The translations under genes were made by a program, and so were the position numbers. Source: Blastocatellia bacterium (GTDB lineage: Bacteria; Acidobacteriota; Blastocatellia; UBA7656). From it: a DNA stretch of 64,000 bases. The stretch lies in NCBI GenBank assembly GCA_963737945.1, contig CAVTUR010000030.1, positions 22,193 through 86,192 on the forward strand. The letters are read 5' to 3'. Shown piece by piece: positions 1 through 64,000 of the stretch. How positions within the stretch are numbered: position 1 is the stretch's first letter; each line of letters begins with the position of its first letter. The notes beneath the pieces are model-generated. The model saw only the letters and a program-made list of their open reading frames with translations. It searched no databases and was not told the origin of the DNA.

Positions 1-2
1 GC

Positions 3-455
3 AAACCCGATGATTTCTCTATCGCAACCGATGAAGCTACCGAGCAGTTGCTGGGATCCATCGTCAATGTTGTCGCTGCGGTGGCGTTTCCGGTAGTCGG
101 CATTTCGCTGGTCATAGGCGGGATAGTCATAATGAACATCATGCTCGCAAGTGTGACGGAACGTACACGTGAGATTGGTATACGCAAGTCACTTGGCGCG
201 ACGCGGCGTGACATACTCATGCAGTTTCTGGTCGAGTCCGCGATGATGTCGGGGATCGGCGGGCTAATCGGATTGCTGCTTGCGATCACATGCATGGCGA
301 TCCTGGGGCATTTTGTGCCGGTCCCGGTAGCGATCCCTCTGTGGGCACCGGTCATCGCGATTTCCGTATCGACGTTGGTCGGGGTGTTCTTCGGGCTCTA
401 TCCGGCAAACCGCGCAGCGCGACTCGATCCGATTACCGCCCTGAGAGCAGACTAG
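3..455 (+). CDS. MacB/FtsX-family ABC transporter permease, C-terminal part (5' end lies outside the window)
   Basis: Frame is open from position 3 (KPDDFSIATDEATEQLLG...). It contains GGIVIMNIMLASVTERTREIGIRKSLGA and ends ARLDPITALRAD, the MacB C-terminal signatures. Confidence 0.92.
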   Translation, partial: KPDDFSIATDEATEQLLGSIVNVVAAVAFPVVGISLVIGGIVIMNIMLASVTERTREIGIRKSLGATRRDILMQFLVESAMMSGIGGLIGLLLAITCMAILGHFVPVPVAIPLWAPVIAISVSTLVGVFFGLYPANRAARLDPITALRAD

Positions 456-488
456 GAAAATAGGTCATATAGGTCCTATATCTCAGTT

Positions 489-1751
489 ATGCACATTCAA
501 GAGATTGGCGAAAACGTTTTGATGGCGTTCGACACGCTCCGCACACACAAGGTGCGTTCGGCGCTTACGATGCTCGGGGTGATCGGCGGAACAATGACGG
601 TGATCGCTATCTCATCCTTCCTGACCGGGCTCAGTGAGTTTGTCCTGGAACAAACCAAACGCTTCGGTCCGGACATCGTCTTCGTAACCAAGTGGGACAA
701 CATCGGGATCCGTTTTAGCCGTCCGTCGCAATCCGAACGTTCGCGCAAGGACCTGACGATCGACGACGCGCGCGCGATCGCTGAGCTGCCGTCGGCACAA
801 AGCGTGAGCCCCACGCTGGTCGTCGGATCGTTCGGGCCGGGCGGGGTTCAGCCTGTCGTCAAACGCAAGGGCGTCGAAGCGAATCGGCCGCTGATCTTCG
901 GGGTATGGTCCAACTATGACGTAGTTCGAAACGTCTACATCAGGAGCGGGCGATTCCTAACTCAATCCGAGCAAGATCACAGGTCTCAGGTGGCGGTCGT
1001 TGGATCCGCGATCGCCGAAACTCTGTTTGGCGCGCTCGATCCGCTGGACCGCGAGATCGAGGTAGATGGCAAGATTTATCGTGTAATCGGGGTGATGGAG
1101 AAAGCGCCCGGCGGGCTCTTTGGCGGCGACCCTGTCGAAGACCGGCAACTAATCCTCCCGTTCGAGACGATCAAACGAGAGCACCCGGAGATCGATGACA
1201 TTACCATCAACGTCAAAGCAAAGCCGGATCAGTTTGGCAAGCTGGTTGATGAAATAACCGAGTTGATGCGACGCCGCCGAGGCGTGGCCAACGATAAGCC
1301 AAACGATTTTGGAATCAGCACCCCGGGCAGCATATTCGAAGTGATCTCGCAGTTCGCCGCGGTCGCGAGTTTCATCGTCTTTCCACTATCGGCGGCAGGC
1401 TTACTGGTCGGCGGGATCGGAGTGATGAACATCATGCTGGTCTCGGTTACCGAAAGGACGAAGGAAATCGGCGTGCGCCGGGCAATTGGGGCAAGGAAGG
1501 CCGACATCGTCTGGCAGTTCTTGACCGAGGCAATAACCTTAACGGCGGTAGGCGGACTGATTGGCATCTTTGCCGGCTGGGTGATAAGCCTGGCGCTCAG
1601 ACAACTTGCGCCGACTCTTCCATCCGTGATCCCCTTATGGGCCGTTCTGCTCGGGTTCTTCGTCTCATGCGCAGTGGGTTTGATCTTCGGAATGTGGCCC
1701 GCAGTGAAAGCAGCCCGCCTGAATCCAATAGATGCTCTCAGGTACGAATAG
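489..1751 (+). CDS. MacB-family ABC transporter permease (single lobe, 420 aa)
   Basis: N-terminal RSALTMLGVIGG TM helix, a periplasmic MacB domain, GGIGVMNIMLVSVTERTKEIGVRRAIGA and a C-terminal LNPIDALRYE. Confidence 0.95.
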   Translation: MHIQEIGENVLMAFDTLRTHKVRSALTMLGVIGGTMTVIAISSFLTGLSEFVLEQTKRFGPDIVFVTKWDNIGIRFSRPSQSERSRKDLTIDDARAIAELPSAQSVSPTLVVGSFGPGGVQPVVKRKGVEANRPLIFGVWSNYDVVRNVYIRSGRFLTQSEQDHRSQVAVVGSAIAETLFGALDPLDREIEVDGKIYRVIGVMEKAPGGLFGGDPVEDRQLILPFETIKREHPEIDDITINVKAKPDQFGKLVDEITELMRRRRGVANDKPNDFGISTPGSIFEVISQFAAVASFIVFPLSAAGLLVGGIGVMNIMLVSVTERTKEIGVRRAIGARKADIVWQFLTEAITLTAVGGLIGIFAGWVISLALRQLAPTLPSVIPLWAVLLGFFVSCAVGLIFGMWPAVKAARLNPIDALRYE

Positions 1752-1811
1752 CCCCTGCGGCAATCCTGCTCAGTTCACCAGTAGTTTGTGGGGCGTATTG
1801 TCGCAACGGTT

Positions 1812-2048
1812 TTAGTTCATGACCGAGTGGTGGCCAAGTTGCTTGGCGCATTTCACGTGCTCCGATGACCAGCGAGCCTCACCCGAGCCATCCAGGAGCA
1901 TCAACAGGCTGCACTCAAGGTCAGTGTAGGACGAAAGATAGAGCACCGGCCTTATCCCGCTTGCCGCTCGCTGAAACAGCATCTCTTCCATAAGATCTAC
2001 CGTATCCGTACCGAATTGGATCGGCTGCGCGGGTTTTCGCTGGTTCAT
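1812..2048 (-). CDS. small hypothetical protein (~78 aa), divergent from PadR
   Basis: ATG at 2048 (MNQRKPAQ...) preceded by GAGGAAG. It fills the intergenic gap, but no family was recognised. Confidence 0.4.
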   Translation of the reverse strand: MNQRKPAQPIQFGTDTVDLMEEMLFQRAASGIRPVLYLSSYTDLECSLLMLLDGSGEARWSSEHVKCAKQLGHHSVMN

Positions 2049-2104
2049 CTTCCTCACATTATTGATCACAAGCAATCATCGTGCCGCCTAACCCCGCGCT
2101 TCTT

Positions 2105-2159
2105 CCTATTGACATTCTATAGGTCGCAAGCGTACTCTCCCGTAGATAGTCTATAGGAG
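2105..2159 (+). promoter_or_regulatory. sigma70-type promoter of PadR-1 with two imperfect palindromic operators
   Basis: TTGACA at 2109-2114 and TACTCT at 2133-2138. Palindromes CCTATTGA-CAT-TCTATAGG (2105-2123) and CTCCCGTAGA-TAG-TCTATAGGAG (2137-2159); the second overlaps the RBS. Confidence 0.75.
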
Positions 2160-2166
2160 GTGCGGA

Positions 2167-2502
2167 ATGTCAGGAGGTACGGACGATCTTCTTCAGGGTA
2201 CTCTCGATCTATTGATCCTCAAGACGCTTGGGCTTGGTTCAAACCATGGGCTAGGGATCGCGACACGCATCAGTCAGATCACCCGGGGCACCTTTCACCC
2301 CAAACCCGGTTCGCTCTTCCCCGCGCTGCATCGGCTGGAGGAGAAGAACTGGCTCGCTTCAGAGTGGGGCGAGTCGGAGAACCGCCGCAAAGCTAAATAC
2401 TACAAACTGACCAAGGTCGGAATGCGTCAGTTGGAAAAAGAAACCGCGAACTGGGAGCGCATAGCCGGCGCGATCTTTCTCGCTCTCGAAGCGACCTCAT
2501 AG
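2167..2502 (+). CDS. PadR-family transcriptional regulator (acidobacterial subfamily)
   Basis: LLQGTLDLLILKTL...HG.GIA.RI...GSLFPALHRLEEKNWLASEWGESENRRKAKYYKLT...G..QL...W. RBS AGGAGG. Lies directly upstream of an ADOP gene. Confidence 0.95.
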   Translation: MSGGTDDLLQGTLDLLILKTLGLGSNHGLGIATRISQITRGTFHPKPGSLFPALHRLEEKNWLASEWGESENRRKAKYYKLTKVGMRQLEKETANWERIAGAIFLALEATS

Positions 2503-2631
2503 CACCCGCGTGCCCGCAGCCTTCGGACACGCCAGACGACGTCCGTGAAACGTCGGTCCGTTGGTTGGTCACCGGTTTTGACTCGTGGCGGAAACAGAAT
2601 TCTTGTCGAATCTCACCCTGGGGAGCTGAAC

Positions 2632-5277
2632 ATGCCTGTGATCTTTCGCCTTCGCAAACTGGCGTCAAACTTGTTTCGCCGAAGCCGCCTCGAACGTGAC
2701 CTCGACGACGAGATGCGCGCACACCTTGCCATGCTGGTGGATGAAAAGATAGCCGCCGGCATGGCTCCTCCAAAAGCCCGGCGAGAGGCGCTCATGGAGT
2801 TCGGAGGGGTCGACCAGGTGAAAGAGCATGTAAGAGACGCGCGGATGGGATCGATGATCGAACAGACCTTGCAGGACACAAGGTATGCGCTGCGGATGCT
2901 GCGAAAGAACCCCTCGTTCACCGCGATCGTTGTGATTACGCTCGCGCTTGGAATCGGGGTGAACACCGCAATCTTCAGTCTCGTTGACGGAATTCTGTTT
3001 CGCCCGCTGCCATATGCGCAACCCGATCGCCTGATCAGGCTGGTCCAATCGCAACGTCAGCTTGGATTGGAGAACTGGAATCTCTCGCAGGCAAGTTTCG
3101 CCGCATTGCGCGATAACAGCCGTTCACTCGAAGCGGTGGCCGCTTATTCAACCGGGGGTGCGAATCTAACTGGAGACAACAGTCCCGAACGGGTCGCCAT
3201 CGTCAACGTGAGCGCAGATTTCTTTGGGGTGCTCGGGCTTCCTCCGATTCTCGGTCGAACCTTCCGCGCCGGCGAGGACATGCCCGGCAACAATAGCGTG
3301 TGTGTTATCAGCTACGGGTTTTGGCAGCGACGGTTTGGCGGCGATTCCAAGATCATTGGCCGAACCCTGAGTCTGAACAGCAAACCGACAGAGGTGGTTG
3401 GGGTAATGCCCGCGGGATTCACCTTTCCTCGCGTTGAAACAGAGATATGGATTCCGCTTGCCTTGAATCCAACCAGGCCCGCGCCGTACTTCCTGAGAGG
3501 GATCGGGCGGCTCGGGACAGGTGTCTCGACGGCAGAGGCCCAGGCGGAAACCACCTCCACGCTTTGGGACTACGCCCGCCAGCACCCGGACATAAGCGAG
3601 AGCAGAGTGCCGCTCGACCAGGGATCCGCGTTGAGAACAATAGTCACGCCGCTGAAGAAGGCAATGGTCGGAGCGACCGAAACACCTCTATTCCTCTTGC
3701 TATGCGCGGTAGGACTGGTGTTGTTGATCGCTTGCGCGAACGTCGCGAACTTGCTGATGGCGCGCGCCACGTCGCGGGTCAGAGAAATCGCGGTGCGCTT
3801 CGCGTTGGGTGCAACCCCGTCTCGGGTTGCCCGGCAACTCCTGACCGAGAGTCTGGTGTTGGCATTCATCGGTGCCGCGGGCGGAGTGATCCTGGCGTGG
3901 CTTGGTGTGCGATTGATCGACACGATGCCCACTGGCGGCATACCCAGGATCGAAGCGGTAACCGTAGACGGACGCGTTCTTGCGTTTACCGCAGTCCTCG
4001 CGGTGCTGACCGGACTGCTGTTTGGTTTGATGCCTGCTCTGCGGGCCTATCGGATGGGGATGGTTGCGGCGATGCACGAAGGAGGGCGCGCCGCCACTTC
4101 CAGAAGCCGGTCAAACAGCGCCCTTGTTGCGGCCCAGTTCACGCTCTCGTTCGTGTTGCTGATCGGCGCGGGGTTGCTTCTGAAGAGTTTCCAGCGCATA
4201 CAATCCGTCGAACTCGGATTCAACCCGAAGGATCTGTTGACGATGTCCGTTGCTCTTTCTGCTGGCAAGTATCCAAAACCCGAACTCTCCCTTCCGTTCT
4301 ACAACGATCTGCTAGATCGACTTCACAATCTTCCGGGGGTGCGCGCGGCGGGTATTACCTCGAATATCCCAATGGCCGGCGATGACAACACGGACAATTT
4401 TATCGTTGAAGGACACGAACCCGCGCCCGGCGATGAAGGGGTACAGACTCAGTTGGTGTCGATGACCCCGGGGAATCTTCGGGCAATGGAGATACCTTTG
4501 TTGCGCGGAAGGGATTTTCTGGAATCAGACACAAGCGACTCGGAACCGATCGCGATAGTGGATGAAACCCTTGCGCGGATGTATTGGCCGGACGGAAACG
4601 CTCTTGGAAAGCGAGTTGAGACCACTGGTGATATGCAATGGATGACCATAGTGGGTGTGGTTGGTGGAATCAAACAAGAGAGTCTGTCGGAGAAGCTGCA
4701 GCCTCATATCTACGTTCCGCTGGCCCAGTCGCCGCCGCTGTGGGCTAAGCTTCTTGTTAGAACCGGAGGGCCGGCGGATCAGGTTGTTGGTACGGTGAGG
4801 GCCACGGTATCCGGCTTGGATCCCGACATCCCGGTGTACTCGATCAGGTCGATGAACGATGTCATCGGTCGGACACTCAACAGCGAGCGCCTGATGAATC
4901 TATTACTGACTTCTTTCTCGACATTGGCATTGCTGCTCGCCGCAGTCGGCATCTACGGGACCATGACACTTTTTGTGGGCAGCCGCAAAAATGAATTTGG
5001 GATACGTCTGGCGCTTGGGGCGCGACCCGGCGCGCTTCTCTTTTCGGTCCTTCGCCAGGGAATGCTCCTGACTGCCGCGGGAGTTGCGATCGGAACCGTC
5101 GGCTCGCTGCTTCTAACGAGGTCTCTTGCCAGTCTGCTGTTTGATGTTAGCCCAACCGATCCCATGATCTTCGTCGGAGTCACGTTGTTGCTGGTGTTTG
5201 TCGCGTTGGCCGCCTGCTATGCTCCGGCGCGCCGAGCATCGCGTGTCGATCCAATGGTGGCGCTGCGCTGCGAATAA
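2632..5277 (+). CDS. ADOP-type duplicated MacB permease with N-terminal prefix extension (~881 aa)
   Basis: Likely start is ATG 2632 after GGGGAG. Prefix [12 protein letters not shown]..., then [39 protein letters not shown], a second lobe, and DPMVALRCE. Confidence 0.95.
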
Positions 5278-5429
5278 AGCATTCCCAATAGACCTTTAAC
5301 AAACACTGTAGAAGCTGCCAGAGGCTTCAGCCGGGTCTGCCCGCCCCTCCAAAGACCGAGCTTCGTCGCCAACTCCGCCCCAATGAAGCCGGGAACGGTT
5401 TGCGGGCTCTTGACGACAATTCGCACTTT

Positions 5430-5483
5430 GCTGTTGATATTCTACAGGAAGCGGAGTATGCTCCTGTTGAAAAACCACAGGAG
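5430..5483 (+). promoter_or_regulatory. sigma70-type promoter of PadR-2 with two imperfect palindromic operators
   Basis: TTGATA (5434-5439), 17 bp, TATGCT (5457-5462). Palindromes GCTGTTGA-TAT-TCTACAGG (5430-5448) and CTCCTGTTGA-AAA-ACCACAGGAG (5461-5483); the second overlaps the RBS. Confidence 0.75.
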
Positions 5484-5490
5484 GAGCACG

Positions 5491-5826
5491 GTGAAGGAAG
5501 CCACCTCAGAAATCATGCAGGGCACCCTGGACTTGATGGTGCTCAAGACGCTCGAAGCCCTCGGACCGCTGCACGGCTATGGGATCGCTCGCCGCATCGA
5601 ACAAGTCAGCGAAGGCGTCTTGTCGTTGAACCAGGGAACCATCTATCCCGCGCTTCTGAGACTACAACAAAAAGGCTGGATCACGGCCGAGTGGGGTTCA
5701 TCGGAGAACAACCGTCGCGCAAAGTATTACTCACTGACCAGAACGGGCCGCAAGCAACTAGCAACCGAGACCGAAGACTGGGAGCGGATATCGGCAATCA
5801 TCGGACGCATGCTTCGCAGCGCGTAG
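5491..5826 (+). CDS. PadR-family transcriptional regulator (acidobacterial subfamily)
   Basis: GTG start at 5491 after AGGAGG. QGTLDLMVLKTLEALGPLHGYGIARRIEQ...QGTIYPALLRLQQKGWITAEWGSSENNRRAKYYSLT. Confidence 0.95.
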   Translation: MKEATSEIMQGTLDLMVLKTLEALGPLHGYGIARRIEQVSEGVLSLNQGTIYPALLRLQQKGWITAEWGSSENNRRAKYYSLTRTGRKQLATETEDWERISAIIGRMLRSA

Positions 5827-5901
5827 AGGCCGCCACAAACTCAAACACTGTCGTTCACCCGATGCGGCCATTGCGATATACGACAATTAATGAGGCTATC
5901 A

Positions 5902-8697
5902 ATGTCCACGCTTCGAGAAATCGCATCCCGGATTCGCGGATTGTTTGCCAGGGATTTCGACGACGATCTCGACGAAGAGCTTCGCTGCCATCTGGAGATG
6001 CTCATTGAAGAGAACATCGGCCGAGGAATGAACCCGGCAGAAGCCCGCAGGGCCGCAAGACGCAGCTTTGGCGGCGTGACACAAACAAAAGAAGCCTTCC
6101 GGGATCAGAGAGGATTGCCCATCGTGGAAACAACCATACAGGACCTTCGCTACGGTTTTCGAATGCTTCGAAAGAATCCAGGGTTCACCGCGGTTGCAGT
6201 GGTCACGCTCGCTCTTGGCATCGGCGCGAACTCTGCGATCTTCAGCGTTCTCGATGCGGTAATGCTCCAGACGCTACCGGTTCGGAATCCTCGACAACTC
6301 CTTCTGGTGAGGTGGACGGCAAAGGATTGGCCCCCGATAGTACAAGACCTCGAGGGCAGCAACCGCAAGGATCCGGAGAGCGGCGGGTGGCTGAGCGAGT
6401 CCGTCCCCTATCCGATGTTCGAAGGGCTCAGATCGCAGAGCACCACCTTGTCTGACGTATTTGCTTTTTCGGCGAACATAAACGGCTTTAACGTGCAGTT
6501 CGAAGGCACGCCACACTCAGCCGCAAGCGAGCCGGTGTCCGGGAACTACTTCAGCGGGCTTGGCGTCCAAACTGTTCTCGGCCGTCCGATTCTCCCAAGC
6601 GACGATGTGGCGACGGCCCCGCCTGTTGCCGTTGTCTCCTACAACTTCTGGAAGAGCAAACTTGGCGGCGACGATTCCGTAGTCGGCAAGCCCATTGCGA
6701 TCAACAGTCTTCCATTTACGATCGTGGGGGTTGCGCCGCCGCGATTCTTCGGCACTCAGCCCGGTGAGGACAATGACCTCTGGGTGACATTAAGAATGTT
6801 CCCGCGGCTGGTGCGGGCGCTGGATTTCGGCGGGCCCCCAAAGCCTGGCAGCGATGCGGAAGCGGCCGCCGCGGCCCACTGGGAGAATGCGAGCACATGG
6901 TGGTTGGTCGTGATGGGCCGTCTGAAACCAGGCGTGAGCGAGGTGCAGGCCCGCGCAGAGATCGATGTCATATTCAACCAAAGCGTAGACGCGATGATCA
7001 CCTCAGATGAGCAGAAAGAGAATCGTCCGGCGTTGAACCTCGCGGCTGGCAACAAAGGACTGGACCAGCTTCGAAGACGGTTTTCAGAGCCGCTGTTCGT
7101 ATTGATGGGCGCGGTCGGGCTGGTACTCCTGATCGCCTGTGCGAACGTGGCAGGCCTGCTGCTCGCGCGAGCAACTGCTCGTCAGAAAGAAATCGCCGTG
7201 CGCTTGAGTCTGGGTGCGCGCCGCCTGCGATTGATCCAGCAATTGCTAACCGAATCACTCCTCCTCGCTGCGATTGGTGGGACGCTCGGGTTGTTACTCT
7301 CACTCTGGATGGGCAAGTTGCTCGTCGCGTTGGTGGCAAGCGGAAGACAGAGCATTACACTTCCACTCGAGGTGAACGGACGCATGCTGATCTTCACTGC
7401 TGGTGTTGCGGTACTCACCGGCGTACTCTTCGGTCTTGCGCCCGCATTCAGCGCGACCCGGATGAGTCTCACTGGAGTGTTGAAAGAAGGCGGCGCCGGG
7501 AATCGGCTGGGGGCTCGGCGATCAAGACTCTCCAAGGCGCTGGTCGCGGCGCAGGTCGCGCTGTCGCTGGTGTTGCTCGTTGGCGCTGGACTCTTTTTGC
7601 GCACGCTGCAAAAACTCGAAAGCGTTCCACTCGGATTCGAGCGCGAGGGATTGCTTCTCTTTTCGGTAGCGCCCGGGCTAAACGGGTACAAAGGCGCGGT
7701 TCTGGCCGAGTACTACCGGCAGGTGCAGGAGCGGATCACGGCAATACCCGGAGTGAGCGCAGTTACCTTTTCGGCACACGGACCGATCGGCGATGGATCA
7801 AGTTCTTCAAGCATTAGAATTCCCGGCGTGACCACCGGCAAGGAGCGGTTTGATCTCAATCGGCATCTGGTAGGGCCGGCTTACTTCGCCACGCTCGGCA
7901 TACCGACGCTCACCGGCCGCGTTCTTGATGAGCGCGATAACGCCGCTGGGCCCCAGGTCGCTGTTGTGAACCAGACACTGGCCCGTAACGCTTTTGGCGA
8001 TGACAATCCCCTGGGCAAGATTCTGAGCTTCGGTAACGCGGCAAAGCCCCGGGATTTCCAGATCATCGGAGTCGTCGGCGACGCCAAGTACCACGACCTG
8101 CGTGAACCGGCGCCGCCGACTGCATACTTTTCACACCTGCAGGCAATCGATTCGGCAAGCTTCATGACGTTTCAGGTTCGTACCAGAACCGAACCGGAGT
8201 CCGTGGTCGCGGCGGTGCGCAACGAAGTCGCCGAAGTGGACGCAAACATTCCGATTACGAAAATCGACACCCTTCTTCAGAGAATCGACAAGGCGTTGTT
8301 GTTCGAGCGGATGTTCTCACGGCTCACCGGTTCATTCGCGCTTCTGGCGCTGGTGCTGGTATGCGTCGGCCTCTACGGAACGATGTCGTACTTCGTGGCG
8401 CGGAGAACGAATGAGATCGGGATCCGGATGGCGCTGGGCGCGCCGGCCGGTGGCGTTTTCCGGATGGTGCTCGGCGAGGGATTGAAGCTCACTTCTGCGG
8501 GCGTCGTGATTGGTCTCGCTGGAGCGGCCCTCGGCACTCGTTTGATATCGAGCGCGCTTTACGAAGTGCCGGCGCTGGACCCGCTGACCTTTGTCGTGGT
8601 AGCTGCGCTGCTAATCGCAGTAGGGCTGATTGCCTGCTATATCCCCGCTCGCCGCGCGATGAAGGTTGACCCGATGGTGGCACTTAGGTACGAGTAG
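5902..8697 (+). CDS. ADOP-type duplicated MacB permease with N-terminal prefix extension (~931 aa)
   Basis: Probable ATG at 5902 (alternative 5890). Prefix DDDLDEELRCHLEMLIEENIGRGM, then [16 protein letters not shown], two lobes, DPMVALRYE. Confidence 0.95.
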   Translation: MSTLREIASRIRGLFARDFDDDLDEELRCHLEMLIEENIGRGMNPAEARRAARRSFGGVTQTKEAFRDQRGLPIVETTIQDLRYGFRMLRKNPGFTAVAVVTLALGIGANSAIFSVLDAVMLQTLPVRNPRQLLLVRWTAKDWPPIVQDLEGSNRKDPESGGWLSESVPYPMFEGLRSQSTTLSDVFAFSANINGFNVQFEGTPHSAASEPVSGNYFSGLGVQTVLGRPILPSDDVATAPPVAVVSYNFWKSKLGGDDSVVGKPIAINSLPFTIVGVAPPRFFGTQPGEDNDLWVTLRMFPRLVRALDFGGPPKPGSDAEAAAAAHWENASTWWLVVMGRLKPGVSEVQARAEIDVIFNQSVDAMITSDEQKENRPALNLAAGNKGLDQLRRRFSEPLFVLMGAVGLVLLIACANVAGLLLARATARQKEIAVRLSLGARRLRLIQQLLTESLLLAAIGGTLGLLLSLWMGKLLVALVASGRQSITLPLEVNGRMLIFTAGVAVLTGVLFGLAPAFSATRMSLTGVLKEGGAGNRLGARRSRLSKALVAAQVALSLVLLVGAGLFLRTLQKLESVPLGFEREGLLLFSVAPGLNGYKGAVLAEYYRQVQERITAIPGVSAVTFSAHGPIGDGSSSSSIRIPGVTTGKERFDLNRHLVGPAYFATLGIPTLTGRVLDERDNAAGPQVAVVNQTLARNAFGDDNPLGKILSFGNAAKPRDFQIIGVVGDAKYHDLREPAPPTAYFSHLQAIDSASFMTFQVRTRTEPESVVAAVRNEVAEVDANIPITKIDTLLQRIDKALLFERMFSRLTGSFALLALVLVCVGLYGTMSYFVARRTNEIGIRMALGAPAGGVFRMVLGEGLKLTSAGVVIGLAGAALGTRLISSALYEVPALDPLTFVVVAALLIAVGLIACYIPARRAMKVDPMVALRYE

Positions 8698-8749
8698 AAA
8701 CCGAGCATCGGTAGATCGCCGGCTGCCGGTTCCGTGCGAACCCATGCTG

Positions 8750-8990
8750 GTTTAGAGAGATTCCGTTCGCGATTACAATAACCGTTTCACGCTCAAGAAC
8801 TCGTTCGCCTCGTTGAGCTTTAGGATTCGAGCTGTTGCCTGCAACCCCTCGTCTGTCGTTCAATCAGAATTCTTCCATCGAAAATGCTCGAACGGTCGGT
8901 TCAACCTGGACGTTCTCTTCGATGTCGATCCAGTCGGGCATAGTTGGGACAGACCGATGTGAAGGTTGGTCCGACATTGGGAAACCCTTT
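8750..8990 (-). pseudogene. possible decayed HNH-endonuclease-like fragment
   Basis: Across three minus-strand frames: EHFRW / DGRILIE / TDEG-QATARILKLNE / ERVLERETVI. This resembles the C-terminal tail of small bacterial HNH proteins (from memory, EHF..DG..I..LT..G..TARIL..N..ER..ER). The HNH core itself is not visible. Confidence 0.35.
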
Positions 8991-9250
8991 CTCGGAATCG
9001 AACAACGAGACTCACCTATCCACGTTTGAACGCTGCGGCTTCCACCTATCTGTCAACGTTTAGCGGACAAGCAACCGCTGGCACGATGATTGGTAGGTGA
9101 GGTCAGTCGTCTGGCCGGCGGCCACTATTGGTCTTTCAACTTTGAACCTCGAGACACATAGCTTTCTGGCGGCTAACACTTATGCGGCATCGAGCGTCTA
9201 CATCAAAGCGAAAAGGTAAATCTGCCATATCAGTGACTGGAGGATAGACG

Positions 9251-10168
9251 ATGAGAAAGACGATGCTCTTCTTTGCGGTTCTCGTTCTTGGTTGTTGTTT
9301 GATCTTCGAACCTGCGGGTGCGCAGGACAGACGGCACCGTAGCACCACCATCTCCACCGACGGGGAAAAGGCGATCACCGATTGCGAGCAGGTTAGGTTG
9401 CGAGTCGGTGACGGCGAGACGTTACGGTCGCAACTCGTGCAGTCGGTTCCCGCGTCTGCGATCTCCACGCTCCAGGTCCGCTCTTCCAGAAACGGAGGTG
9501 TTCACATCCAGGGCTGGAATCGCAATGAGTATTCGATCACCGCGTGCCTGGCAGCCGGGGGCGACAATGCGAACGAGGCAAAAGCGCTCCTCGATCAGCT
9601 CAAGTTATCGGTCATCGATGGCCGGGTAGCAGTCGATGGGCCGAGTTCGCAGGATTGGATCGGCTACCTGATCATCCAGGCACCCAATGGAGCCGTCCTG
9701 GACCTGTCCGGTGTAAACGGGCCTATCGGTGTGAGCGACTTTTCTGGCAACGTCCAGGCTAGTAACCAGAACGGACCGATTAGTTTTCACGACGTCAACG
9801 GCCAGGTGAAGGCTGACGTTCAGAACGGGCCGATTACCGTAACCGGCAGCAGCGGAGATTTTCGCCTGACAGCCCAAAACGGTCCGTTGACTATTGAGCT
9901 GGATGGCAGTCAGTGGTCAGGTGGCGAGCTCGAAGGAAGTACACAGAACGGGCCCCTAACGCTCAAATTGCCAGAGAGCTATCGATCATCGGTGCGAGTC
10001 GATGCGTCGAAGCATTCACCGGTTGAGTGCAGGGCGGTTCAGTGCCAGCAAGCTACACGGACCTGGGATCGCCCAAGCGTGATTCAGTTTGGCGAAGCGT
10101 CGCCTGTGATCCGGCTTTCCACCGTCAATGGACCGGTCACGATTGTGTCGCCCGGCGGGCAACGATGA
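9251..10168 (+). CDS. secreted DUF4097-like (beta-strand repeat, adhesin-type) protein
   Basis: Signal peptide, five NGP-containing repeats (VNGPI, QNGPI, QNGPI, QNGPL, QNGPL) and C-terminal IRLSTVNGPVTI. RBS GGAGG. Confidence 0.8.
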   Translation: MRKTMLFFAVLVLGCCLIFEPAGAQDRRHRSTTISTDGEKAITDCEQVRLRVGDGETLRSQLVQSVPASAISTLQVRSSRNGGVHIQGWNRNEYSITACLAAGGDNANEAKALLDQLKLSVIDGRVAVDGPSSQDWIGYLIIQAPNGAVLDLSGVNGPIGVSDFSGNVQASNQNGPISFHDVNGQVKADVQNGPITVTGSSGDFRLTAQNGPLTIELDGSQWSGGELEGSTQNGPLTLKLPESYRSSVRVDASKHSPVECRAVQCQQATRTWDRPSVIQFGEASPVIRLSTVNGPVTIVSPGGQR

Positions 10169-10220
10169 GTTGATCGTCTGGATAATTTCTCGTCCACCTG
10201 CCCGACTGATCTGTTCGGGC

Positions 10221-10335
10221 CGTCTTTGCGTCTTTGTGGGTCTTGGCGTTTTTTGCGCGAACGTGTTTATGCGGCCGGACTGAATACCTCGCGCAAAGAC
10301 GCAAAGATCCGTAAAGATCCGCAAAGATCGCCAAG
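10221..10335. repeat. inverted array of CGCAAAGA-type octamers (element G)
   Basis: Left arm GTCTTTGCGTCTTTGTGGGTCTTGGCGTTTTTTGCGCGA; right arm TCGCGCAAAGACGCAAAGATCCGTAAAGATCCGCAAAGATCGCCAAG. Confidence 0.85.
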
Positions 10336-10386
10336 CGCTTTGGCGGAACCGTCGAGTCAATCGGAAATCGACAGTGGACAAACTTA

Positions 10387-10609
10387 GTGGAAACGATTTT
10401 TCAAGATATTCGCTATGGGAGTCGCGTACTCCTGAGAAGACCTGCTCTTTTCACCATCATCGCGGTGGCAACGCTCGCGCTTGGCTAGGGGGAACACAGC
10501 GATCTCTAGCGTCGACGACGCGGTACTGCTGCGCAAGCTTCCTTATCCTGATGTGCCCGCACGCCGCGCAACCAGAGTTGATCCCATGGTCGCGCTTCGA
10601 TACGAATGA
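10387..10609 (+). pseudogene. internally deleted ADOP remnant (head fused to tail)
   Basis: GTG-ETIFQDIRYGSRVLLRRPALFTIIAVATLALG-TAG, a frameshift, then NTAISSVDDAVLLRKLPYPD joined directly to [21 protein letters not shown]. Confidence 0.9.
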
Positions 10610-10651
10610 GGATCCAGGATCGGTATTGAAGGGCAAAATGGAGGAAGAACC

Positions 10652-13072
10652 ATGAATGGTTTATTTCAAGACGCGCGTTACGGCGTTCGCGTGTTGATCA
10701 AGACTCCTTCATTCACCGTGATCGCGGTGCTCGCCCTTGCGCTTGGCATCGGGGCGAACTGTGCCATTTTCAGCGTGGTGAATGCCCTGCTGATCAGACC
10801 CCTGGCCTATGGACAATCCGATCGTCTGGTAAAAATCAATCACAGGGACTCGACGTCCAGCGCCGACAACGCTGTTTCGCCTCCCGGCTTCGTTGATTAT
10901 CGAGATCAGAGCCACTCGTACGAGAGCATGTCCGCTGTTTACTTAGGCAACACGGCGTTGAACCTCAGCGAGCAGGGGGAGCCTGAGCGGCTTCAGGACG
11001 GACGCGTCTCGGCTAACTTTTTCACAACTCTCGGCGTCCGCCCAATGCTTGGTCGCGCGTTCGTTGCCGAAGAGGATCAGCCCGGGCGAAACCGCGTCGT
11101 AGTCCTCAGCCATAGTCTCTGGCAGAGGCGATTCGCCGGCGATCGTGATCTTGTTGGGAAAAACATCACACTCAATAGCCAGAGCTTTACGATCATCGGT
11201 GTGATGCCTGCCGGCTTTCGGTGGAAGGGCGATGATCTGTGGAGGCCGCTCGCGTTGGCTCCTGAGAGTTTCGCTCCGGATCAGCGCGGGAGTGAGTACC
11301 TCAGCGTTATTGCCCGGCTCAAACCGGACGTAACGGCTGAACAAGCTCAGTCCGAGATGGATGTGATCGCAGACACAATCCGGCAGAACAATCCCGCCTT
11401 TTATTCAGGGGACCCACACTGGGGGGTGGGGGTGACGCCGCTGCGCGAAGACGTTGTCGGCAGCATCAGGCCGGCTCTGCTGGTGCTGCTGGGCGCGGTT
11501 GGACTCGTGCTGCTGATAGCCTGCGCGAACGTCGCCAGCCTGCTGCTCGCCCGCGCAGCCACGCGACAAAAGGAGATCGCTATTCGTGCCGCGCTTGGCG
11601 CGAGCCGTTTCCACCTCGTACGCCAGTTGCTAGTCGAGAGCCTGCTGCTATCGCTGATCAGCGCCGGTCTGGGCCTGTTTCTTGCCGGCTGGGGTATCGA
11701 TCTGCTGGTGGCGATCGGGGGGAATAATATCCCGAGAGCCCAGGAAATAGGCATTGATGCACGAGTTCTCGGATTTACCGGCATGGTTTCGCTCCTGACC
11801 GCGCTGCTCTTCGGTCTGTTACCGGCAATACAGACCTCAAAGACCGATCTCCAGAGTATGCTCAAAGAGGGCGGACGCGGGTCGACCGGAGGCAGACGTC
11901 GCGCGCGCGCGCTGTTGGTCGTTGCCGATGTCGCGATGTCCCTTGTGCTGCTGATTGGCGCCGGTTTGCTCATAAAGAGCTTCGCACGGTTGGAAAATGT
12001 CAGCCCGGGATTTGCGCCTGAAGGTCTCCTGACGATGCAGGTGTCGCTGCCCGCTTTCAAGTACGGCGAGCCGAACCGGGTAAAAGCTTTTTACGATGGA
12101 GTGCTGGACGAGATCAGGTCCGTACCCGGCGTGCTATCGGTTGGCGCAGTTTCCGATTTGCCGTTGAGCGGTTCGGTCCACTCAGGCAGCTTCAACATTC
12201 AGGGTCGGACGATCGCCCCCGGCGAAGATGAGCTTCACGCGGACTTGAGATCGGCGACGCCGGAGTATTTTCAAACGATGAAGATCCCGTTGCTCCGAGG
12301 TCGTTTCTTCACCGAGCAGGACAACCGGGAGGCTCGTCCCGTGGCGATCATTGACGAGACACTGGCCCAGCACTACTTCCACGATGAAGATCCAATTGGG
12401 AAACACGTCGAGTTTCAACGAGGCAAACCGATTTGGCGGGAGATAGTGGGAGTCGTCGGGCACTTGAAGCACAAAGCTTTGGATGTCGAATTCAAGGATC
12501 AACTCTATGCGCCACACGCTCAGTTATCGAATTCAAATATGTTTCTGGTGGTGCGCGCGGCGAATGATCCGATGAGCCTGGCTTCATCGGTGCGCGCCGC
12601 TGTCAAAGCAATCGACAAAGACCAACCCGTTTACAAAGTGATGACAATGGAACAAGTCCTTGAGAATTCGCTGGCGCAAAGGCGACTGTCAGTAATTCTC
12701 TTAGGAGTCTTTGCCGCCGTGGCAATGGTGTTGGCGGCAGTCGGGCTTTACGGTGTGATTTCATTCTCGGTCACGCAGCGCACGAGAGAGATAGGGATCC
12801 GAATGGCGCTCGGAGCGGAGCGGCCCGACATATTCAAGATGGTGGTGAAGCAAGGCCTGACACTTGCTCTTGCTGGAGTTGGTCTTGGTCTGGTGGTCGC
12901 ATTCGCGCTAACCCGACTGATGTCAAGCCTGCTGTTCGGCGTTACTGCTACAGATCCGATGACATTTGCGGTGGTTCCTATGTTGCTTGCAGGAGTGGCC
13001 CTTGGAGCCAGTCTCGTGCCCGCACGCCGCGCAACCAGGGTTGATCCGATGGTCGCGCTTCGATACGAATGA
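10652..13072 (+). CDS. ADOP-type duplicated MacB permease (806 aa), array gene 1
   Basis: QDARYGVRVLIKTPSF, ALGIGANCAIFS, two MacB lobes, DPMVALRYE. RBS GGAGG. Confidence 0.96.
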   Translation: MNGLFQDARYGVRVLIKTPSFTVIAVLALALGIGANCAIFSVVNALLIRPLAYGQSDRLVKINHRDSTSSADNAVSPPGFVDYRDQSHSYESMSAVYLGNTALNLSEQGEPERLQDGRVSANFFTTLGVRPMLGRAFVAEEDQPGRNRVVVLSHSLWQRRFAGDRDLVGKNITLNSQSFTIIGVMPAGFRWKGDDLWRPLALAPESFAPDQRGSEYLSVIARLKPDVTAEQAQSEMDVIADTIRQNNPAFYSGDPHWGVGVTPLREDVVGSIRPALLVLLGAVGLVLLIACANVASLLLARAATRQKEIAIRAALGASRFHLVRQLLVESLLLSLISAGLGLFLAGWGIDLLVAIGGNNIPRAQEIGIDARVLGFTGMVSLLTALLFGLLPAIQTSKTDLQSMLKEGGRGSTGGRRRARALLVVADVAMSLVLLIGAGLLIKSFARLENVSPGFAPEGLLTMQVSLPAFKYGEPNRVKAFYDGVLDEIRSVPGVLSVGAVSDLPLSGSVHSGSFNIQGRTIAPGEDELHADLRSATPEYFQTMKIPLLRGRFFTEQDNREARPVAIIDETLAQHYFHDEDPIGKHVEFQRGKPIWREIVGVVGHLKHKALDVEFKDQLYAPHAQLSNSNMFLVVRAANDPMSLASSVRAAVKAIDKDQPVYKVMTMEQVLENSLAQRRLSVILLGVFAAVAMVLAAVGLYGVISFSVTQRTREIGIRMALGAERPDIFKMVVKQGLTLALAGVGLGLVVAFALTRLMSSLLFGVTATDPMTFAVVPMLLAGVALGASLVPARRATRVDPMVALRYE

Positions 13073-13075
13073 AAT

Positions 13076-13158
13076 TGATTTGCGATTGCCGATTTGCGGT
13101 TGCCGATTTCGGCTTACTCGACTTGGTTCTCGAACACGCAGTCGGCAATCGCAAATCA
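13076..13158. repeat. inverted GATTGCC/GATTTGC heptamer array (element A)
   Basis: GATTTGC GATTGCC GATTTGC GGTTGCC from 13077. Perfect 17-bp inverted repeat TGATTTGCGATTGCCGA (13076-13092) / TCGGCAATCGCAAATCA (13142-13158). Confidence 0.9.
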
Positions 13159-13172
13159 GAACGGATGAAATT

Positions 13173-15611
13173 ATGGAAACTTTGTGGCAGGACCTGCGGT
13201 ACGGATTTCGGATGCTGACGAAGAATCCGGGCTTCACCGCGATCGCGGTGGTCTCGCTGGCGCTTGGGATTGGGGCGAACACCGCGATCTTCAGTGTGGT
13301 GAACGCGGTATTGCTGAAGGGACTACCGTTTCACGACTCGGAACGGCTGGTGATGGTTTGGGAGGATGCGTCGTTCGCCGGTTTCCCCCGAAACACTCCC
13401 GCGCCGGCTAACTATGCCGATTGGAAGTCTCGAAGTGACGCCTTTGAGGACATGGCCGCGGTAGCTCGACGGAGCTTCAATCTGACGGGCGACGGCGAGC
13501 CCGAGCGGATCGAAGCGTATGCGGCTACTGGTAGTTTCTTTTCGCTGCTCGGCACCGACCCGGTCTTAGGCCGTACCGTTCTCCCGGACGACGACACGCC
13601 CGAGGCCAACAAGGTGGTAGTGCTCAGCTACAAGCTCTGGCGGCAACGGTACGGCGGCGACGCAGCCGTCATCGGCAGGGAGGTGCTCCTTAGTGGTGAA
13701 AAGCACACGATCGTAGGTGTGATGCCCGCTCGATTTCAGTTTCTTGAAAGCGATATCCAGGCGTGGGTGCCGATGGCGTTCACGCCAGACCAACTGGCAC
13801 AACGCGGCTCTCATTACCTTCAGGTAGTCGCACGGGTGAAGCCGGGGGTTTCGACGGAACAAGCAAACGCGGAGATTCAGTCGATCCAGCGACAGATCGC
13901 TCAGGACCATCCCAACGCAGCCGGCCGCATATCGGCTTATGTGATGCCTCTACATGATCAGGTGGCGGGTGACATTCGCCGGCCGCTGTTGGTGCTGCTG
14001 GTGTCGGTGGGTTTCGTCTTGCTGATCGCTTGCGCGAACATCGCCAACCTGCTCCTCTCGCGCGCAGCCAGCCGGCAACGTGAGATAGCGGTGCGCTCGG
14101 CCCTGGGCGCCAGCCGCCTTAGAATCATCCGGCAATTGATTACCGAGGGGGTGGTTCTGTCGATCTCCGGCGCGGCGCTAGGGGTTTTGCTGGCGCTGGA
14201 GAGTTTCGCGTTCTTGAGCCGTTTGATCCCGGACTCGCTGGCTATTTCGACAAGCCTGAGTCTCGACATGAAGGTTCTCGGATATACCCTGTTGGTATCG
14301 CTTGCCACTGCCGTTATCTTCGGACTTGCGCCGGCTGTTCAGGCGGCGAGAGTCGACCTGAACGAAGCTTTGAAACAGAGCGGCGGCCGGTCGGGGCTGA
14401 GCGCCGGAGGCAACAGGTTGCGAAGCTCGATGGTGGTGGCCGAAGTCGCGCTGGCGTTGGTGTTGCTGGTGGGTGCCGGGCTACTGATTCAGACATTCGT
14501 GAACCTGCGCGCTCCGTATTCCGCTATGCGTCCCGAAAACGTGTTGGTGTTACGAACTCAACTCTCCTCCAGCAAGTATCGCGACCAGCCTCATCGCGCC
14601 GCCTTTTACAGCCAGGTCCTCGAGCGCGTGACCGCCCTGCCCGGTGTCGTGTCGGCAGGCTATACAAATTCAGTTCCTCTCGATTGGAAAGGCGGCACCA
14701 GCGGCTTCTATCCGGAAGGTCTGACGATGGATCAGGCGCGCGCGGGTGGTTTATCTTACGACGCAAATCATCGCCAGGTGAGCTCGGATTACCTGAAGAC
14801 AATGGGCATACCCCTAAAACAGGGGCGTAGTCTGGAGGATCGGGACAACGAGCTGGCGATCCCCGTCGCCCTCGTCAACGAAACTATGGCCCGCCAATAC
14901 TGGCAGGGAGAAGCGCTCGGCAAACGCTTCAAACTCGGCGACCCCGATGAACCGATACCCTGGATCACCATCGTCGGGGTGTGCGGCGATATCCGGCAGA
15001 TGGGAGTCGACGAACCGGTCAAGGCAGAGATGTATCTGCCGTACAGACAGATCAAGGACCATCAGTTCTTTGCGCCGCGCGATCTGGTCTTGCGCACCGC
15101 AGGGGATCCGGTGAACCTGGTCGCCGCGGTACGCGACGAAATTCACGCGATCGATCCGGATCAACCGATCTCGAACGTTCGAACGATGGATGAGGTGTTG
15201 GGCGAGGAAACAGCTTCCCGGCGCTTAGGCATGACCCTGTTGACGGTATTCGCGGCTCTGGCTTTGCTGCTGGCCGCTCTTGGTATCTACGGAGTGCTCG
15301 CATACTTCGTAGTGCAGCATACACCTGAGATCGGGGTAAGGGTCGCGCTGGGCGCCCCTCGCTCCGGCATCCTTGCACTGGTGTTGAAGAAAGGGATGAC
15401 CTTGGCTCTCCTGGGAGTCGCTACGGGTTTGGGCGCTTCGTTCGCCTTAACCAGGCTGATGGCAAGCCTGTTGTTTGGTATGAGCGCAACCGATCCGGGC
15501 ACCTTTGTGATGGTGGCATTGCTGCTGGTCGCAGTGGCATTGGTCGCGTGTTACTTGCCCGCGCGAAGGGCGACCAAGGTAGATCCGATGATCGCGTTGA
15601 GATACGAATGA
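13173..15611 (+). CDS. ADOP-type duplicated MacB permease (~812 aa), array gene 2
   Basis: True start [21 protein letters not shown] at 13173; two lobes; DPMIALRYE. Confidence 0.96.
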   Translation: METLWQDLRYGFRMLTKNPGFTAIAVVSLALGIGANTAIFSVVNAVLLKGLPFHDSERLVMVWEDASFAGFPRNTPAPANYADWKSRSDAFEDMAAVARRSFNLTGDGEPERIEAYAATGSFFSLLGTDPVLGRTVLPDDDTPEANKVVVLSYKLWRQRYGGDAAVIGREVLLSGEKHTIVGVMPARFQFLESDIQAWVPMAFTPDQLAQRGSHYLQVVARVKPGVSTEQANAEIQSIQRQIAQDHPNAAGRISAYVMPLHDQVAGDIRRPLLVLLVSVGFVLLIACANIANLLLSRAASRQREIAVRSALGASRLRIIRQLITEGVVLSISGAALGVLLALESFAFLSRLIPDSLAISTSLSLDMKVLGYTLLVSLATAVIFGLAPAVQAARVDLNEALKQSGGRSGLSAGGNRLRSSMVVAEVALALVLLVGAGLLIQTFVNLRAPYSAMRPENVLVLRTQLSSSKYRDQPHRAAFYSQVLERVTALPGVVSAGYTNSVPLDWKGGTSGFYPEGLTMDQARAGGLSYDANHRQVSSDYLKTMGIPLKQGRSLEDRDNELAIPVALVNETMARQYWQGEALGKRFKLGDPDEPIPWITIVGVCGDIRQMGVDEPVKAEMYLPYRQIKDHQFFAPRDLVLRTAGDPVNLVAAVRDEIHAIDPDQPISNVRTMDEVLGEETASRRLGMTLLTVFAALALLLAALGIYGVLAYFVVQHTPEIGVRVALGAPRSGILALVLKKGMTLALLGVATGLGASFALTRLMASLLFGMSATDPGTFVMVALLLVAVALVACYLPARRATKVDPMIALRYE

Positions 15612-15613
15612 AA

Positions 15614-15780
15614 GGATTTTGGATTTTAGATTTTGGATTTTGGATTGCCCGTGTGCCGGGACCCTTATCGAACCGGGGGCGGTCCGCAATCCAAAATCCA
15701 AAATTCTCGCAGGTGCCGGGACCCTTATCGAACCGGGAGCAGTCCGCAATCCAAAATCCAAAATCTAAAATCCAAAATCC
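15614..15780. repeat. inverted GGATTTT heptamer array with internal 60-bp-period duplication (element B)
   Basis: Perfect 35-bp inverted repeat at 15614-15648 / 15746-15780. A 52-bp direct repeat at 15653-15704 and 15713-15764 has 2 mismatches. Confidence 0.95.
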
Positions 15781-15795
15781 CAGTAGGGGGATAAC

Positions 15796-18219
15796 ATGAA
15801 AGAACTTACCCAGGACATTCGCTACGGTTTTCGTATGTTGAGCACGAGACCCGGCTTCACCATCGTCGCAGTCATTGCGCTGGCGCTCGGGATCGGTGCA
15901 AACACCGCGATCTTCAGCCTGATCAACTCGGTGTTGCTGCGTCCGCTGCCGTATCCCGAGCCCGACCGGCTGGTAATGCTCGAAGAGAGCGAGAAGGACG
16001 GCAAGAGTTCAACTACCTCCTACGCGACAAGCAAAGACTGGCGCGAACGAAGCCAGACCTTCGAGAGTATTTCGGTCGTCAGAGACTGGAGCATCACTCT
16101 TACCGGCGCGGGCGAGCCTGAGATGCTGCAAGGGATGCGGGTGTCGGCAAACTATTTTGGCACCCTCGCGGTAAAGCCAGCTCTGGGCCGCGAATTCCTG
16201 CCTCAGGAAGACACCCCGGCAACCCGGCGCGTAGTCATCCTGAGCGACGGGCTGTGGCGACGCCGCTTCGGATCGGATGCCGATATCGTCGGGAGGCCGA
16301 TCGCGCTTGGCGGACAGACTTTCACCGTCGCCGGAGTGATGCCCAGGGGTTTTGAGGATCTTGTTTCGGCGCGCCTGTACCAAACGGCCGATTTGTGGGC
16401 GCCGCTGGGCTACGATGAAACCCTCCCCTGGGCCTGTCGCACCTGCCGGCACATTCAAGCCATTGCTCGCCTCAAACGCGGGGTGTCCCTTGAACAGGCG
16501 GGCGTGGAGATGAACGCAATCTCGCAGAATCTCATCGTCGAGCATCCGAAGGACTACGCTTTCGCGGGAGTAACAATCATTCCGTTGCTGGATAAATTCG
16601 TGGGGGCGGTGCGTCCGGCATTGTACCTGTTGCTCGGAGCGGTCGGTCTGGTGCTGCTGATCGCTTGCGCGAACGTCGCCAACTTGCTGCTGGCCCGGGC
16701 GACACAGCGTCGAAAAGAGATTGCGATCCGGTCAGCACTCGGAGCACGTCGCAGCAGAATAGTGCGGCAGTTGTTAACCGAGAGCACAATGCTCTCCCTG
16801 CTTGGCGCGGCATTGGGGCTGGCGCTGGTCTGGTGGAGCCTCGAGCTGCTGGCCGCGTTCAGCCCGCCAACTATTCTCCGGCTCAACGAAGTGAACGTCG
16901 ATGCGCGAGTGCTCGGATTCACCCTCGCGCTCTCGCTGCTCACCGGCATCATCTTTGGCCTTGCGCCGGCGCTTCAAGCCTCGAAGCTCGATCTCAACGC
17001 GGCGCTCAAGGAAGGCGCTCGGGGTGCTGGGGGCGGCGGCGGGCATCGCCTGCGAAATCTGCTGGTTGTCTCGGAGATCGCCCTGGCGCTGGTTCTGATG
17101 GTTGGCGCCGGACTGCTGGTTAGAAGTTTCCTGCGGGTGCTCGATGTCACTCCCGGTTTTGAGCCGTCCAACGTCATAACCATGAACGTCTCGGCGAACG
17201 GAACGAGATACGCAGAGGAGGCGGACGTTCGCGCTTTCTACGATGAAGTCATCAATCGCGTAGGCCACCTCCCGGGGGTGGAGGCCGCGGCCGTTGTCAG
17301 TAATCTGCCGCTCGGCGGCAACAAGGACATGTACGGGTTTCACATTGAGGAAAAGCCGCTCGCAAATCCCGAGGAGGCGCCCAGTGTCGAGCGCTATGTG
17401 GTCAGCCCCGGCTACCTGCGCGCGATGCGAATTCCTCTGCTTGCCGGCCGTGAGTTCAATGATCACGATGCGCCAAACGCGCCCCCCGTAGTCTTGATCA
17501 GCGTCTCTACCGCGGAGAGCATCTGGCCAGGAGAAGACCCGATCGGCAAGCGCGTGAGAATGGGGGGCATGGAAGGCCCGCTGCGCACCATCGTCGGTAT
17601 TACCGGCAACGTGAGTCATTATGCGTTGGACACACCGCCCGATTTGCAGGCCTACGTTCCGGAAGCGCAGTGGACAAACTCGGACCTGCAGCTAGTCGTG
17701 CGATCTCCCATCGATCCGAAGGCTCTGATGGAAGCGGTGCGCAACGAGATCTGGGCCGTGGATAAAGACCTGCCGATCTACAGCGTGGCGACGATGGAGC
17801 AATTGGTGTCCGCCTCAGTCGCGCAGCGGCGGTTCATAGTAATCTTGCTGGCACTGATGGCAGGACTCGCGGCGACCCTTGCGGCACTCGGAATCTACAG
17901 TCTGATGTCCTATTCAGTAACCCAGCGAACCCAGGAGCTTGGAATTCGAATGGCGCTGGGGGCTCAGTCAAACGATGTCCTCAGGCTTGTCGTCGGACAA
18001 GGCATTCTGCTTGCGATGGCCGGCATTGGTGTGGGGTTGGTTGCATCGGTGGCGTTGACGCGGGTGATGTCCAGTATGTTGTTTGGGATTGGAGCAACCG
18101 ATCCGCTTACGTTCACGGTCATCTCGCTGGCAGTGGCCGGAGTGGCTCTGGGGGCCAGTTTTGTGCCGGCCCGAAGGGCGACAAAAGTGGATCCGATGGT
18201 CGCGCTGAGATGCGAATGA
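15796..18219 (+). CDS. ADOP-type duplicated MacB permease (807 aa), array gene 3
   Basis: QDIRYGFRMLSTRPGF, two lobes, DPMVALRCE. Confidence 0.96.
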   Translation: MKELTQDIRYGFRMLSTRPGFTIVAVIALALGIGANTAIFSLINSVLLRPLPYPEPDRLVMLEESEKDGKSSTTSYATSKDWRERSQTFESISVVRDWSITLTGAGEPEMLQGMRVSANYFGTLAVKPALGREFLPQEDTPATRRVVILSDGLWRRRFGSDADIVGRPIALGGQTFTVAGVMPRGFEDLVSARLYQTADLWAPLGYDETLPWACRTCRHIQAIARLKRGVSLEQAGVEMNAISQNLIVEHPKDYAFAGVTIIPLLDKFVGAVRPALYLLLGAVGLVLLIACANVANLLLARATQRRKEIAIRSALGARRSRIVRQLLTESTMLSLLGAALGLALVWWSLELLAAFSPPTILRLNEVNVDARVLGFTLALSLLTGIIFGLAPALQASKLDLNAALKEGARGAGGGGGHRLRNLLVVSEIALALVLMVGAGLLVRSFLRVLDVTPGFEPSNVITMNVSANGTRYAEEADVRAFYDEVINRVGHLPGVEAAAVVSNLPLGGNKDMYGFHIEEKPLANPEEAPSVERYVVSPGYLRAMRIPLLAGREFNDHDAPNAPPVVLISVSTAESIWPGEDPIGKRVRMGGMEGPLRTIVGITGNVSHYALDTPPDLQAYVPEAQWTNSDLQLVVRSPIDPKALMEAVRNEIWAVDKDLPIYSVATMEQLVSASVAQRRFIVILLALMAGLAATLAALGIYSLMSYSVTQRTQELGIRMALGAQSNDVLRLVVGQGILLAMAGIGVGLVASVALTRVMSSMLFGIGATDPLTFTVISLAVAGVALGASFVPARRATKVDPMVALRCE

Positions 18220-18222
18220 AGA

Positions 18223-18400
18223 CGATTTTGGATTTTAGATTTTGGATTTTGGATTACCTACGTATCGGAATCGTCGATTTTGGATTTTGGATTTTGGATT
18301 ACCCGTGTACCGGATCGTCGATTTTAGATTTTAGATTTTGGGATTTTGGATTGCCCACGTACCGGGATGGTCAATCATCCAAAATCTAAAATCCAAAATC
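18223..18400. repeat. GGATTTT heptamer element with three left arms and one right arm (element C)
   Basis: Units start at 18223, 18275 and 18319. Each is a run of (G/A/C)GATTTT heptamers, then GGATT(A/G)CC..GTA.CGG.AT.GT. The right arm is ATCC AAAATCT AAAATCC AAAATC at ~18377-18400. Confidence 0.93.
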
Positions 18401-18418
18401 ACACTCAGAGGGAAAAAG

Positions 18419-20866
18419 ATGAAAGGGCTTTCCCAGGATCTGCGCTACGGGTTTCGGACTCTTATCAGGAATCCGGGCTTTACGGCTATCGCTGTCGTTT
18501 CGCTGGCTCTCGGTATCGGTGCAAACACGGCGATCTTCAGCGTGGTAAACGCGGTGCTCCTGCGGCCGTTGCCGTTTCATGATCCGGAGCGGCTGGTGAT
18601 GGTCTGGGAAGATGCGTCGGCGATCGGCTTTCCACGCAGTGATGTGGCCGCTGCCAACTACATGGATTGGAAAGCGCAGAACAAGGTGTTTGAGGACATG
18701 GCTCCGCTCAACTGGAAGAGCTTCAATCTCACCGGCGACGGCGAGCCGGAAAGGATTCTCGGTCACGGGGTAACTTCCAATTTTCTTTCGTTGCTCGGTG
18801 TTCAACCGATAATCGGCCGAAACTTTTCTGTCGAAGAAGACAACCCCGACGCGACACGAGTTGCAATTCTCAGCTACGGGCTGTGGCAAGGTCGTTACGC
18901 CGGCGACTCGGCTATTGTCGGGCGCGACATCCTGCTCAACGACGAGAAATTCGCCGTCGTGGGAGTGATGCCCGCGGACTTCCAGGTTTTGCAGGGCGAT
19001 ATCGGTGTGTGGGTCCCTCTCGCTTTAACGCCTCGCCAGATTGCGGATCGTGATAATCACTACCTGACGATTGTAGCTCGAACAAAACCAGGCGTTTCCG
19101 TCAAACAGGCGAACGCGGACATCTTGACTATCTCTCAGCGAATCGCGCGTGACTATCCTGACGATGCCGCCAACCTGAGTTCAGCGGTGGTATCCATGCG
19201 CGAACAACTCGCGGGAAAGGTGCGTCAACCGCTTATCATGTTGCTGGTCGCGGTGGGATTTGTGCTGCTGATTGCGTGCGCCAACATAGCCGGTCTCTTG
19301 TTGTCTCGCGCCACCGCGCGTCGCAAGGAGATAGCCGTTCGGACAGCACTCGGTGCCGGCCGGTGGCGGATTATCCGGCAGTTGCTGACCGAGAGTGTTC
19401 TGCTTGCTGGCGCGGGCGGAGCGCTCGGATTGCTGGTGGCGGTGTGGAGTTTCACACTGCTGAGGCAACTGATTCCCGACGGCATGGTCTATTTGACCGA
19501 CTTGAGTTTCGATCTGCCCGTGGTGTGCTTTGCGATGGCGGTGTCCCTGCTGACCGGGATTGTTTTCGGAATAGCGCCGGCGGTACAAGCCTCCAGAATC
19601 GATCTGAACCAGGCTTTGAAACAGGGCGGAGGGCGCGCGAGCACAGGCGCCGCAGGGAACACGCTCCGCGGGGCATTGGTAATCGTTGAAGTAGCGCTGG
19701 CGATGGTGCTGCTGATCGGAGCCGGGTTGATGATTCGAACCGTTTTCAATCTGCACGGACAATATGCCGTATTTCGACCGGAGAGATTGTTGACGATGAG
19801 AACCACGCTGCCCGACAACAAGTACCGCGATCTGGGCGAGTACGTTGCAAAAGAACATGCTCGGCGCGTCGCGTTCTACGACCAGGTGCTCGAACGGGTT
19901 GGAGCGCTGCCGGGAGTCGTTGGGGCCGGATACACCACTTCAGTACCTCTTGCATGGAAGGGAGGCGCAAACGGTTTCATCCTCGAAGGCCGCCAACCCG
20001 AACCCGGCCTCGTACCAAACGCTATCCAACGCCAGATCAGCACGGCGTACTTCCAGACTCTGGGGATCAGCCTGCGCGAAGGCCGCTACTTTGATGACCT
20101 CGATGGTCCGGAGTCCCGACCCGTCGCGATCATAAATGAGTCGATGGCGCGCGCGTATTGGCCCGACGAGAATGCGGTGGGCAAGCGGTTCAAATTTGGC
20201 ACAACCGGCGCGCCGTGGATGACAATTGTTGGGATCGTCGCCGATGTCCGTCAGATGGGCATGGATGCGCCCGTAAAAGCGGAAATGTATCTGCCCTATC
20301 GCCAGGTCTCTTCGCACCCGTGGTTTGGTCCTCGCGATCTTGTTGTTCGCACTTCCGGGGATCCGATGACTCTTGCTTCAGCAGTACGCCAGGTAATTCG
20401 AACCATCGATCCGAATCAACCGGTCTCGAACATTGGAACGATGGAGGATTTACTCACCAGGGAGACGGGGTCGCGCCGTCTCGGAATGATCTTGTTGTCC
20501 GCGTATGCCGGGCTGGCATTGCTTCTCGCTTCGCTTGGGATCTACGGCGTACTTTCCTACCTTGTCGTGCAACAGACGCCGGAAATAGGAGTGCGCCTTG
20601 CCCTGGGTGCGTTGCCGCGAGACATCCTGGGATTGGTGATCAAGAAGGGCGCCGTCCTTGTTGTGAGCGGGGTAGCGATCGGCGGAATCGCGGCTCTCGC
20701 ACTGACTCGATTGATGGCGAGCCTGCTCTTCGGCGTGAGCGCCGCCGATCCTCTTGTTTTCCTCGGGATTTCGGCGCTGCTGACGGGAGTGGCTCTGGCA
20801 GCCTGTTTCGTGCCGGCTCGCCGGGCGACGAAAGTCGATCCCATGACAGCGCTTCGGTACGAATAG
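18419..20866 (+). CDS. ADOP-type duplicated MacB permease (~815 aa), array gene 4
   Basis: True start [21 protein letters not shown] at 18419; two lobes; DPMTALRYE. Confidence 0.96.
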
Positions 20867-20873
20867 GAAACCG

Positions 20874-23800
20874 ATGACAAACTTATGGCAAGACGTTCGC
20901 TACGGATTCAGGATGCTTCGGAAGCATCCGGGGTTTAGCGCCATTGCGATTGTGACGCTGGCCATGGGTATCGGCGTCAATACGTCGATTTTCAGTATCG
21001 TTAATGCGCTGTTGTTGCGCCCGATACAATTCAAGGACTCGGATCGGCTGGTTCTGTTTTGGAACCACTATCCGGGATTGGAGATCCCGCAGGACTGGCT
21101 TTCGCCCGGCGAATACACCGACGTGAAAGCCCAGTCGGATGTGTTTGAAGAGATGACGATCGCCAACGGCGGAAGCATCAACCTCAACGACGCCGGTGCT
21201 CCTGAGCGAGTCGAAGGCATTCGGGCGTCCTCGAGTTTCTTTTCATTGTTGAATATTCAACCTGTTCAGGGCCGCGCCCTGCTGCCGGACGAAGACGAAC
21301 CGGGCAAGCCGCCCACTGCCGTCATCAGCCACCGGTTGTGGCAGCGTCGATTCGGCGCAGATCCTAACTTCGTCGGCAAGACGATCTCGCTCAATGGCCA
21401 GCCGACGACAGTTGTAGGCGTTCTTCCTGCGAGCCTCTCTCTCGATAAGGAGATGCTGCCTACGGTCGCGGGGATTGAACGGGTCGATGTCATACGGCCA
21501 CTTGCCCTGGACGACGAAGACAGAAGCAATCACGCAAGTGATAACTACACTGTTATGGCACGCCTCAAACCCGGCGTTTCGATGGGCGAGGCGCAAGTCC
21601 AGGTCGACACGATAGTCGCGCGGCTCCAGCTGGCGTATCCGAAGAGTTACCCAGCAACCAGCGGATTCGCGGTAGGCGTGGTTCCGATGCTCGAGCAAGT
21701 CGTGGGCGGTGCCCGGCCCGCCGTTCTGATGTTGTTTGTGGCGGTCGGGTTCGTGTTACTCATTGCCTGCGCGAACGTCGCCAACTTGCTTCTTGCGCGA
21801 GCAGTCGGGCGAGAAAAAGAGTTTTCAATTCGCACCGCTCTCGGGGCAGGGCGTCTGCGCCTCATTCGCCAGTTGCTCGTCGAAAGCATGTTGCTCACGC
21901 TTGCGGCGACGTTAGCGCTGGGCATAGGCGCCAACACCGCGATCTTCAGCGTGGTCAATGCGATGATGCTAAAACCGCTTCCCTATTCGGACCCGACTCG
22001 GCTGGTTTCGGCAGGCTCGGTAAACAGTCTGAATCCGCAAGGTGAGGTCGATGGAGTATCGCCGGCGGATTTCTGGGACTGGAAGGATCAGAGCACGTCG
22101 TTTGAGCAACTCGCCGCTCTATCTGGTGGCGGCGGATTCAGCTTAAAAGACGCGGATCAACCGGATGTCTTCAGTGGCGCACGAGTGTCCTTCAATTTCT
22201 TTCAAACCTTTGGTGTGCAGCCGCTGCTGGGCCGTGCCTTCTCCGCCGAAGACGGGCAGCTCCACGCGCCCGAAACTGTAGTGTTGAGTCACAGGCTCTG
22301 GATGCGACGCTTTGGCGGTGACCCGGCGGTCGTTGGAAAGACTTTCAACAACGCTGACGGCGGTACGACGGTGATCGGAGTGATGGCGCCCGACTTCAAC
22401 TTTCCAAGCTACGCCGACGTATGGGTACCGCTCGCGCGCAACTCAGGCGAGATGCGCAACCGGTCCAATCGCTACTTCAGTGTTGTTGGAAGGATCAGAG
22501 CCGATCAGTCGATTGAAAGCGCCGAAGCTGAGCTTGAGACCATCGCCAGTCGATTGGAGGCCGAGCACCCGCAAGCAAACAGGGGATGGACCGCGCACCT
22601 GACGCCGCTGCGAGACAATGTGATGGGTAGCGTGAGGACTGCGCTGTTCGTGCTGCTGGGTGCGGTCGGTTGTGTCCTGCTCATCGCGTGCACAAACGTC
22701 GCGAATCTGCTGCTCGCTCGCGCGGCGTCGAGGCGGAGGGAGATGGCGATTCGGCTCGCGCTCGGCGCCGGCCGCGCCAGGATCATGAGGCAGTTGCTCA
22801 CCGAAAGCCTGGTGCTTGGCATCGCGGGCGGCGCCATCGGGTTGGCGTTTGCAGTGTGGGGTCTGGACCTGCTGATCGGAATTCTGCCCTCCAGGGAGGC
22901 ATTCCAACTCCCGGTCGAGATCCGCATCGATCGAATGGTCATGTTGTTGACCCTTGCCGTCTCGGCCCTCACCGGGATTGTGTTTGGCCTCGTCCCCGCA
23001 TGGCAGGCGTCACGGCCCGATGTTGGCGAGTGGCTGAAAGAAGGCGACCGCTCTGGATCGAGCGCCGGTCACAAGCGAACTCGCAGCGCTCTGGTCGTCG
23101 CTGAAATTGCTATTGCTCTTGTCTTGCTTGTCGGCGCCGGGCTGCTTGTCCAAAGCTTCGTCAGGTTGAGACACGTTGATCTCGGATACGACCCGATTGG
23201 TCTGATGACGATGTGGGTGCCGGCGTCGCCAGCCAGATATCCCGACAATGAAACTAAGGCGCGGTTCTATAAGCGGCTCCTCGAACGGGTTTCTCAAGTT
23301 CCCGGCACAGAAGACGTCGCGTTGAGCTCGGCGCCGTGGTTCGGCTTTCTCAATTTTCAATTCAACATCGCTGACGAAACGTTGCCGGCCGGCGATGCCA
23401 CCGTTCGTTACAGCTCAATCGCCCCGGACTACTTCAGGGTGCTCAGAGCTCAAGTTCGCTCCGGTCGCGATTTCGATGATCGGGATGACAGCAGAGCTCC
23501 GAGCGTCGCAATCATCAATGAAGCTCTTGCGCGGCGGTACTTCCCGGAGGGCAGTCCGATCGGAAGAAGGATTGTGATTGGGTATCTTGGCCGCAGATTG
23601 ACACCCGAGATAGTTGGCGTATCGGCGGACATCAAACAAGAGGAATTGGGGGCGCCAACAAAACCCGAAGTATACGTTCCATATCAGCAGGTCCCCTGGC
23701 TGGGAGCAGCACTAGTAATTCGCGCTGCGAGGGGTGACCCGATGACCCTAAAGAAAGACCTGCAGCAGGCGATTTGGGAAGTCGACAAGGACCTTCCGGT

Positions 23801-24242
23801 TTCCGAGGCGTCAACGGTCGAGGGGCACCTGTCGGATCTCGTGGCCGAGCCTCGGCTGTACACGTTGCTGCTCGGTGCGTTCGCGACTGCCGCGTTGATT
23901 CTTGCCTCGATTGGGATCTACGGTGTTATGTCGTATTCGGTAACCGAACGTACACGCGAGATAGGCATTCGCATGGCGTTGGGTGCGAAGCGTCTGGATG
24001 TGCTTACGTTCGTGGTGAGGCAGGGTTTGTTACTGGCGGTGACTGGCGTGGCGATCGGCGTTGTGTTGGCTTTCGCGTTGACTAGAGTGATTTCGAGCCA
24101 GCTGTACGGCATCTCTGCCACCGACCCGTTGACCTTTACATTGATACCGTTGCTGCTTGCATCGGTGACCGTGGCGGCCTGTTTTGTGCCGGCGCGTCGC
24201 GCAACGAAAGTCGATCCGATGATCGCACTGCGATGCGAATGA
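20874..24242 (+). CDS. chimeric ADOP permease (1122 aa; half unit fused to a near-complete unit), array gene 5
   Basis: Contains the head motif twice (MGIGVNTSIFS near residue 30 and [11 protein letters not shown] near residue 348) and [15 protein letters not shown] twice. The junction reads RQLLVESMLLTLAA|[14 protein letters not shown] at ~21897-21915. Confidence 0.92.
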   Translation: MTNLWQDVRYGFRMLRKHPGFSAIAIVTLAMGIGVNTSIFSIVNALLLRPIQFKDSDRLVLFWNHYPGLEIPQDWLSPGEYTDVKAQSDVFEEMTIANGGSINLNDAGAPERVEGIRASSSFFSLLNIQPVQGRALLPDEDEPGKPPTAVISHRLWQRRFGADPNFVGKTISLNGQPTTVVGVLPASLSLDKEMLPTVAGIERVDVIRPLALDDEDRSNHASDNYTVMARLKPGVSMGEAQVQVDTIVARLQLAYPKSYPATSGFAVGVVPMLEQVVGGARPAVLMLFVAVGFVLLIACANVANLLLARAVGREKEFSIRTALGAGRLRLIRQLLVESMLLTLAATLALGIGANTAIFSVVNAMMLKPLPYSDPTRLVSAGSVNSLNPQGEVDGVSPADFWDWKDQSTSFEQLAALSGGGGFSLKDADQPDVFSGARVSFNFFQTFGVQPLLGRAFSAEDGQLHAPETVVLSHRLWMRRFGGDPAVVGKTFNNADGGTTVIGVMAPDFNFPSYADVWVPLARNSGEMRNRSNRYFSVVGRIRADQSIESAEAELETIASRLEAEHPQANRGWTAHLTPLRDNVMGSVRTALFVLLGAVGCVLLIACTNVANLLLARAASRRREMAIRLALGAGRARIMRQLLTESLVLGIAGGAIGLAFAVWGLDLLIGILPSREAFQLPVEIRIDRMVMLLTLAVSALTGIVFGLVPAWQASRPDVGEWLKEGDRSGSSAGHKRTRSALVVAEIAIALVLLVGAGLLVQSFVRLRHVDLGYDPIGLMTMWVPASPARYPDNETKARFYKRLLERVSQVPGTEDVALSSAPWFGFLNFQFNIADETLPAGDATVRYSSIAPDYFRVLRAQVRSGRDFDDRDDSRAPSVAIINEALARRYFPEGSPIGRRIVIGYLGRRLTPEIVGVSADIKQEELGAPTKPEVYVPYQQVPWLGAALVIRAARGDPMTLKKDLQQAIWEVDKDLPVSEASTVEGHLSDLVAEPRLYTLLLGAFATAALILASIGIYGVMSYSVTERTREIGIRMALGAKRLDVLTFVVRQGLLLAVTGVAIGVVLAFALTRVISSQLYGISATDPLTFTLIPLLLASVTVAACFVPARRATKVDPMIALRCE

Positions 24243-24245
24243 ACT

Positions 24246-24305
24246 GATTGCCGATCGGCAATTGCCGATTGCCGATTGAAGGAGAAATCCCTGGCATTCG
24301 GCAAT
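24246..24305. repeat. GATTGCC heptamer array with degenerate inverted arm (element D)
   Basis: GATTGCC GATCGGC AATTGCC GATTGCC GATTGAA (24246-24280); GGCATTC GGCAAT (24293-24305). Confidence 0.8.
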
Positions 24306-24316
24306 ATAAGGGGACT

Positions 24317-26776
24317 ATGGAAACACTTTGGCAGGACTTGCGTTACAGCGCCCGAATGTTAGTAAAGAACCCTGGCTTTACCCTGATCGCCGTGATCACG
24401 CTGGCGTTGGGTATCGGCGCGACGACGGCAATTTTCAGCGTGGTCAACGGCGTCCTGTTGCGTCCGCTCGACTATCACGATCCTCAACAAATCGTCACGC
24501 TCTTGCACAAAGGACGAAGCCCGGTCTCTCCGGCGAACTTTATGGACCTCCGCGCCAGTAGCCAGAGCTTCGAGTTGATGGCGGCCGCGGAGGCATGGGG
24601 CGGCACCCTCGCAAGCGATGACCGGCCGGAAGCCGTCAGCGGGCTGCGGATGGGCGATGGTCTTTTTGATTTGCTCGGCGTTCAGCCTTTGTTGGGTCGG
24701 ACCTTGCGAGCCGAAGACTTCGAGCCCGGCAAAGATCATGTGCTGGTGCTCAGCCACAAGCTCTGGCAGCGTGCGTTTGGCGGCGACCCTTCGGTCGTCG
24801 GAAGACCTCTTGCGCTGAGCGGCGAACCCTATACCGTGGTTGGCGTGATGCCGCCACAGTTTCAATTCCCTCCGTTCTGGTCGACGCGCGCCGAGTTGTG
24901 GGCCCCGCTCGATTTGAGCAATCGCGCAACCAGCCGCGGCGGCAATTCATTGCGAGTGTTTGCCCGACTCAAACCCGGCGCAAGCCGGACCCAGGCTCAA
25001 GCTGAGATAGACGCGATCAACATTCAACTCGCCCACGCCTACCCGGACCAAAACACCGGGCTCGACATCCGGGTAGACCCGTTGAACGAGAAAGTGGTCG
25101 GCAACGTTCGTCCGGCCCTGCTGATCCTCTCGGGCGCGGTTGGATTTGTGTTGTTGATCGCCTGTGCGAATGTAGCTTGTTTGCTGCTGGCGCGCGCGGC
25201 AACCCGGCAGAAGGAAACCGCGGTGCGAGTCGCACTCGGCGCAACGCGCCGGCGCATCCTGAGACAGTTGTTGACCGAAAGCCTGCTGCTTTCTTTGTGC
25301 GGTGCGGCAGTCGGGATACTCGTGGCGGAGTGGGGTGTAGAATTGCTGACGGCGCTGCTGTCGGGCAACAGCTCCAGCTTCAGTGTTCGTTTGCCGCGGT
25401 TGAACGAGGTCAAGATTGATGCGGGGACGCTCGGCTTCACCTTCACGGTTTCGCTGGTGACCAGCGTGCTTTTTGGTCTTGCCCCGGCGCTCAGCGCGTC
25501 AAAACCGGATCTGAATCAGGTGCTCAAAGAGAGCGGGCGCGGGACGACTGGCGGACGCCGCCGGTTGCGCGAAACACTGGTCGTGGCCGAACTCGCGTTG
25601 GCGCTGGTGATGCTGATTGGCGCCGGGCTGCTGATGACCAGCTTCGTAAGGCTGCAATCGGTTGATCCCGGCTTCAACCCTCAAAAGCTGCTAACGATGA
25701 CAACGTCGCTGGCTGGCGCTTCGCAATACGTAGGGCCGGCGCGCGAGGCCTTTTACCAGCAACTGACGGATCGGCTGACCGCCCTGCCCGGCGTCGAGTC
25801 GGCTAGCGCCGTCAATCATCTGCCGCTTGCCGGTGATGTATGGGGAACTACGCTCGCAATCGAAGGGCGTCCGTTGGCGGCGCCCGGAGAGAGCATCGTC
25901 GCCGCCTTTCGCGTGAGCCGCCCGGACTACTTTCGAACGATGGGTATCCAGTTGAGCGCCGGGCGAGATTTCACCCAGCGCGACACTCCTGAGGCCCCTG
26001 GCGTGGTAATCCTCAACGAAACGCTGGCCCGGCGTTACTGGCCTGCCGAAGACCCCTTAGGCAAACGGATCACACTCGACGATCCCCGCGGCACGACGAA
26101 AACGCCGGAATGGCTCACCATTGTAGGCATGGTGAAGGACGTCAAACAGGAAAGCTGGACGGATGCGCCGTCAAATGAGATTTATTTGCCGTTCCAACAG
26201 AGTGGAGGGTTCTACAGCGGTGTGGCCAGGCAGTTCACCTCAATGACGATTGTCGTGCGCACGACGGTCGAACCGCGCGGTCTGGCGGCCGCGGTCCAGG
26301 ATACGGTCAGGACATTCGATCGCGCCATGCCGGTCTCCAATGTCATGAGCATGGAACAGGTGATTGCTGACGCTCTCTGGCAGCCGCGTTTCAATTTGCA
26401 GTTGATCGGGTTGTTCGCAGGCCTTGCGCTGGTGCTGGCAGCCATAGGGCTTTACGGAGTGATGTCGTACTCGGTGGCCCAGCGCACACACGAGGTGGGT
26501 TTGCGAATGGCGCTGGGCGCCCAGCGGGCCGACGTGATAACACTCGTCCTGAGGCAGGGCATGAAGCTGACCGTGGTAGGGGTGGCTCTCGGCTTGTTTG
26601 CGTCTGTGGCGCTGACTCGGCTGATGGCGAATCTGCTGTTCGGAGTGAGCGCAACGGACCCGAGGGTCTTTGGGGTCATCGCGCTGATACTCGTGGGCGT
26701 CGCGCTGCTTGCCTGTATTGTGCCCGCGCATCGCGCGACGAGGGTCGATCCGATGGTAGCGCTGAAATATGAATAA
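24317..26776 (+). CDS. ADOP-type duplicated MacB permease (~819 aa), array gene 6
   Basis: True start [21 protein letters not shown] at 24317; two lobes; DPMVALKYE. Confidence 0.96.
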
Positions 26777-26779
26777 AGA

Positions 26780-26874
26780 GATTGACGATTGCCGATTGGC
26801 GATTGCCGATTGAAAGAAGAAGCGTGATCTATCTTCAATCGCAAATCGGCAATCGGCAATCGCGTATCGGCAAT
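26780..26874. repeat. inverted GATTGCC heptamer array (element E)
   Basis: Five left heptamers at 26780-26814 (GATTGAC GATTGCC GATTGGC GATTGCC GATTGAA). Right arm TTCAATC GCAAATC GGCAATC GGCAATC GCGTATC GGCAAT. Confidence 0.92.
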
Positions 26875-26886
26875 GGGAGGAAATCA

Positions 26887-29322
26887 ATGGAAGCACTGTG
26901 GCAAGACTTGAAGTACGGAGCCCGAATGCTCGCCAAGAGCCCGGGATTCACATTGGTCGCCGTAATTGCGTTGGGTCTGGGTATCGGCGCAAACACCGCA
27001 ATCTTCAGCGTGGTGAACGCGGTTCTGATTCGCTCGCTTCCATTCCGTAATCCGGACCGTCTCGTCATGGTGTGGGAAAACAACCGCCCGCGGGGCCGTG
27101 ACCAGAACGTCATCTCCCCCGCAAACTACCAGGACTGGCGTGATCAAAACACGGTCTTCGATTCGATGGCAGCGATGTTCGACTCTCGCACAAACCTGAC
27201 CGGGGTTGACGATCCCGAGGAATTGGCGACACAGCTGGTTGAGCCTAACTTCTTCGATCTGCTTGGCACCAGTGCCGCGCTCGGTCGGACGTTTAACCTC
27301 GACGAAGGCCAACCGGGAAAGGATCAGGTAGTCGTATTGAGCCAGGGGTTATGGAAGCGCCGTTTTGGTGGCGACCCGGGGATCGTCGGCAAAGCCATAA
27401 AGCTCGGCGGCAGAGACTTCACCGTCGTAGGCATCGCACCGTCGGGTTTGCAGTTGATTATTCGACAAGGTTCCCTCACCGGAAAACAGGCGCAGTTGTG
27501 GATGCCCCTGGGATTGAGCCCGGCCTCACGAGTGCGTCGCGGTCGTTCCATCATGGCGATCGCGCGACTCAAACCGGGAGTAACGCTAGGGCAAGCGCAA
27601 GCCGAGATGGACGGTATCGCCGCACATCTCGAACAGCAGTATGTGGACTTTAATACCGGTTGGGGCGTGAACCTTGTCCCTTTGCAAGATCAGCTGGTCG
27701 GTGCGATTCGTCCCGCGTTGCTGGTATTGTTGGGAGCGGTCGCTTTTGTATTGTTAATCGCATGTGCAAATGTCGCAAATCTGCTGCTGGCGCGCGCGGC
27801 CACCAGACAGAGAGAGATAGCGATTCGCACCGCTCTTGGCGCCGGGCGAGGGAGAATCGTTCGCCAGTTGCTCACTGAGTCAACTGTGCTCGCGGCGTTT
27901 GGAGGATTGCTGGGTTTGTGGCTGGCGATGTGGGGAGTCGACTTGCTGCTTGCTCTGACCCCCAAGGACCTGACCGGGTTGAAGGATGTCGGGATCGATT
28001 ACCGGGTGCTCGGGTTCACAATGGCTGTTTCGGTCTTGACTGGAGTGCTGTTTGGTCTTGCTCCAGCCCTCGAAGCATCGCGGCCGAATCTAAACGAGTC
28101 GTTGAAGGAGGGTGGCCGGGGAGCGGTAACCGGCGGGCGCAGTCATCGCTGGCGTAGCGTGTTCGTTGTTGTAGAAGTCGCTTTGGCGATGGTGTTGCTT
28201 ATCGGCGCGGGGTTGATGATCCGGAGTTTCGCACGCTTGCAATCGGTGGATCCGGGCTTCGACTCGAAGAACCTTCTCACGGTGCGGCTTCTTTTGCCCT
28301 CCTCCAAGTACGGTCAGGATAGTCAACTACTAGGTTTCTTCAAACAACTTGTGGAGCGTTTGCAGTCGCTGCCTGGGGTTCGTTCGGCCGGAGCAATAAG
28401 CGTACTGCCTTTTGGCAGCGGCGGAGCGGCGACCAGCATCGAGGTCGAAGGCCGCCCGGCGCCGCCCCCCGGTCAGGATCTGGTGGGCGACGTGCGTGTA
28501 GTCGATGGGGGTTACTTCGGCACGATGGGGATTCCGCTGTTGCAGGGACGGACTTTCACCGAGCGGGAACTGGCTCAGGAGACGCACGTGGTGATCATCA
28601 ACGAGGCGATGGCGCGCGAGTTTTTCCCTGGGGAAGATCCGATCGGCAAGCGGGTAACCATCGCTATGAAGAAGGAGAACGTCCCAAACGAAATCATCGG
28701 GGTGGTTCGCGATGTGAGACACAAGGATTTGGAGACTCCGGCGCGAGCGATGACCTACTGGCCTTATCCGGAGCTCACCTATTCGGGGCTGACGCTGGTG
28801 GTGCGAACGGAGTCTGAACCGCTCGCACTTGCGGATGCAATACGCCGAGAGGTTCTGGCGCTGGACAAGGACCAGCCGATCGCCGACATAAGCACTATGG
28901 AACACCTGCTTTCGGACTCGGTGTCGGGCGCACGCTTCAGCACGATGTTACTGAGCGTTTTCGCCGGGTTGGCGCTGTTGCTGGCGGCGGTGGGGATCTT
29001 TGGTGTGATGTCTTACGGGGTGTCGGAACGCACTCACGAAATCGGGGTGCGAATGGCATTGGGCGCGCAGGCTTCGCACGTGCTCGCGCTGGTTGTACGA
29101 CAGGGGATGGTCCTGACTCTGGTCGGGATAGTGATCGGATTGGTAGCTGCCTTCGGGGTAACGAGGGTCATGGCCAGTTTGCTGTATGGAGTGAGCCCGA
29201 CCGATCCGCTGACGTTTGCGGCGATCTCGGTGCTGTTGGCATCCGTCGCGCTGTTGGCAAGTTATCTTCCCGCGAGGCGGGCGACCAAGGTTGATCCAAT
29301 GATAGCGCTGCGATACGAGTGA
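26887..29322 (+). CDS. ADOP-type duplicated MacB permease (~811 aa), array gene 7
   Basis: True start [21 protein letters not shown] at 26887 after GGGAGG; DPMIALRYE. Confidence 0.96.
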
Positions 29323-29358
29323 CCGTAATCTGTCAGCCGCGTCTATCCCAATCTCCGC

Positions 29359-29389
29359 GTCTTGGCGGATCTTGGCGTCTTTGCGCGAG
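29359..29389. repeat. single arm of the CGCAAAGA octamer family (element F)
   Basis: GTCTTGGCGGATCTTGGCGTCTTTGCGCGAG. Positions 29366-29389 are 23/24 identical to the reverse complement of 10288-10311. Confidence 0.8.
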
Positions 29390-29453
29390 CCTTTCGGCAT
29401 CCCTGCCAATCGAGGTTCGTGCATAGAACACTCACGGAACTTGGTTTTTTCTT

Positions 29454-30992
29454 ATGAAAACAACAGCCATCGAATCGCTCTTGACCAACACCCGAGCTGG
29501 TTTACCGGCAATACTGTGCGCAGCCGTTTGCATCGTATTCGCACAAGCAGGCCCACACCCGCTACAAACAACTGCGCCGCTTCGAACCAACGAGAACCTG
29601 ACGCGGATAACCGGCCGGCTTGAACGCGATCTGCCCGAGTTGATGAAACAGGCCGATGTGCCCGGCCTTTCAATCGCTCTCGTGCGCGACGGCGCGGTGG
29701 TTTGGCATCACGGGTTTGGCGTAAAGAATTCGAAGACGAAAGAGCCAGTAACAGACACCACCATTTTCGAGGCCGCGTCGCTGAGCAAACCGGTCTTCGC
29801 CTACGCCGTCATGAAACTGGTGGACGCGGGCAAGTTCGATTTGGATAAGCCGTTGAACCAGTACCTGCCGGGAAATTACGATGTCGGACCGGACTCGCGG
29901 CTCGACCTGATCACCGCGCGACGTGTCCTTTCGCACACGACCGGTTTCCCAAACTGGCGAGGAGGAAACCCGGTCCTGAAGATCTTCTTTACCCCGGGTG
30001 AAAAGTTCAGCTACTCGGGCGAGGGGTTTGTCTATTTGTCGAAGGTTATCGAACACCTCACCGGTGAGCAGTTCAATGACTTCATGACTCGGATGGTCTT
30101 TAAGCCGCTGGGAATGACCAGCAGCAGTTATGTGTGGCGAGACAGCTATGACGCCCTCAAGACGTCCCGGCACAACTCGATCGGTGAACCTTCGCCGCAG
30201 CTCAAACCGACCTCGAACGCGGCCGCCAGTCTGCACACAACCGCTCTGGACTACGGGCGGTTCATCGCCGCCCTTCTGAACGGCACTGGGCTGAAGAAAG
30301 AAACCCTTAAACAGATGTTGACCCCGCAGATCAAGGTTGACGAAGGCGGCAGCAACACAACGGGCCGCCCCGCGACTAAGCCATCACCGAATATTTCGTG
30401 GGGGCTCGGTCTGGGTCTGCAAAGCACCCCGGATGGAGTTTCATTCTGGCATTGGGGCGACAACGGCGACGCCAAGGCATACTTCGTGGCGTTCGAGCGG
30501 CAGAAGCTTGGAGTAGTGGTGTTTGCCAACAGCTCAAACGGCTTGTCCTTCATGCCTGAGCTCATCGATAAAGCCGTCGGCGGACAGCAACCGGCGCTTG
30601 CGTGGATCAAGTATGAGTCGTACAAATCGCCGCGCAGGGTGCTGCTGAAAAGGGTGCTGGACGGCGGCGCCGAGGTGGCACTGCGTGAGTATCGCGAGTG
30701 GCGAAAGGGTCGCGCGGCAACCGAGGTTTTGACCGAGGAGCAGATGAACCGTTTTGGCTACGAGCTGCTGTCCGGGCTAAAGCGCGTGAAGGACGCTATC
30801 GAGGTCTTCAAGCTGAACGTCGAAGACTATCCGGAGTCGGCCAACGCGTACGACAGTCTCGGGGAGGCATACGCAGCTGACGGAAACAACGAGCTGGCGC
30901 TCAAGAACTATCAACGGTCGATTGAATTGAACCCAAACAACACGAACGGCCTCGAGAAGCTGAAGAAGCTTCAGGATGGACACAAGAACTGA
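29454..30992 (+). CDS. secreted serine hydrolase (beta-lactamase/class C, S12-like) with C-terminal TPR
   Basis: Signal-like N-terminus, FEAASLSK (SxxK), FSYSGEG, FWHWGDN. C-terminal YPESANAYDSLGEAY...ALKNYQRSIELNP TPR. Confidence 0.9.
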   Translation: MKTTAIESLLTNTRAGLPAILCAAVCIVFAQAGPHPLQTTAPLRTNENLTRITGRLERDLPELMKQADVPGLSIALVRDGAVVWHHGFGVKNSKTKEPVTDTTIFEAASLSKPVFAYAVMKLVDAGKFDLDKPLNQYLPGNYDVGPDSRLDLITARRVLSHTTGFPNWRGGNPVLKIFFTPGEKFSYSGEGFVYLSKVIEHLTGEQFNDFMTRMVFKPLGMTSSSYVWRDSYDALKTSRHNSIGEPSPQLKPTSNAAASLHTTALDYGRFIAALLNGTGLKKETLKQMLTPQIKVDEGGSNTTGRPATKPSPNISWGLGLGLQSTPDGVSFWHWGDNGDAKAYFVAFERQKLGVVVFANSSNGLSFMPELIDKAVGGQQPALAWIKYESYKSPRRVLLKRVLDGGAEVALREYREWRKGRAATEVLTEEQMNRFGYELLSGLKRVKDAIEVFKLNVEDYPESANAYDSLGEAYAADGNNELALKNYQRSIELNPNNTNGLEKLKKLQDGHKN

Positions 30993-31201
30993 CTCTTGGG
31001 CTACGAGTATTCTGCGGTCACTTCTCTATAGAATCTCCCTTGCACACCACCCGGTTGGCCCGCGTAACAACGGATTGCCGTCAGTTTTGTATCGTCCGTT
31101 TATGTGATAGTCTCACGTTCCAACGCGATCGGCCCAACACGACGATGGATAGTCAGGTCAGGTCCCTTGAACAGAAACAACCACTACGGAGGTTCTTAGC
31201 A

Positions 31202-32005
31202 ATGAAGGCTCTATCAATCGTCACACTTTTCTGTTGTCTGTTGTACGGCTGCTCGGCACGCCCGGACTCAACCACCCGGAATCTCCTAAGCTCGGGTCAC
31301 TGGGTCGACCTGTCTCACGACTTCGCCGCCGATACGATCTATTGGCCAACAGCCGAGCCGTTCAAACTTGAGACGGTTTCCGCGGGCATGGCCGAAGGTG
31401 GCTATTATTACTCGGCGTACCAGTTCTGTGCGGCCGAGCATGGCGGAACTCACATTGACGCACCCGTTCATTTCGCGGAGGGACGCCAGTCAGTCGACCA
31501 ACTTCCAGTGGACCGTCTGATCGGGCCGGCAATCAAGGTGGACGTGTCGGCGAAAGCAAAGGCGGATCGCGACTATCTGATCAGCGTCCCTGACTTCGAA
31601 GCGTGGGAGACGCAGAACGGCAGAATACCCGACGACTCGATCGTGCTGCTTCAAACCGGCTGGTCCGAATACTGGAATGATCGGATAAAATACCTCGGCA
31701 CCGATAAGCGTGGCGCTGAAGGTGTCGCCGAGCTTCACTTCCCCGGGCTTTCGCCCGACGCCGCTCGCTGGCTTACCCAGAACCGGAAGATCAAGGCGAT
31801 CGGTCTCGACACCGCTAGCATCGACTACGGCCAGTCCAAGTTGTTCGAGAGCCACCGTGTTCTGATGGGGCAGGACATTCCGGCTTTCGAGAATGTAGCC
31901 GGTCTCGATCGGTTGTCGGCGAAGGTTGCGATGGTTATCGCGATGCCGATGAAAATCCGCGGAGGCAGCGGAGGCCCGCTTCGGATCATCGCCTTGGTCG
32001 ACTGA
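31202..32005 (+). CDS. cyclase-family (kynurenine formamidase-like) metal-dependent hydrolase, predicted lipoprotein
   Basis: EHGGTHIDAPVHF motif, GLDTASID, FENV. Likely start MKALSIVTLFCCLLYGC (lipobox-like) at 31202. Confidence 0.88.
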   Translation: MKALSIVTLFCCLLYGCSARPDSTTRNLLSSGHWVDLSHDFAADTIYWPTAEPFKLETVSAGMAEGGYYYSAYQFCAAEHGGTHIDAPVHFAEGRQSVDQLPVDRLIGPAIKVDVSAKAKADRDYLISVPDFEAWETQNGRIPDDSIVLLQTGWSEYWNDRIKYLGTDKRGAEGVAELHFPGLSPDAARWLTQNRKIKAIGLDTASIDYGQSKLFESHRVLMGQDIPAFENVAGLDRLSAKVAMVIAMPMKIRGGSGGPLRIIALVD

Positions 32006-32308
32006 GCGGGGCGCTAGTCGCCACCTGAAAATTCGAGCACCAACCTCCCGGTAGGAATCCCACATCCGAGCAACGTGTTCCCACCTTCGAAATGGCGCCG
32101 ATCCCGAGGGGACTTGGGGGATTCAATAGGATCGGACCCGATGCGTTCGTAAAGGTCATCGATCGTATCGGTTACGAGCGAATCTCCGGCGCCGGTTGTG
32201 AAGACCTTGGCAGGTACGAGGGTTGCTCCAGAGTCCTTCTCGGCTCGTTTATAGAACCCATGAGCCTCGTTATTGAACGACGAACGATGATTGTGATTGG
32301 AGGACCAG

Positions 32309-34813
32309 ATGCTTCAGGACCTGCGCTACGGTTTGCGAATGCTACTCAAGCACAAAGGCTTTACCGCGGTGGCTGTGCTATCGCTTGCGCTTGGGATTGG
32401 CGCCAACACCGCGATCTTTAGTTTAATCGACGCGGTAATGCTGAGAGCGCTTCCGGTTCAGGAACCTGATCGGCTCGTGCTCTTTGGCAACGCCGAATCG
32501 GCTGGCATCACCATAGGCTTTCCGGATTCAAGCCAGGACCTCTTCTCGTACCCGACCTATCGCGAAGTCCGCCAGCGCAATCAGGTCTTCTCCGATATCG
32601 CCGCGGTACACAGCTTCCCGAGCCGGGTTCACGGCGTCGTCCACGCAAGCGGATCAACGGGGGAACTCGAGCAAATTAACGCGCAAATGGTCAGCGGCAC
32701 TTACTTCTCCGTGCTTGGTGTGAATGCGCTTCTTGGCCGAACGCTCACGCCGGACGATGACGATACACCGGGGGGACACCCGGTTGTGGTGGCCAGCAAT
32801 TCCTGGTGGCAGCGCAGATTCGGCGGCGATCCTTCGGTGATCGGAAGCACAATCAACATCGACAAGACCGCTTACACGATAATCGGCGTTGCTCCGAGAG
32901 ATTTCTTCGGGACAACCGTCGGCGATTCGCCGGATATCTGGGTTCCGCTGTCAATGGAAGAGCAGTTACCTCCCGGGTTCAAAGGGCTGACGGACAGGAT
33001 GTTTCAATCGCTGTATCTGATCGGACGTCTGAACACCGGGGTCAGCGTGGAACGGGCGGGCGCAGAGGCCAACCTTCTGTTCAAGCAACTTCTGCTCGAG
33101 TATTCGGGGCCACAGCCCTCGGCCGAGCGATTGCAGGATATTCAGCAGGCCCATATCGAGCTGACTCCCGCAGGCCGGGGTCTCTCCGAGCTAAGAAAAG
33201 AGTTCTCGCTCCCGCTTAAGATTCTTATGGTCGTGGTTGGAGTCGTCTTGCTGATCGCCTGCGCCAACATTGCCAATCTGCTCATGGCACGTGCGGCAGC
33301 GCGGCAGCAGGAGTTCACGTTGCGTGTCGCCCTTGGCGCTAGCCCTTTACGAATCGGCCGCCAGTTGTTGACCGAGAGCCTTCTGTTGGCTCTGCTCGGC
33401 GGTGGCGCAGGTATCCTGCTCGGGTCGTGGGGCAGCAGCGCACTGATATCGATGGTTTCCACCGGGCCTCAGACGTTACCGATAAATTTAGAGCTCGACT
33501 CACGCGTTCTCGCGTTCACGCTGATCGTCTCCGTAATCTCAGCCGTGGTGTTTGGCACCGCGCCGGCCCTCCGCGCATCGCGAGTCGAGTTGAGCGGATC
33601 GCTGCGGTCAAACAGGTCTTCCTCGTCGGCGATGACCCGGAGCCGTCTCGGCAAAGCCCTGCTTGTTTCACAGGTCGCCCTATCACTGCTGCTGCTGGTC
33701 GGCGCCGGGCTATTCGTTCGCACCCTCGTCAACCTCGAGCGCGTGGACACCGGGTTTAATCAGGAACACGTCCTGTTGTTCCAGATCGACACCGACTCTA
33801 TCGGTCTGAAAGAGGATTCGCAGCTCGTAAAGCTGTACCGAGACGTCGAGGAAAAAGTCAGCGCGATTCCCGGAGTGCGTGCCGCTTCGTTTTCAATGTT
33901 CGCCTTCCACCAGGGAGGCTGGACGGGTGCGGCGTCGACGCGTGGCGACTCCTCAGGCGCGCGCACCGAGTGGCACGTTCGCAACAACAGCGTGGGACCC
34001 AAGTTCTTTGAAGCGATGGGGCTTCCGCTTCTGACCGGTCGGGGATTTGGCCCGCAAGACACCGAGACATCGCCCAAGGTGGCGGTGATCAGCGAAGCCC
34101 TCGCGCTGAAGCTGTTTCCCGGAACCTCGCCGATTGGGAGGCGCTTTGGCCGAGGAGGTCAGGAACACAGCGAAGAGATAGAGGTCATCGGTGTAGTAAA
34201 GGACGCTAAGTATGAAGACTTGATGGAAGAGCCAAGGCCAATGGCCTACTACCCTTACACCCAGAGCATAAACTTTCTAAGCAGCTTCGAGGTGAGCTAT
34301 TCGGGAGAGCCGGGCGCGATCGTCGATGAAACCCGCCGGGCAATCAAGGAAGTGAATCGAGATATCCCGATCGTGGAAGCGGTGACAATGTCCGAGCACG
34401 TGGGGCGCTCGCTCGTGCAGCAAAGGCTGATCGCCCGGCTGTCAAGCTTCTTTGGCCTTTTGGCGTTGCTGCTCGCCTCCATCGGGTTGTTCGGTATTAT
34501 GTCCTACTCAGTTGCAAAGCGGACAAATGAGATTGGCATACGCATGGCGCTTGGCGCGGCCCGCGGCGATGTTCTGAGACTGGTGATGCGCGAAGGGCTG
34601 GCGCCGGTGCTCATCGGGGTCGCTATCGGATTACCGGCAGCGATAGCGGGCGGTCGTTTGATCACCAGTCTGCTCTTTGGCCTGACGCCAGCCGATCCCC
34701 TGACAATTTGCGCAGCGACTTTGTTGCTGTTGGCAGTAGCCGCGCTCGCCGGATATCTCCCGGCAAGAAGGGCTGCGCGGGTCGACCCGATGACAGCGCT
34801 GCGCTGCGAGTGA
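32309..34813 (+). CDS. ADOP-type duplicated MacB permease (~834 aa)
   Basis: MLQDLRYGLRMLLKHKGF after GGAGG; two lobes; DPMTALRCE. Confidence 0.95.
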   Translation: MLQDLRYGLRMLLKHKGFTAVAVLSLALGIGANTAIFSLIDAVMLRALPVQEPDRLVLFGNAESAGITIGFPDSSQDLFSYPTYREVRQRNQVFSDIAAVHSFPSRVHGVVHASGSTGELEQINAQMVSGTYFSVLGVNALLGRTLTPDDDDTPGGHPVVVASNSWWQRRFGGDPSVIGSTINIDKTAYTIIGVAPRDFFGTTVGDSPDIWVPLSMEEQLPPGFKGLTDRMFQSLYLIGRLNTGVSVERAGAEANLLFKQLLLEYSGPQPSAERLQDIQQAHIELTPAGRGLSELRKEFSLPLKILMVVVGVVLLIACANIANLLMARAAARQQEFTLRVALGASPLRIGRQLLTESLLLALLGGGAGILLGSWGSSALISMVSTGPQTLPINLELDSRVLAFTLIVSVISAVVFGTAPALRASRVELSGSLRSNRSSSSAMTRSRLGKALLVSQVALSLLLLVGAGLFVRTLVNLERVDTGFNQEHVLLFQIDTDSIGLKEDSQLVKLYRDVEEKVSAIPGVRAASFSMFAFHQGGWTGAASTRGDSSGARTEWHVRNNSVGPKFFEAMGLPLLTGRGFGPQDTETSPKVAVISEALALKLFPGTSPIGRRFGRGGQEHSEEIEVIGVVKDAKYEDLMEEPRPMAYYPYTQSINFLSSFEVSYSGEPGAIVDETRRAIKEVNRDIPIVEAVTMSEHVGRSLVQQRLIARLSSFFGLLALLLASIGLFGIMSYSVAKRTNEIGIRMALGAARGDVLRLVMREGLAPVLIGVAIGLPAAIAGGRLITSLLFGLTPADPLTICAATLLLLAVAALAGYLPARRAARVDPMTALRCE

Positions 34814-34972
34814 CATAAGACGCCCACCAGCGTCCTCTCGACTGTAAAAAGCAACTTCACTCCGATAGGGGTTGAGGTTATCGGGCTTTCTCTCACTTCA
34901 CTGTTTGATGCACCAATACCGTGTGATAATCTCCAGGATTGAGGGCTTGGATACCTGACGGATGGAGGCGAT

Positions 34973-35287
34973 ATGAGCAAAGACTACGTCGATCAAGTTG
35001 GTGAAGGATATAGAGTCGCCGGCACGCGGGTGTCTCTTGATTCCGTTGTCTATTGCTTTTGGAATGGTGACTCGCCCGAGACCATCGCCCAGTCATTTCC
35101 GGCGCTCACGCTCGAGCAGGTTTACGGTGCGATCGCCTACTACCTCGACCATCGAAAAACGATCGACCAATACATCAAGCAAGGCGAAGCCGATTACGAG
35201 GCTAAACGGGAAGCAGATCGAGAGTCTGACCCAAAGTTCTATCAAGAAATGGCCGAACGCCGCCGACAGATGAAAACGAGCGTTTGA
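34973..35287 (+). CDS. DUF433-domain protein (putative antitoxin)
   Basis: RVAGTRVSLDSVV...GDSPETIAQSFPALTLEQVYGAIAYYLDH is the DUF433 helix-turn-helix pattern. Confidence 0.9.
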   Translation: MSKDYVDQVGEGYRVAGTRVSLDSVVYCFWNGDSPETIAQSFPALTLEQVYGAIAYYLDHRKTIDQYIKQGEADYEAKREADRESDPKFYQEMAERRRQMKTSV

Positions 35288-35637
35288 TGAAAGTCCGCTT
35301 TCAGGCCGATTCCGACCTTAGGCACTCGATTGTGCGAGCCACCTTGCGTCGCGAGCCAACAATTGATTTTCGAAGCGCACCGTCCGCGGATCTAGCAAGC
35401 CGCGACGACATGGAAGTGCTGGCGATCTCCGCGCAAGAAGGGCGTGTGCTGGTTTCTCATGACAGCAGAACGATGCCGAACCACTTCGCTGAGTTCATTG
35501 CGAACTATGCGAGCGCGGGCGTCGTCATTGCTCCGCAGCGGCTAGGCATAGCGGTGGTTGTAGAGGAACTGCTGCTGATATGGTCAGCATCCGACGCAAA
35601 CGAATGGGTTAACCGAATCATCCGCTTACCGCTCTAA
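35287..35637 (+). CDS. DUF5615-family PIN-like protein (putative toxin)
   Basis: MKVRFQADSDL...DDMEVLAISAQEGRVLVSHDSRTM. The ATG overlaps the DUF433 stop codon (TGATG), implying translational coupling. Confidence 0.85.
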   Translation: MKVRFQADSDLRHSIVRATLRREPTIDFRSAPSADLASRDDMEVLAISAQEGRVLVSHDSRTMPNHFAEFIANYASAGVVIAPQRLGIAVVVEELLLIWSASDANEWVNRIIRLPL

Positions 35638-35712
35638 GGGCCGATCTACCAGTAATGTTGCCACTGCTGAATTCCGGGCGTTCCAACACTGCTTGTAAGA
35701 AGTGAGTGGAAA

Positions 35713-36276
35713 ATGAGGAAGAGTCTTGCCGCGAAACTGAACGCTCGAATTCAAGCTGTAATGCAAACAGAAGACTGGCTCGGAGCCATTGAACTTGTGC
35801 AGAACCACAGCGAGACCGTTCAGTCGCACTGGGAGCTATCCTGGAATCTTGGATGGGCCTACTTCAAGCTCGACAGATTCAAGGAAGCACGAAAGTATTT
35901 GCTGACAGCCGTCAGACTCGCGCCGGAAAACCCGGTATGTCACTGGTCACTTGGCATAGTTCGCCGAAGCCTGGGAAACCATAAAGCGGCCGAAGTGGCT
36001 CTCAAACGAGCGCTGAGAATAAGAGACTCGTACCTAGCCCGGATCGCCCTCGCGTTGACATACATGGACCAGGATAAGCTTGACGAGGCTGAGGACGTGC
36101 ACCTCGAAGGACTCAGGCTGAAGCCAACTGCCGAGAGATACAAAGCGTATGCAGACTTCCTCTCGGATGTCGGTCGCGAAGACGAGGCTCAGCGTATTTA
36201 TCGGAAGGCCCGAAGGCTACGAGCGAACAGTATAGACCGCCGGACCGGAGCTCAGAAATTGCTCCGTGAAGGGTGA
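35713..36276 (+). CDS. tetratricopeptide-repeat protein
   Basis: NLGWAYFKLDRFKEARKYLLTAVRLAPEN...SLGIVRRSLGNHKAAEVALKRAL TPR-like helices. Confidence 0.8.
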   Translation: MRKSLAAKLNARIQAVMQTEDWLGAIELVQNHSETVQSHWELSWNLGWAYFKLDRFKEARKYLLTAVRLAPENPVCHWSLGIVRRSLGNHKAAEVALKRALRIRDSYLARIALALTYMDQDKLDEAEDVHLEGLRLKPTAERYKAYADFLSDVGREDEAQRIYRKARRLRANSIDRRTGAQKLLREG

Positions 36277-36332
36277 CTGCCGGTCCAGTCGAGATCGCTC
36301 ATAACGTGGCTTGAGCAAAGGCACGATCACCA

Positions 36333-36974
36333 GTGACAAATCGCTCCGATCGTCTTACCACCTTGCTATTCGACTGGGACGGAACGCTTTTCGACTCGGC
36401 GTGCTCTGGGCTGCTAGCGTTTCAGAAAACCTTCGATGATCTGGGTATTACCTTCACCCAGGAGTTCTACGATACCCACTACTCTCCAAACTGGTACGCG
36501 ATGTATGAAGCGCTGAACCTGCCAAAGGACAGCTGGAAGACCGCGGATGAACTATGGCTCAAGCATTACGGCGAGCAGCCACCCAAGCTGGTGGAGGGAG
36601 CTGGTTCAACGATCGATGAACTTCATTCGAGAGGCTATCGCCTGGGGATCGTCACCAGCGGCACCGAGCGGAGAGTGACCCGCGAGCTTGATCAACTGGG
36701 CTTGAGGTCCCTGTTTGAAGCGGTGATTTGCAATGAACACATCGTGAATAAGAAGCCGCACCCCGAAGGTTTGGAGAAGGCGATGCGACTACTGGCAAGC
36801 GCGCCGGGCGTTTGTTCTTACATAGGCGACGCACCCGAAGACGTGCAGATGGGAAAGACTGCGCGGGTCTTCACCGTCGGTGTTCGAAGCGCTTATCCCA
36901 CCAGCAAGCTGCTGCTCAGTGAACGACCTGATATTCATCTCGAATCGATCGGCGAACTGCTGTTGCACTTCTGA
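36333..36974 (+). CDS. HAD-superfamily hydrolase (phosphoglycolate-phosphatase-like)
   Basis: Motif I FDWDGT, motif II IVTS, KKPHPEG, YIGDAPED. Confidence 0.92.
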   Translation: MTNRSDRLTTLLFDWDGTLFDSACSGLLAFQKTFDDLGITFTQEFYDTHYSPNWYAMYEALNLPKDSWKTADELWLKHYGEQPPKLVEGAGSTIDELHSRGYRLGIVTSGTERRVTRELDQLGLRSLFEAVICNEHIVNKKPHPEGLEKAMRLLASAPGVCSYIGDAPEDVQMGKTARVFTVGVRSAYPTSKLLLSERPDIHLESIGELLLHF

Positions 36975-37050
36975 AAGATCGGAGAGGTTTACCGCAGAGG
37001 GTACGCTTCGGACCTCTTTAACAGGATTGCCGGAAAGGATCCGAGTTGCT

Positions 37051-37323
37051 TCAAAACCTCCCCGTGAGGATCAACACCCCAATCACAATAAAGGCAACAG
37101 CCGCTACTCGTTTGATCCAGACAAGTGGCAAGTACTGACCAAGCGTTCCTCCCACCGCAACGCCTATCCCGGACACACAGACAAGGGCGAGCGACGCGCC
37201 TATCAGCACTGCCCACGGCTTCTTGCTCTGGGCGGCCATGGTCATCGCGGCGAGCTGAGTTTTGTCGCCCATCTCGGCCAGGAAGATCACCCCAAAAGTC
37301 GTAAGGAAAACTCGCCAGTCCAT
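37051..37323 (-). CDS. TMEM165/GDT1 (UPF0016) family membrane protein, single-repeat form (90 aa)
   Basis: FLAEMGDKTQLA (E-x-G-D-K-T motif) with three hydrophobic segments. Confidence 0.92.
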   Translation of the reverse strand: MDWRVFLTTFGVIFLAEMGDKTQLAAMTMAAQSKKPWAVLIGASLALVCVSGIGVAVGGTLGQYLPLVWIKRVAAVAFIVIGVLILTGRF

Positions 37324-37344
37324 TCCCCCTCCATTGTCTCTGAA

Positions 37345-37405
37345 ACCGCGGAGAGCACGGTGAAACGCGGAGAATCTTCCCTCCGGTCCTCCGCGCCCTC
37401 TGCGA
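37345..37405. repeat. CGCGGAG/CTCCGCG-type inverted short-repeat element (element H)
   Basis: CGCGGAG at 37347 and 37366; CTCCGCG at 37389 and CTCTGCG at 37398. Confidence 0.6.
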
Positions 37406-37431
37406 TCGCTATTCCGATGATTGTTGCTTTG

Positions 37432-37776
37432 CTACTCGGAAACCTGCCGCGCCAGCGCTTCGTCGACATCGATCTCCATGCGAAGCAGGGCCGCGCTGTA
37501 AGTTTTCCCCTGCGCGTCGGTCTTGAGCGACAACGTGCCTCCACCGTCCAGACTCTCGTGAAGCAGAAAGTTCAGCGCATGCAGGTTGGGCACCTCGAAG
37601 CGTTCCACCTCTCCAAGGCATATCCCCTTGAAGTGGGCTTTCACTCGCTCGGCGGTAACCTGTTCGACCAGCATCGAATAGTATTCGGGTTTGAGCGCTA
37701 TCAGACCAACATTAGCAGTGTCTCCTTTATCACCCGAACGCGCGTGCGCGAGCTGCAACAGTTTCACTCTTGCCAT
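37432..37776 (-). CDS. small AtuA-related protein
   Basis: AHARSGDKGD.ANVGLIA...VERFEVPNLHALNFLLHESLDGGGTLSLKTDAQGK; coupled to the upstream AtuA-family gene. Confidence 0.8.
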   Translation of the reverse strand: MARVKLLQLAHARSGDKGDTANVGLIALKPEYYSMLVEQVTAERVKAHFKGICLGEVERFEVPNLHALNFLLHESLDGGGTLSLKTDAQGKTYSAALLRMEIDVDEALARQVSE

Positions 37777-37777
37777 A

Positions 37778-39142
37778 TCAAGCCTCGATCACTGAAACCT
37801 CGGAATGGACTTCGCTCTTTGGGAGTAGCGCCGGCCAGTAAGCGATTATTTCCTCAAGCTTAGGGCGCCCGGCCGCGAACCCGGTCACCGTAGGCGGGCC
37901 GTTGAGCACCAGGGGCGCAACCTCGCGCGTGAATCGCTCGACCGCGCGTTTGTCCTCGGAGCGCACCCCAATGCGAAACGCAACTTCGGCGATGTCCGGC
38001 GACGGCGCTCCGGAAAGAGCGCCGTGGCAGGCATCGACTCCGACGAATTCGGTGAGCACTGAATCAAAATGCAAGCCGAGCCTATCGAGTCTCTCTCTCA
38101 CCACGCGATCGGCGGCCTGCGCTTTCCTGTAAGCGTCGGGCCAGCCGTACACCAGCGATCCGACGGCCTTCCAACCCGCGGAGTAGCTCACGCTCACTTT
38201 GTACAAATCGGTTGCCGGGCGTCCCTTGATCCCCGAGAATCGCACGCGATCCGCTCCCGCTTGTTCGAGATGAATGGTCGTGAAGTCGGCGACGCAATCC
38301 GGCGTTATGTATTCACGAGGATCGCCCATCTCGTACAGAAGCTGTTCTTTGATCGTTGGCACGGTGATGCGGCCGCCCGTGCCGGAATGTTTTGTGATGA
38401 CGAACGTACCGTCCGATTGCGCTTCGATGATCGGGTATCCGATGTCCGCGATATTGGGAATCGTCTCCCAATCGATCAGACAGTTTCCCCCGGTGCATTG
38501 AGCTCCGCATTCAACGGTGTGTCCGGCGATCGTTCCGGCAGCAAGTCGATCCCAATCATCGCGAGCCCATCCAAACTCGTGAATCATCGGACCGAGCGCC
38601 AAACCTGTATCGGTTACTCGACCGGCGATGATGATCTGCCCTCCTGCATCGAGGGCGTCGGCGACATCCCGTCCGCCAAAGTAAACGTTGGCACTCTGAA
38701 CGCGCGATCGAACCGAGGCCAGCGGCTCGCCTGTCTCCTGGTTCCTCAGTTCAACCCCTCTACTGATGAAATCGTCCAGCCGCGCCATTATGTCGTCGCC
38801 GGCCACGACGCCTATCTTGATCTTACCGCCAAAGCCACGCCGGCGGGCGGCGTCGATCACCGCATCGCGGCAGGCTTCGGGATTCACACCGCCGGCATTG
38901 GCTACGACTTTGATGTTGCGTTCGACGAGATCAGGCAACACTTCTTCGATCATCGACACGAAATCGCGCGCATAACCCGACTTCGGATCGCGCGCGCGCT
39001 GCTTCTGCATGATCGACATCGTGATCTCGGCGAGGTAATCGAGCGTGAGGTAGTCGATTGGCCCGCGCCGGACCTGTTCGATGGGGGCTTGCAGTGAGTC
39101 GCCCCAGAAACCCTGCCCGTTTGCGATTCTGACTGTCTTCAT
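37778..39142 (-). CDS. acyclic terpene utilization AtuA-family (DUF1446) protein
   Basis: [12 protein letters not shown]...[44 protein letters not shown]. Confidence 0.9.
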
Positions 39143-39196
39143 TGTTCTTTCACATCAGTTCTCCGCCACCACCATTAAGGACCCTACAATCGCCGA

Positions 39197-39442
39197 CTAC
39201 AGCTTTGGCGCTGGCGGGGGAAGCTCTCGAGCCTCGACTTCGGATTGGAATCCCACCCGTGCGTGAGTCCCATCACAGAACGGCTTGTTCTGCGAATGGC
39301 CACAGCGGCAAAGCGAGATCACAGTCCGCCCGGCAAGACCGAACGTGTTTCCAGCCGCGTCCTTGATCGTGATGTTGTCGCCGATTATGCGATACGGGCC
39401 GTTGTTGATTACTATTGTGGAACTTTCATTTTGATCGCTCAT
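39197..39442 (-). CDS. CDGSH iron-sulfur domain protein
   Basis: NGPY...LCRCGHSQNKPFCDGTH (C-x-C-x2-S/H-x3-P-x-C-D-G-S/T-H). Confidence 0.93.
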   Translation of the reverse strand: MSDQNESSTIVINNGPYRIIGDNITIKDAAGNTFGLAGRTVISLCRCGHSQNKPFCDGTHARVGFQSEVEARELPPPAPKL

Positions 39443-39551
39443 TGCTTTTGCTCTCCTCCAATTTCAAACAAGTCCGGTTGGCCATTGTAGCGCACACGCA
39501 GGCCGATCAGAAAGCAGAGCCAACAGTTGAGGGATTTTCAAAGCTTGCCGT

Positions 39552-39613
39552 CCCGACAAACGTCGGTTTGTCGACTTCGGGCCCGCACAACGACAAACTG
39601 AAGTTTTGTCGGA
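39552..39613. repeat. REP doublet (REPIN-like), CGACAAAC-N4-GTTTGTCG family (element J)
   Basis: CGACAAAC-GTCG-GTTTGTCG (39554-39573) and CGACAAAC-TGAA-GTTTTGTCGGA (39591-39613). Confidence 0.85.
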
Positions 39614-39690
39614 CATCTCAATTTGTAGAAACGCATCTTGACCACTAGTATTCTCGCGCCTCGTGAATCGAAGCGAGCAAGGCGCACGAA

Positions 39691-41013
39691 ATGGCTGAAC
39701 CGACAAAGGAAGGTCTGATCCGCGGAATCCGCCGGTGGGATCTCGTGGCGATGGCGGTCAACGCGATTATCGGCGCGGGTATTTTCGGATTGCCGTCCGA
39801 GGTCTTCAGCCGGATCGGAGGGTACTCGCTGTTTGCCTTTGCCGCGTGCGCGCTGGTCGTGCTGGTCATCATCCTCTGCTTTTGCGAAGTCGGCAGTCGA
39901 TTCAGCGATACAGGCGGACCATATCTCTATGCGCGCGAGGCATTTGGTAAGATTGTCGGATTTGAGGTTGGATGGTTGATCTGGATCGCGAGGCTGACCG
40001 CGTTCGCAGCAAATTGCAACCTGCTCATCGGATACCTGAGCTTCTTCTGGCCTGCCGCCGGCGCCGGCGCAACACGAGCCGTTACCATAACGGTTATCGT
40101 CGTGCTGATCTCATTTGTCAACATCGCCGGGGTTCGCAATGCGGCGCTCGTCAGCAACCTATTCACTGTGGGTAAGCTGATACCGCTGGTGTTTTTCATA
40201 GCCGTCGGTCTGTTCTTTATTCAACCCGCAAACTTCGCGCTTGAAGCGGCGCCCGGCTACGGCGCGTTCTCAGGGTCGTGCCTCGTGCTGATTTACGCGT
40301 TCAGCGGTTTCGAGATGATTATGATTCCGGCCGGTGAGGCTCGCGAACCGCGGCGCAACACCCCGTTTGCGCTGCTCACGGCGGTGGGAGTAGTCGCGGT
40401 CATTTACATGCTGATCCAGCTTGTTTCAATCGGGACGCTCCCGGAGCTTGCCGCGTCAAAGCGCCCGCTTGCCGATGCCGCGACCACTTTCCTCGGGTCG
40501 GCCGGCGGGGCAATTATCTCGGCCGGCGCATTGGTTTCAATCTTCGGAAACCTGAACGTGATCCTGCTGGCCGGTTCGCGATTGCCGTTTGCTATGTCAG
40601 AACGAAACGAGCTTCCAGAATTCCTGGCGCACGTCCATCGCCGGTTCCGTACGCCAGACGTTTCGATATCAATCACCGCCGCTGTGATGCTTGCTTTGAC
40701 ACTGTCGGGCACATTTGTCTATGCGGCGACAATCAGCGCGATTGCACGATTGCTGACGTATGCAGCGACCTGTGCGGCATTGCCGGTGCTGCGTCGTAAA
40801 GAAGCGGAACTCCCGGCGCTGTTTCGAGCACCCGCCGGTGTTGCCCTTTCGATCTTCGCTCTGCTGCTCGCGGCGTGGCTGCTCTCAAATAGCACGAGCC
40901 AACAAGCTCGTGACTCAGTGATCGCTGCCGCCGTTGGTCTTTTGATTTACTTCGCCTACAGAGCCGGCCGTAAGAAAGCGGTGGTTGACGAAATTCCAGT
41001 TGAGCCAGGATGA
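39691..41013 (+). CDS. APC-family amino acid/polyamine permease
   Basis: NAIIGAGIFGLP, GGPYLYAREAFG, YAFSGFE and about 12 TM segments. Confidence 0.93.
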   Translation: MAEPTKEGLIRGIRRWDLVAMAVNAIIGAGIFGLPSEVFSRIGGYSLFAFAACALVVLVIILCFCEVGSRFSDTGGPYLYAREAFGKIVGFEVGWLIWIARLTAFAANCNLLIGYLSFFWPAAGAGATRAVTITVIVVLISFVNIAGVRNAALVSNLFTVGKLIPLVFFIAVGLFFIQPANFALEAAPGYGAFSGSCLVLIYAFSGFEMIMIPAGEAREPRRNTPFALLTAVGVVAVIYMLIQLVSIGTLPELAASKRPLADAATTFLGSAGGAIISAGALVSIFGNLNVILLAGSRLPFAMSERNELPEFLAHVHRRFRTPDVSISITAAVMLALTLSGTFVYAATISAIARLLTYAATCAALPVLRRKEAELPALFRAPAGVALSIFALLLAAWLLSNSTSQQARDSVIAAAVGLLIYFAYRAGRKKAVVDEIPVEPG

Positions 41014-41043
41014 GGGCTTCAAATCTGAGGTCGGAGACTCACC

Positions 41044-41550
41044 CTAAATCTCCCAGTCAGCGCGATCTCGCTCCTTAGCGATTCCACCTTCGATGATCGG
41101 CTTCCGTCTTTTGATCGAGCCACAGATCGGATCGCCCTTCTTGCCTGTCATGTCGATTACTACTTTTAGCGGGCGGTTCTTGTCGAGTGCGGCCTGAAGG
41201 TGATCCCAAGTCAGATGGTTCAGGTGGATCTTCGCCCGTCGAAACATTGCGAACTCACCATTGGGGCCCATCACTCCCCACGATAGATAGAAGAACCTCT
41301 CCTGAGGCGTACCCTTTGCAAATGGCCCCAGGAAGTTTGGAGACCCGCCGGGTTGTCTTGTGATCCTGAACACCGGACGAAATGTCACTTTCTTTCGATC
41401 GGCCGGCACCGCTTCTATTACTTCGTTACCTTTCTGAATCCCGAGATAAACCGGCTCGTGTTTTCCAGCTGCAGTATTGTAAGGATCCACGAAACAGCTC
41501 CCCGGAAGATTGCGACATATTACTTCAATTGTCACCTCACCGTTTTCCAT
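41044..41550 (-). CDS. DUF5990-like protein
   Basis: Likely start MENGEVTIEVICRNLPG. VYLGIQKG..., NFLGPFAKGTPQERFFYLSWG...FAMFRRAKI resembles DUF5990. Confidence 0.65.
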   Translation of the reverse strand: MENGEVTIEVICRNLPGSCFVDPYNTAAGKHEPVYLGIQKGNEVIEAVPADRKKVTFRPVFRITRQPGGSPNFLGPFAKGTPQERFFYLSWGVMGPNGEFAMFRRAKIHLNHLTWDHLQAALDKNRPLKVVIDMTGKKGDPICGSIKRRKPIIEGGIAKERDRADWEI

Positions 41551-41597
41551 CCACTCTTCTCCGCAACACAGGATCAACAAAACGAGATTAGAAAACC

Positions 41598-44399
41598 TTA
41601 CAGCTCTACCTTACGCAGTCGCAACGCGTTGCCGATGACCGACACTGAGCTGAAACTCATCGCGGCGCTTGCGATCATAGGACTCAACAGAAGCCCAAAC
41701 ACTGGATAGAGCGCTCCAGCAGCGATGGGGATTCCAAGAGCGTTATAAATGAACGCGAAGAAAAGATTCTGCCGGATGTTGCCCATGGTCGCCCGGCTCA
41801 GCTTGCGTGCGCGCGCGATGCCCCTCAGGTCGCCCTTTAAGAGGGTGATGCCCGCGCTCTCGATAGCCACGTCCGTGCCCGTGCCCATCGCAATTCCAAC
41901 CTGAGCCTGAGCCAGGGCCGGCGCATCGTTTACGCCGTCGCCGGCCATCGCCACCAGGCGACCCTGAGCCTGGAGACGTTTCACCACCTCGCCCTTCTGT
42001 TTGGGCAAAACGTCGGCTTCAAAGTCATCTATGCCCAGCTTTCGAGCGACCGCCTCGGCAGTCGTCCGATTATCGCCGGTGACCATTACGATGCGTATCC
42101 CATCCTCGTGCAGCTCTCGAATTGCCTCGGCCGTAGACTCCTTGATCGGATCAGCAACGGCCAGCAAACCGGCGAGCCGGCCGTCCACGGCGACAAACAT
42201 CACCGTCTCGCCCTCTTTGCGCAAAGCTTCTGCGCGCTCGCTCAAACTGCCAGCATCGATTTTCAGTTGCTCCAGCAGCTTGCTATTGCCGAGGGCAACA
42301 AGGTGACCGTCGATCTTTCCAACAACGCCCTTTCCGGTTATGGATTGAAAGTCCTCGGCTTCAGACAGCTCCAATTCTCTCTGTTCCGCGCCGGCTATGA
42401 TTGCCGCGGCCAGCGGATGCTCGCTTCCCCGCTCGATGCTGGCGGCCAGCCGCAACAACTCCGACTCACCAATCCCATTCAAAGGCAGCACCGAGGTAAG
42501 TCGGGGTTTGCCTTCGGTCAACGTACCGGTCTTATCCACAATGAGCGTGTCGATCTTCTCCAGCACCTCGAGGGCTTCTGCATTCTTGATGAGCACGCCT
42601 GCTGTAGCGCCGCGGCCTGTTCCCACCATGATCGACATCGGCGTCGCAAGCCCCAGCGCGCACGGGCACGCGACTATCAGCACAGCTACCGCATTGACGA
42701 TGGCGTGGGCCAGCCGTGGCTCAGGTCCTGCGAGACTCCACACGACAAACGTGATGATGGCCGACACAATGACGGCCGGAACAAAGTAGGATGAGACCGT
42801 ATCGGCGAGACGCTGAATCGGGGCGCGGCTGCGTTGAGCCTCGCTCACCATCCGGACGATCTGAGCCAGAAGCGTTTCGCTGCCGACCCGCTCCGCACGC
42901 ATTATGAAGCTGCCTGTTCCATTGACAGTACCACCCGTGACCTTATTCTCTTTGCTCTTCTCCACGGGAATGGACTCGCCGGTCACCATCGACTCGTCTA
43001 CGGAACTCTTGCCTTCGAGGATTATTCCATCCACGGGGACCTTTTCTCCGGGGCGAACTCGGAGCGTGTCACCCGGTTTAATGACATCCAAAGAGATCTG
43101 TTCTTCTGCCCCGTCATCGCGGATGACTCTCGCGGTTTTGGGAGACAGTCCGAGCAGGGCTTTGATCGCGCTGCTCGTCTTGCTGCGCGCCCGCAGTTCG
43201 AGAACCTGTCCCAACAGCACCAAAACGACGATCACCGCGGAGGTTTCAAAATAGACCCCTACTTGACCGCCGTGCCCGCGCAACGAAGCCGGGAAGATGC
43301 TCGGAAAGAAGGTAGCAATGACGCTATACCAGTAGGCCACTCCGGTGCCGATGGCGATGAGCGTGAACATATTGAGGCTCCGATTGACGATCGAGGCCCA
43401 ACCTCGCTGAAAAAACGGCCAGCCTCCCCACAACACGACAGGTGTTGCGAGGGCCAACTGGAAAAGCGTAAGCAACCGCATCGAGACCGCGTGCTGCAGG
43501 GGCTGACCCGGGATCAAATCCGACATCGCGACGAGGAGCAACGGGGCGGTCAGATACAAGCCGATCTTGAACCGGCGGGTCATATCTTCGAGCTCTTCGT
43601 TCTTCTCTTCACCGCCACCGACGGTTCTTGGTTCCAGGGCCATTCCGCAAATCGGACACGAGCCAGGCGCCTCCCTCACGATCTCCGGGTGCATCGGGCA
43701 GGTGTATTCCGTTCTAGTCGCTGGAATTGAAACCGATGGTGGGTCAAGGGCCATGCCACACTTAGGACATGAGCCTCGTCCCGGCCGGTGAACCTCCGGA
43801 TGCATCGGGCAGGTGTACTCCCCTTTAGTCTTCGACGGGGTAATAACCAGGGGTTCCAGCGACATCCCACACTTGGGGCATGCGCCGGGGCTGCTTTGGT
43901 GAACCTCCGGGTGCATTGGGCAGCTAAATTCGGATTTCGGCGGCGCCGGTCCACTGCCCGGGAGTTCAAGCGACATCCCACACTTCGGGCATTTTCCCGG
44001 ATTGCTTTGGTGAACTTCGGGGTGCATCGGGCAGCTATATTCGGGTTTCGCCGGCGCCGGTCCAGTGCCTGAGAGTTCAAGCGACATCCCGCACTTGGGG
44101 CATTTGCCCTGATGCCTCTGGTGAACCTCCGGATGCATTGGGCAGCCATATTCAGGCTGTATCTGCGCGGCTCGAGGGTCTAACCTTTGGAGTAACATTC
44201 CGCACTTCGGACATGCGCCCGGAGTCGCCTGGTGAACCTCCGGATGCATCGGGCAGGTGTATTCCGCATTCCCGGCCGGCGAAGCGGGCACCATCGAATC
44301 AAGAGCCATCCCACACTTCGGGCACGACCCCGGGCTATCCTGGCGAACCTCCGGGTGCATAGGGCAGATGTGTTCGTTGCTGTTCTTTTCAGCGTCCAT
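41598..44399 (-). CDS. copA: Cu(I)/Ag(I)-translocating P1B-type ATPase with seven N-terminal CPMHPE..CPxCGM repeats
   Basis: [33 protein letters not shown] (TM7) and MSFSS (TM8), the P1B-1 signatures. Confidence 0.95.
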
Positions 44400-44424
44400 C
44401 GATCTCCGTTGTCATCCTGTGTTC

Positions 44425-44442
44425 TGTGAGCCGAAGCTCACA
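44425..44442 (-). other. perfect hairpin with C(UUCG)G tetraloop just upstream of copA
   Basis: The minus strand reads TGTGAGC-TTCG-GCTCACA, 26 nt before the copA ATG. Confidence 0.55.
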
Positions 44443-44656
44443 AGTGCAACAGGTCGGCTTATGACTCGGCGCAGCTTATCGTTTACCTTGCTAGCCGTCG
44501 ACGAGCCTGGAATTGCCAATTTGCGGTTCTCGCGAGTCACCTTACTTTCATTCGAGCCCGCAGTGAAATGCTAAGAGCAAGGCTACGACGAAGCGCGTGT
44601 TCGAGCGCTCGAGCCCTCGTCTCTTTGCGTCTGTTTCTCGTGAGCCCTGGACGTTT

Positions 44657-45382
44657 TCACTGCACCAGGATTTTTCCGCGCAGCATACCAATACCGCAAG
44701 TAAAGGCAAATTCGCCCGACTTACGCGGCGTGAGCTGAATGACAACCGGTTCGTTCAACGGTAGCTCTTGCTTTTTGTCATAGTCAGGAATCAACACCGC
44801 GGTACCGCAGGTAGTCTTTGACTCACGCACAAAGGTAATGCGAGCCGTAACACCCCGCTTTAGTTCCAGGCTGGCCGGTTCATATCCACCGTCTGTCACC
44901 TTGACGGTGAACGCCTGGATCTCGGAGTCATCCTGGCCGGCGGGTTTCTGGTGTTGGGCGAATGGTTGCTTTGCTTCCGACTCAACGACTTCAATGGAGT
45001 CTACTTTGAGATACCGCTTGCCGTCAGCTTCACGCGTAATTCCAGTGGCTTTCACCTGTTTAGCAATGTAGTCGAGCCAGTCCCCTCGTTGTGGCGCCAG
45101 TTTGCCCGTCTCAAGCAAATACAGCGTGATTCCGTTCGCGCCCGCAACGGCGAGCGCTTGTGCCTTGCCCTTCCTGGCACAGTCCACGGCACACTTCAGA
45201 TCGCCGTCGTTGCCGTATGGGGTCACCTTTCGATCTGCTTCGAACCAGCACGAAGAGCAAACCACCTGCCCTTCAAGCGTAACCGAAGCCTCGGCCTTTT
45301 CCTGAGCTATCGTTGCGTTGCCAAACAGCGCAAGCGTCACACACAACGCAATGCTGATCAATAACAATTTCTTCGTTCTCAT
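44657..45382 (-). CDS. secreted Cys-motif protein with C-terminal cupredoxin-like domain
   Basis: Start MRTKKLLLISIAL... after AGGAGA. GQVVCSSCW...CAVDCARKG, then VKVTDGGYEP..LELKRG...TCG...FTCGIGMLRGKILV. Confidence 0.8.
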   Translation of the reverse strand: MRTKKLLLISIALCVTLALFGNATIAQEKAEASVTLEGQVVCSSCWFEADRKVTPYGNDGDLKCAVDCARKGKAQALAVAGANGITLYLLETGKLAPQRGDWLDYIAKQVKATGITREADGKRYLKVDSIEVVESEAKQPFAQHQKPAGQDDSEIQAFTVKVTDGGYEPASLELKRGVTARITFVRESKTTCGTAVLIPDYDKKQELPLNEPVVIQLTPRKSGEFAFTCGIGMLRGKILVQ

Positions 45383-45431
45383 TGTTCTTCTCCTCTGTTG
45401 ATATGATCCCGACCTCCTGGTCTCTCTGAGG

Positions 45432-47312
45432 TCAGTGATGCATCTTCCCCGGCCGGAAGCGCAAGAAGACATGAAAGCTCGTCGGGTTTGAACCGTAGCC
45501 TGACTCTAAGGCTGTTGGCACGTGGTAGACCGTCACATCCGCCCCAACACCCACTCGCAGTTTGGTGTCGGCAATGATGTCGCGCACTCCTCCAAAAGTA
45601 AATGCGCCAACCCGAAAGGACTGCTCAAAGCGGTCGCCTATTTGGAAGCCACCTCCGATCGGGTGAAACCCATCAAGACCCGGTCGGCCGAATATGTTTT
45701 CCTCGAGCAGTCCTTGCTTGTCCACCAGCTCCATCCTCGTGTACAGGTAGTTCCTATCAAGAAAGTTCGCCGTCGACTCGAGCAAATAGGCGTTCGAGTT
45801 ACCGTGACGCTCGTGATTGCGGCCCCAGATCAGACTCGACGCCCAGTTCCCATCATCCCACGAACGATTGTGAGAAACCGAGGCAGTCACCCGCCGCAGG
45901 ATGCCAGGTTCGAGTATTTCCGGATTGACCAGGTGGCCATACGAAACCTGCATCGTCCAGTCCGGTGTTGGCGTAAACCAGACTCGACCGCTCCATGAAT
46001 CGAGCTTGCCCATTTCAATGTCTTTGCGATTCTCATCGGGCTCTGCACCGCGAAATAGCGAGCTTTCAACCCGGAATCGCCACGCTGTCACTCCGGCAGT
46101 GATCACCCCGTGGCTTATGTGTGTGGAGTCTTGCCAATGATGTCCAAGCGGCGCCGCCGGATTCTCCGCCGCCGACATTCGATGCATGAATGCCGTCGGC
46201 CCGAGCGCCGGCTCGGCGACAGGCCCGCCGTAGAAGTTGAGAGCGACATGCTCGGACAACCTAATGTTGTAGGCGGCAGCGAGTTCCATAAAGAGGTCGT
46301 GCGGGTGTTGGGCGTCGATGATGGGCCGCCCCTCGAAGGTTTCTCCTGTCTGGAAAAGCTCAGGAAAGCCGCGCCTCGGTGTAGTCCACGGTTCGGCTGA
46401 AACCATTCCGCGCAACATCAACTGACCCACGCCTGCCTTTCGCTCCGCCATGATCATAAACCAGTTTTGCGACTCAGCCTTGTTCACACCGCGCGGACCG
46501 CCCTGATGATTGAACCCCGCGATCAGGTTGCCGTGAGCCATGATCATCCAGTCATCTTTCATCCAATGCCACATATGTCCCGGCGCGCTCGCCGGCATGA
46601 GGCTAGTCCCCGAACCGACGGCAGACATGGAGCGAAACGGCCCGCCGGTGATCGTGCTCATCATTGCACTCATGTCATGCCCTGTGTGCGCGTCGCCAGT
46701 ACCCGCCTTCTCCGTGCCCATTGTCGACATGTCGTGCCCTGTGTGCGCGTCCTGAGTGCCTGCCTTCTCCTTGTCCATCGTCGACATGTCATGAGCCTCG
46801 GGCTCCGGATGGTGGTGTTCATCTCCGTTGCCATCGCCATGCTTGTGGCGTGCACTCGGAGGCACTGCTGCTTCGAGCTTTTTTCTACCTTCGGGTGTGA
46901 GCTTTGGAAGTGCCCTGAGAAACAAGATCGTCTGCCAAATCTCCGTCGGGTTGTGAGTCTTACCAAAAGCCGGCATGGCTGTGCCTGGAACGCCGCGAGA
47001 AATCTGGCGAAACAATTCGGCATCCGATCTAGACTGCACCTTGCCGGAAGTAAGGTCGACCGCGCCGACAGCTCTCCCCTTCTCGATATCGGCTTTGCCG
47101 GTTGAGCCATGACAGCTAGCACAGTGCGCGTCAAAGTGGTCGAGCCCCAATGCTGTGTTCTTCTCGGTCGGATGAAGCGGGTTTCCGGTCTGAGGCCCAT
47201 TCGTAAGCGAGACGGCGTACGTAGTTCCCCGGTGTACGAAGTGTCCTGGCGCCAGTGCGGAAACCACAATCATTACCGCGAGCCTGATGACCCGCGTCTG
47301 CTGCGACCTCAC
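45432..47312 (-). CDS. cytochrome c / His-Met-rich linker / probable outer-membrane beta-barrel fusion protein
   Basis: Probable GTG start at 47312 after AAGGAG. CASCH heme motif with GTAMPAF distal Met; HKHGDGNGDEHHH and HDMS repeats; aromatic-rich beta region (GFNHQGGPRG, QHPHDLFMEL, HHWQDSTHI) ending HVFLRFRP. Confidence 0.75.
   Translation of the reverse strand: MRSQQTRVIRLAVMIVVSALAPGHFVHRGTTYAVSLTNGPQTGNPLHPTEKNTALGLDHFDAHCASCHGSTGKADIEKGRAVGAVDLTSGKVQSRSDAELFRQISRGVPGTAMPAFGKTHNPTEIWQTILFLRALPKLTPEGRKKLEAAVPPSARHKHGDGNGDEHHHPEPEAHDMSTMDKEKAGTQDAHTGHDMSTMGTEKAGTGDAHTGHDMSAMMSTITGGPFRSMSAVGSGTSLMPASAPGHMWHWMKDDWMIMAHGNLIAGFNHQGGPRGVNKAESQNWFMIMAERKAGVGQLMLRGMVSAEPWTTPRRGFPELFQTGETFEGRPIIDAQHPHDLFMELAAAYNIRLSEHVALNFYGGPVAEPALGPTAFMHRMSAAENPAAPLGHHWQDSTHISHGVITAGVTAWRFRVESSLFRGAEPDENRKDIEMGKLDSWSGRVWFTPTPDWTMQVSYGHLVNPEILEPGILRRVTASVSHNRSWDDGNWASSLIWGRNHERHGNSNAYLLESTANFLDRNYLYTRMELVDKQGLLEENIFGRPGLDGFHPIGGGFQIGDRFEQSFRVGAFTFGGVRDIIADTKLRVGVGADVTVYHVPTALESGYGSNPTSFHVFLRFRPGKMHH
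46671..46793 (-). repeat. 57-bp tandem repeat encoding His/Met-rich 19-aa units
   Basis: CATGTC(A/G)TG at 46671, 46728 and 46785. The protein reads HDMSTMDKEKAGTQDAHTG / HDMSTMGTEKAGTGDAHTG / HDMSAMM. Confidence 0.9.
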
Positions 47313-47401
47313 AGAGTTCTCCTTCCATAAAAACAATTCACATTTTCCTTCGGCGATTCTTCTCGCCTTTCATTAATCTTTGCCAAAGTGCCTGCAGAGC
47401 A

Positions 47402-49093
47402 TCATCGCACCACGATTTTTCCGCTGAGCATCTTCATTCCGCAGGTGAAATCGAACACACCCGCTTTCGCGGGCAAAAACTCAATCACCACCGGTTCCTT
47501 AACCGGCAGATCCCTTTTGATACTGAACTCAGGGATCGCGACCGATGTGGCGCAGGTCTCTTCGATCTCTCGCACAAAGGTCAATCGAGCGGGAATGCCT
47601 CGCTTTAGCTCGACCCTGTCTGGCTGAAACCCCTTGTCGGTGACTTTTACGGTAACGACCTGTACCCCGGCTTCTGGTTGCGCCCCCCGAGCAGCGATTT
47701 GCGACTGGTCGACCGGTGGGATGGAAGAAGGGGAAGCCGGCGATGTTGACTGAGCGGGGTTCAGCTTCAGGCTCTCAGCTCGAAGCAGAAAACTACCTTC
47801 GGTCACGACTCGCTCGCCTGCATTCACCCCGGTGTACACCGGCAGCATGCCATTGACCTCTTGTCCGGTGGAGACCTCGCGTTGCACAAATGAGCCCGGC
47901 TGATCAGTGGCCACAAAGACTATTTGCTTTGCGCCGATGGTCTGGACCGCCGAACCAGGCACCGTCGGAACTGCGTGCGGGCTCGTCACTGCTTGAACAG
48001 CGCTGCTGAAGTTCACGTCGACAAACATTCCCAGACGGAGCACCTCTCTCGGATTTGCTAGCTCTACGCGAACCTGAGCAGTGCGGGTTTGCGGATCGAC
48101 TCGGGGGTCGATGTAGGAAACACGCCCCTTAAAGGCTCGCGCGGGATAAGCCGAGGCCGTTATCAGCGCAGGCGTTCCGATCCGGACCGTCTGGAAGTCC
48201 TTCTCGTAGACTTGTGCGATAACCCACACCAATGACAAGTCAGCAACGCGGAACATCTCCTTGCCCATCATTACTACTTCTCCGGTATTGACCGATCGCG
48301 CGATCAAGGTCCCCGATCCTGGAGACTCGACACCGATAAGTGGCTTCGAGATCTTCTGCGCAATGCGAATCTCATCGACTTGTTTCTCACTAAGACCGAG
48401 TAGAATTAACCGCTCTCTCGCGGAGGCGAGGTTTGCCTCCGCGTTCTTTCTCATTCTAGTGGTCTGCTCGAGTTCTTCCCGGCTTGCCGCACCAATCTCA
48501 ACAAGTTCTATCGTGCGCATGTGGTGCTGGTGGTGCTCTTCGACTTCGGCGGCCATTTTCAGATACGCCGCCTCCGCATCAGCTAACTCACTGCTGAAAA
48601 TCGTTGCGAGGGTCTGTCCCTTGACAACACTATTGCCCAGCTCGACATCGATCCGTCTTACTATGCCGCCCACGATCGGAAAGACAGGCACTTCCTTGTA
48701 TGCGTTGGACTCAACGGTTCCGGTTGTGCGAATGCCGGTGGAGCCCTCAGCAGGCATATCCATCTGGTCGACGACAACCTCGATCTTTAGCTGGGCGTTC
48801 GCCAGTTTGTCCGGAGACAGCGTGACCAGCGTTTCACCTGGCCTGGCAGCGGTCCCGGTTGGCGACCCATCCGGACCCGGCACGGACTCCTCGGCCGGCG
48901 CGGGAACAGGGCGGCCGGCGATTGGACCCTGACTCGATCCACGCGTCAGCGACCACGCCGCCACGATCGCGAGCGCAGCCAAAAGCACTATTGCCACCAC
49001 TACCCATCGCTTGAGCACAAAAGATCGCTGAACCTGCGGCTCCTCTTTTGTCTCACCATGATTCTCAACGTTGTCCTGATCGTCCATTGTCAT
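47402..49093 (-). CDS. heavy-metal RND efflux periplasmic adaptor (CusB/CzcB family) with C-terminal cupredoxin-like domain
   Basis: N-terminal TM anchor; GQTLATIFSSELADAE, VADLSLVWVIAQVYEKD, IDPRVDPQTRT, LRLGMFV. C-terminal VKVTDKGFQP...TCA...FTCGMKMLSGKIVV. Confidence 0.9.
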   Translation of the reverse strand: MTMDDQDNVENHGETKEEPQVQRSFVLKRWVVVAIVLLAALAIVAAWSLTRGSSQGPIAGRPVPAPAEESVPGPDGSPTGTAARPGETLVTLSPDKLANAQLKIEVVVDQMDMPAEGSTGIRTTGTVESNAYKEVPVFPIVGGIVRRIDVELGNSVVKGQTLATIFSSELADAEAAYLKMAAEVEEHHQHHMRTIELVEIGAASREELEQTTRMRKNAEANLASARERLILLGLSEKQVDEIRIAQKISKPLIGVESPGSGTLIARSVNTGEVVMMGKEMFRVADLSLVWVIAQVYEKDFQTVRIGTPALITASAYPARAFKGRVSYIDPRVDPQTRTAQVRVELANPREVLRLGMFVDVNFSSAVQAVTSPHAVPTVPGSAVQTIGAKQIVFVATDQPGSFVQREVSTGQEVNGMLPVYTGVNAGERVVTEGSFLLRAESLKLNPAQSTSPASPSSIPPVDQSQIAARGAQPEAGVQVVTVKVTDKGFQPDRVELKRGIPARLTFVREIEETCATSVAIPEFSIKRDLPVKEPVVIEFLPAKAGVFDFTCGMKMLSGKIVVR

Positions 49094-49111
49094 CGCCTCG
49101 CGCTTCGATTG

Positions 49112-49186
49112 TCCGACAAACTTCAGTTTGTCGTTCCAATTCGTCGGCTCACTCCTCGCAATTTCGACAAACTGAAGTTTGTCGGA
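49112..49186. repeat. REP doublet (REPIN-like), same family as element J (element K)
   Basis: TCCGACAAACTTCAGTTTGTCG (49112-49133) and its exact reverse complement CGACAAACTGAAGTTTGTCGGA (49165-49186). Each copy is itself a hairpin. Confidence 0.92.
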
Positions 49187-49187
49187 C

Positions 49188-50585
49188 TTACGCCGAAGGA
49201 ACCGGCGTGCCTGCTACGCGTTCTATTTCCACGAACGCGTTGAAGTACTCCTTGAGTACCTCGGTGTATCCGGTCTCGACTTCAATAAACCGTCTCTGCT
49301 CGCTGATATAGTCGAGGGCGCTTTTCTGGCCAAGCGTGTAAGTCTGATGGATCACATCGAGATTGCGCTGGGCCTGACCGCGAACGCCATCGCGATAGAC
49401 CTCAAGCGCTGCCTGGGCTCCCGCAAACCGCGCGTACGCAGCGGCCACCTCGTTCCGCACAACTAGCTCGGCAAACTCGCGTCGCGCGCGCGCTGCCTCG
49501 GCCGTTGCAAGCGCAGCTTCGATGTTGCCCTCATTCCTGTTTCTTACCGGCAGGCTCAATCGAACGCCAAAGGTTAGATTGTGAAAAACTCCCATCACCG
49601 GAACGCGCGCCCCGGCATCATTGAAGCCAAACACGCCGTATCCGCTGCTCATTCTCTCGTAGCCGGCGAAGATGCTTGCATCAACTTTGCCTTCGGTGCG
49701 AGCTTGCTCGATCTGCGCGGCCGCGAGCTGCTCGGCGGCGCGAGCCGCCGACAGATCAGGCCGGGTTTCGAGCGCGTTCCGTACCGCGTCGCTCTTCAGC
49801 GCCGGTTGTCGCGTGGCATCGAACTCACCTCGCAAACGCAACGGCTCGCCGGCAGGCATACCAATCACTCTCTTGAGTTCGAGGAGCGCCACCTCGGCGC
49901 GGCTCTCGAAGCCGATGCGCATCCCGTCAACCCGATTCACCTCGACAAGCAGAAGGTTTTGCTCGAGCGGCGCCGTCTTGCCAAGATCGACCCGCGCCTT
50001 AACGAGTCGATGCGAGTCTCGAGTGAGCGCAAGCAAATCTTCGGTGAATTTCAGATTACGAGCGGCGGCTATGGCATCGGCATACTTCACTCGCGTTTCG
50101 GCGGACAGCTTGCGCGCGAAATCGCCTATTTCGCTCTCACGCATTTCAAGCTCCGCGGAAGCGACGACAACTCTTGCGCTTCGTCTTCCGCCAAGCTCCA
50201 GGGGCAGCTCCGCTCCGATCATCGCCTTGTTACCTGGCGTGTTTGCCGCGTGCATACCGCTCGCTTCGAGGATCGGGTTCGGTTTGAGACCCGCCTGGCG
50301 AAGCCGTCCTCGCGCCTCGGCGATCATCTGCCTCGCTGCCGAGAGCTCCCCGTTGTGCGCAAGCGCGTAACGAACAAGCGCATCCGCGGTGAGCCCGTTC
50401 ACCGAGTCAATATATTGCGAGTACATCGACCGCGGCTCGGCAATTTCAGAGTTCGTTGACGGCTTTAGACCGAGGACAAGGCCGACGTCTTGTCCGCCCG
50501 ATTGCGATTGAGCGATTGGCGCCGAAAGCATCAGCAAAAACAGCGCTCCAGTTGGTTTGAATAAAACGTTCATCATCAGCTCCAT
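49188..50585 (-). CDS. TolC-family outer-membrane efflux protein (CusC/CzcC-like)
   Basis: Likely start MELMMNV at 50585. QAGLKPNP, LSLPVRNRNEGNI and YTLGQKSALDYI TolC repeats; located between the RND pump and the adaptor. Confidence 0.9.
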   Translation of the reverse strand: MELMMNVLFKPTGALFLLMLSAPIAQSQSGGQDVGLVLGLKPSTNSEIAEPRSMYSQYIDSVNGLTADALVRYALAHNGELSAARQMIAEARGRLRQAGLKPNPILEASGMHAANTPGNKAMIGAELPLELGGRRSARVVVASAELEMRESEIGDFARKLSAETRVKYADAIAAARNLKFTEDLLALTRDSHRLVKARVDLGKTAPLEQNLLLVEVNRVDGMRIGFESRAEVALLELKRVIGMPAGEPLRLRGEFDATRQPALKSDAVRNALETRPDLSAARAAEQLAAAQIEQARTEGKVDASIFAGYERMSSGYGVFGFNDAGARVPVMGVFHNLTFGVRLSLPVRNRNEGNIEAALATAEAARARREFAELVVRNEVAAAYARFAGAQAALEVYRDGVRGQAQRNLDVIHQTYTLGQKSALDYISEQRRFIEVETGYTEVLKEYFNAFVEIERVAGTPVPSA

Positions 50586-50586
50586 A

Positions 50587-50653
50587 TTCTTTGCGTTCTG
50601 TGCGAAGAGAATTCTCCGCGCCAAGGCGCCAAGAACCGCAAAGAACGCAAAGA
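50587..50653. repeat. inverted CGCAAAGA octamer element (element L)
   Basis: TCTTTGCGTTCTGTGCG (50588-50604) versus CGCAAAGAACGCAAAGA (50637-50653), a 16/17 inverted match. Confidence 0.85.
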
Positions 50654-50658
50654 CAACC

Positions 50659-53600
50659 TCAGTCATTCTCGCTTCGCTTTATCTCCCGCTCGCGAAGCCA
50701 GTAGAAGATCACCGGGGTCACAATCAACACGTGAAGCAGCGATGACACCATCCCGCCGAGCACCGGAGTCGCCAGCGGTTTCATCACTTCGGCGCCGGCA
50801 CTCGTGCTCCACATTATCGGCAGCAGTCCCGCGACCACCGTGCTAACCGTCATCACTTTCGGACGCAGCCTTAGTAGCGCTCCTTCCATCACCGCTTGCT
50901 TGAGTTGCCCGCGCGTCAGCGTTCCATCGTGTCCCTGCTTCTTGCGCTCAACCGCCTCTTCCAAATAGATCACCATAACCATGCCGGTCTGAACCGCTGT
51001 GCCAAACAACGCGATGAATCCAACCCACACTGCAACTGAAAAGTTGTAGCCCAGCAGGTAAAGGAGATACACGCCGCCGGTAAGCGCGAACGGCACTGCG
51101 AGCAATACATGCGCAGCTTCGATAAACGAGTGATAGGTCAAGTACAGCAGCACAAAGATCACGATCAGCACGATCGGCATCACCAGCAGCAAGCGAGCCC
51201 GCGCCCGCAGCTGGTCCTCATACTGCCCGCTCCATTCGATGTAGTAACCCGCCGGGAGCTGGACCCGATCACGCAGCGCCGTGGTCGCTTCTTCGACGAA
51301 GCTGCCCACGTCGCGGCCCCTGACGTTTAGCAGCACCGTGCCCCGCAGCAACCCGTTCTCGCTCGAGATCATCGACGCGCCGTTGACTTGCTTTATGCTT
51401 GCCAACTGGGCAAGGGGTATCTGCGCGCCGCCGGGCGCCGGCACAAGCAATTCGCCGAGCGCCTCAGCGTTCGCTCGAAACTCCTGCGCGTAACGCACTC
51501 GCGCCGGGAATCTTCGTCGTCCTTCTATAGTCACGGTAAGGTCGGTTTCCCCGATGCCGGTATCCACGATGGTCTGGATCGCGCCGACGTCGATGCCGTA
51601 TCGCGCGGCAGCCTGCCGGTCGATCTTGATGTCGATGTAAGGCTGGCCGGTGAGCGGCTCGGGTGAAACATTCGCCGCGCCCGGTACCGTCTGCAACACC
51701 GAAGCAACCTCGCGCGACTGTCGCTCGAGCTCGGCCAGGTCGCTTCCGTAGATCTTCACACCGATCTCGGTGCGTATCCCGGTCGTCAGCATCTCGATGC
51801 GATTGATGATCGGCTGCGTCCAGATATTAGTCACGCCGGGCATCGTCAGTTTGTCATTCATCTCTCCGATGAGCTTTTCGCGAGTCATCCCGGGGCGCCA
51901 GTGGTCGGGCTGTTTCAGATGAATAATGGTCTCGTTCATGTCGACCGGAGCGGGATCGGTCGAGGTCTCCGCTCTGCCGGCCTTGCCGGTCACCCATTCA
52001 ACCTCGGGAAATGACTTGATCGTTCGATCCTGCATCTGCATTACGCGCAAGGCCTCGTCAATCGAAATAGCCGGATCGGTGATCGGCATGTACATCAAGT
52101 CGCCCTCGTTGAGCTCAGGCATGAACTCGCTTCCGATCGGGTGAATCGTCTTAACGAGCGGTCCTACGATGGGGATGTTCGCGGTAGCAGATCGCGCCTG
52201 CGGCAACCAGCTTGCCGAAGTCGCAAGCAACACTGCGACGGAGAAAAAGAACAACGCGCATGCAAGCGTCAACGCTCGATGAGCGAGCGCCAACGTCAGC
52301 ACCGGACGATAACCTCGCTGCAACACACGCATCACCAGGTTTTCTTCTTCAGAATGAAATCGTCCGCGCAAGAGCAACGTGCACAATACCGGCACAAGGG
52401 TCACCGCGATAATCGTCGCCGCCAGCATCGCAAATGTCTTGGTAAACGCGAGCGGATGAAAGAGCTTCCCTTCCCGCCCGGTCAACGCGAACACTGGGAC
52501 AAAGGCGAGGATGATGATCGTCATCGAAAAGAAAATCGGACGCCCGACCAATCGAGTCGAATCGAGAACCGTTTCCCATACCCTTTGTCTGTCACGCGGA
52601 TCCACGTGCCGCTTTTCCAGATAACGAAATGCGTTTTCGGTGACTACTATCCCGGCGTCGACCAGCACTCCAATGGCGATCGCGATGCCCGATAACGACA
52701 TCAGGTTTGAACTGATTCCCAGGTTGTGCATGAAAAGAAAGGATAGGAGCACCGCCAACGGCAGCGGGATCGTCACGATCAGAATCGAGCGGAAGTGAAA
52801 GAGAAAGATTATGTGAGCGAGCGTCACCAGCAACAGCTCTTCGATGAGAGCGCGCTTGAGCGTAGTGGTCGCCCGGAGGATCAACTCGGTTCGGTCGTAA
52901 AACGGTGTGACACTCACTCCCTGCGGCAGGCCAGGTTTGAGCACTTCCAGCTTTGCTTTTACAGCGTCAATCACCTCGAGGGTGTTCACCCCGTATCGGG
53001 CAATCACGACGCCACCAACTGCTTCCTTGCCGTCACGGTCGAGCGCTCCAACTCGAAAGGCGTTGCCAATACTCACATCAGCAACATTGCGGACGAAGAC
53101 CGGAGTCCCGTCCGAGCCTCCGATCACGATGTTCCCGAAGTCCGCCACCGATTCGATTAACCCGACACCGCGCACGATGGACCACTGGCCGTTTTGTTCG
53201 ATGACATTCCCGCCGACATTTGAATTACTCCGCTGGACCGCTTCTATGACTGTCGAGAGCGGGATCGAATAAGCACGAAGCCGATTCGGATCGACGTCGA
53301 TCTGATATTGCTGAACATGGCCTCCAACGGACGCCACTTCGGCTACACCGGGAACCGAATTGAGCTGATAGCGAAGAAACCAGTCTTGAAGCGAGCGGAG
53401 ATCGCGCAAGCTGTAGCCTTCGCCGTCAACCGTGTACCAGAAAACCTGTCCGACGCCGGTCGCGTCAGGGCCTAACGTGGGCAGGACGCCTTCGGGGAGT
53501 TGTTTTGCTGCGAGGTTCAACCTCTCCGCGACTCGAGTGCGGGCCCAGTAGAGATCGATCGAGTCTTCGAAAATCACGTTGATCATCGAGAACCCAAACG

Positions 53601-53859
53601 CCGATTGCCCGCGAACCGCTCTGACCCCGGGCAAGCCTTGCAGCACCGTGGTCAGCGGATACGTAACCTGGTCCTCGACCTCTTGCGGGCTGCGGCCAAT
53701 CCAATCGCTAAAGACGATCACCTGGTTATCGGACAGATCCGGGATCGCATCGACCGGAGTCCGGATAAGTGCCCAGTAGCCCCACCCCGCGAGCAGCACG
53801 TATGCCGCGACGATGATAAAGCGGTTCTTGAGAGAGAATTCTATAATGCGATTGATCAT
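50659..53859 (-). CDS. cusA: CusA/SilA-type heavy-metal RND efflux pump
   Basis: [36 protein letters not shown]. Met positions in GDLMYMP, PVDMNET and RIEMLTTG match the CusA Cu/Ag Met triad context. Confidence 0.92.
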
Positions 53860-53866
53860 CGGTTAG

Positions 53867-53964
53867 TCAGTGGTCCGTAGTCCGTAGTCCGTAGTCCGTA
53901 GTTCTTAAGTGCGCAGTCAAGGTTGACTTCGAGCTACGGACTACGGACCACGGACTACGGACTA
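53867..53964. repeat. inverted TCCGTAG heptamer array (element M)
   Basis: TCCGTAG x4 (53874-53901); CTACGGA CTACGGA CCACGGA CTACGGA (53934-53961). Confidence 0.95.
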
Positions 53965-54387
53965 TTTCGCGTTCACGCTCATCGTCGCGTGTTCAGTCCC
54001 GCGCGATCCCTGAAAGCTAATCATCGCTTCCCAGCTCCCACCACTCTCCACACTGACGCGAACCTTGAACCTGCCCGGCGTATCGGTTGTGGTCAGTGCC
54101 GCGACCTCGTTCATCTCGGCCATTGAACCCATCGCTGGCATATGAAACTTGAGCGAGGCAGCCGGAGTGTCGACGGGCTTGCCAGACTCATCGGTGAATG
54201 AAAGCGTGAGATCGTTCTCCCCGCTTTTGATCTCGCCGTTGCCGCTCGAAAGCGCGATCGTCGTATCGCCTGACTTCGTCGACTTGATTACCTTTTCGGC
54301 GTTTGAAGAGCCGGACCGCTCACACGCGCTCAAGACTAGAAGGGGAACCGCGATCGCGAAAAATATGACAAAGACTCTGGACTTCAC
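53962..54387 (-). CDS. FixH/YtkA-like lipoprotein
   Basis: GTG at 54387 after GGGAGG; lipobox LSAC; LKFHMPAMGSMAEM...GRFKV...GGSWEA. Confidence 0.75.
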   Translation of the reverse strand: MKSRVFVIFFAIAVPLLVLSACERSGSSNAEKVIKSTKSGDTTIALSSGNGEIKSGENDLTLSFTDESGKPVDTPAASLKFHMPAMGSMAEMNEVAALTTTDTPGRFKVRVSVESGGSWEAMISFQGSRGTEHATMSVNAK

Positions 54388-54598
54388 TGAAAACCTCCCG
54401 AAAGGATGAGCGTCTGGTGTCTGGCACTTACGCTCGTCAAACAATGTGACTCGTCAATCAATGTTGCGACCAGGGTCGTGCGCTCTGGACGCCATGACAG
54501 ATCTACAGCAGCATGGACCCCGAACGTCGTCGGTACTCAAATCGATGTGAGCGTTTTTTGAAGGGTAGTTTGTGCCGCGAATGGGCACACTTCGGCTT

Positions 54599-54967
54599 TT
54601 AGATCAGGAGAATGCCGATTCTGAGGTATAGGTGTGTCGACTGAGCGATGGTGCGAGGTGGGGCGAGTAGAGATCCTGATGGCTGCGTCGAATAAGAGCT
54701 GGCCGAGCCAACATTGACCGGTGAAGGACTCTGATCGTGGCGCTGGGTGCGGTTCAGGCTTGCCGCGGGCGACGGTTGACTCTCACCGTGCTGATTGCAT
54801 TCGGTAAGACAACGAACCTTCGAAGGGCTCACTTGCGGAGCCATACGCCGAGTTGCGCAACAGGTACCGCAGCCACTATCACATTCGACGGCGGCGATGG
54901 CCGCGGCCGCGAGAGAGTTGCCAGCGACCAACAGCGTAAGCGTAAAGATTAGCAGCCTTCGAATCAT
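54599..54967 (-). CDS. small exported Cys-rich protein leading the metal-efflux genes
   Basis: MIRRLLIFTLTLLVAGNSLAAAA...CDSGCGTCC...CLTEC; C-terminal PPR...LYLRIGILLI. Confidence 0.65.
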   Translation of the reverse strand: MIRRLLIFTLTLLVAGNSLAAAAIAAVECDSGCGTCCATRRMAPQVSPSKVRCLTECNQHGESQPSPAASLNRTQRHDQSPSPVNVGSASSYSTQPSGSLLAPPRTIAQSTHLYLRIGILLI

Positions 54968-55227
54968 TAACGGCTCCAGTCTATCAGCGCTTCGGGTGAG
55001 GGTCAATTCCGGTCCTAATTCCGAATGAAGCTGAGTTTCGCATTAGCTGGAGTGGCGCGACGGATCGATGCTTCGTGTGACACGGCTCTCGAACCTTTGT
55101 CAAGAGGGCTGACTACGATCACTTCGCTTCGGTCGGGTAGGCCACATAGCGGCTGCCTATCGCTAGACCCAAGACAGCATTCGCCCAAGTACGTAATCGC
55201 ACACATCCAAAATACTCGCACCCGAAA

Positions 55228-58200
55228 TCACTGACAGATGCAGCTATTGTCCCGGGTGTTTCTGTCGGTGAGCGTACACCTCACCGTACCAGGCGGCGCG
55301 CTCATGCTTCCCGAACCTTTGTGTGTTGCCTCGTCGTCTTTCACCAACACTCGTCTGTCTCCCGGATTGTGTTCCAGCGTATAGAGGCTCCCTCTTATCG
55401 TCATTGTCCCCTTACCCGTATATGTCACTCCGTGGCAACAGAACCTATAGTCTCCGGTAACCGAGTTGATCAATACGACCGTGCTCGGATCGCTATCATC
55501 CTGTACACACAGATCGAACACATTCACCCGGAACGTGCACATCGCCGTATTCCCCGATACATCTGTCGCCGTGCAGGTGACAGTGTTAACTCCGAGCGGG
55601 AAGCAGCTTCCGGACGGAGGCGTGCAAACCACGCTCACTCCGGGACAGTTATCCGCCGCTGCCGGGGCCGGGTAGTTCACCGCCACGCAGGAGTTCCCTG
55701 CCTGGGCTGTCTTTGTCGTTATGTTCGCCGGGCAGGTGATCGATGGCGGCTGCATGTCGTTAACCATTACCGTAAAGCTGCAATTCGCGTCAGGCGCTAT
55801 TCCGTTAGTCGCCGTGCAGTTGACCATCGTACCGCCCTTCGGAAACACGCTTCCTGACGGAGGCGTGCAAGTCACGGTCGGCGTCGGCAGACCGGTTGCT
55901 GTAACACTGAAGGTCACAGTAGTCGAGCATTGATCCGGCGCAGTGTTGGCTACAACCGGACTGCTCGGGCAGTTTATCGCCGGCGGTATGCCTATTTGGA
56001 TGGTCACATCCGCTTGTGAAGACGGACATGGCGGATTGGAGATCGTCCATCGCAACACTATCTGTCCGCTACCCCCTGTATGAGTAAATGTCGCATTCGG
56101 GGTTGAAGCGGTCGGGTTGAAGACGCCGCTCGCTCCACCGGTGACTATCGTCCACAAGCCGGTCCCTATCGCGGGGCTGTTACCGCCAAGCGGCGCGGTC
56201 GTACCGTTCGGAGGAATGATTTGATTCGAACCGGCGGTAGCAGTGGTCGGTGGCTGAGTGATCATAAGAATCACATCGGCGCTAGCGCTGGAGCAGGGAG
56301 GATTGACCACAGTCCACCTCACAGTTATCGGGCCGGAGCCGCCGCTGTGCGTGAACGTAGCGCCGGGCGTATTGGCGTTCGGATTAAACGTTCCCTTGGC
56401 TCCGGCTGTGACTATTGACCATGTGCCGATCGCCCCGCCCGTCGGGGTATTGCCACCAAGGGAGGAGCTTGTGCCACCCGCGCAGATTGTCTGCGGCCCC
56501 CCAGCGGTTGCGATGGGCTGCTGCTTGACGGTGATCGTTACGTCCGCGAATGAATCAGGACACGGCGGATTAGAGATCGTCCACCTTACGACGATCACGC
56601 CTGCTCCGCTTGTCGGTGTAAAAGTGGCGCCTGGGGAGTTCGCGCTCGGACTGAAAGTTCCAGTTGCTCCGCCGGTCACGATCGTCCAGAGCCCTGTTCC
56701 CGAGGACGGCGAGTTGCCTCCAAGCGTAGCAGTAGCGCTGCCTTCGCAGATTGTCTGAGGCCCTCCGGCAGTTGCGGTCGTCGGAGGTTGCTTGACCGTC
56801 ACCGTCGTCACCGCGGATGGAGCGCCGGTGCAACCGTTGGTCGTAACCGTCACGGTGTAATCACCCGACGCGGTTGCGACATATTGTTGAGCTGTCGCTC
56901 CCCCAATCGGATTACCATTGAGCAACCATTGATTGCCGGTCGCGCTGCTCGAGGTTAACGTCACGCTGTCCCCCGCGCAGAAGGTTGTCCCGCTGCCCGG
57001 CGTGATCGTGGGAGTCGCAGGAATCGGGTTGACTGTCACCACGGTGGGGGCCGAAGGAGCGCTGGTGCATCCGGTTGTTGTAACCGTGACCGTGTAAGCT
57101 CCCGATGCGGTGGCGATATACGTCTGATTCGTGGCACCGCCGATGGGATTGCTATTCAGGTACCATTGATTGCCGCTGGCGCTGCTCGAGGTCAGCGTCA
57201 CGCTACCCCCCGCACAGAAAGTCGTCGGGCCGCCAGGCGTGATCGTTGGAGTCGCCGGAATCGGGTTAACTGTAACCGCCACCGGAGCCGACGGATCGCC
57301 GGTGCAACCGCTCAGTGTAACCGTCACCGAATAGTCCCCTGAGGCGGTGGCGACATAGGTCTGGTTGACCGCGCCGCCGATAGGGTTGCCATTGAGGAAC
57401 CATTGATTGCCGACCGCGCCGCTCGAGGTCAGGGTGACGCTGCCCCCGGCGCAGAAGGTCGTCGGGCCTCCAGGAGTGATCGTGGGTGTCGCCGGAATCG
57501 GGTTGACCGTTACGACTGTGGGCGCCGAAGGAGCGCTGATGCATCCGGTTGTTGTCACAGTTACCGTGTAAGCTCCCGAAGCGGTGGCAACATACGTCTG
57601 ATTGGTGGCGCCGCCGATTGGATTGCCATTCAAGTACCACTGATTGCCAGTCGCATTGCTCGAGGTAAGAGTAACGCTGCCTCCCGTGCAAAAAGTCGTC
57701 GGGCCTCCAGGCGTGACCGTCGGCGTAGCCGGAATCGGATTGACTGTCACAGTTGTTGGGGCCGAGACGCCGCCGCTGCACCCACTCGTCGTTACCTGAA
57801 CGGTATAGTCACCGGAGGCGGTGGCGACATAGGCCTGAGATGTCGAGCCCCCAATGGGGTCGCCGTTGAGAAACCATTGATTGCCGCTGGCGCTGCTTGA
57901 GGTCAGCGTCACGCTGCCGCCGGCGCAAAAAGTCGTCGGGCCGCCGGGAGTGATCGTCGGAGTCGGCGGGGTCGGTGTGATCGTGATGCTCACCTCCGCG
58001 AATGAATCCACACAAGGCGGATTTGAAATCGTCCATCTCAAGACGATCGGTCCGGTTCCGCTCGTGTGTGTGAATGTGGCAGCCGCGGAGCCTGCGCTCG
58101 GGATAAAGGTCCCCGTCCCGCCGCTCTGCACCGTCCAGGTTCCTGTTCCAATTGCGGGAGCGTTGCCGCCAAGCGTAGCAGTCGTGCCGAGAGCGCAGAT

Positions 58201-61200
58201 TGTCTGCGGCGCGCCAACTGTCGCCGGCGTCGGGGGTTTCTTGACGGTCACCATAGTGGCGGGTGAACTTGTGTTGTTGGCGCTATTCTGATCGGGTGTC
58301 GTGGAAGTGACGCTCGCCGTATTTGACAGGATCGTTCCATCAGATACCGCGCCGTCAATACTCACGATGACCGTGAACGTGGCGGCGTCGGCGTTCGGAG
58401 ACGAACCCGTCCTCGCGAACATGAGAGCGCCGTTACCACCTGCCACGACGCCGTCAGTACGGGTCCAGTTGGCCGGGGCGGGCGCGGATACGAGGCTTGT
58501 GCCGGCGGGCATCACATCGCTCACCACTACGCCGGTGGCCGCGCTTGGCCCGGCATTGGTGAAGTTGATCGTGTAGGTAATGTTGGCGGTTGAGCAAATG
58601 GAGCCCGATCCGGCGGACTTGGTCACACCCACGTCAGCGCACGTAACCGTCGTCATCACAGTATTCGAGGTGTTGTTCCCCGGATTGGAGTCGGTGGTAG
58701 TTGTGGAGATGCTGGCGGTGTTACTCACGCTCGGCGCGCAGCCCGGGTTCGCCGTCGCCATTATCGTTATCGTCGCGGAAATCCCGGACGCAAGTGACGG
58801 GAAGGTCACCGTCCGGTTGGCGCCAGCCCCGCCGCAGACTCCTCCCATGTCCGAATTGCACGAGATAACGGTTAAGCAGGCCGGTAGATCGTCAGTCACT
58901 ACGACATTGGCGGCCGCGCCAGGACCCAGATTACTTGCGGTCAGCGTGTAGCTGATCGTGTCGCCGCAGGAAGCCGTCGCCGGCCCGCTCTTGGTTATGG
59001 TTACGTCAGCGCAAGTGTTAACCGTCACCGTCTTGCTGCAAGTGCTGCTGCACGAGAGAGACGTATCATTCACCATCAGCATCAGGTTGTAGGAGCCTGC
59101 CAGGCCCGCCGTGACATTCACGGACTGGCTTGTGGTCGAACCTACAATCGAACCATTGCCAGTGATCGACCACACATAGGTCAGATTTGCTCCGGACGGC
59201 GCGGTGTAAGTATTGTTGGCAGTAGCTTCGCAAACCGGATCGGGTCCGTCGATCGTGCAACTGACCGTGGCGAAGTTCAAACACCATCCATCCGCTATTT
59301 GCCCCGTCCCTCCCAGTGCGTCATCCACGACATAGAGACTCCACACGCCGTTTGGATCGGACCCGGAGAAGGCGGCCGCAAGCGTCGTGTTCGATCCTGG
59401 CGTCGGAGCCGGCGATGGGAACGAATCTATGACCTCGAAATTCGTCGGCTTAAAGGTCCCGCTGACCAGCGGGCTGCCATCCGGGAGCGAGTTCGAGGCG
59501 GCATCGCTAAAGGTCAAATTCAGACCGCTCACATCGGCTGCCCCGCCCACGTCCGACATCAGGATGATGTTTTGGCCGTTCGGTCCAACCAGCAGGATAT
59601 CTATGTCGTCCGGATCGGCGTGCGACAGATTGCTGAGCGAGACTGTCAGCGAGCAGATTGAGCTCAGACCAGAAACAAAAATGCGAGAGGGATACGGTCG
59701 CGCAATACCGCCGCCGGTTACGTTTGACGAGTCGGGAATTGAAATCACGCCGGGGTTGCAGAACTGATTGCCGCTTATCGTGGTGTGATTGTTGATCTGT
59801 TGTGTCAACGAACTGCTGCTAGTGTTGAACTGGCCGGGGGCTCCGCTGTAATTAGCCATGATGATGCGGTCACCCTCAGTGGCGAAGCTGGTAATGCAGC
59901 TGGCGTGACCGGCCCCATCGAGCGGGACGTTTGCGCAGATTGTTGCTCCGGTGGACGCGTCCACAAAGCTAACCGTGCCCACCGTGACCGGGTTGCCGCC
60001 GCTTGTGACGGTCGCGCTGAAGGTGGTCGAGTCGTTAGGTGACGTCGTAAACGAAGGATTGACGGACGATGTGAGCGACGTACTGCTCACGGCGTCCCCA
60101 GTGGTGGTGAACGTTAAACACCAGCCGCCCGCGAAGGTGTTGGTGTCGAACCCGCTGTCATCAAATACATAAAGGCTCCACGTGCCATTTGGGTTGGCCC
60201 CGTTGAAAACGGACCCCAGAGTAGCAGAACCGACTGGCGCGGGGTTGTTCGAGACGCTTGGGGCGGGCGACGGAAACGTATCTCCTACGCCGTAATTCAC
60301 TGGTTTGCTCGACACGGTGCTGTTCGGCGCTCCCCAGGGCGTCATGCTCGCGCCAAGAGCCGAACCTGCTAAATCGTCAAGATTCACCGTGACGTTTGTG
60401 TTCGTTGAGTTCTCGCCGGCGTCGGAGACGAGAATGATGTTCTGCCCGAGCGGGCCGACCAGCAAGATGTCGAGATCGCCCGGGTTGACATGGGTGGCGT
60501 TCTTGAGAGTGACCACGAGGTGGGAAATACTGCCGCCCAGACCGGACACACTGATATGCGAGGGGTAGGGCACGCCCGTGCCGCCGCCCGGTCCAGGCGT
60601 GGCCATACTATTTGTGTTGCAGTACATGCCGGTGCTCGGGTTTGAGGTTGGGAAATCGACGGTCTGCGTTACACTCGCACTGCTCCCGAAAAACGACGGG
60701 TCGGGATTGTAGGTCGCGGTGATTACGTGGCTGCGTTCGGTGAGGCTGTTGGCAGGAGCAGCATACTGAGCTTGACCGGTGCCGTTCAGCGCGACATTTG
60801 CGGCCAGTGTTGTCCCAAGCGTGGTGTCGCTAAAACTCACCGTACCGACAGTCACATTGCTGCTATCGCTGGTCTTCACAACGTGCGCCGTAAAGGTAAC
60901 GGCATTTGTAGTCATCGATGGATTCAGCGACGACACGACCGTCGTCGTTGTCGGTGAAGCCGCCACAGCAGTCGTTATGTTCAGGGTCCAGCCACTATCG
61001 CAAGCCCCGCCGTCGCCGCCGGCATCGTCGAAAATATACAGGCTCCAATTGCCGTTCGGATTCGTGCCCGCAAAGACCGATGTAAGGGTTGCGCTTCCCG
61101 TCGGCGCCGCGTTGTTGTACGGTGAGCCCGGAGCCCCGGGGAAACTGTCCCCCACCCCGACCGGATTATCGTAGTTGGTCGGCTTGTATGTTGCGGTGGC

Positions 61201-62928
61201 GCTGATAACCGTGTTCGGCGCGATCCCTGCCGCCGAGTCATCGAAGGTCAAGTCAAATATCGCCGCCGACCCGGCTCCGCCCATGTCCGACATGAAGACG
61301 AGAGATGCACCGGTCGGTCCTATGAGCACCGCATCGACATCCTTCTGGCCTGCGTGATGAAAAGAATTGAGCTTGACAGTGATCGCAGAGATGCTGCCGG
61401 TCAACGATGAGACGTTGATCACCGACGGATATGGAGAAGCCGCGGCCGGCGAAGCAGACGGCGCCGCAGGTATGGTGATGGCCGCGCTGTTTGTGAACGT
61501 CGATGCTGGAGCTTGCGTTCTGAAGGAACTGCCCGCTGGAAGCAGAATAGCTGGCGCGGCTTGTCCCTTTCTCAAGACCGCCAGCCCGGTTTGACCAAAC
61601 TGCGGCATCAAGATGGGCAGCGTAGCCAACGGTGATCCTTCCACGTCGAGCGTCGCGGCGAGTCGAAGTGCGATGGACGAGGAATCGCTCGCCACGGCGT
61701 TGGCGTTGTTGATAATGACGTGAATGCGGCTCTCATCCGGAATCACCACGAGCAAATCATCAGTTGGTTGATCAGAGAGCCGCGCCGTCGTAAGCAGCGA
61801 CTGTGAGGCCCCTCGCCGCACGGCCGCTCTCACAGAGGCCCGCGATGCGACCTGGATTGCGCCAGCTTCCTTCCATCCCGCCTGGTTCAAAACCATCTGT
61901 GCGTGCTCAACTGTCGAGCTGCTCATTCCACCTCGGGCAAGCAGATGAACTCGCCCGTCATCGCCCAATGCGGCGATCTGCGCACGATGATCCCCGTCGC
62001 CGACGAAGTCGCCCGAAGTGACGGCCCATACCCGAAAAGGAAGGTCGACTCTTTCAACCGCCTTCGCGATATCACGCCGGCCGAGCCCGCCGTGAATCAA
62101 CACGACAGTGCCGCCGCTGGCAACAGCCAAATCCGCGTATGCATCCCCATCCAACCGGCCGACCGCAAGCGAGGCGACTTCCGACGGAACCTCGTACTGT
62201 GTCGGCTCAGCTATAAACGGGGCCTCCGGGGCGTCGAAAACCAATACCCGAGCGCCGGCCGATGCGCTGATCGCCACCGCGACATCCGCGAGCCCATCCC
62301 GGTGGTTCAGATCGCCAATCGCCATCGCGGTTACTATTCCCGGGAGACCAATGGCGATCGGCGGACCAAGCCTCCCCGCGCCGTCGCCAGCCAGCAGATA
62401 CAGCTCGCCTCCACCCTTCGTGGCACAAATCACATCAAGGAACCCGTCTCGATTGAAATCTCCAACCCCCAGAAAATCAGGCGCGGTGGGTATCGCGAAA
62501 ACACTCGCCGAAGACTGAAACGGCAAGGCCCGTGTCTTTGAAGAGGCTTCCAAAGCTGATTCGTTGTGCGCACCCGCGACGGCGGCGCCCAGATGCATCA
62601 CGATCAATCCGCCTTCCGGACCAGAGTAGCCGCCAACAAGATCGATGACGTCGTCTCCGTTAAAATCGCCGGCAGCAATCGCGACCGGTTTTGCATCGCC
62701 GCTTTGCATGGTCTTCGAGGAAACACCTGTGAAGTCCGCGTGCAAATCCAGGCCGTCGGTCAGGTTGATGTGCGGGTTGCCGCGCCCGGCTGCATGAACG
62801 GCGACGGCCTTTCCATCTTTTGAGTCCACCGAGAACGATCTGACGGGCCCGATGAGGAGAGCGATAGCGATAAAGATCGCGCCGGCTATAAGCGCCGTAC
62901 GGACCTCGCGAGTGGAGATTGGATTCAC
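55228..62928 (-). CDS. giant secreted multidomain protein (FG-GAP repeats, 3 P-domain-like, 2 Big_3-like, 2 DUF11-like, 9 Ig/PKD-like, 2 HYR, Cys-rich C-terminal domain)
   Basis: Probable GTG start at 62928 (ORF open from 62964) with signal peptide. GDFNGDDVIDLV / GDFNRDGFLDVI / GDLNHRDGLADV / GRLDGDAYADLA; PYPS.I.VS.L...GPxG...W.L...DD three times; ADV.ITKS twice; PP.I.CP twice. Confidence 0.9.
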   Translation of the reverse strand: MNPISTREVRTALIAGAIFIAIALLIGPVRSFSVDSKDGKAVAVHAAGRGNPHINLTDGLDLHADFTGVSSKTMQSGDAKPVAIAAGDFNGDDVIDLVGGYSGPEGGLIVMHLGAAVAGAHNESALEASSKTRALPFQSSASVFAIPTAPDFLGVGDFNRDGFLDVICATKGGGELYLLAGDGAGRLGPPIAIGLPGIVTAMAIGDLNHRDGLADVAVAISASAGARVLVFDAPEAPFIAEPTQYEVPSEVASLAVGRLDGDAYADLAVASGGTVVLIHGGLGRRDIAKAVERVDLPFRVWAVTSGDFVGDGDHRAQIAALGDDGRVHLLARGGMSSSTVEHAQMVLNQAGWKEAGAIQVASRASVRAAVRRGASQSLLTTARLSDQPTDDLLVVIPDESRIHVIINNANAVASDSSSIALRLAATLDVEGSPLATLPILMPQFGQTGLAVLRKGQAAPAILLPAGSSFRTQAPASTFTNSAAITIPAAPSASPAAASPYPSVINVSSLTGSISAITVKLNSFHHAGQKDVDAVLIGPTGASLVFMSDMGGAGSAAIFDLTFDDSAAGIAPNTVISATATYKPTNYDNPVGVGDSFPGAPGSPYNNAAPTGSATLTSVFAGTNPNGNWSLYIFDDAGGDGGACDSGWTLNITTAVAASPTTTTVVSSLNPSMTTNAVTFTAHVVKTSDSSNVTVGTVSFSDTTLGTTLAANVALNGTGQAQYAAPANSLTERSHVITATYNPDPSFFGSSASVTQTVDFPTSNPSTGMYCNTNSMATPGPGGGTGVPYPSHISVSGLGGSISHLVVTLKNATHVNPGDLDILLVGPLGQNIILVSDAGENSTNTNVTVNLDDLAGSALGASMTPWGAPNSTVSSKPVNYGVGDTFPSPAPSVSNNPAPVGSATLGSVFNGANPNGTWSLYVFDDSGFDTNTFAGGWCLTFTTTGDAVSSTSLTSSVNPSFTTSPNDSTTFSATVTSGGNPVTVGTVSFVDASTGATICANVPLDGAGHASCITSFATEGDRIIMANYSGAPGQFNTSSSSLTQQINNHTTISGNQFCNPGVISIPDSSNVTGGGIARPYPSRIFVSGLSSICSLTVSLSNLSHADPDDIDILLVGPNGQNIILMSDVGGAADVSGLNLTFSDAASNSLPDGSPLVSGTFKPTNFEVIDSFPSPAPTPGSNTTLAAAFSGSDPNGVWSLYVVDDALGGTGQIADGWCLNFATVSCTIDGPDPVCEATANNTYTAPSGANLTYVWSITGNGSIVGSTTSQSVNVTAGLAGSYNLMLMVNDTSLSCSSTCSKTVTVNTCADVTITKSGPATASCGDTISYTLTASNLGPGAAANVVVTDDLPACLTVISCNSDMGGVCGGAGANRTVTFPSLASGISATITIMATANPGCAPSVSNTASISTTTTDSNPGNNTSNTVMTTVTCADVGVTKSAGSGSICSTANITYTINFTNAGPSAATGVVVSDVMPAGTSLVSAPAPANWTRTDGVVAGGNGALMFARTGSSPNADAATFTVIVSIDGAVSDGTILSNTASVTSTTPDQNSANNTSSPATMVTVKKPPTPATVGAPQTICALGTTATLGGNAPAIGTGTWTVQSGGTGTFIPSAGSAAATFTHTSGTGPIVLRWTISNPPCVDSFAEVSITITPTPPTPTITPGGPTTFCAGGSVTLTSSSASGNQWFLNGDPIGGSTSQAYVATASGDYTVQVTTSGCSGGVSAPTTVTVNPIPATPTVTPGGPTTFCTGGSVTLTSSNATGNQWYLNGNPIGGATNQTYVATASGAYTVTVTTTGCISAPSAPTVVTVNPIPATPTITPGGPTTFCAGGSVTLTSSGAVGNQWFLNGNPIGGAVNQTYVATASGDYSVTVTLSGCTGDPSAPVAVTVNPIPATPTITPGGPTTFCAGGSVTLTSSSASGNQWYLNSNPIGGATNQTYIATASGAYTVTVTTTGCTSAPSAPTVVTVNPIPATPTITPGSGTTFCAGDSVTLTSSSATGNQWLLNGNPIGGATAQQYVATASGDYTVTVTTNGCTGAPSAVTTVTVKQPPTTATAGGPQTICEGSATATLGGNSPSSGTGLWTIVTGGATGTFSPSANSPGATFTPTSGAGVIVVRWTISNPPCPDSFADVTITVKQQPIATAGGPQTICAGGTSSSLGGNTPTGGAIGTWSIVTAGAKGTFNPNANTPGATFTHSGGSGPITVRWTVVNPPCSSASADVILMITQPPTTATAGSNQIIPPNGTTAPLGGNSPAIGTGLWTIVTGGASGVFNPTASTPNATFTHTGGSGQIVLRWTISNPPCPSSQADVTIQIGIPPAINCPSSPVVANTAPDQCSTTVTFSVTATGLPTPTVTCTPPSGSVFPKGGTMVNCTATNGIAPDANCSFTVMVNDMQPPSITCPANITTKTAQAGNSCVAVNYPAPAAADNCPGVSVVCTPPSGSCFPLGVNTVTCTATDVSGNTAMCTFRVNVFDLCVQDDSDPSTVVLINSVTGDYRFCCHGVTYTGKGTMTIRGSLYTLEHNPGDRRVLVKDDEATHKGSGSMSAPPGTVRCTLTDRNTRDNSCICQ
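56780..57975 (-). repeat. five tandem 237-bp (79-aa) Ig-like repeats within the giant protein
   Basis: Equivalent positions at 57011, 57248, 57485, 57722 and 57959. Unit: PATPTITPGGPTTFCAGGSVTLTSS..GNQW.LNG.PIGG....Y.ATASG.YTV...GC. Confidence 0.93.
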
Positions 62929-63051
62929 GAAGTTCTTTCCTTCCTCTTTGTTGGGACGAATCACAAAGCGCTTTGGGGGTTAAGTTGGACGCTCAAAATG
63001 ATTAATTGAAGGCACTGCGTGCTGCTTTCCAACGCATCTTTGAGCGTCGGG

Positions 63052-63080
63052 ATTCTATCGGCGGGCTGCTCTCTCGTCAA
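63052..63080 (-). promoter_or_regulatory. sigma70-type promoter for the giant surface protein
   Basis: Minus strand: TTGACG (63080-63075), 17 bp, TAGAAT (63057-63052). Confidence 0.7.
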
Positions 63081-63149
63081 GCTTGCCTATTTTTTGATCG
63101 GTCCTGCCCGTTGACTTGCTTTTTTGCTTCCTGTCTAATCGATTCGCCA

Positions 63150-64000
63150 ATGGCCAAGTCCATCTACACTGCCGAGTGGGTGTTGCCGATCAGCGCTCCA
63201 CCCGTCCCCGATGGCGCCGTTGTGGTCGAGCGCGATCGAATCATCTTTGCAGGCGCTCGAAGTGAAGCCGAGTCGCGCGCGGAGTTCAGAGATGCCAATT
63301 GGCTGACCTTCGGACATGCTGCGATCCTGCCCGGCTTTGTGAATGCTCACACCCATCTCGAACTAACGTTGATGCGCGGCTTTCTCGAAGACCTGACGTT
63401 TCGCGATTGGATCGTGAAGCTGACTCGCACTAAGTATGACCGGATTTCAAGCGACGACTTGAACGCGTCCGCATTGTTAGGAGCGGCTGAGGCGATTCGT
63501 GCCGGAGTGACAACCATTGCAGATACCGGCGACTCGGCCTCTGCTTTTGACGCGCTGCTCGAAAGCGGGCTGCGCGGCGTCGCTTATCGAGAGGTGTTTG
63601 GTCCGAATCCTGACGACGCGCAGCACAGCGTTGACGGACTCCGCGAAAAGATCGGGGTAATGCGCGCGCGCGAAACAGATCTCGTGCAGGTGGGCGTCTC
63701 TCCGCACGCTCCTTACACCGTGTCCCCTGACCTGTTTCGACTCATTGCTGAATATGCTCATGCGGACTCCCTCGATATCTGCATTCACACAGCCGAGTCC
63801 GAAGCCGAACAGCAGATGATGATCTCGGGCGATGGCGAGTTCGCACACGGATTGCGAGATCGAGGCATCAGTTGGAACGCGCCCGGAGTGTCGACGATCA
63901 AGTACTTCGAGTCGCTCGGCGTGTTGGAAGCGAGCCCGCTGCTTGTACACTGCGTAAAGGCAGATGACGAGGACATTGCGCTAATGTTCGCCCGCCAAGC
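63150..64000 (+). CDS. amidohydrolase-family metallo-deaminase (MtaD/MqnF-like), runs off the window; absent from the ORF track
   Basis: ATG at 63150: [26 protein letters not shown]...[14 protein letters not shown]...[12 protein letters not shown]...[10 protein letters not shown]...IHTAES. No stop codon before 64000. Confidence 0.92.

Follow-up and report, generated by a model that had tools for sequence, protein, structure and literature searches.

Ectopic gene conversion between paralogs is known in bacteria from the duplicated tuf genes of Salmonella and from the rRNA operons, in which the paralogs are already highly similar and are repeatedly homogenised. Silent-cassette and orphan-module systems, such as pilE/pilS of Neisseria and the orphan C-terminal arrays of Rhs/CDI, recombine through conserved boxes. 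In E. coli, RecA-dependent exchange usually needs a perfect match of 23-27 bp. Tandem arrays of paralogs that follow birth-and-death evolution also accumulate deletion pseudogenes, formed by an internal deletion with a non-homologous junction and subsequent decay. On the evolution of arrays of ADOP permeases (MacB/FtsX-type; TIGR03434) we found no literature.

Here, we describe a short ADOP stub at the leader of such an array. The stretch of DNA analysed (64,000 nt; hereafter, the window; G000:C30:22193-86192) belongs to a 7.3-Mb draft genome of 33 contigs in which many ADOP paralogs are present. Co-oriented genes of ADOP-family permeases occupy window positions 5890-34813; the intact array genes score 931-1328 bits against NCBIfam TIGR03434 in a profile search (cutoff 622.3), and each array ADOP has two MacB_PCD and two FtsX domains (Pfam). 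The stub lies between a gene for a protein of 305 residues (9251-10168; hereafter, the neighbour gene) and gene 1, the first intact gene of the array.

Anatomy and setting of the stub

The initial annotation had read this segment as about 55 codons of an ADOP head, with a TAG and a frameshift, joined to an ADOP tail, roughly 2.2 kb of interior being gone; the translations and the placement of the pieces on a profile confirm that reading (Table 1). In frame 1, from position 10387, the stub reads VETIFQDIRYGSRVLLRRPALFTIIAVATLALG and then meets the TAG at 10486-10488 (codon 34 of the translation). A 2-nt deletion just past the TAG shifts the reading from frame 1 to frame 2, which continues as GNTAISSVDDAVLLRKLPYPD straight into the 18 residues of the tail and ends with a TGA at 10607-10609. 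The head remnant reads CCTTATCCTGAT just before the junction, which falls between GAT (10550-10552) and GTG (10553-10555). On a profile of 805 positions, built from the window's own ADOPs, the pieces align to positions 1-29, 33-52 and 788-805 with 27-38 bits; positions 53-787, or about 735 codons (some 2.2 kb), are missing.

Table 1. Coordinates of the stub, its partner gene and comparable remnants (positions without prefix are those of the window)
Feature	Position	Strand	Description
ADOP head remnant (TM1 region)	10387..10552	+	55 codons, GTG start, in-frame TAG, 2-nt deletion
Deletion junction	10552..10553	+	CCT GAT / GTG CCC; head codon 55 joined to tail codon -18
ADOP tail remnant	10553..10609	+	18 codons and TGA; 55/57 to gene 1 tail
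Spacer	10610..10651	+	42 nt, GGAGG ahead of gene 1 ATG; GGATCCAGG...GGAGGAAGAACC ATG
Array gene 1	10652..13072	+	intact 806-aa ADOP permease, TIGR03434 1043 bits; two MacB_PCD and two FtsX
Gene 1 tail, partner of stub tail	13016..13072	+	differs only at 13039 (G vs A) and 13048 (G vs C)
G011 mini-ADOP	L011:7965-8187 (G011:C23)	-	between A2 and A3 (gene-3 ortholog); 13 head codons MEALWQDIRYGLR and 62 tail codons, out of frame
G007 head-only stub	L013:7761-7907 (G007:C99)	-	49 codons ending ...LLRPLP, then two stops
Own-genome head-only stub	C22:134260-134370		outside the window; MEALLNDLRFGIRMMTRRPRFTLVVLITIALGMGAN then stop; about 115 nt past an intact ADOP, unrelated sequence after

Like the TIGR03434 proteins, the stub has a head and a tail that align to the first 52 and the last 18 positions of the profile; unlike them, it is without 735 of the 805 positions and is interrupted by a stop codon and a frameshift. 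It falls short of a full-length match (about 800 aa) at the curated cutoff of 622.3 bits, and it has neither of the periplasmic domains and none of TM2-8, and hence not the pairs of MacB_PCD and FtsX domains found in the intact genes. It has the features of a deletion pseudogene, namely homology to both ends of the gene, an absent interior and a single junction, together with disabling mutations and changes at conserved positions. The stub is the remnant of an ADOP member and not itself a member. The damage is best seen when the head is compared with those of 37 intact paralogs: Ile30 is replaced by the TAG, the 2-nt deletion falls at codon 32, and three substitutions, F37S, V40D and P47K, follow. 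Phe37 is invariant (37 of the 37 paralogs), and the V40D and P47K changes are absent in all 37. The head damage, at roughly 3-4%, is close to the 2/57 of the tail and, judged by this similarity, head and tail appear to have drifted for a comparable time.

Since the junction lies in a draft of 33 contigs with many paralogs, a chimeric join or a collapse during assembly might have produced it. This is most improbable. A Logan contig (ERR11718635_1350663, L021; 2,229 nt), retrieved by an exact-protein look-up of the neighbour gene and made by a different assembler, maybe from the same reads as the genome, agrees at 100% with window positions 8428-10656, a segment that takes in the TAG, the frameshift and the junction as well as the tail. 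Moreover, no repeat by which an assembler might be misled is common to the end of the head and the start of the tail, the two longest stretches of exact match between the tails of the stub and gene 1 are 23 and 24 nt, and the stub carries private mutations in head and tail alike. The Logan contig ends at window position 10656, 5 nt into gene 1, which could reflect low coverage or a strain-level branch of the assembly graph.

The place of the stub at the leader of the array, 42 nt ahead of gene 1, and the synonymous nature of both differences in the tail (see below) would suit a functional element, such as a leader peptide or a 5' element that regulates the array, with the tail similarity kept by selection. 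A function of this kind is nevertheless very unlikely. Read directly, the sequence ahead of the GTG has no Shine-Dalgarno motif; the stop at codon 34 is followed by the frameshift; radical changes affect invariant positions; and none of 11 same-genus loci has an orthologous stub. Searches within the stub returned no promoter, no terminator and no Rfam match. Expression of the downstream genes need not have been disturbed, as the 42-nt spacer and the ribosome-binding site (RBS) of gene 1 would have survived the deletion.

Two further elements of the region were recorded. The neighbour gene has a weak match to DUF4097 (toastrack), under the Pfam cutoff; throughout the genus, as well as in contigs from soil metagenomes, it is conserved (65-85% at the amino acid level) to the left of ADOP arrays, the array behind it being variable. 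Just 5' of the stub, at window 10218-10335, is a palindromic element with three copies of the short tandem repeat CGCAAAGATC and with arms TCTTTGCGTCTTTG/CAAAGACGCAAAGA. This element has matches at dozens of loci, on both strands and in many genomes of the genus; its sub-threshold hit to Rfam mir-42 is a generic hairpin resemblance only.

Relationships of the tail and of the head

The initial annotation had also drawn attention to the 57-nt tail, which matches the tail of gene 1 at 55 positions, the tails of other paralogs being far lower. This was borne out when the last 54 nt and the stop codon of the 46 ADOP tails in the genome (that of the stub and 45 others) were aligned at the DNA level: the 1,035 pairs have a mean identity of 37.9/57 (sd 4.4) with the 99.9th percentile at 50, the pair formed by the stub and gene 1 is the maximum, well above the genome-wide background, and the next best pair reaches 50. 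The two mismatches, at 10576 (AGA/AGG) and 10585 (CCC/CCG), are both synonymous third positions. Paralogs and relatives whose tail peptide is identical or almost so (VPARRAT, then Lys or Arg, then ten more residues) reach only 43-48/57 against the stub; because synonymous sites are shared between the stub and gene 1 beyond that level, protein constraint does not explain 55/57. In an all-vs-all blastn of all ADOP pieces of the genome (about 57), this tail was the only paralogous segment at 88% identity or more. Across 21 related loci (about 75 ADOPs), at 90% or more, it was again the sole coding match; one tandem repeat in a spacer was the other match. In the window, the spacer between genes 2 and 3 (15614-15790) contains two direct repeat copies of about 50 nt with 96% identity, which are part of hairpin elements.

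The stretch of identity runs from the deletion junction to the stop codon and ends exactly there. Beyond the stop codon the flanks are unrelated: 42 nt of spacer follow the stub, whereas the spacer after gene 1 has about 100 nt and bears a hairpin. On the 5' side the flank of the tract was erased by the deletion. As in the conversion of tuf genes and rRNA operons, a short tract stands far over the paralog background, synonymous sites included, and ends where homology ends; unlike in those systems, the family is saturated at synonymous sites, there is a single tract of 57 nt and one of the partners is a pseudogene. The alignments support an unusually recent common ancestry of the two tails. The tails of relatives are 31-50/57 identical to both the stub and the gene 1 copies; at this level they are saturated and do not polarise the two differences. 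The best foreign tail is that of the first array gene of one relative (G011 A1; 48-50/57), other members of the A1 clade not being close, and the last 154 nt of gene 1 are 81% identical to the same gene, with no enrichment among other A1-clade genes. Gene 1 is without a close ortholog; its nearest relative, G010 n4, has 61% DNA identity.

The head has other affinities. Its identity to the head of gene 1 is below about 70%, and to any head at most 75-78%. In its own genome the head of gene 2 comes closest at the DNA level (75% over 84 nt), and the top matches from 30 relatives have 72-78% identity over the conserved TM1 core. As a protein, the head is most similar to the fourth array gene of another relative (G009 n4; 39/56 aa, 72% at the DNA level), a lineage with no intact ortholog within the window. 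The head and the tail of the stub therefore have different nearest relatives, the head not being gene-1-like and the tail matching gene 1 at 55/57.

By the neighbour gene, the orthologous locus can be recognised in at least 11 genomes of the same genus or the same family, and in all of them an intact ADOP begins 30-260 nt after that gene. This intact ADOP belongs to the A1 clade, whose head is not close to that of the stub. We considered the possibility that the stub is what remains of this A1-clade first gene and rejected it for the head, which has no A1-like DNA similarity, whereas a head-only stub in G007 is 81% identical to A1 (see below). An intact counterpart of the stub, or a closer relative, was not identified among 30 related genomes, JGI metagenome contigs and exact-protein look-ups; in these same collections the best amino acid identity for the neighbour gene was about 85%, and between genomes of the same genus orthologous DNA has an identity of about 80%. 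Because no relative close enough was found, an ancestral state with an intact gene is one that we infer rather than observe.

Proposed origin of the stub

We consider it probable, at roughly 0.6, that the stub is a non-functional ADOP deletion scar whose tail owes its near-identity to an exchange limited to the homologous 3' box. Under this scheme, an ADOP permease gene (gene 0) would once have been first in the array, directly 5' of gene 1. An illegitimate, that is non-homologous, deletion would have taken out some 735 codons between head codon 55 and the last 18 codons of gene 0. What remained would be the 5' end of gene 0, the final 57 nt of that gene and, together with the RBS of gene 1, the native spacer of 42 nt. 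The tails of gene 0 and gene 1 would have become alike through an exchange that did not reach beyond their 3' boxes, by ectopic gene conversion or by unequal crossover within the tails; alternatively, a break may have been repaired with the neighbour's tail as template. Most likely, the exchange would have come about while gene 0 still had the length to offer homology, or else a single repair event would have brought both the exchange and the deletion; neutral decay of the stub would have followed. From the sequences compared we infer how the exchange took place, in which direction, and at what point with respect to the deletion.

Several features of the locus bear on this scheme. The deletion was illegitimate rather than box-mediated, because the junction joins head and tail sequences that are not homologous to each other. 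The end of the identity at the stop codon, where the homology of the paralogs ends, is what would be expected of an exchange limited by homology; for a duplication whose breakpoints lie outside the boxes, an end on the stop codon would have to be a coincidence. A conversion after the deletion is unlikely, as only 57 nt of about 80% identical homology would have been left, below the perfect match usually needed for RecA-dependent exchange. Counting against an exchange, paralogs with only some 75-80% identity should seldom undergo conversion, and the family (the ADOPs of the same genome and 21 related loci) yielded no further case. Moreover, that both changes in the tail are synonymous is mildly unexpected for a stub in neutral decay, unless the changes are on the gene 1 side.

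The initial annotation had offered a recent duplication and deletion, or gene conversion, at the array leader. The deletion scar and the recent ancestry of the tail (the maximum of the 1,035 pairs) both stand; a simple duplication of gene 1 does not, the two heads being less than about 70% identical. A more elaborate duplication is possible, though we hold it to be the less likely course: gene 1 would have undergone a tandem duplication, for instance through unequal crossover involving the tails of gene 0 and gene 1, which would place the tail of the copy ahead of the 42-nt spacer, and a deletion of about 4.7 kb would then have joined head codon 55 of gene 0 to the tail of the upstream copy. 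The tail of the stub would in this case literally be a gene-1 tail and not a converted gene-0 tail. Such a course accounts for a tail that is 55/57 identical to gene 1 beside a head unrelated to gene 1, and a crossover inside the tail boxes would also account for the identity that ends at the stop codon; in addition, the array content varies much among species, so that duplications and losses do happen. It requires, however, a duplication that left no other trace and a larger deletion, and there are no recent ADOP duplicates anywhere in the genome. We favour deletion with an exchange between the 3' boxes over duplication followed by deletion; both take two steps, and the available data fit both.

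Two other rearrangements were examined and discarded. A tandem duplication with a junction between the downstream and the upstream gene predicts that the head is that of the downstream gene and the tail that of the upstream gene, and the opposite is seen. A chimera formed by unequal crossover, with gene 1 as the hybrid, is at odds with the unrelated spacers that follow the stub and gene 1, and the heads of gene 1 and gene 2 are not close.

Scars and turnover in ADOP arrays

In a tree of 37 full-length array proteins, the content of the arrays differs strongly among species. The array of G011, for instance, has orthologs of genes 3, 4 and 7, and has A1 and A2 in place of the stub, gene 1 and gene 2; it is without a gene-1 ortholog. 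A search of the relatives for stubs of this type, as suggested with the initial annotation, recovered one independent head-tail stub, in G011, and one head-only stub, in G007 (Table 1). For the G011 mini-ADOP, the head DNA, including the RBS region, has its best match in the head of gene 2 of the window, and the tail is 80% identical at the DNA level to the gene 2 tail, which is the level of orthologs. By these matches, the G011 mini-ADOP is a plain internal deletion of a single gene, the gene-2 ortholog, and is independent of the stub in the window. The head-only stub of G007 is 81% identical to the head of G011 A1, is directly followed by a spacer with a heptamer-repeat hairpin and is separated by some 5.9 kb from the conserved neighbour gene. 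The genome that holds the window has a head-only stub of its own on another contig (C22; Table 1). A hotspot for breakpoints near the LPYPD motif was considered and rejected: the heads end at codon 55 in the window, at about codon 51 in G007, at codon 13 in G011 and at codon 36 in C22, with no convincing clustering.

About ten other ADOPs of the genome are split by frameshifts or stop codons into 2-6 ORF pieces (C6:47000-75500, C26:18478-23901, C31:12173-14900 and C18:302811-305388), and in the array on C6 the degradation is heavy. The split genes are either genuine pseudogenes or the result of local consensus errors in the draft. Within the window, gene 5 (20874-24242) encodes an in-frame fusion of 1,122 aa that matches ADOP profile positions 1-333 and then 25-805 (1.4 units). 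The gene 5 fusion is another deletion product of the same array, one in which the reading frame was kept open.

A further suggestion of the initial annotation was that the conserved boxes at head and tail may act as landing pads, at which recombination swaps the variable interior. In its full form, the boxes would let the extracytoplasmic interiors swap between members of the array, and the stub would be an empty acceptor or a by-product. In line with this, one tail box was clearly exchanged or shared recently, and head-tail stubs occur in the same array in two species. Regular box-mediated swapping should, however, leave the boxes homogenised and the orthologs mosaic, and neither is observed. 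Apart from the stub and gene 1, no head or tail pair is homogenised (1,035 tail pairs; all-vs-all DNA comparison in the genome itself and in 21 related loci): no other tail pair exceeds 50/57, no two heads match at 88% or more, and paralogs are saturated at the synonymous sites of their boxes. Orthologs are colinear, with an identity of about 80% that is uniform through boxes and interior; in the pairs g3/G011-A3, g4/G011-A4 and g8/G013-n1, identity per window of 40 codons is 72-89%, with the boxes the same as the interior and no mosaic breaks. Furthermore, the head and the tail of the G011 stub come from the same gene, the junction of the stub in the window is non-homologous, and the stub itself is broken by a stop and a frameshift. 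The landing-pad proposal is not supported by these comparisons and we regard it as highly improbable. The same low standing applies to a weaker form, in which rare box-mediated crossovers contribute to the expansion of the array. Equally doubtful is the broader notion that the 3' tail box is an occasional substrate of homeologous recombination that expands, contracts or reshuffles orphan-permease arrays, the stub being the footprint, caught in the act, of a box-mediated exchange that contributes to diversifying the extracytoplasmic domains across Acidobacteria.

The comparison with cassette systems is to the same effect. ADOP arrays resemble pilE/pilS and Rhs/CDI in having variable regions with conserved flanks in tandem arrays, and truncated copies; unlike in those systems, the boxes are not near-identical between copies, the orthologs are without mosaicism, and the variable part is gone from the truncated copies rather than stored in them. 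Like birth-and-death arrays, the locus combines an internal deletion, a non-homologous junction and subsequent decay with independent scars in G011, in G007 and on C22 of the same genome and with some ten frameshifted ADOPs. Nothing essential differs from such arrays; the one unusual trait is the near-identical tail that the stub shares with the adjacent intact gene. Deletion scars are a routine by-product of turnover in the ADOP family.

The stub is a case of ordinary gene-family turnover, in which the known process of pseudogenisation by internal deletion is joined by an isolated exchange between paralogs, and not a new system. It is properly annotated as an ADOP pseudogene remnant and not as a small ORF, the first functional gene of the array being gene 1 at 10652. 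The ADOP families of Acidobacteria, which are large and functionally unexplained, evolve by frequent loss, through internal deletions, frameshifts and occasional in-frame fusions. Exactly one exchange between paralogs is detectable in the data examined, which speaks against a major role of concerted evolution or of cassette shuffling in the ADOP family.

Follow-up and report, generated by a model that had tools for sequence, protein, structure and literature searches.

Seven tandem ADOP permease genes in an acidobacterial genome and a candidate shared motor encoded in trans

Seven co-oriented ADOP permease genes (A1-A7) occupy positions 10652-29322 on the + strand of a window (the whole 64,000-nucleotide stretch analysed here) from a soil acidobacterium. 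The array they form is unremarkable within its known family, and a shared motor offers an explanation that can be tested. According to this explanation, A1-A7 are probably alternative membrane/periplasmic modules of a common ATPase-plus-adaptor motor which is encoded in trans on contig C8, the link between motor and array being drawn wholly from genomic context. In soil Acidobacteriota, few paralogous families are larger than the ADOPs, which number dozens per genome and, ever since their family was first described, have been labelled 'orphan, function unknown'. If one conserved motor and one regulon do serve them, the family becomes experimentally tractable: one motor could be knocked out rather than 40 permeases, and the motor co-expressed with single permeases could reveal their substrates. 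Such a many-to-one organisation would be unusual for an ABC transporter. The gain for the array itself is modest, as it would simply be a motor-detached ADOP array.

All seven genes match TIGR03434 (model length 803 positions) at 995-1328 bits, well above the cut-off of 622 bits (622.3), in agreement with the preliminary description of seven co-oriented ADOP frames. With start codons refined by the conserved M-x-x-L-x-Q-D-L-R-Y-G head, the permeases are A1 (10652..13072, 806 aa, 1043 bits), A2 (13173..15611, 812 aa, 995 bits), A3 (15796..18219, 807 aa, 1015 bits), A4 (18419..20866, 815 aa, 1007 bits), A5 (20874..24242, 1122 aa), A6 (24317..26776, 819 aa, 1010 bits), and A7 (26887..29322, 811 aa, 1070 bits), and all frames are open over 806-1122 codons. 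Model positions 1-803 are spanned by every member except A5, which covers 21-803 and carries an extra half unit. Each ORF has two MacB_PCD and two FtsX matches in Pfam, and A5 has three of each. The latter is a 1.5-unit chimera in which ~333 residues of one ADOP, comprising TM1, PCD, TM2, the coupling helix, and the start of TM3, are fused, in frame, to a complete ADOP at its TM1. Profile searches of the ORFs between A1 and A7 returned no match to PF00005, HlyD, outer-membrane factor, or regulator families, which bears out the reported absence of these partners inside the array; likewise, the Pfam search found no PF00005 domain in any window ADOP.

The array is one of several co-oriented ADOP arrays in the genome and part of a longer run; the window has ten ADOPs in all, and the genome about 38 intact copies. 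The earlier count of seven is right, but the run is longer and includes a chimera, a scar, and PadR-ADOP units upstream. Two such units lie on the + strand at 2167..5277 (PadR 2167-2502, ADOP 2632-5277; TIGR03433 126 bits, NF038403 61 bits) and 5383..8697 (PadR 5383-5826, ADOP 5890-8697; 149 and 64 bits, respectively), and the ADOPs of both carry a perm_prefix_1 N-terminal domain. The scar (10387..10609, +, 223 bp, read from the sequence) joins a gene head to a gene tail with the interior deleted, and its tail (10553-10609) is identical to that of A1 at 55/57 nt vs 35-46/57 for other copies. Downstream, the tenth ADOP, A8 (32309..34813, +, TIGR03434 958 bits), is preceded by a beta-lactamase-fold/TPR gene and a cyclase gene. 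Large paralogous ADOP families are known in Acidobacteria, and Psychroflexus torquis has a 42-kb cluster of ten ADOP paralogs (PMC3914696). The present genes share with the family (TIGR03434) the full-length matches, internal duplication, tandem clusters, TIGR03433-type PadR neighbours, and an ATPase-free array; as no structural difference from the family exists, the array is a further example of it.

The AF2 model of A7 (pLDDT 84, pTM 0.76) has eight TM helices and two alpha/beta periplasmic domains. It follows the layout of type VII units (four TM helices, of which TM1 and TM2 enclose a large periplasmic domain and TM2 and TM3 a coupling helix), and as modelled the ADOP chain is two fused MacB-type (type VII ABC) permease units with two major and two minor coupling helices. 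Foldseek ranks YbbP (9GE6, E 1e-21) first and then MacB, with a probability of 1.0 for YbbP, MacB, LolC/E, BceB, and HrtB, and sequence matches in the PDB reach MacB at E about 1e-22. Like YbbP, an ADOP is a single polypeptide of two MacB-like units with two Porter/Sabre periplasmic domains and two coupling helices; each of these helices would, as in YbbP, dock one copy of an ATPase that has its own gene. In contrast to the 10 TM helices and two linker helices of YbbP, there are eight TM helices in the ADOP model and a cytoplasmic, disordered/low-confidence linker at residues 401-417, and matches of NF041854 (YbbP) to the window ADOPs are negligible. Moreover, YbbAP is single-copy with an adjacent ATPase, a TesA partner, and no adaptor, whereas ADOPs exist as very many paralogs and have links to two ATPase types and a HlyD adaptor. 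MacAB-TolC (PDB 5NIK, 5LIL, 5GKO) shares the TM/periplasmic fold, the coupling-helix and C-terminal motifs, and an assumed mechanotransmission, and ancestral-looking ADOP operons have an adaptor (MFP) gene as well. However, MacB forms homodimers and has an NBD fused to it at the N-terminus, while the ADOP is a fused pseudo-heterodimer chain devoid of one.

Among 35 paralogs, the N-helix, TM1, TM2, both coupling helices, and the C-terminus are the best conserved parts (2.95-3.4 bits, vs 2.1-2.2 bits in the PCDs), and the coupling motifs EIAIRxALGA and EIGIRMALGA are kept. In MacB and YbbP, it is the coupling helices and the C-terminal minor helices that dock the NBD. These cytoplasm-facing elements are alike in A1-A7 and in the ADOPs of contig C21 that adjoin an ATPase.

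The candidate motor locus (C8:468.6-474.7 kb) has the order ATP1-MFP-ATP2-RR-HK, in which ATP1 and ATP2 are MacB-type ATPases, MFP is a HlyD-type adaptor (the three at 468.6-471.5 kb), RR is a response regulator of the sigma-54 activator type, and HK is a histidine kinase. There is no FtsX-type permease within 6 kb of the locus, and the flanking ORFs look unrelated. The HTH part of the regulator is seemingly frameshifted in the assembly, its alignment covering residues 1-343 only, and the kinase sequence reads as two N-terminal TM helices with a loop of only about 9 residues between them. BceAB-BceRS modules (PDB 7TCG, 8G4C), which sense and detoxify antimicrobial peptides, likewise have a single-chain FtsX-type permease with an ATPase made separately, a two-component system at their locus, and a kinase almost without extracytoplasmic loop. 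Nevertheless, BceB differs from the ADOPs, with 10 TM helices vs eight and a single extracellular domain vs two periplasmic ones, the Bce regulator is of the OmpR type rather than a sigma-54 activator, and on the ADOP side a kinase is found only at the distant motor locus.

Among 201 Acidobacteriota genomes, 79 have both ADOP and the ATP2-type ATPase, 4 have ADOP without ATP2, 1 has ATP2 without ADOP, and 117 lack both (Fisher p = 8e-50, uncorrected for phylogeny). In these profiles 4-14 candidates were scored per genome, a cap by which some matches may have been missed. The pattern persists within families and within one genus (G022 vs G084). In the low-copy genomes G119, G041, G073, G097, G144, G049, G062, and G182, a co-directional ATP2 gene directly precedes the ADOP at a distance of 27-531 bp, and an ATP2-type ATPase also adjoins an ADOP on C21 of the present genome. 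Whole operons are seen in relatives, for example MFP-ATP2-ATP1-ADOPx4 (G019), MFP-ATP2-ADOP-ATP1-RR-HK (G023), MFP-ATP2-ADOPx2 (G021), and MFP-ATP2-ADOPx7 (L101); a HlyD-family MFP is present in the ADOP operons of these four and of G022, and in the window there is none. Across the genus, ATP2 is mostly 95-99% identical (87-90% in two genomes), compared with 60-88% for ADOP orthologs and 74-87% for the MFP beside ATP2. ATP1 is missing from 26/83 ADOP-positive genomes, again among 4-14 candidates scored in each, and hence ATP1 and ATP2 are unlikely to act everywhere as an obligate heterodimer.

The same evidence bears on a different explanation, in which ADOPs are autonomous, NBD-less envelope sensors or receptors that act by ligand binding, signalling, or protection without ATP, along the lines of the surface sensors suggested in the preliminary description. 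The lack of an ATPase gene in the array and the divergence of the periplasmic domains, the most variable parts of the proteins, would suit such a role, as would the short loop of the C8 kinase, which recalls BceS-type kinases. The latter sense through a transporter. This explanation is nonetheless unlikely: conservation across all 35 paralogs is highest in the helices expected to dock an NBD, one ATPase type tracks ADOP presence almost perfectly and is adjacent in low-copy genomes, and profile searches show no signalling domain fused to the window ADOPs.

A rare promoter variant of the sigma-54 type may connect the motor locus to the array. This element, TGGCACGATGATTGGT (TGGCAC-N5-TTGG, 9079..9094, +), has no second exact copy in the window, and a near-palindrome, TTGGGAAACCCTTTCTCGG (8977..8995, +), situated some 95 bp before its -24 element, is a candidate enhancer. 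A TGGGA(A)..T(T)CCCA-like palindrome occurs ~90 bp upstream in 4/5 ADOP-system promoters of the genome, which suggests an enhancer role. The motif has 10 copies in the 7.3-Mb genome, five of which head ADOP-system units, including the motor locus and the site at 9079 (Poisson p about 2e-5), and in 90 related loci 20/24 copies are intergenic and precede ADOP or MFP genes of the same strand. Since the same variant heads both, motor and array may be induced together. The genome has rpoN; however, sigma-54 dependence is an assumption because the -12 element is TTGG instead of the canonical TTGC. Between the 9079-9094 site and A1 are 1.57 kb with a very stable hairpin, the scar, and one gene, the first after the promoter, for a secreted DUF4097/LiaG-like protein (9251..10168, +; PF13349 weak, E 3.7e-4; signal-peptide-like N-terminus) that has no paralog in the genome. 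A single transcript might conceivably run from this promoter through the structured spacers. Taken with the phylogenetic profile and the operons of relatives, the motif qualifies the word 'orphan', common to the family name and the preliminary description: it holds locally for the array, but probably not at the level of the system, for which conserved ATPase/adaptor partners and a common promoter motif are identified here from context.

With a shared motor, ATP1, ATP2, and the HlyD-type adaptor from C8 would serve the array ADOPs. The docked ATPase dimer would hydrolyse ATP and, by mechanotransmission via the stalk helices, drive the paired periplasmic domains, which would expel or extract substrate from the periplasm or outer leaflet in a MacB-like manner, the substrate range of each paralog being set by its own pair of domains. 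An extended version ('one motor, many heads') is more tentative, although possible. Here, ~40 interchangeable ADOPs would draw on one ATP1/ATP2 pair plus adaptor, the kinase/activator would sense envelope stress or, in the manner of Bce systems, transport flux, and co-induction through the lineage-specific TGGCAC-N5-TTGG promoter and TGGGAAA..TTTCCCA enhancer would provide a combinatorial, substrate-specific library.

A nearer ATPase also has to be weighed. The left edge of the window holds two single MacB-type permeases, ending at 1751, whose own MacB-type ATPase (C30:20414-21199) lies just beyond it, and this ATPase, rather than the distant C8 locus, might drive the array. It shares the strand of the array and lies 3.5 kb before the run's first ADOP and 11.6 kb before A1; the order ATPase-permease-permease-ADOP-ADOP is found again in L097, and arrays are flanked by single permeases in L047, L091, and L094. 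Such a local drive is improbable, as the ATPase is just ~47% identical to ATP2, already has two cognate half-permeases, is not of the type that co-occurs with or adjoins ADOPs across the phylum, and lies outside the unit headed by TGGCAC-N5-TTGG. The motor at C8 is the preferred candidate.

The members of the array differ most in the parts that would set substrate range. Mean pairwise identity among A1-A7 is 56-66% in the TM/cytoplasmic blocks vs 39% in PCD1 and 36% in PCD2, so that the described contrast between conserved membrane and divergent periplasmic parts, and the repertoire of distinct paralogs, are both upheld. The ADOP paralog tree is star-like (median tip length 0.72) with the window copies scattered, which indicates that the copies are ancient paralogs, older than the genus, and not recent duplicates. 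The only sister paralog of A2 within the window is A4 (61% identical), and the tree sister of A1 is C21:36905, an ADOP adjoining an ATP2-type ATPase. Array content is not fixed among relatives. The array of the closest congener, G005, is A4-A5-X-A7, with X 46% identical to any window copy, and G008 has only A5 and A7 in common with the window. The A4 ortholog in G005 is 82% identical; those of A5 (G005 80%, G008 75%) are normal ADOPs of 803-804 aa without the extra N-terminal module, for which no ortholog was found (best match 47%). A6 is a lineage-specific slot without an ortholog in six congeners (best match 54%), and A7 has orthologs at 88, 70, and 63%. These comparisons indicate a turnover of array members from species to species, by way of loss, replacement, and deletion-fusion.

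Turnover of this kind, the chimera and scar, and the low periplasmic identity could be taken for signs of an arms race in which positive selection or gene conversion is actively diversifying the periplasmic domains. This is very unlikely. Between orthologs, the TM blocks have a dN/dS of 0.05-0.15 and the periplasmic domains one of 0.08-0.21, with no 30-codon window above 0.55, and the paralogs predate the genus; A1-A7 are intact and under purifying selection throughout, and nothing points to diversification still under way. Furthermore, MacB-type proteins as a rule have a lower identity in the PCD; the two periplasmic domains of YbbP, for instance, are 26% identical to each other (PMC12646458). 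That most ADOP copies are decaying, non-functional duplicates is the least credible proposal, since the ~10 split or fragmentary ADOPs of the genome (mostly at C6:47-75 kb) and the scar and chimera of the window are set against seven open frames, an ortholog dN/dS of about 0.1, and abundant ADOP proteins in P. torquis (PMC3914696).

The spacers of the array are merely 7-199 bp. A hairpin of GATTGCC-type heptamers fills 13073..13172, and similar ones lie at 15612-15795, 18220-18418, 24243-24316, and 26777-26886 (MFE -26 to -78 kcal/mol). Heptamer arrays number 228 in the genome, just 11 of them near ADOPs, and are a genome-wide habit.

The seven co-oriented genes A1 (10652-13072), A2 (13173-15611), A3 (15796-18219), A4 (18419-20866), A5 (20874-24242), A6 (24317-26776) and A7 (26887-29322), all on the forward strand, encode ADOPs, the duplicated MacB-type permeases of TIGR03434. 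A family scan of the window ORFs gave full-length TIGR03434 matches of 995-1328 bits (cut-off 622) for all seven, with two MacB_PCD (periplasmic) and two FtsX domains apiece, and three of each in A5; the starts were set by the conserved head M-x-x-L-x-Q-D-L-R-Y-G. The spacers of 7-199 bp are gene-free. As the preliminary description stated, the array is devoid of genes for an ATPase, an adaptor, an outer-membrane factor or a regulator, a point that the ORF listing and family scans bear out. The idea of hidden PadR genes in three small ORFs (10374-10655, 15548-15799 and 32092-32421) was rejected, as none of them matched any family.

As a case of a named family the array is unremarkable, and arrays of this kind are commonplace. 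The window spans C30:22193-86192 of a 7.3 Mb genome (33 contigs), which carries ~38 intact and ~10 broken ADOPs, with arrays larger than that of the window on contigs C10 and C6, and co-oriented runs of at least four copies were found in 41 of 77 ADOP neighbourhoods of related genomes. The window holds ten ADOPs in total. Two belong to PadR-coupled units at 2167-5277 (ADOP 2632-5277) and 5383-8697 (ADOP 5890-8697), and are the only ones in the window with perm_prefix_1 (NF038403, cytoplasmic, ~80 aa); the tenth lies at 32309-34813. Solo ADOPs in related loci are usually PadR-coupled (14/77 loci), and PadR coupling looks like a second regulatory mode, separate from that of the promoter-headed arrays. 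Between A7 and the tenth ADOP (29454-32005) are genes for a beta-lactamase-fold protein with C-terminal TPR repeats, which has a 72% counterpart in the congener G008 and is missing at the corresponding place in the congener G005, and for a putative cyclase (PF04199). Directly behind the last ADOP, a DUF433/DUF5615 toxin-antitoxin-like pair (34973-35637) has overlapping stop and start.

An AF2 model of A7, built on a 47-sequence alignment (pLDDT 84; pTM 0.76), predicts eight TM helices and two alpha/beta periplasmic domains, the halves being linked by a putatively disordered cytoplasmic stretch at residues 401-417. In the PDB the closest fold was that of E. coli YbbP (9GE6, E 1e-21); MacB, Spr0695, LolC/E and BceB came next. 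YbbP consists of type VII permease units fused into a pseudo-dimer with 10 TM helices, whose two coupling helices bind two copies of a separate ATPase (PMC12646458). The ADOP differs from it in being a direct 8-TM fusion, and the fused permeases listed in a 2018 review of MacB all have two linker helices (PMC5985334).

The papers found to name the ADOP family give neither a partner nor a function. A census of ABC ATPases found ten MacB-type nucleotide-binding domains in the genome. One of these, at C21:35956-36693, is followed 212 bp downstream by an ADOP pair whose first gene is a sister of A1. Its paralog, ATP2 (C8:470768-471505, 86% identical), belongs to a putative motor locus (C8:468453-474735) conserved across the genus, which comprises a second MacB-type ATPase (ATP1, C8:468593-469255), an HlyD-family adaptor (MFP), ATP2, a sigma-54-activator response regulator (RR) and a histidine kinase (HK). 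No FtsX-type permease was found within 6 kb of it. The C-terminal HTH of the RR appears frameshifted in the assembly, and the HK has two TM helices with a connecting loop of ~9 residues.

In related genomes these same components are joined to ADOPs in single operons. For example, the order is MFP-ATP2-ATP1-ADOPx4 in G019, MFP-ATP2-ADOP-ATP1-RR-HK in G023, MFP-ATP2-ADOPx2 in G021, MFP-ATP2-ADOPx7 at locus L101 and ATP1-MFP-ATP2-ADOPx2 at L051. Likewise, the single ADOP of G022 stands in MFP-ATP2-(1.4 kb)-ADOP, and the ADOP arrays of L055, L075, L105, L113 and L115 are followed by RR-HK(-ATP1). In the low-copy genomes G119, G041, G073, G097, G144, G049, G062 and G182, the ADOP follows ATP2 on the same strand at a distance of 27-531 bp. 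Across one fixed set of 201 Acidobacteriota genomes, with 4-14 candidates scored per genome, the ATP2 type was present in 79 ADOP-positive genomes and absent from 4, and present in 1 ADOP-negative genome and absent from 117 (Fisher p = 8e-50, uncorrected for phylogeny). The pattern was kept within families and within one genus, where G022 has both and G084 neither. Among the candidates scored, 57 of the 83 ADOP-positive genomes had an ATP1, as did 3 further genomes; ATP1 is common, not universal. These observations establish that ADOPs are linked in genomic context to ATP2, ATP1 and MFP.

The conservation of the proteins points in the same direction. Across most of the genus ATP2 keeps 95-99% identity, falling to 87-90% in two genomes, against 74-87% for the MFP beside it and 60-88% for ADOP orthologs; conservation this high fits a protein under constraint from many partners. 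Conservation among 35 ADOP paralogs peaks in the cytoplasm-facing elements, namely the N-helix, TM1, TM2, both coupling helices and the C-terminal helix, and they are alike in the ATPase-adjacent ADOPs of C21 and in A1-A7. It is therefore rather probable that the ADOPs are served by a shared set of ATP2, ATP1 and MFP. The two coupling helices of each ADOP would serve as docking sites for a dimer of ATPases, whose ATP-driven closure would pass via the stalk helices to two unlike periplasmic domains, and these would expel or extract a substrate, through the adaptor where used, the substrate differing from paralog to paralog.

The preliminary description had read the array as an orphan receptor array; the array is real, and this reading of it is only partly right. 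That the ADOPs are sensors lacking a nucleotide-binding domain partner would agree with the ATPase-free interior of the array, and is unlikely given that ADOP presence tracks ATP2 closely and that ATP2 adjoins the ADOP in low-copy genomes. Equally doubtful is service of the array by the neighbouring ATPase at C30:20414-21199. This gene lies just outside the left edge of the window, on the same contig as the array, and is the cognate of two single-unit MacB-type permeases at that edge; the ATPase type recurring beside ADOPs in other genomes is ATP2.

A promoter-like motif further ties the shared set to the arrays. The canonical sigma-54 form TGGCAC-N5-TTGC is no commoner in the window than chance predicts, and it is missing from the 400 bp ahead of every ADOP in the genome; only a variant, TGGCAC-N5-TTGG, with a non-canonical -12 element (TTGG), is associated. 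It has 10 genome copies, five of which head ADOP-system units: one at the motor locus, 140 bp before ATP1; one in the window (9079-9094), 157 bp before a DUF4097-like gene (9251-10168) that lies ahead of A1-A7; and two on C10 and one on C18, each before a gene followed by ADOPs. Upstream of ADOPs, ~0.15 copies were expected and four seen (Poisson p 2e-5). In 1.59 Mb of related loci, 20 of 24 copies were intergenic and on the same strand, most of them 58-223 bp ahead of an ADOP or MFP gene; the G019 and G021 operons have such a site before their MFP. At four of the five ADOP-system sites, the -24 element is preceded at ~90 bp by a TGGGA(A)..T(T)CCCA palindrome (window 8977-8995). The genome has rpoN. 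From these motifs we infer that the motor-locus activator may drive both the motor and the arrays. A concrete, testable candidate partner and regulon for A1-A7 is the useful result. The lead genes behind the motif vary from array to array; those at C10:123733-125864, C10:133286-134470 and C18:18102-19395 code for a secreted protein of beta-lactamase fold, a REC+PP2C response regulator with a receiver much like that in the motor-locus RR, and a repeat protein that is also secreted.

The window ADOPs are old paralogs. Their pairwise identity is 36-61%, and in a star-like tree of 60 ADOPs (median tip length 0.72) they are scattered, with 10 label changes per 10 copies. A2 and A4 are the only sister pair among them, and their split is older than the divergence from G005, the closest congener. 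Recent tandem duplication is ruled out by this identity range, the lack of a clade and the age of the A2/A4 split. Among A1-A7, mean identity is 56-66% in the TM and cytoplasmic blocks, 39% in PCD1 and 36% in PCD2. Selection was assessed by NG86 on ortholog pairs (A4, A5 and A7 against G005; A5 and A7 against G008; A7 against the congener G013), per domain and in 30-codon windows. The dN/dS was 0.05-0.15 in the TM blocks and 0.08-0.21 in the periplasmic domains, and no window exceeded an omega of 0.55; the test is coarse, dS being 0.6-1.2 for the G005 pairs and saturated for remoter ones. At that resolution the periplasmic domains show no sign of positive selection or of ongoing diversification. 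Purifying selection is uniform; constraint on these domains is weaker, as usual in the MacB fold. An arms race, which the low PCD identities might have suggested, is hence very improbable.

The preliminary description had set a diversifying repertoire against fixed array content under uniform purifying selection; the selection is indeed uniform, and the content is not fixed. The G005 array is A4-A5-X-A7, X being 46% identical to any window copy, the 12-copy array of G008 shares only A5 and A7 with the window array, and G013 shares only A7. No A6 ortholog was found in six congeners (closest 54%). A5 itself is a 1.5-unit chimera of 1122 aa, in which residues 1 to ~333 of one ADOP are joined in frame to TM1 of a complete ADOP. 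The extra N-terminal module spans TM1, PCD, TM2, the coupling helix and the start of TM3, giving 10 predicted TM helices and three periplasmic domains; the topology stays consistent because TM3 and TM1 both run from inside to outside. G005 (80%) and G008 (75%) have orthologs of A5 that lack this module and are ordinary ADOPs of 803-804 aa, so the fusion is lineage-specific; no ortholog of the module was found, the closest match being 47%. Between the DUF4097-like gene and A1, an ADOP scar (10387-10609) retains ~33 codons of the head and 16 of the tail; ~2.2 kb of interior is gone. Its tail and that of A1 agree in 55 of 57 nt, and this match points to a deletion or recombination with A1 or a near-copy in the recent past. 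The unfixed membership, the scar and the chimera together imply birth-and-death turnover of ancient, individually conserved genes. General decay of the copies, to which the scar and the broken ADOPs might be ascribed, is the least credible explanation beside the purifying selection on the orthologs. The identity, fold class, age, selection regime and turnover of A1-A7 are thus established.

Nearly every spacer is a long hairpin with stems of tandem heptamers (GATTTTG or GATTGCC and complements). Those at 13073-13172, 15612-15795, 18220-18418, 24243-24316 and 26777-26886 lack a T-tract and fold with an MFE between -26 and -78 kcal/mol, and sigma-70-like promoters and intrinsic terminators in the spacers were not above shuffled expectation. 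Heptamer arrays (exact, at least three copies, many different units) number 228 genome-wide, and with 11 of these near ADOPs they are a genome-wide class of intergenic element, ruled out as ADOP-specific cassette boundaries. Similarly, a 30-nt inverted repeat (90%) brackets the array at 10288-10317 and 29360-29389. It is part of a dispersed REP-like CGCAAAGA element with 59-141 copies genome-wide, elements of this type flanking the array at 10220-10335 and 29360-29389. The repeat is consequently ruled out as evidence of a mobile cassette, and the bracketing is probably incidental. Elsewhere in the window, the reverse strand encodes a P-type ATPase with seven HMBD heavy-metal-binding repeats (41598-44399) and a 2578-aa open frame (55228-62964).

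Follow-up and report, generated by a model that had tools for sequence, protein, structure and literature searches.

What are the hairpins that lie between the genes of a long permease array in a Blastocatellia bacterium, and are they tied to the permeases at all? The window, by which we mean the whole 64,000-nucleotide stretch of DNA that was analyzed, carries tandem ADOP-family genes with inverted arrays of 7-nucleotide units at their junctions. In the initial annotation these arrays were taken as possible recombination sites that let whole permease genes be gained, lost, or shuffled, with RNA-level elements as the alternative. Records of heptamer tandem repeats reportedly go back to 1990 for cyanobacteria, with Xanthomonas and Beggiatoaceae added later, and we know of no accepted origin or function for them. 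Likewise, to our knowledge no role has been established for the PF05635 "S23p/IVP" proteins since their discovery inside rRNA intervening sequences (IVSs). The locus described here connects the heptamer-repeat and PF05635 puzzles in a further, unrelated lineage.

Results

Hairpins at the junctions of the permease array

The architecture first described, i.e., tandem 7-mers separated by a spacer from their reverse complements, was confirmed by sequence, TRF, and folding at five of the six junctions of the array (Table 1). The assignment of these elements to two heptamer families, GATTGCC (A, D, and E) and GGATTTT (B and C), holds as originally made, and so does their placement between one gene's stop codon and the RBS that follows: they start 2 to 4 nt past the stop and end 11 to 18 nt before the ATG. 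The sixth junction, 20866/20874, has a 7-nt spacer and no element. TRF counts 3.4 to 5.6 period-7 copies per array in A to E. Duplicated element arms are indeed present inside B, where the core and the inner right arm are duplicated internally, and inside C, in which each left arm carries a core related to the core of B and TRF detects periods of 45 to 52 and 7. The same element class also occurs in the window outside the array, where it fills the junction of two minus-strand genes, with the stop codon of the upstream gene within an arm. An Rfam search returned only sub-threshold miRNA-hairpin noise.

The deletion scar and the chimeric gene that had been claimed for this locus are both real (blastx, blastp, and TIGR03434). 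The chimera has two TIGR03434 stretches, the best of which matches residues 342 to 1122 to profile positions 21 to 803; its N-terminal part was compared by blastp as residues 1 to 345. All breakpoints of the scar and the chimera lie within coding sequence and none at a hairpin element, and the breakpoints of ADOP 3' remnants in a relative (G007) are likewise within coding sequence. Pairwise identity among the ADOP paralogs of the window is 41 to 60% at the amino acid level. The ten scanned genes adjoining the array encode PadR regulators, MacB/FtsX-type permeases, a cyclase, DUF433, and TPR proteins.

Table 1. Features of the window (MFE in kcal/mol; z scores compare the MFE with mononucleotide shuffles)
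Feature	Position	Strand	Description and evidence
ADOP deletion scar	10387..10606 (about)	+	Codons ~1-55 (stops and frameshift) joined to the final 18 codons; blastx vs window ADOP proteins
ADOP array	10652..29322	+	Seven tandem ADOP-family duplicated permease genes; TIGR03434 995-1328 bits, cut-off 622
ADOP gene 1	10652..13072	+	
Element A	13076..13160		Gene-less hairpin, GATTTGC/GATTGCC arms, right arm shortened; MFE -43.6, z -7.4; TRF
ADOP gene 2	13173..15611	+	
Element B	15614..15785		Gene-less hairpin, GGATTTT arms, perfect 35-bp outer stem; MFE -77.4, z -9.8
ADOP gene 3	15796..18219	+	
Element C	18223..18400		GGATTTT, three tandem left arms and one right arm; MFE -58.8, z -5.7
ADOP gene 4	18419..20866	+	
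ADOP gene 5 (chimeric)	20874..24242	+	1122 aa: ~340 N-terminal residues of one ADOP plus a complete ADOP from residue ~21; TIGR03434, blastp
Element D	24246..24305		Decayed GATTGCC, left arm intact, ~11 nt of right arm remaining; MFE -26.0, z -4.3
ADOP gene 6	24317..26776	+	
Element E	26780..26874		Gene-less hairpin, GATTGCC arms; MFE -44.7, z -8.0
ADOP gene 7	26887..29322	+	
Hairpin outside the array	53864..53964		TAGTCCG/CTACGGA hairpin; MFE -66.2, z -11.2; TRF

Elements of the same class are dispersed through the genome

Genome-wide, TRF reports 769 rows of period 7, against 178 of period 6 and 311 of period 8, and given this excess the heptamer arrays are not due to chance. The 647 non-overlapping heptamer arrays form 172 inverted pairs, which merge to at least 151 elements of at least 30 heptamer families. 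The hairpins are thus not special to the permease array but stand behind many kinds of genes. ADOP 3' ends are 11-fold enriched for elements genome-wide. Gene context was taken from a crude in-house ORF and codon-usage caller (5652 genes), whose error is carried by all context statistics, including the element densities, which per kb of intergenic sequence are 0.116 for tandem, 0.117 for convergent, and 0.038 for divergent gaps. Elements begin at a median of 4 nt (IQR, 0 to 10) from the stop codon. At co-directional junctions, 57% of the elements leave no more than 40 nt of other spacer, and such short spacers make up 1.6% of intergenic bases.

Within a heptamer family the polarity of the arms is constant in 123 of 125 elements, and the number of units per arm ranges from 2.3 to 26. 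From copy to copy the arms are conserved, down to an AGATTTT variant unit, and the loops are unrelated; one arm of ~32 nt with this unit is found again at more than 60 sites, here and in other genera. An exact 25-mer of element B is present in Nostoc, Calothrix, Fischerella, and Rivularia as well as in Acidobacteriota, Chloroflexota, Planctomycetota, and others. The heptamer families differ in abundance independently of one another between genomes of one taxonomic family, with anything from 0 to over 200 pattern matches. Four species have hairpins at ADOP junctions, with heptamers that differ between species.

The proposed complete form encloses a four-helix-bundle gene

PF05635 ORFs were found enclosed by long-loop inverted pairs (E values, 1e-14 to 1e-37). 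In its complete form the element consists of at least 4 to 5 tandem 7-mers, a promoter-less gene for a four-helix-bundle protein of ~120 aa, and the reverse-complement 7-mers, with a total length of 440 to 800 nt for the gene-bearing cassette. In this genome, arrays flank 9 to 10 of the 11 PF05635 loci, and at all 11 the PF05635 gene is co-directional with the gene upstream. Across 30 different genomes of the class, about 20 of 30 PF05635 loci have arrays on both sides. Genes and arrays also co-occur between genomes, a comparison based on three genomes: G026 has no PF05635 genes and five weak period-7 arrays in 400 kb, without a period-7 excess, and in G031, with 19 PF05635 genes, there are 83 arrays in a 400-kb sample drawn from contigs with four-helix-bundle genes. 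We found no paper that links PF05635 to heptamer arrays.

One intact cassette of this genome (C10:115371-115808) sits at another ADOP-ADOP junction and encodes its four-helix-bundle protein at 115444-115737; a further such protein is encoded at C15:28023-28388. Cassettes with GGATTTT arms were seen only in relatives (G040 and G015), where the two encoded proteins share 78% identity; a search of this genome for a gene-bearing GGATTTT-armed cassette found none. The two closest protein pairs share common arms; yet proteins that are 70% identical can be enclosed by unrelated heptamers, so that any specificity of protein for heptamer is weak at best. A gene is therefore not always accompanied by the same arms, which raises the alternative that the gene was inserted into pre-existing hairpins.

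Arms shared by gene-less elements and gene-bearing cassettes

The left arm of element A is identical at 37 of 38 positions to that of the C10 cassette, and the left arm of E matches the C10 arm at 29 of 32. Both arms of B are identical at 32 of 32 positions to those of the cassette G040:C80, which is from another taxonomic family, and the arms of the G015 cassette match those of B at 30 of 32. Arm homology thus extends to A, B, and E, and the position flush behind a stop codon to all of A to E, and no PF05635 ORF lies between their arms. Indeed, a four-helix-bundle profile search of the A to E loops (23 to 100 nt) gave no match, and the five can therefore be gene-less derivatives at most and not complete cassettes. 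Elsewhere, a decay series is represented by two frameshifted gene copies and two short elements with C-terminal gene fragments. Since recognizable four-helix-bundle remnants occur in only 2 of the 151 short elements, we infer the descent of most elements from a gene-bearing copy through their arms alone.

Two other routes by which elements could have reached paralogous junctions were considered and set aside. Co-duplication with the ADOP gene does not fit paralogs as diverged as those of the window, between which the arms are near perfect. Spread by gene conversion of ADOP ends is unsupported, the flanks of A and of the C10 cassette being moderately similar by eye and the arms nearly identical. 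When the 3' end of the gene at 13173-15611 was used to look for an empty site in metagenome contigs, three were recovered, all from other species; at one distant ADOP junction among them a GGATTTT hairpin was again present.

Comparison with known repeat and insertion systems

Short tandem heptamer repeats and IVSs are both already known, and we found no paper linking the two or reporting them in this lineage; in particular, we found no published description of heptamer repeats in Acidobacteria. The STRR repeats of filamentous cyanobacteria, whose 7-bp hairpins lie between genes (PMC2670836), and the GGGAATC/GGGGAYT repeats of Xanthomonas and Nostoc, which in Xanthomonas adjoin stop codons with some in inverted pairs (PMC4692102), resemble the present elements in being intergenic tandem 7-nt units, often inverted and capable of forming hairpins. 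As here, they occur between co-transcribed genes (hupS-hupL), 0 to 50 nt from stop codons or overlapping them (PMC2670836, PMC4692102), and with many different heptamers per genome. Elements A to E likewise consist of at least three tandem 7-nt copies, are intergenic and dispersed, and fold into hairpins through their paired arrays. In contrast to STRRs, however, almost half of the arrays in this genome are in inverted pairs of strict polarity, and there is an association with a four-helix-bundle gene that none of the papers found describes. The G-quadruplex idea put forward for Xanthomonas misfits units such as GGATTTT and GATTGCC.

The ORF-bearing 23S rRNA IVSs of Coxiella burnetii, Leptospira, and others (~430 nt) are, like the cassettes, small selfish inserts whose ends pair into a stem, and both carry a PF05635/S23p four-helix-bundle ORF in the loop as part of a host transcript. 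The IVS that encodes S23p is excised from 23S rRNA by RNase III (PMC4990558). Whereas IVSs reside in helix 45 of 23S rRNA, the elements described here lie between protein-coding genes, A to E included, and have stems of periodic heptamers; moreover, the five array copies are without any ORF.

With MITEs and REPINs the elements share conserved inverted arms, an intergenic 3'-end bias, an excess of short gene-less copies over gene-bearing ones, and copy numbers that change in bursts between related genomes. They differ in that no transposase or RAYT partner was found, the internal sequence is not conserved, and the gene that goes with them codes for a small four-helix-bundle protein without known nuclease or recombinase activity. 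Membership among MITEs was rejected: inverted arms are present, but no target-site duplication was visible when the flanks of ~80 copies were read, and the one gene found enclosed by matching arms is PF05635 and not a transposase.

Discussion

Elements A to E probably belong, as copies without a gene, to a dispersed family of elements whose full form carries a PF05635 gene, as argued among other things by the arms that A, B, and E share with gene-bearing cassettes. This cassette-type family is apparently mobile; what serves as its cassette is the small four-helix-bundle gene within a hairpin and not the permease genes between hairpins. Since neither a target-site duplication nor a transposase nor an occupied/empty pair of sites was seen, mobility is something that we infer.

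Among the competing explanations, the one that survives best is that the hairpins are intercistronic RNA elements selected by the host independently of any mobile cassette, acting as a 3' stabilizer, an RNase III site, a device for translational coupling, or an attenuator that sets expression ratios along the operon. Such a role would suit their placement flush behind stop codons and ending ahead of the RBS, the threefold lower density per kb in divergent (promoter) gaps, and certain convergent gene pairs in which an element occupies the whole stop-to-stop gap. It would also suit the ADOP junctions of the four species, where the presence of a hairpin is kept and its sequence replaced, and an equal role was proposed for cyanobacterial STRR hairpins (PMC2670836). 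However, neither fold stability (mean, -66.1 kcal/mol in the sense versus -65.5 kcal/mol in the antisense direction; 51 versus 46 elements) nor G:U pairs (353 versus 340) are biased to the sense strand, and without such an excess or gain there is no positive signal of selection at the RNA level. The stems, 25 to 35 bp long and some AT-rich, are not followed by a T-run (CCAGTAGGGGG 3' of B and CACACTCAGAGGG 3' of C), hence they are not canonical intrinsic terminators. Copy numbers that swing from 0 to over 200 hits between congeneric genomes look like selfish dynamics rather than conserved regulation, D and A have decayed in place, and the link to a small gene within the same arms is left unexplained. 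We therefore consider host selection unlikely as the explanation of the family, while a role of the hairpins in RNA processing or stability is in itself plausible by analogy with the rRNA IVSs that are excised by RNase III.

Less likely still, and to our mind quite improbable, is that these are pure simple-sequence repeats that grow by local slippage and become inverted pairs by template switching, with nothing mobile and no protein partner. Heptamers are overrepresented among the simple-sequence repeats of many bacteria, and slippage favoring 7-nt units has been proposed as the cause, as far as the work cited in PMC4692102 indicates; the wide range of units per arm and the duplicated arms inside B and C would agree with this. 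In contrast, slippage does not account for the same ~32-nt arm, variant unit included, at dozens of sites here and in other genera, for an arrangement that is all but invariant within families, or for arms and gene that are conserved jointly between different taxonomic families, and placement flush with stop codons would be unexpected.

The integron-like model, in which the hairpins bound permease cassettes and entire ADOP genes enter, leave, or change order at them, is largely refuted, and we give it almost no credence. The occupancy of five junctions out of six and the enrichment at ADOP 3' ends could be read in its favor, and ADOP arrays located 5' of the same beta-lactamase-like gene do differ in gene content between congeneric species. 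Nevertheless, the rearrangement breakpoints of the scar, the chimera, and the G007 remnants all fall within coding sequence, the paralogs, at 44 to 60% identity, are old and too diverged for recent shuffling, and the elements lie for the most part behind the stop codons of many unrelated genes. The search for a linked recombinase or HUH/RAYT nuclease came back empty for the ten adjoining genes, among which there is also no tyrosine-recombinase integrase (IntI) with attI, and none of the 18 Y1_Tnp genes of the genome is closely flanked by arrays. Nor do the arms resemble attC, an imperfect palindrome with R''/L''-L'/R' boxes and extrahelical bases that occurs once per cassette: those of A to E are periodic 7-mers of at least two unrelated sequences, and hundreds of genes that are not cassettes have the same elements behind them.

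Equally hard to credit are REP/REPIN-type doublets mobilized in trans by a RAYT (Y1 HUH transposase), a membership that we rejected even though the genome has 18 PF01797 matches and dispersed inverted doublets with the 3'-end bias of REPINs, because the nearest arrays are 1.5 to 2 kb from these genes, at least 30 unrelated arm sequences would require many cognate RAYTs, and the spacers are not conserved within a heptamer family.

Returning to gene-less copies of a cassette family, we envisage that the cassette spreads as a unit, without transposase or target duplication, and that loss of the gene by deletion, as in MITEs, would leave a gene-less hairpin. The arms may pair into a stem of 25 to 35 bp; with the insert looped out in this way, the stop codon and the RBS that follows it would be next to each other again in the polycistronic RNA. 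Such pairing might be why a cassette is tolerated at operon junctions. The stem would be a likely substrate of RNase III, compare the excision of IVSs from 23S rRNA. The permease genes themselves are not cassettes; their 3' ends would be a preferred site of landing or retention.

Conceivably, though we hold this more tentatively and short of probable, inverted heptamer arrays and the four-helix-bundle gene together constitute one widespread class of transposase-free mobile elements, an "intervening sequence of messenger RNAs." Such an element would insert directly 3' of stop codons, with ADOP 3' ends as a preferred target, and would be removed from the transcript by looping or by cutting at the periodic stem. 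The four-helix-bundle protein might recognize or propagate the periodic arms, and STRRs and other heptamer repeats might be gene-less relics.

If the arms do loop out or are cut in RNA, they may also influence expression over the length of many operons in these soil bacteria. The locus offers a dense natural test bed: seven similar genes in a row whose junctions include occupied, decayed, and empty ones, and a sister ADOP cluster that holds an intact cassette. For annotation, such hairpins are best masked as dispersed elements and not described as operon-specific regulators or recombination sites.

A further likeness is to the Avd proteins of diversity-generating retroelements. The cassette protein matches PF22296 (bAvd-like) weakly, at 23 to 31 bits against a cut-off of 40. 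Unlike Avd systems, the cassettes adjoin no reverse transcriptase, template repeat, or variable repeat; none of the PF05635 loci has a reverse transcriptase nearby, the seven RVT_1 matches being on other contigs or far off. Avd is a pentamer, and 2RLD, the closest solved structure to the cassette protein, has five chains in its entry.

Hairpin elements and gene-bearing cassettes

The source genome (7.3 Mb, 56.8% G+C) carries seven ADOP-family duplicated permeases in the window (TIGR03434, 995 to 1328 bits; cut-off, 622), preceded by PadR regulators and further MacB/FtsX-type permeases and followed by a beta-lactamase-like gene. The ADOP family, together with the organisms in which the repeats recur, points to an acidobacterial origin. 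The initial annotation had placed inverted heptamer hairpins at five of the six junctions inside this array, and sequence, repeat finding (TRF), and predicted folds all bear this out. Elements A to E start 2 to 4 nt past the stop codon and end 11 to 18 nt short of the next ATG, with folds of -26 to -77 kcal/mol, 4 to 10 standard deviations below shuffled sequence.

The elements are best read, on sequence grounds, as gene-less members of a family of cassettes in which inverted heptamer arms enclose a four-helix-bundle gene, located at a preferred type of site. This reading follows from the match between the arms of A, B, and E and those of gene-bearing cassettes. The left arm of an intact cassette between two ADOP genes of a second cluster (contig C10) is identical to that of A at 37 of 38 positions and to that of E at 29 of 32, and the next C10 junction holds a C-terminal gene fragment (E = 4e-10) between the same arms. 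For element B, the match is with GGATTTT cassettes in two relatives, G040 (another family; 32/32 identical) and G015 (30/32), which abut a stop codon on one side and the next gene on the other and whose proteins share 78% identity; the G040 cassette is flanked by an apparent sensor kinase gene and an apparent response regulator gene. The C10 fragment and C13:124854 are intermediate states in this decay series. A gene trace is retained in only 2 of the 151 short elements of the genome, as most of their loops are too short to retain any.

Coordinates of repeat elements, cassettes, and associated genes (plain numbers, window; C-prefixed, contigs of the source genome)
Feature	Position	Units	Remarks
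ADOP array	10652-29322		Seven co-directional genes
ADOP scar	~10387-10606		Codons 1-55 joined to final 18 codons
Chimeric gene	20874-24242		1122 aa; ~340 N-terminal residues of one ADOP joined to residue ~21 of next
Junction without element	20866/20874		Spacer just 7 nt
A	13076-13160	GATTTGC/GATTGCC	Right arm shortened
B	15614-15785	GGATTTT	Core and inner right arm duplicated
C	18223-18400	GGATTTT	Left arms x3, right arm x1
D	24246-24305	GATTGCC	Most of right arm gone
E	26780-26874	GATTGCC	Hairpin intact
Further element	53864-53964		Between two efflux-related genes
Intact cassette	C10:115371-115808	GATTTGC/GATTGCC	ADOP stop, 1 nt, arm, four-helix-bundle gene, reverse-complement arm, 9 nt, ADOP start
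Cassette with gene fragment	C10:118237-118506		
Long-armed cassette	C18:199835-200641	GGAGGAT x26, TCCATCC x26	~180 nt per arm
ADOP 3'-end remnants, congener G007 (L013, G007:C45)	7946-8010; ~18330-18385		…DPMVALLRE*; …ALQYE*
Nested element, Thermoanaerobaculia MAG contig DATLFB010000092.1	~2800-2970	GAACGAT/ATCGTTC	Complete hairpin within GGATTTT arms
Second hairpin family	10221-10329; 29340-29390; 50618-50653	GTCTTTGC / CGCAAAGA(TC)	8-10-nt units
Tandem repeat	43787-44153	111 nt	3.3 copies, 79% matches; gap adjoining minus-strand gene 41598-43643
Tandem repeats	56819-57969	237/474 nt	4.9 and 2.4 copies, 75-80% matches; inside minus-strand ORF 55228-62964
Y1_Tnp genes	C15:2273-3238; C15:15892-16857; C22:104882-105847; C10:349524-350489; C3:77674-78648		PF01797 matches

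When the genome was searched at wider spacing, matching inverted arrays 400 to 750 nt apart were found to enclose one small ORF. Four such ORFs are genes of PF05635, the family of the 23S rRNA intervening-sequence protein (E = 1e-14 to 1e-37; four-helix bundle with weak bAvd-like matches), and two more are frameshifted PF05635 copies. Heptamer arrays flank 9 or 10 of the 11 PF05635 loci in the genome, and at all 11 the gene runs in the direction of the upstream host gene. When the top-scoring PF05635 locus was taken from each of 30 genomes of the class, about 20 of these loci proved to have an array no more than ~100 nt away on either side; at most of these two-sided loci, the left and right units are mutual reverse complements, each locus having its own heptamer. 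One genome with no PF05635 gene (G026) has five weak period-7 arrays in 400 kb and no period-7 excess, and one with 19 such genes (G031) has 83 in 400 kb of the contigs holding them. The unusually long arms of the C18 cassette indicate that arm length can expand greatly.

Cyanobacterial seven-base STRR repeats likewise form hairpins between genes, their function being unknown (PMC2670836); the window elements are STRR-like in this respect. GGGAATC/GGGGAYT heptamer repeats of Xanthomonas and Nostoc lie near or overlap stop codons, some as inverted pairs (PMC4692102), and in Nostoc a regulatory role has been proposed for heptamer repeats (bioRxiv 10.1101/2022.06.06.494920). The gene-bearing cassettes, with a PF05635 gene in the loop, resemble the ORF-bearing intervening sequences (IVS) of 23S rRNA (PMC4990558). 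Our literature search found no paper on such heptamer repeats in Acidobacteria and none tying PF05635 genes to heptamer arrays.

Placement and dispersal

Across the genome, TRF returned 769 period-7 rows, compared with 178 at period 6 and 311 at period 8. The 647 non-overlapping heptamer arrays form 172 inverted pairs, which merge into 151 elements with 30 or more heptamers among them, and the hairpins are not specific to the ADOP array. By our own crude gene calls, 98 elements lie in co-directional gaps (0.116 per kb of intergenic DNA), 19 in convergent gaps (0.117), 12 in divergent gaps (0.038), and 1 at a contig end; the other 21 overlap called ORFs. In co-directional gaps, the median distance is 4 nt from the upstream stop to the element (interquartile range, 0 to 10) and 19 nt from the element to the next start; the remaining spacer is 40 nt or less in 57% of cases, while spacers this short hold 1.6% of intergenic bases. 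The stop codon is sometimes part of the first repeat unit, no other common motif was found upstream of the elements, and in some convergent pairs the element is the whole stop-to-stop gap. As a separate observation, G exceeds C in the 5' arm of 73% of the 172 pairs, across unrelated families (C exceeds G in 7%), and T exceeds A in 65%, so that the hairpin reads G/T-rich arm, loop, C/A-rich arm on either strand.

ADOP 3' ends are enriched as sites: 14 of 46 ADOP genes have a heptamer array within 25 nt past the stop, whereas outside the family the count is 209 of 5606 genes (odds ratio, 11; p = 1e-9). With the window array excluded, it is still 9 of 39 ADOP genes (p = 1e-5). Several heptamer families are involved, and such junction hairpins also occur in three relatives and one metagenome contig. 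Recent gene conversion is not supported as the cause of this hotspot, because A and the C10 cassette, judged by eye, have only moderately similar flanks.

The elements read as dispersed copies and not as products of local slippage. Against slippage stand arms of ~32 nt that are conserved within a family, down to the specific variant unit GATTTTGGATTTTAGATTTTGGATT, around loops unrelated in sequence and length; the single arrangement per family, to which 123 of 125 elements conform (e.g., always GGATTTT…AAAATCC); and independent family abundance. Pattern hits for GGATTTT and GGTTTCT, respectively, vary independently between related genomes: 66 and 46 in the source genome, 0 and 149 in G011, 1 and 229 in G012, 179 and 1 in G021, 257 and 181 in G018, and none of either in the five genomes of sister family f2. 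An exact 25-mer of element B recurs in Acidobacteriota, Cyanobacteria, Chloroflexota, Planctomycetota, Rhodothermales, Nitrospirota, and others, with the same inverted layout in several of these groups. The nested hairpin in the Thermoanaerobaculia contig suggests insertion of one element into the loop of another.

Role of the elements

RNA-level processing or stability, the alternative in the initial annotation, may still play a part; predicted folds of the sense strand show no excess of G:U pairs and no excess stability over the antisense strand, and hence no positive evidence for selection at this level. A promoter-less cassette would ride on transcription of the host operon, and its arms may pair into a stem of 25 to 35 bp that takes the insert out of the path from the stop codon to the next RBS, which would account for its being tolerated where operons are tight. 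The stem would also be a natural RNase III substrate, by analogy with the S23p-encoding IVS of Coxiella 23S rRNA, which is one (PMC4990558). Neither a transposase nor a target duplication was found for the elements.

The proposal that the hairpins are integron-like sites for shuffling permease genes is not supported. The breakpoints of the scar and of the chimeric gene lie within genes, away from the elements, and since the seven ADOP paralogues are 41 to 60% identical and the arms near-perfect, the genes must have been duplicated long before the arms arose. ADOP arrays upstream of the beta-lactamase-like gene do vary in content across three congeneric species (orthologue 72 to 74% identical), and their junctions also carry hairpins, with GATTGCC in two of the three and with other units (GGTTCAG/GGTTCCG, GAGGATA, and GTGGTCA); in G007, where ADOP 3'-end remnants persist between genes, permease genes were lost by deletions ending within coding sequence. 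A linked recombinase or RAYT/HUH nuclease, also envisaged in the initial annotation, did not emerge: the ten scanned neighbors of the array include no recombinase, and none of the 18 Y1-transposase matches in the genome is closely flanked by heptamer arrays. Four or five of the Y1_Tnp genes are near-identical (~320 aa; three at an identical 59.1 bits) and probably belong to an IS200/IS605-like element that was active recently and has no relation to the arrays.

The second hairpin family in the window has the same design as the heptamer elements with a different period; it comprises a complete inverted pair that precedes the ADOP scar, a solitary array of left-arm type past the final ADOP gene, and a further copy in the efflux operon. 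Longer tandem repeats occur further downstream, and the 2578-aa ORF that contains two of them probably encodes a large repetitive surface protein.

Follow-up and report, generated by a model that had tools for sequence, protein, structure and literature searches.

In the window analysed here, a 64,000-nucleotide stretch of a contig from a Blastocatellia bacterium (CAVTUR010000030.1) to which all positions refer, one gene of a tandem array of ADOP permeases combines the head of one permease gene (gene A) with nearly all of a second one (gene B). The fusion is probably a genuine, lineage-specific chimeric gene that arose recently by an out-of-register (illegitimate) deletion in the array, with a B core that would still work and an A-derived add-on that would be carried along as a passenger. 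In soil Acidobacteriota, ADOP permeases make up some of the largest families of paralogues. The literature on them holds almost nothing beyond their existence, and their function is unknown. The 'acidobacterial duplicated orphan permease' was first noted by Ward et al. 2009, as cited in PMC3914696.

An in-frame chimera of two ADOP genes

The fusion gene encodes 1122 amino acids in a single open reading frame on the plus strand, from the ATG at 20874 to the stop codon at 24240-24242, without a frameshift. The first-pass annotation had described it as the head of gene A running in frame into a gene B that lacks its N-terminus, and both the Pfam domains and the alignments with homologues agree with this. 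Pfam identified three MacB_PCD domains (aa 22-246, 344-556 and 738-955) and three FtsX domains, the first of which (aa 289-351) is partial, matching no more than positions 2-64 of the 120 in the profile, while the other two (aa 598-714 and 1002-1115) are complete.

Residues 1-344 (20874..21905, plus strand), the head of gene A, were delimited by Pfam, hydropathy and their 82% identity to the corresponding part of a full-length A (~820 aa) from a metagenome relative, L184. In order, this head comprises an N-terminal amphipathic helix, TM1 (aa ~24-47), a periplasmic core domain (aa 22-246), TM2 (aa ~280-302) and a cytoplasmic coupling helix (aa ~303-337), so that Pfam and hydropathy bear out the composition that had been assigned to the first ~344 residues. 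The truncated FtsX domain of gene A (21738..21926, plus strand; Pfam) contains TM2, the coupling helix and the opening turns of a would-be TM3, and the TM8 to TM9 region of the NCBIfam YbbP model, coupling helix included, aligned with aa 259-360. The ADOP motif that precedes TM1, M..L.QDLRYG.RML.K.PGFT, is present at the N-terminus of the fusion protein (MTNLWQDVRYGFRMLRKHPGFS) and is of gene A origin.

Gene B (aa 345-1122 and the stop codon; 21906..24242, plus strand) was recognized by Pfam, TIGR03434 and its orthologues, and forms a complete ADOP core with 8 TM segments, the second and third periplasmic domains and both full FtsX domains. The ADOP profile of NCBIfam, TIGR03434, aligned aa 342-1122 to its positions 21-803 with a score of 1327.7 bits, compared with a curated cutoff of 622.3, which makes the protein a family member by score. 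Profile positions 1-20 are missing in the core, which has no copy of the N-terminal motif of its own. The core fits the canonical ADOP layout of two tandem TM1 - MacB_PCD - FtsX units (~800 aa) exactly. The whole protein, with about 2.4 units, three PCDs, 10 TM segments and 1122 aa, does not fit it and is an ADOP derivative, a non-canonical member of the family.

No ATPase domain was found in the fusion protein by Pfam, and no ABC_tran match was obtained among the scanned window ORFs of at least 250 aa (small ORFs were partly scanned); within the ORFs of that size the gene is an orphan as TIGR03434 defines it, with no ABC ATPase fused or adjacent. Head and core are only 41% identical, which indicates that two distinct paralogues were joined and rules out an internal duplication. 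All other ADOP frames in this genome and in the relatives are about 770-1010 aa long, and an ordinary gene read by chance does not account for the architecture. A scan for promoters and terminators within the fusion gene returned nothing informative.

Constraint on the fusion and its age

When the head was compared with A of L184, a dN/dS of 0.07 was obtained, and the values for the head and the B part are both as low as those of the intact neighbours (0.07-0.13). Tajima's relative-rate test of the head gave 15-19 versus 13-17 changes (chi2 <1) and no rate excess, and violations of conserved columns in the head match those of its subclade. By dN/dS, relative rates and conserved columns, long-term decay of the head is ruled out. 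The low dN/dS together with the lack of a rate excess indicates a fusion that either arose recently or is still under constraint, as opposed to an ancient relic in decay; these statistics exclude only a long neutral decay (roughly >5% of the branch), and a recent death fits them too.

A genuine but dead fusion, newly thrown up by the turnover of the array, in frame by chance, misfolded or unused and bound to decay like other broken ADOPs, is possible though on the whole doubtful. An in-frame outcome is expected by chance in one of three cases, the conserved N-terminal helix of B is lost, the branch of B is somewhat longer in the fusion (0.90) than in the nearest orthologues (0.72-0.75), and the architecture is absent from the relatives examined. 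Frame changes were also found at no fewer than about ten of the ~46 ADOP loci in this genome, which means that gene decay is common here or that the assembly contains indel errors, and a head-to-tail ADOP scar with a stop and a frameshift is located at ~10387-10609 in the same array. Deletions do occur in these ADOP arrays, as is observed at this scar and in genome G007, in which B is preceded by a truncated ADOP head. Against a dead fusion stand the 1122 open codons, the low dN/dS of both parts and the normal rate of the head, all of which exclude a long decay only. Judged from its sequence, the prospects of the B core still being functional are about even.

Membrane topology and predicted structure

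Hydropathy analysis predicted 10 TM segments and three periplasmic domains, with large loops at TM1-2, TM3-4 and TM7-8. The positive-inside rule is obeyed, and by hydropathy and charge distribution the K/R-rich loops all lie on the same side of the membrane. As had been proposed initially, the position of TM3 of A is now held by TM1 of B, both running from inside to outside, and the topology with 10 TM segments and three domains proved self-consistent by hydropathy and Pfam. The resulting hybrid TM helix (aa ~336-365; 21879..21968, plus strand; hydropathy) starts as TM3 of A and continues as TM1 of B, and in the AlphaFold2 model helix 339-365 is continuous. One AlphaFold2 model was run, with no alignment depth at aa 8-332; MAFFT stacked all homologues onto one of the two blocks (the head or the first half of B) in every combination. 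The core units reached pLDDT values of 80-97 and the two extra TM helices of the add-on, located where the alignment had no depth, values of 30-50. For the core, Foldseek returned YbbP as the best match, and also MacB and LolCDE, with a probability of 1.00. Both core units have the type VII fold (a four-TM bundle in which a PCD separates TM1 from TM2 and a coupling helix joins TM2 to TM3), and the N-terminal unit has only TM1, the PCD, TM2 and the coupling helix.

A selected new architecture, in which the third periplasmic domain and the extra coupling helix would give a new substrate, partner or regulation, would accord with the preserved topology predicted by hydropathy and with the purifying-selection statistics of the head, which are indistinguishable from those of a functional gene. 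Other 10-TM type VII permeases, YbbP and BceB, exist as well (PMC12646458), as do other odd ADOP fusions (P0135, which has three PCDs, P0044 and P0053). However, the architecture was found in one genome only, the best 150 of 73,444 relatives in the representative search all being 790-906 aa long, the pseudo-dimeric core has no obvious site for a third stalk pair, and the other odd fusions differ in their breakpoints, at least one of them having an inconsistent topology. A selected novelty is thus unlikely, and as far as can be predicted from sequence it is equally unlikely that the protein is a working, selected 10-TM type VII permease with three periplasmic domains in an asymmetric '2.5-unit' build.

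The junction

The sequence at the junction, ACG CTT GCG GCG ACG TTA GCG (21897..21917, plus strand; TLAATLA), is exactly the one reported at first reading. In alignments with A-type homologues and B orthologues, the homology to A reaches Ala344 (GCG, 21903-21905) and the homology to B starts at Ala345/Thr346, which correspond to residues ~27-28 of the B orthologues. The B portion thus lacks its N-terminal start as claimed, but the missing part amounts to ~27 residues and not to ~23. The suggestion that 'TLA' served as microhomology at the crossover has to be abandoned. A microhomology-mediated deletion leaves one copy, and since both TLA copies survive, TLA is not the crossover site; the switch maps between the two GCG codons of Ala344 and Ala345, where a few shared bases at most are possible.

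The junction is very likely genuine. The fusion protein (P0001) is a singleton for which an exact look-up gave no record, and a search with the whole protein yielded ~800-aa matches only. Scans of metagenome and genome contigs with junction peptides revealed no locus, and thus no second assembly, that spans the junction among the matches listed, and a short-fragment protein search found an A orthologue (P0387) and no fragment across the junction. These results would be expected if the contig misjoined the head of A to B and both genes were intact in the real genome, the more so as paralogue arrays are classic sites of assembly error and the many frameshifted ADOP loci of this 33-contig draft hint at imperfect sequence quality. 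Such an artefact is nevertheless improbable. The two sides are too dissimilar, at 41% identity, and exact repeats >24 nt are absent within 21700-22100, with none across 21895-21915, so there is nothing on which an assembly could collapse. The skipped tail of A and head of B are absent from all 33 contigs, as is X, the ADOP that follows A in L184, and the join lies in frame, inside a helix and at a topologically equivalent point.

Genes A and B in relatives and the origin of the fusion

An orthologue of B is single-copy and unfused in 10 of the 14 congeners, with frames of 770-877 aa and 75-84% identity, and dozens of B orthologues of 803-804 aa start with MDTLLRDLRYGF. In L184, the orthologue of the upstream gene (78-81% identity) is followed after 8 nt by A, and the gene after A is X and not B. 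In the window, the upstream ADOP gene (18419-20866) ends with a TAG stop codon (20864-20866) that is overlapped by a Shine-Dalgarno-like AGGA motif (20865-20868), and a spacer of 7 nt leads to the fusion gene (20864..20873 in all, plus strand). This spacer is the only one in the array without the heptamer-repeat hairpin element. The presence of A in L184 behind the same upstream gene, with a matching 7-8-nt spacing, supports an origin by deletion and indicates that the upstream junction is older than the fusion.

Apart from L184, the head is 60-65% identical to ~820-aa ADOPs. The A-type homologues at this identity in L003, L010, L011 and L012 do not adjoin B, and no A orthologue above 63% identity was found in 53 genomes of the family, congeners included. 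An unfused pair of A followed by B was not found in the relatives, L184 being the only one with A, so the size of the deletion and its one-step nature are inferred. A donor for the head was not found in this genome, where the closest paralogue shares 51% identity with it, and this argues against a recent copy from a resident donor.

The most likely source of the fusion is a deletion that cut into an A gene resident in the array. A deletion of ~1.4 kb between adjacent genes had been assumed initially. The deletion itself is supported by A standing in place in L184 and by the unfused B of the congeners, whereas the adjacency and the size are not, as L184 has X after A; if A and B were adjacent, ~1.6-1.8 kb would have been lost, and given X in L184 the loss may have been larger. 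Insertion of a ~1-kb foreign or distant A-type piece is very unlikely. In such a case the ancestor would have had the upstream gene directly followed by B, and template switching or illegitimate recombination would have put the piece in place of the hairpin spacer and codons 1-27 of B. The closest syntenic loci, L002 and G005, do have this order without A, and the congeners and family lack a close A orthologue, but L184 carries a full-length A exactly here, the genome holds no donor copy, and the composition of the head, including its GC3, equals that of the array.

In the ancestor of the proposed deletion, a full-length A would have stood directly behind the upstream ADOP, with B further downstream. 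The deletion would have taken A from codon ~345, everything between the two genes and the first ~27 codons of B, and joined Ala344 to Ala345 with a microhomology of a few bases at most. The product would be an N-terminal add-on (TM1 of A, a third MacB-type periplasmic domain, TM2 of A and the A coupling helix) in front of an 8-TM, two-domain ADOP core. The A coupling helix would occupy the place of the N-terminal amphipathic helix of B, and the A-TM3/B-TM1 hybrid would serve as the first core helix. Because the chain enters the membrane from the cytoplasmic side here in either parent, all downstream segments keep their orientation. The B core would still act as an ordinary ADOP, a type VII ABC-like mechanotransmission permease, with the added hairpin and domain tolerated as a passenger, and the event would be evolutionarily recent.

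The locus offers a dated and anatomically clean snapshot of ADOP array turnover. The unfused B in congeners, the full A in a relative and the nearby scars together indicate that out-of-register deletions occur and can yield topology-preserving chimeras by chance. A functional fusion would mean that the type VII fold can accommodate one more stalk/domain module at its N-terminus, and the gene would be a natural construct for probing the roles that the N-terminal helix and the coupling helices play in ADOPs. If it is selected, the added stalk-and-domain module and the third coupling helix would alter binding or ATPase coupling of the ADOP core, and MacB-type modules could be added at the N-terminus without breaking the machine. 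As this gene-array rearrangement is a single-genome event with only a putative function, its value is illustrative and not mechanistic.

Comparison with known permeases

With the ADOPs of TIGR03434, the fusion shares the two tandem TM - MacB_PCD - FtsX units (aa 345-1122), the location in a tandem paralogue array and the lack of an ATPase gene among the large ORFs checked. It differs from them by the extra 344-aa head, which adds two TM segments and brings the periplasmic domains and the coupling helices to three each, by the loss of the conserved N-terminal ~27 residues from the core, and by its length of 1122 aa compared with ~800-820 aa. P0135 (1221 aa), P0044 (1544 aa) and P0053 (1763 aa) likewise join two ADOP genes in one frame, and P0135 has three MacB_PCD domains as the fusion does. 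In contrast to the fusion, their second unit starts at residue ~20 and the cut in their first unit falls behind TM6 or TM7; they are ~41-45% identical to the fusion, and none has the same junction. Judging by these sequences, they would be independent events or assembly artefacts, and the different breakpoints, with an inconsistent topology in at least one, make them look like accidents or artefacts too.

MacB of MacAB-TolC and LolC/LolE (type VII ABC; PDB 5NIK, 5LIL, 5GKO, 7ARH) have the same four-TM fold per unit, with a Porter/Sabre periplasmic domain inserted between TM1 and TM2 and a coupling helix that links TM2 to TM3, as indicated by sequence and fold matches. Unlike MacB, the fusion carries no ATPase domain of its own, none of the neighbours checked is an ATPase gene, and it places about 2.4-2.5 units on one chain, whereas MacB and LolC/LolE are homo- or heterodimers of single units. 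The best structural match to the core is YbbP of the E. coli YbbAP-TesA complex (PDB 9GE6), a single chain of two MacB-like halves with 10 TM segments and coupling helices after TM2 and TM8 (PMC12646458). In YbbP and BceB, an extra TM5-6 pair links the halves in mid-chain, and periplasmic domains are present only at TM1-2 and TM7-8 (PMC12646458). The fusion, with its large loops at three positions, does not follow this 10-TM layout: its extra TM pair is N-terminal, bears a third periplasmic domain of its own and represents a unit copy that has been cut short.

The chimeric ORF and its junction

The window (C30:22193-86192) is taken from a 7.3 Mb assembly of 33 contigs and contains seven co-oriented genes for acidobacterial duplicated orphan permeases (ADOPs) within ~10.6-29.3 kb, with three further ADOP genes at 2.5-8.7 kb and 32.3-34.8 kb. 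The ORF at 20874-24242 (+) encodes 1122 aa, compared with ~806-820 aa for its neighbours when these are measured from their true starts. With Pfam, three periplasmic MacB_PCD domains (aa 22-246, 344-556 and 738-955), one partial FtsX transmembrane domain (aa 289-351, profile positions 2-64 of 120) and two full FtsX domains (aa 598-714 and 1002-1115) were identified, and aa 342-1122 align to positions 21-803 of TIGR03434, the curated ADOP model. The single frame, the three MacB_PCD domains and the TLAATLA junction, read from the sequence at nt 21897-21917 (+), agree with the in-frame chimera described in the first-pass annotation.

Homologues of gene A, which gave the head (aa 1-344), show in the junction region a stretch of twelve residues followed by (L/M)(L/M)LALAGGG, and the nearest A orthologue, at locus L184 of a relative, reads QLLVESLLLALAGSAAG. 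In the chimera, homology to A runs through QLLVESMLLTLA and ends at Ala344, after which homology to gene B, the source of the core (aa 345-1122), starts with (A)TLALGIGAN, corresponding to residues ~27-29 of B orthologues. The two halves are 41% identical; an internal duplication is therefore ruled out, and the proposed fusion of two ADOP genes is confirmed. The crossover point is GCG|GCG, and the codons GCG ACG at this position fit both parents poorly. A TLA microhomology had been proposed as the crossover, but this is excluded because both TLA triplets survive, whereas microhomology-mediated deletion leaves one copy.

Genes A and B in relatives

Dozens of B orthologues of 803-804 aa (71-82% identity) were found by protein search, and the N-terminal extension was absent from every one of them. 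A single B orthologue is present in 10 of the 14 species representatives of the genus (75-84% identity, open frames of 770-877 aa), and among these representatives a 1131-aa frame at B occurs solely in the window genome. In a JGI metagenome contig (L002) B (81%) follows orthologues of window genes 15796 (87%) and 18338 (82%), the latter being the ADOP gene directly upstream of the chimera, and is preceded by an 85-nt spacer rich in heptamer repeats. The pair of 18338 orthologue and B is also found in the relative G005.

The upstream flank of the B orthologue differs among congeners. In G007 (L180 = G007:C45, 6496-9172) an ADOP head remnant of ~100 aa and LTXXQ/Spy-like, ECF sigma and anti-sigma-like ORFs lie before B, and the insert ahead of B in G009 (L183 = G009:C216, 7400-9100) is an oppositely oriented ORF of 246 aa. 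Comparable Metal_resist/LTXXQ and sigma-70 genes lie downstream of the array in L001.

First-round homologues of the A head were 60-65% identical and all ~820 aa long, and B was beside none of them. No closer A orthologue was found among congeners (matches ≤55%) or in 53 family genomes (≤63%). Using a 200-aa query spanning the junction, which lets in short proteins, P0387 was identified, a protein of 336 aa with 82% identity to chimera aa 1-333. It is carried by L184 (ENA ERZ1760238, 8.8 kb), where an 18338 orthologue (78-81%) is followed after 8 nt by A. A single-base frame change ends the called A gene after LRLIRQ, and the coding sequence resumes in the next reading frame (KLLVESLLLALAGSAAG...) for ~480 aa more, so that the gene represents a full-length A. 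In the window, the spacer before the chimera is 7 nt and in the same place, which indicates that the chimera has kept an ancestral upstream junction and that A was once a resident full-length gene. The deletion origin claimed previously is thereby supported, and if A and B adjoined, ~1.6-1.8 kb would have been lost (476 A codons, the spacer and 27 B codons), where ~1.4 kb had been proposed. The gene after A in L184, X, encodes a different ADOP (52% to window gene 26782) and is followed by another, partial ADOP gene; no B orthologue is located downstream of A up to the contig end.

Both the upstream ADOP (2-2456) and A (2465-4931) of L184 are broken by a single frame change, the one in A ~10 codons ahead of the fusion-equivalent position, possibly by coincidence.

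Possible assembly artefact

It is very improbable that the head of A was joined to B by misassembly. Near the junction, exact matches to other parts of the genome are no longer than 22-24 nt (positions 21762 and 21927-21939) and none of them crosses 21895-21915, A and B are much too diverged for collapse, and no orthologue of the A tail, of the B head with spacer, or of X is present anywhere in the 33 contigs. A misassembly would be in keeping with the numerous frameshifted ADOP loci of the assembly and with the lack of an independent copy of the junction among the matches listed in protein, genome and metagenome contig searches.

About 10 of the ~46 full-length ADOP loci are readable only with one to several frame changes (C6:47154-75067, C26:18645-23529, C31:12464-14900 and C18:300366-305388; six in one C6 array), which could reflect widespread pseudogenisation of paralogues or assembly indel errors.

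Age of the fusion and turnover of the array

Constraint on the head was assessed against L184 A. A dN/dS of 0.07 was obtained (dN 0.11, dS ~1.5), and comparisons of intact neighbours and of the B part with their own orthologues gave 0.07-0.13. In Tajima-type tests against seven outgroups, 15-19 changes were counted on the window genome branch and 13-17 on the L184 branch (chi2 <1), showing no rate excess. Of 133 near-invariant columns 21 are violated in the head (15-21 in its own subclade), and its root-to-tip distance is 1.04 (subclade 0.77-1.05). Since the split from L184, the head can therefore have drifted neutrally for no more than a few percent of the interval, which points either to a recent fusion or to continuing constraint on the head. 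The GC3 value of the head (0.68) is in line with the array, and the branch length of the B part is 0.90, with 0.72-0.75 for the nearest orthologues and an orthologue range up to 1.0.

Heptamer-repeat hairpin elements, with GATTTTG, GATTGCC or GCGGATT set as long inverted arms, occur in all array spacers (13073-13172, 15612-15795, 18220-18418, 24243-24316 and 26777-26886) except the 7-nt one before the chimera. Since a like element lies ahead of the B orthologue in L002 (5979-6063), the hairpins are a conserved feature of ADOP arrays. At ~10387-10609 lies a dead ADOP remnant in which ~55 head codons, interrupted by a stop and a frame change, run into a gene tail; the final 18 codons of this tail match those ending the following gene (10652-13072) exactly. 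Other odd ADOP fusions in public data (P0135, 1221 aa; P0044, 1544 aa; P0053, 1763 aa) have different breakpoints. The second unit of both P0135 and P0044 begins at residue ~20 (GFTAVAV...), within the DNA motif that is best conserved in the family, which would suit recombination or assembly chimeras alike; the first unit of P0044 ends after TM7, and its second unit would be inverted. In at least one of these fusions the topology is inconsistent. From the spacers, the dead remnant, the G007 and G009 inserts and the odd fusions it is concluded that deletions and insertions are common at array gene boundaries, and an in-frame, topology-preserving fusion is expected as the chance yield of one in a few such events. 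The chimera is a singleton chimeric ADOP, and no evidence favours a new function for it.

Elsewhere in the window, a copper/silver-type efflux cluster (41598-53859, -) comprises a P-type ATPase with seven heavy-metal-binding repeats, two cupredoxin-domain proteins, a cytochrome c protein, a CusB-like adaptor fused to a cupredoxin domain, an outer-membrane factor and an RND pump. A giant surface protein (55228-62964, -) is encoded by a 2578-aa ORF with FG-GAP, Ig-like, DUF11/CLIPPER, P-domain and HYR repeats, and a giant CLIPPER/HYR protein of this kind is also encoded after the ADOP array of L002.

Topology, fold and comparison with known permeases

A 19-residue hydropathy scan gave ten hydrophobic segments in the chimera (~24-47, 280-302, 336-365, 589-607, 646-664, 689-712, 741-759, 997-1023, 1051-1069 and 1087-1105), with loops of ~225 aa after segments 1, 3 and 7. 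The short loops, rich in K/R, and the two termini are opposite the three large loops, so that the annotated preservation of topology holds by hydropathy and charge. The coupling helix of an ordinary unit is followed by TM3, which runs in-to-out. The coupling helix of A now precedes TM1 of B, which also runs in-to-out, and downstream segments are therefore not inverted.

The AlphaFold2 model, based on a 91-sequence alignment without depth for residues 8-332, had a mean pLDDT of 77 and a pTM of 0.69. The B core reached pLDDT 80-97 and the hybrid helix 339-365 was unbroken (65-79); within the region lacking alignment depth, the extra periplasmic domain was modelled moderately (70-87) and the two extra TM helices and the coupling helix of A poorly (30-50). 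E. coli YbbP (9GE6), MacB and LolCDE were the top Foldseek matches of the model, and MacB was matched by phmmer against PDB sequences.

The core holds the full ADOP complement without the N-terminal amphipathic helix, whose place is taken by the coupling helix of A, likewise cytoplasmic, interfacial and ahead of an in-to-out TM. Most likely, the core would still fold as a pseudo-dimeric type VII permease, and the extra TM hairpin would pack at the periphery with the third periplasmic domain alongside. If ADOPs share putative stand-alone ATPases, the third coupling helix might hinder ATPase docking or be ignored. Like YbbP and BceB, the chimera has 10 TM helices, but in these two permeases the extra pair forms a central linker and the periplasmic domains number at most two (PMC12646458).
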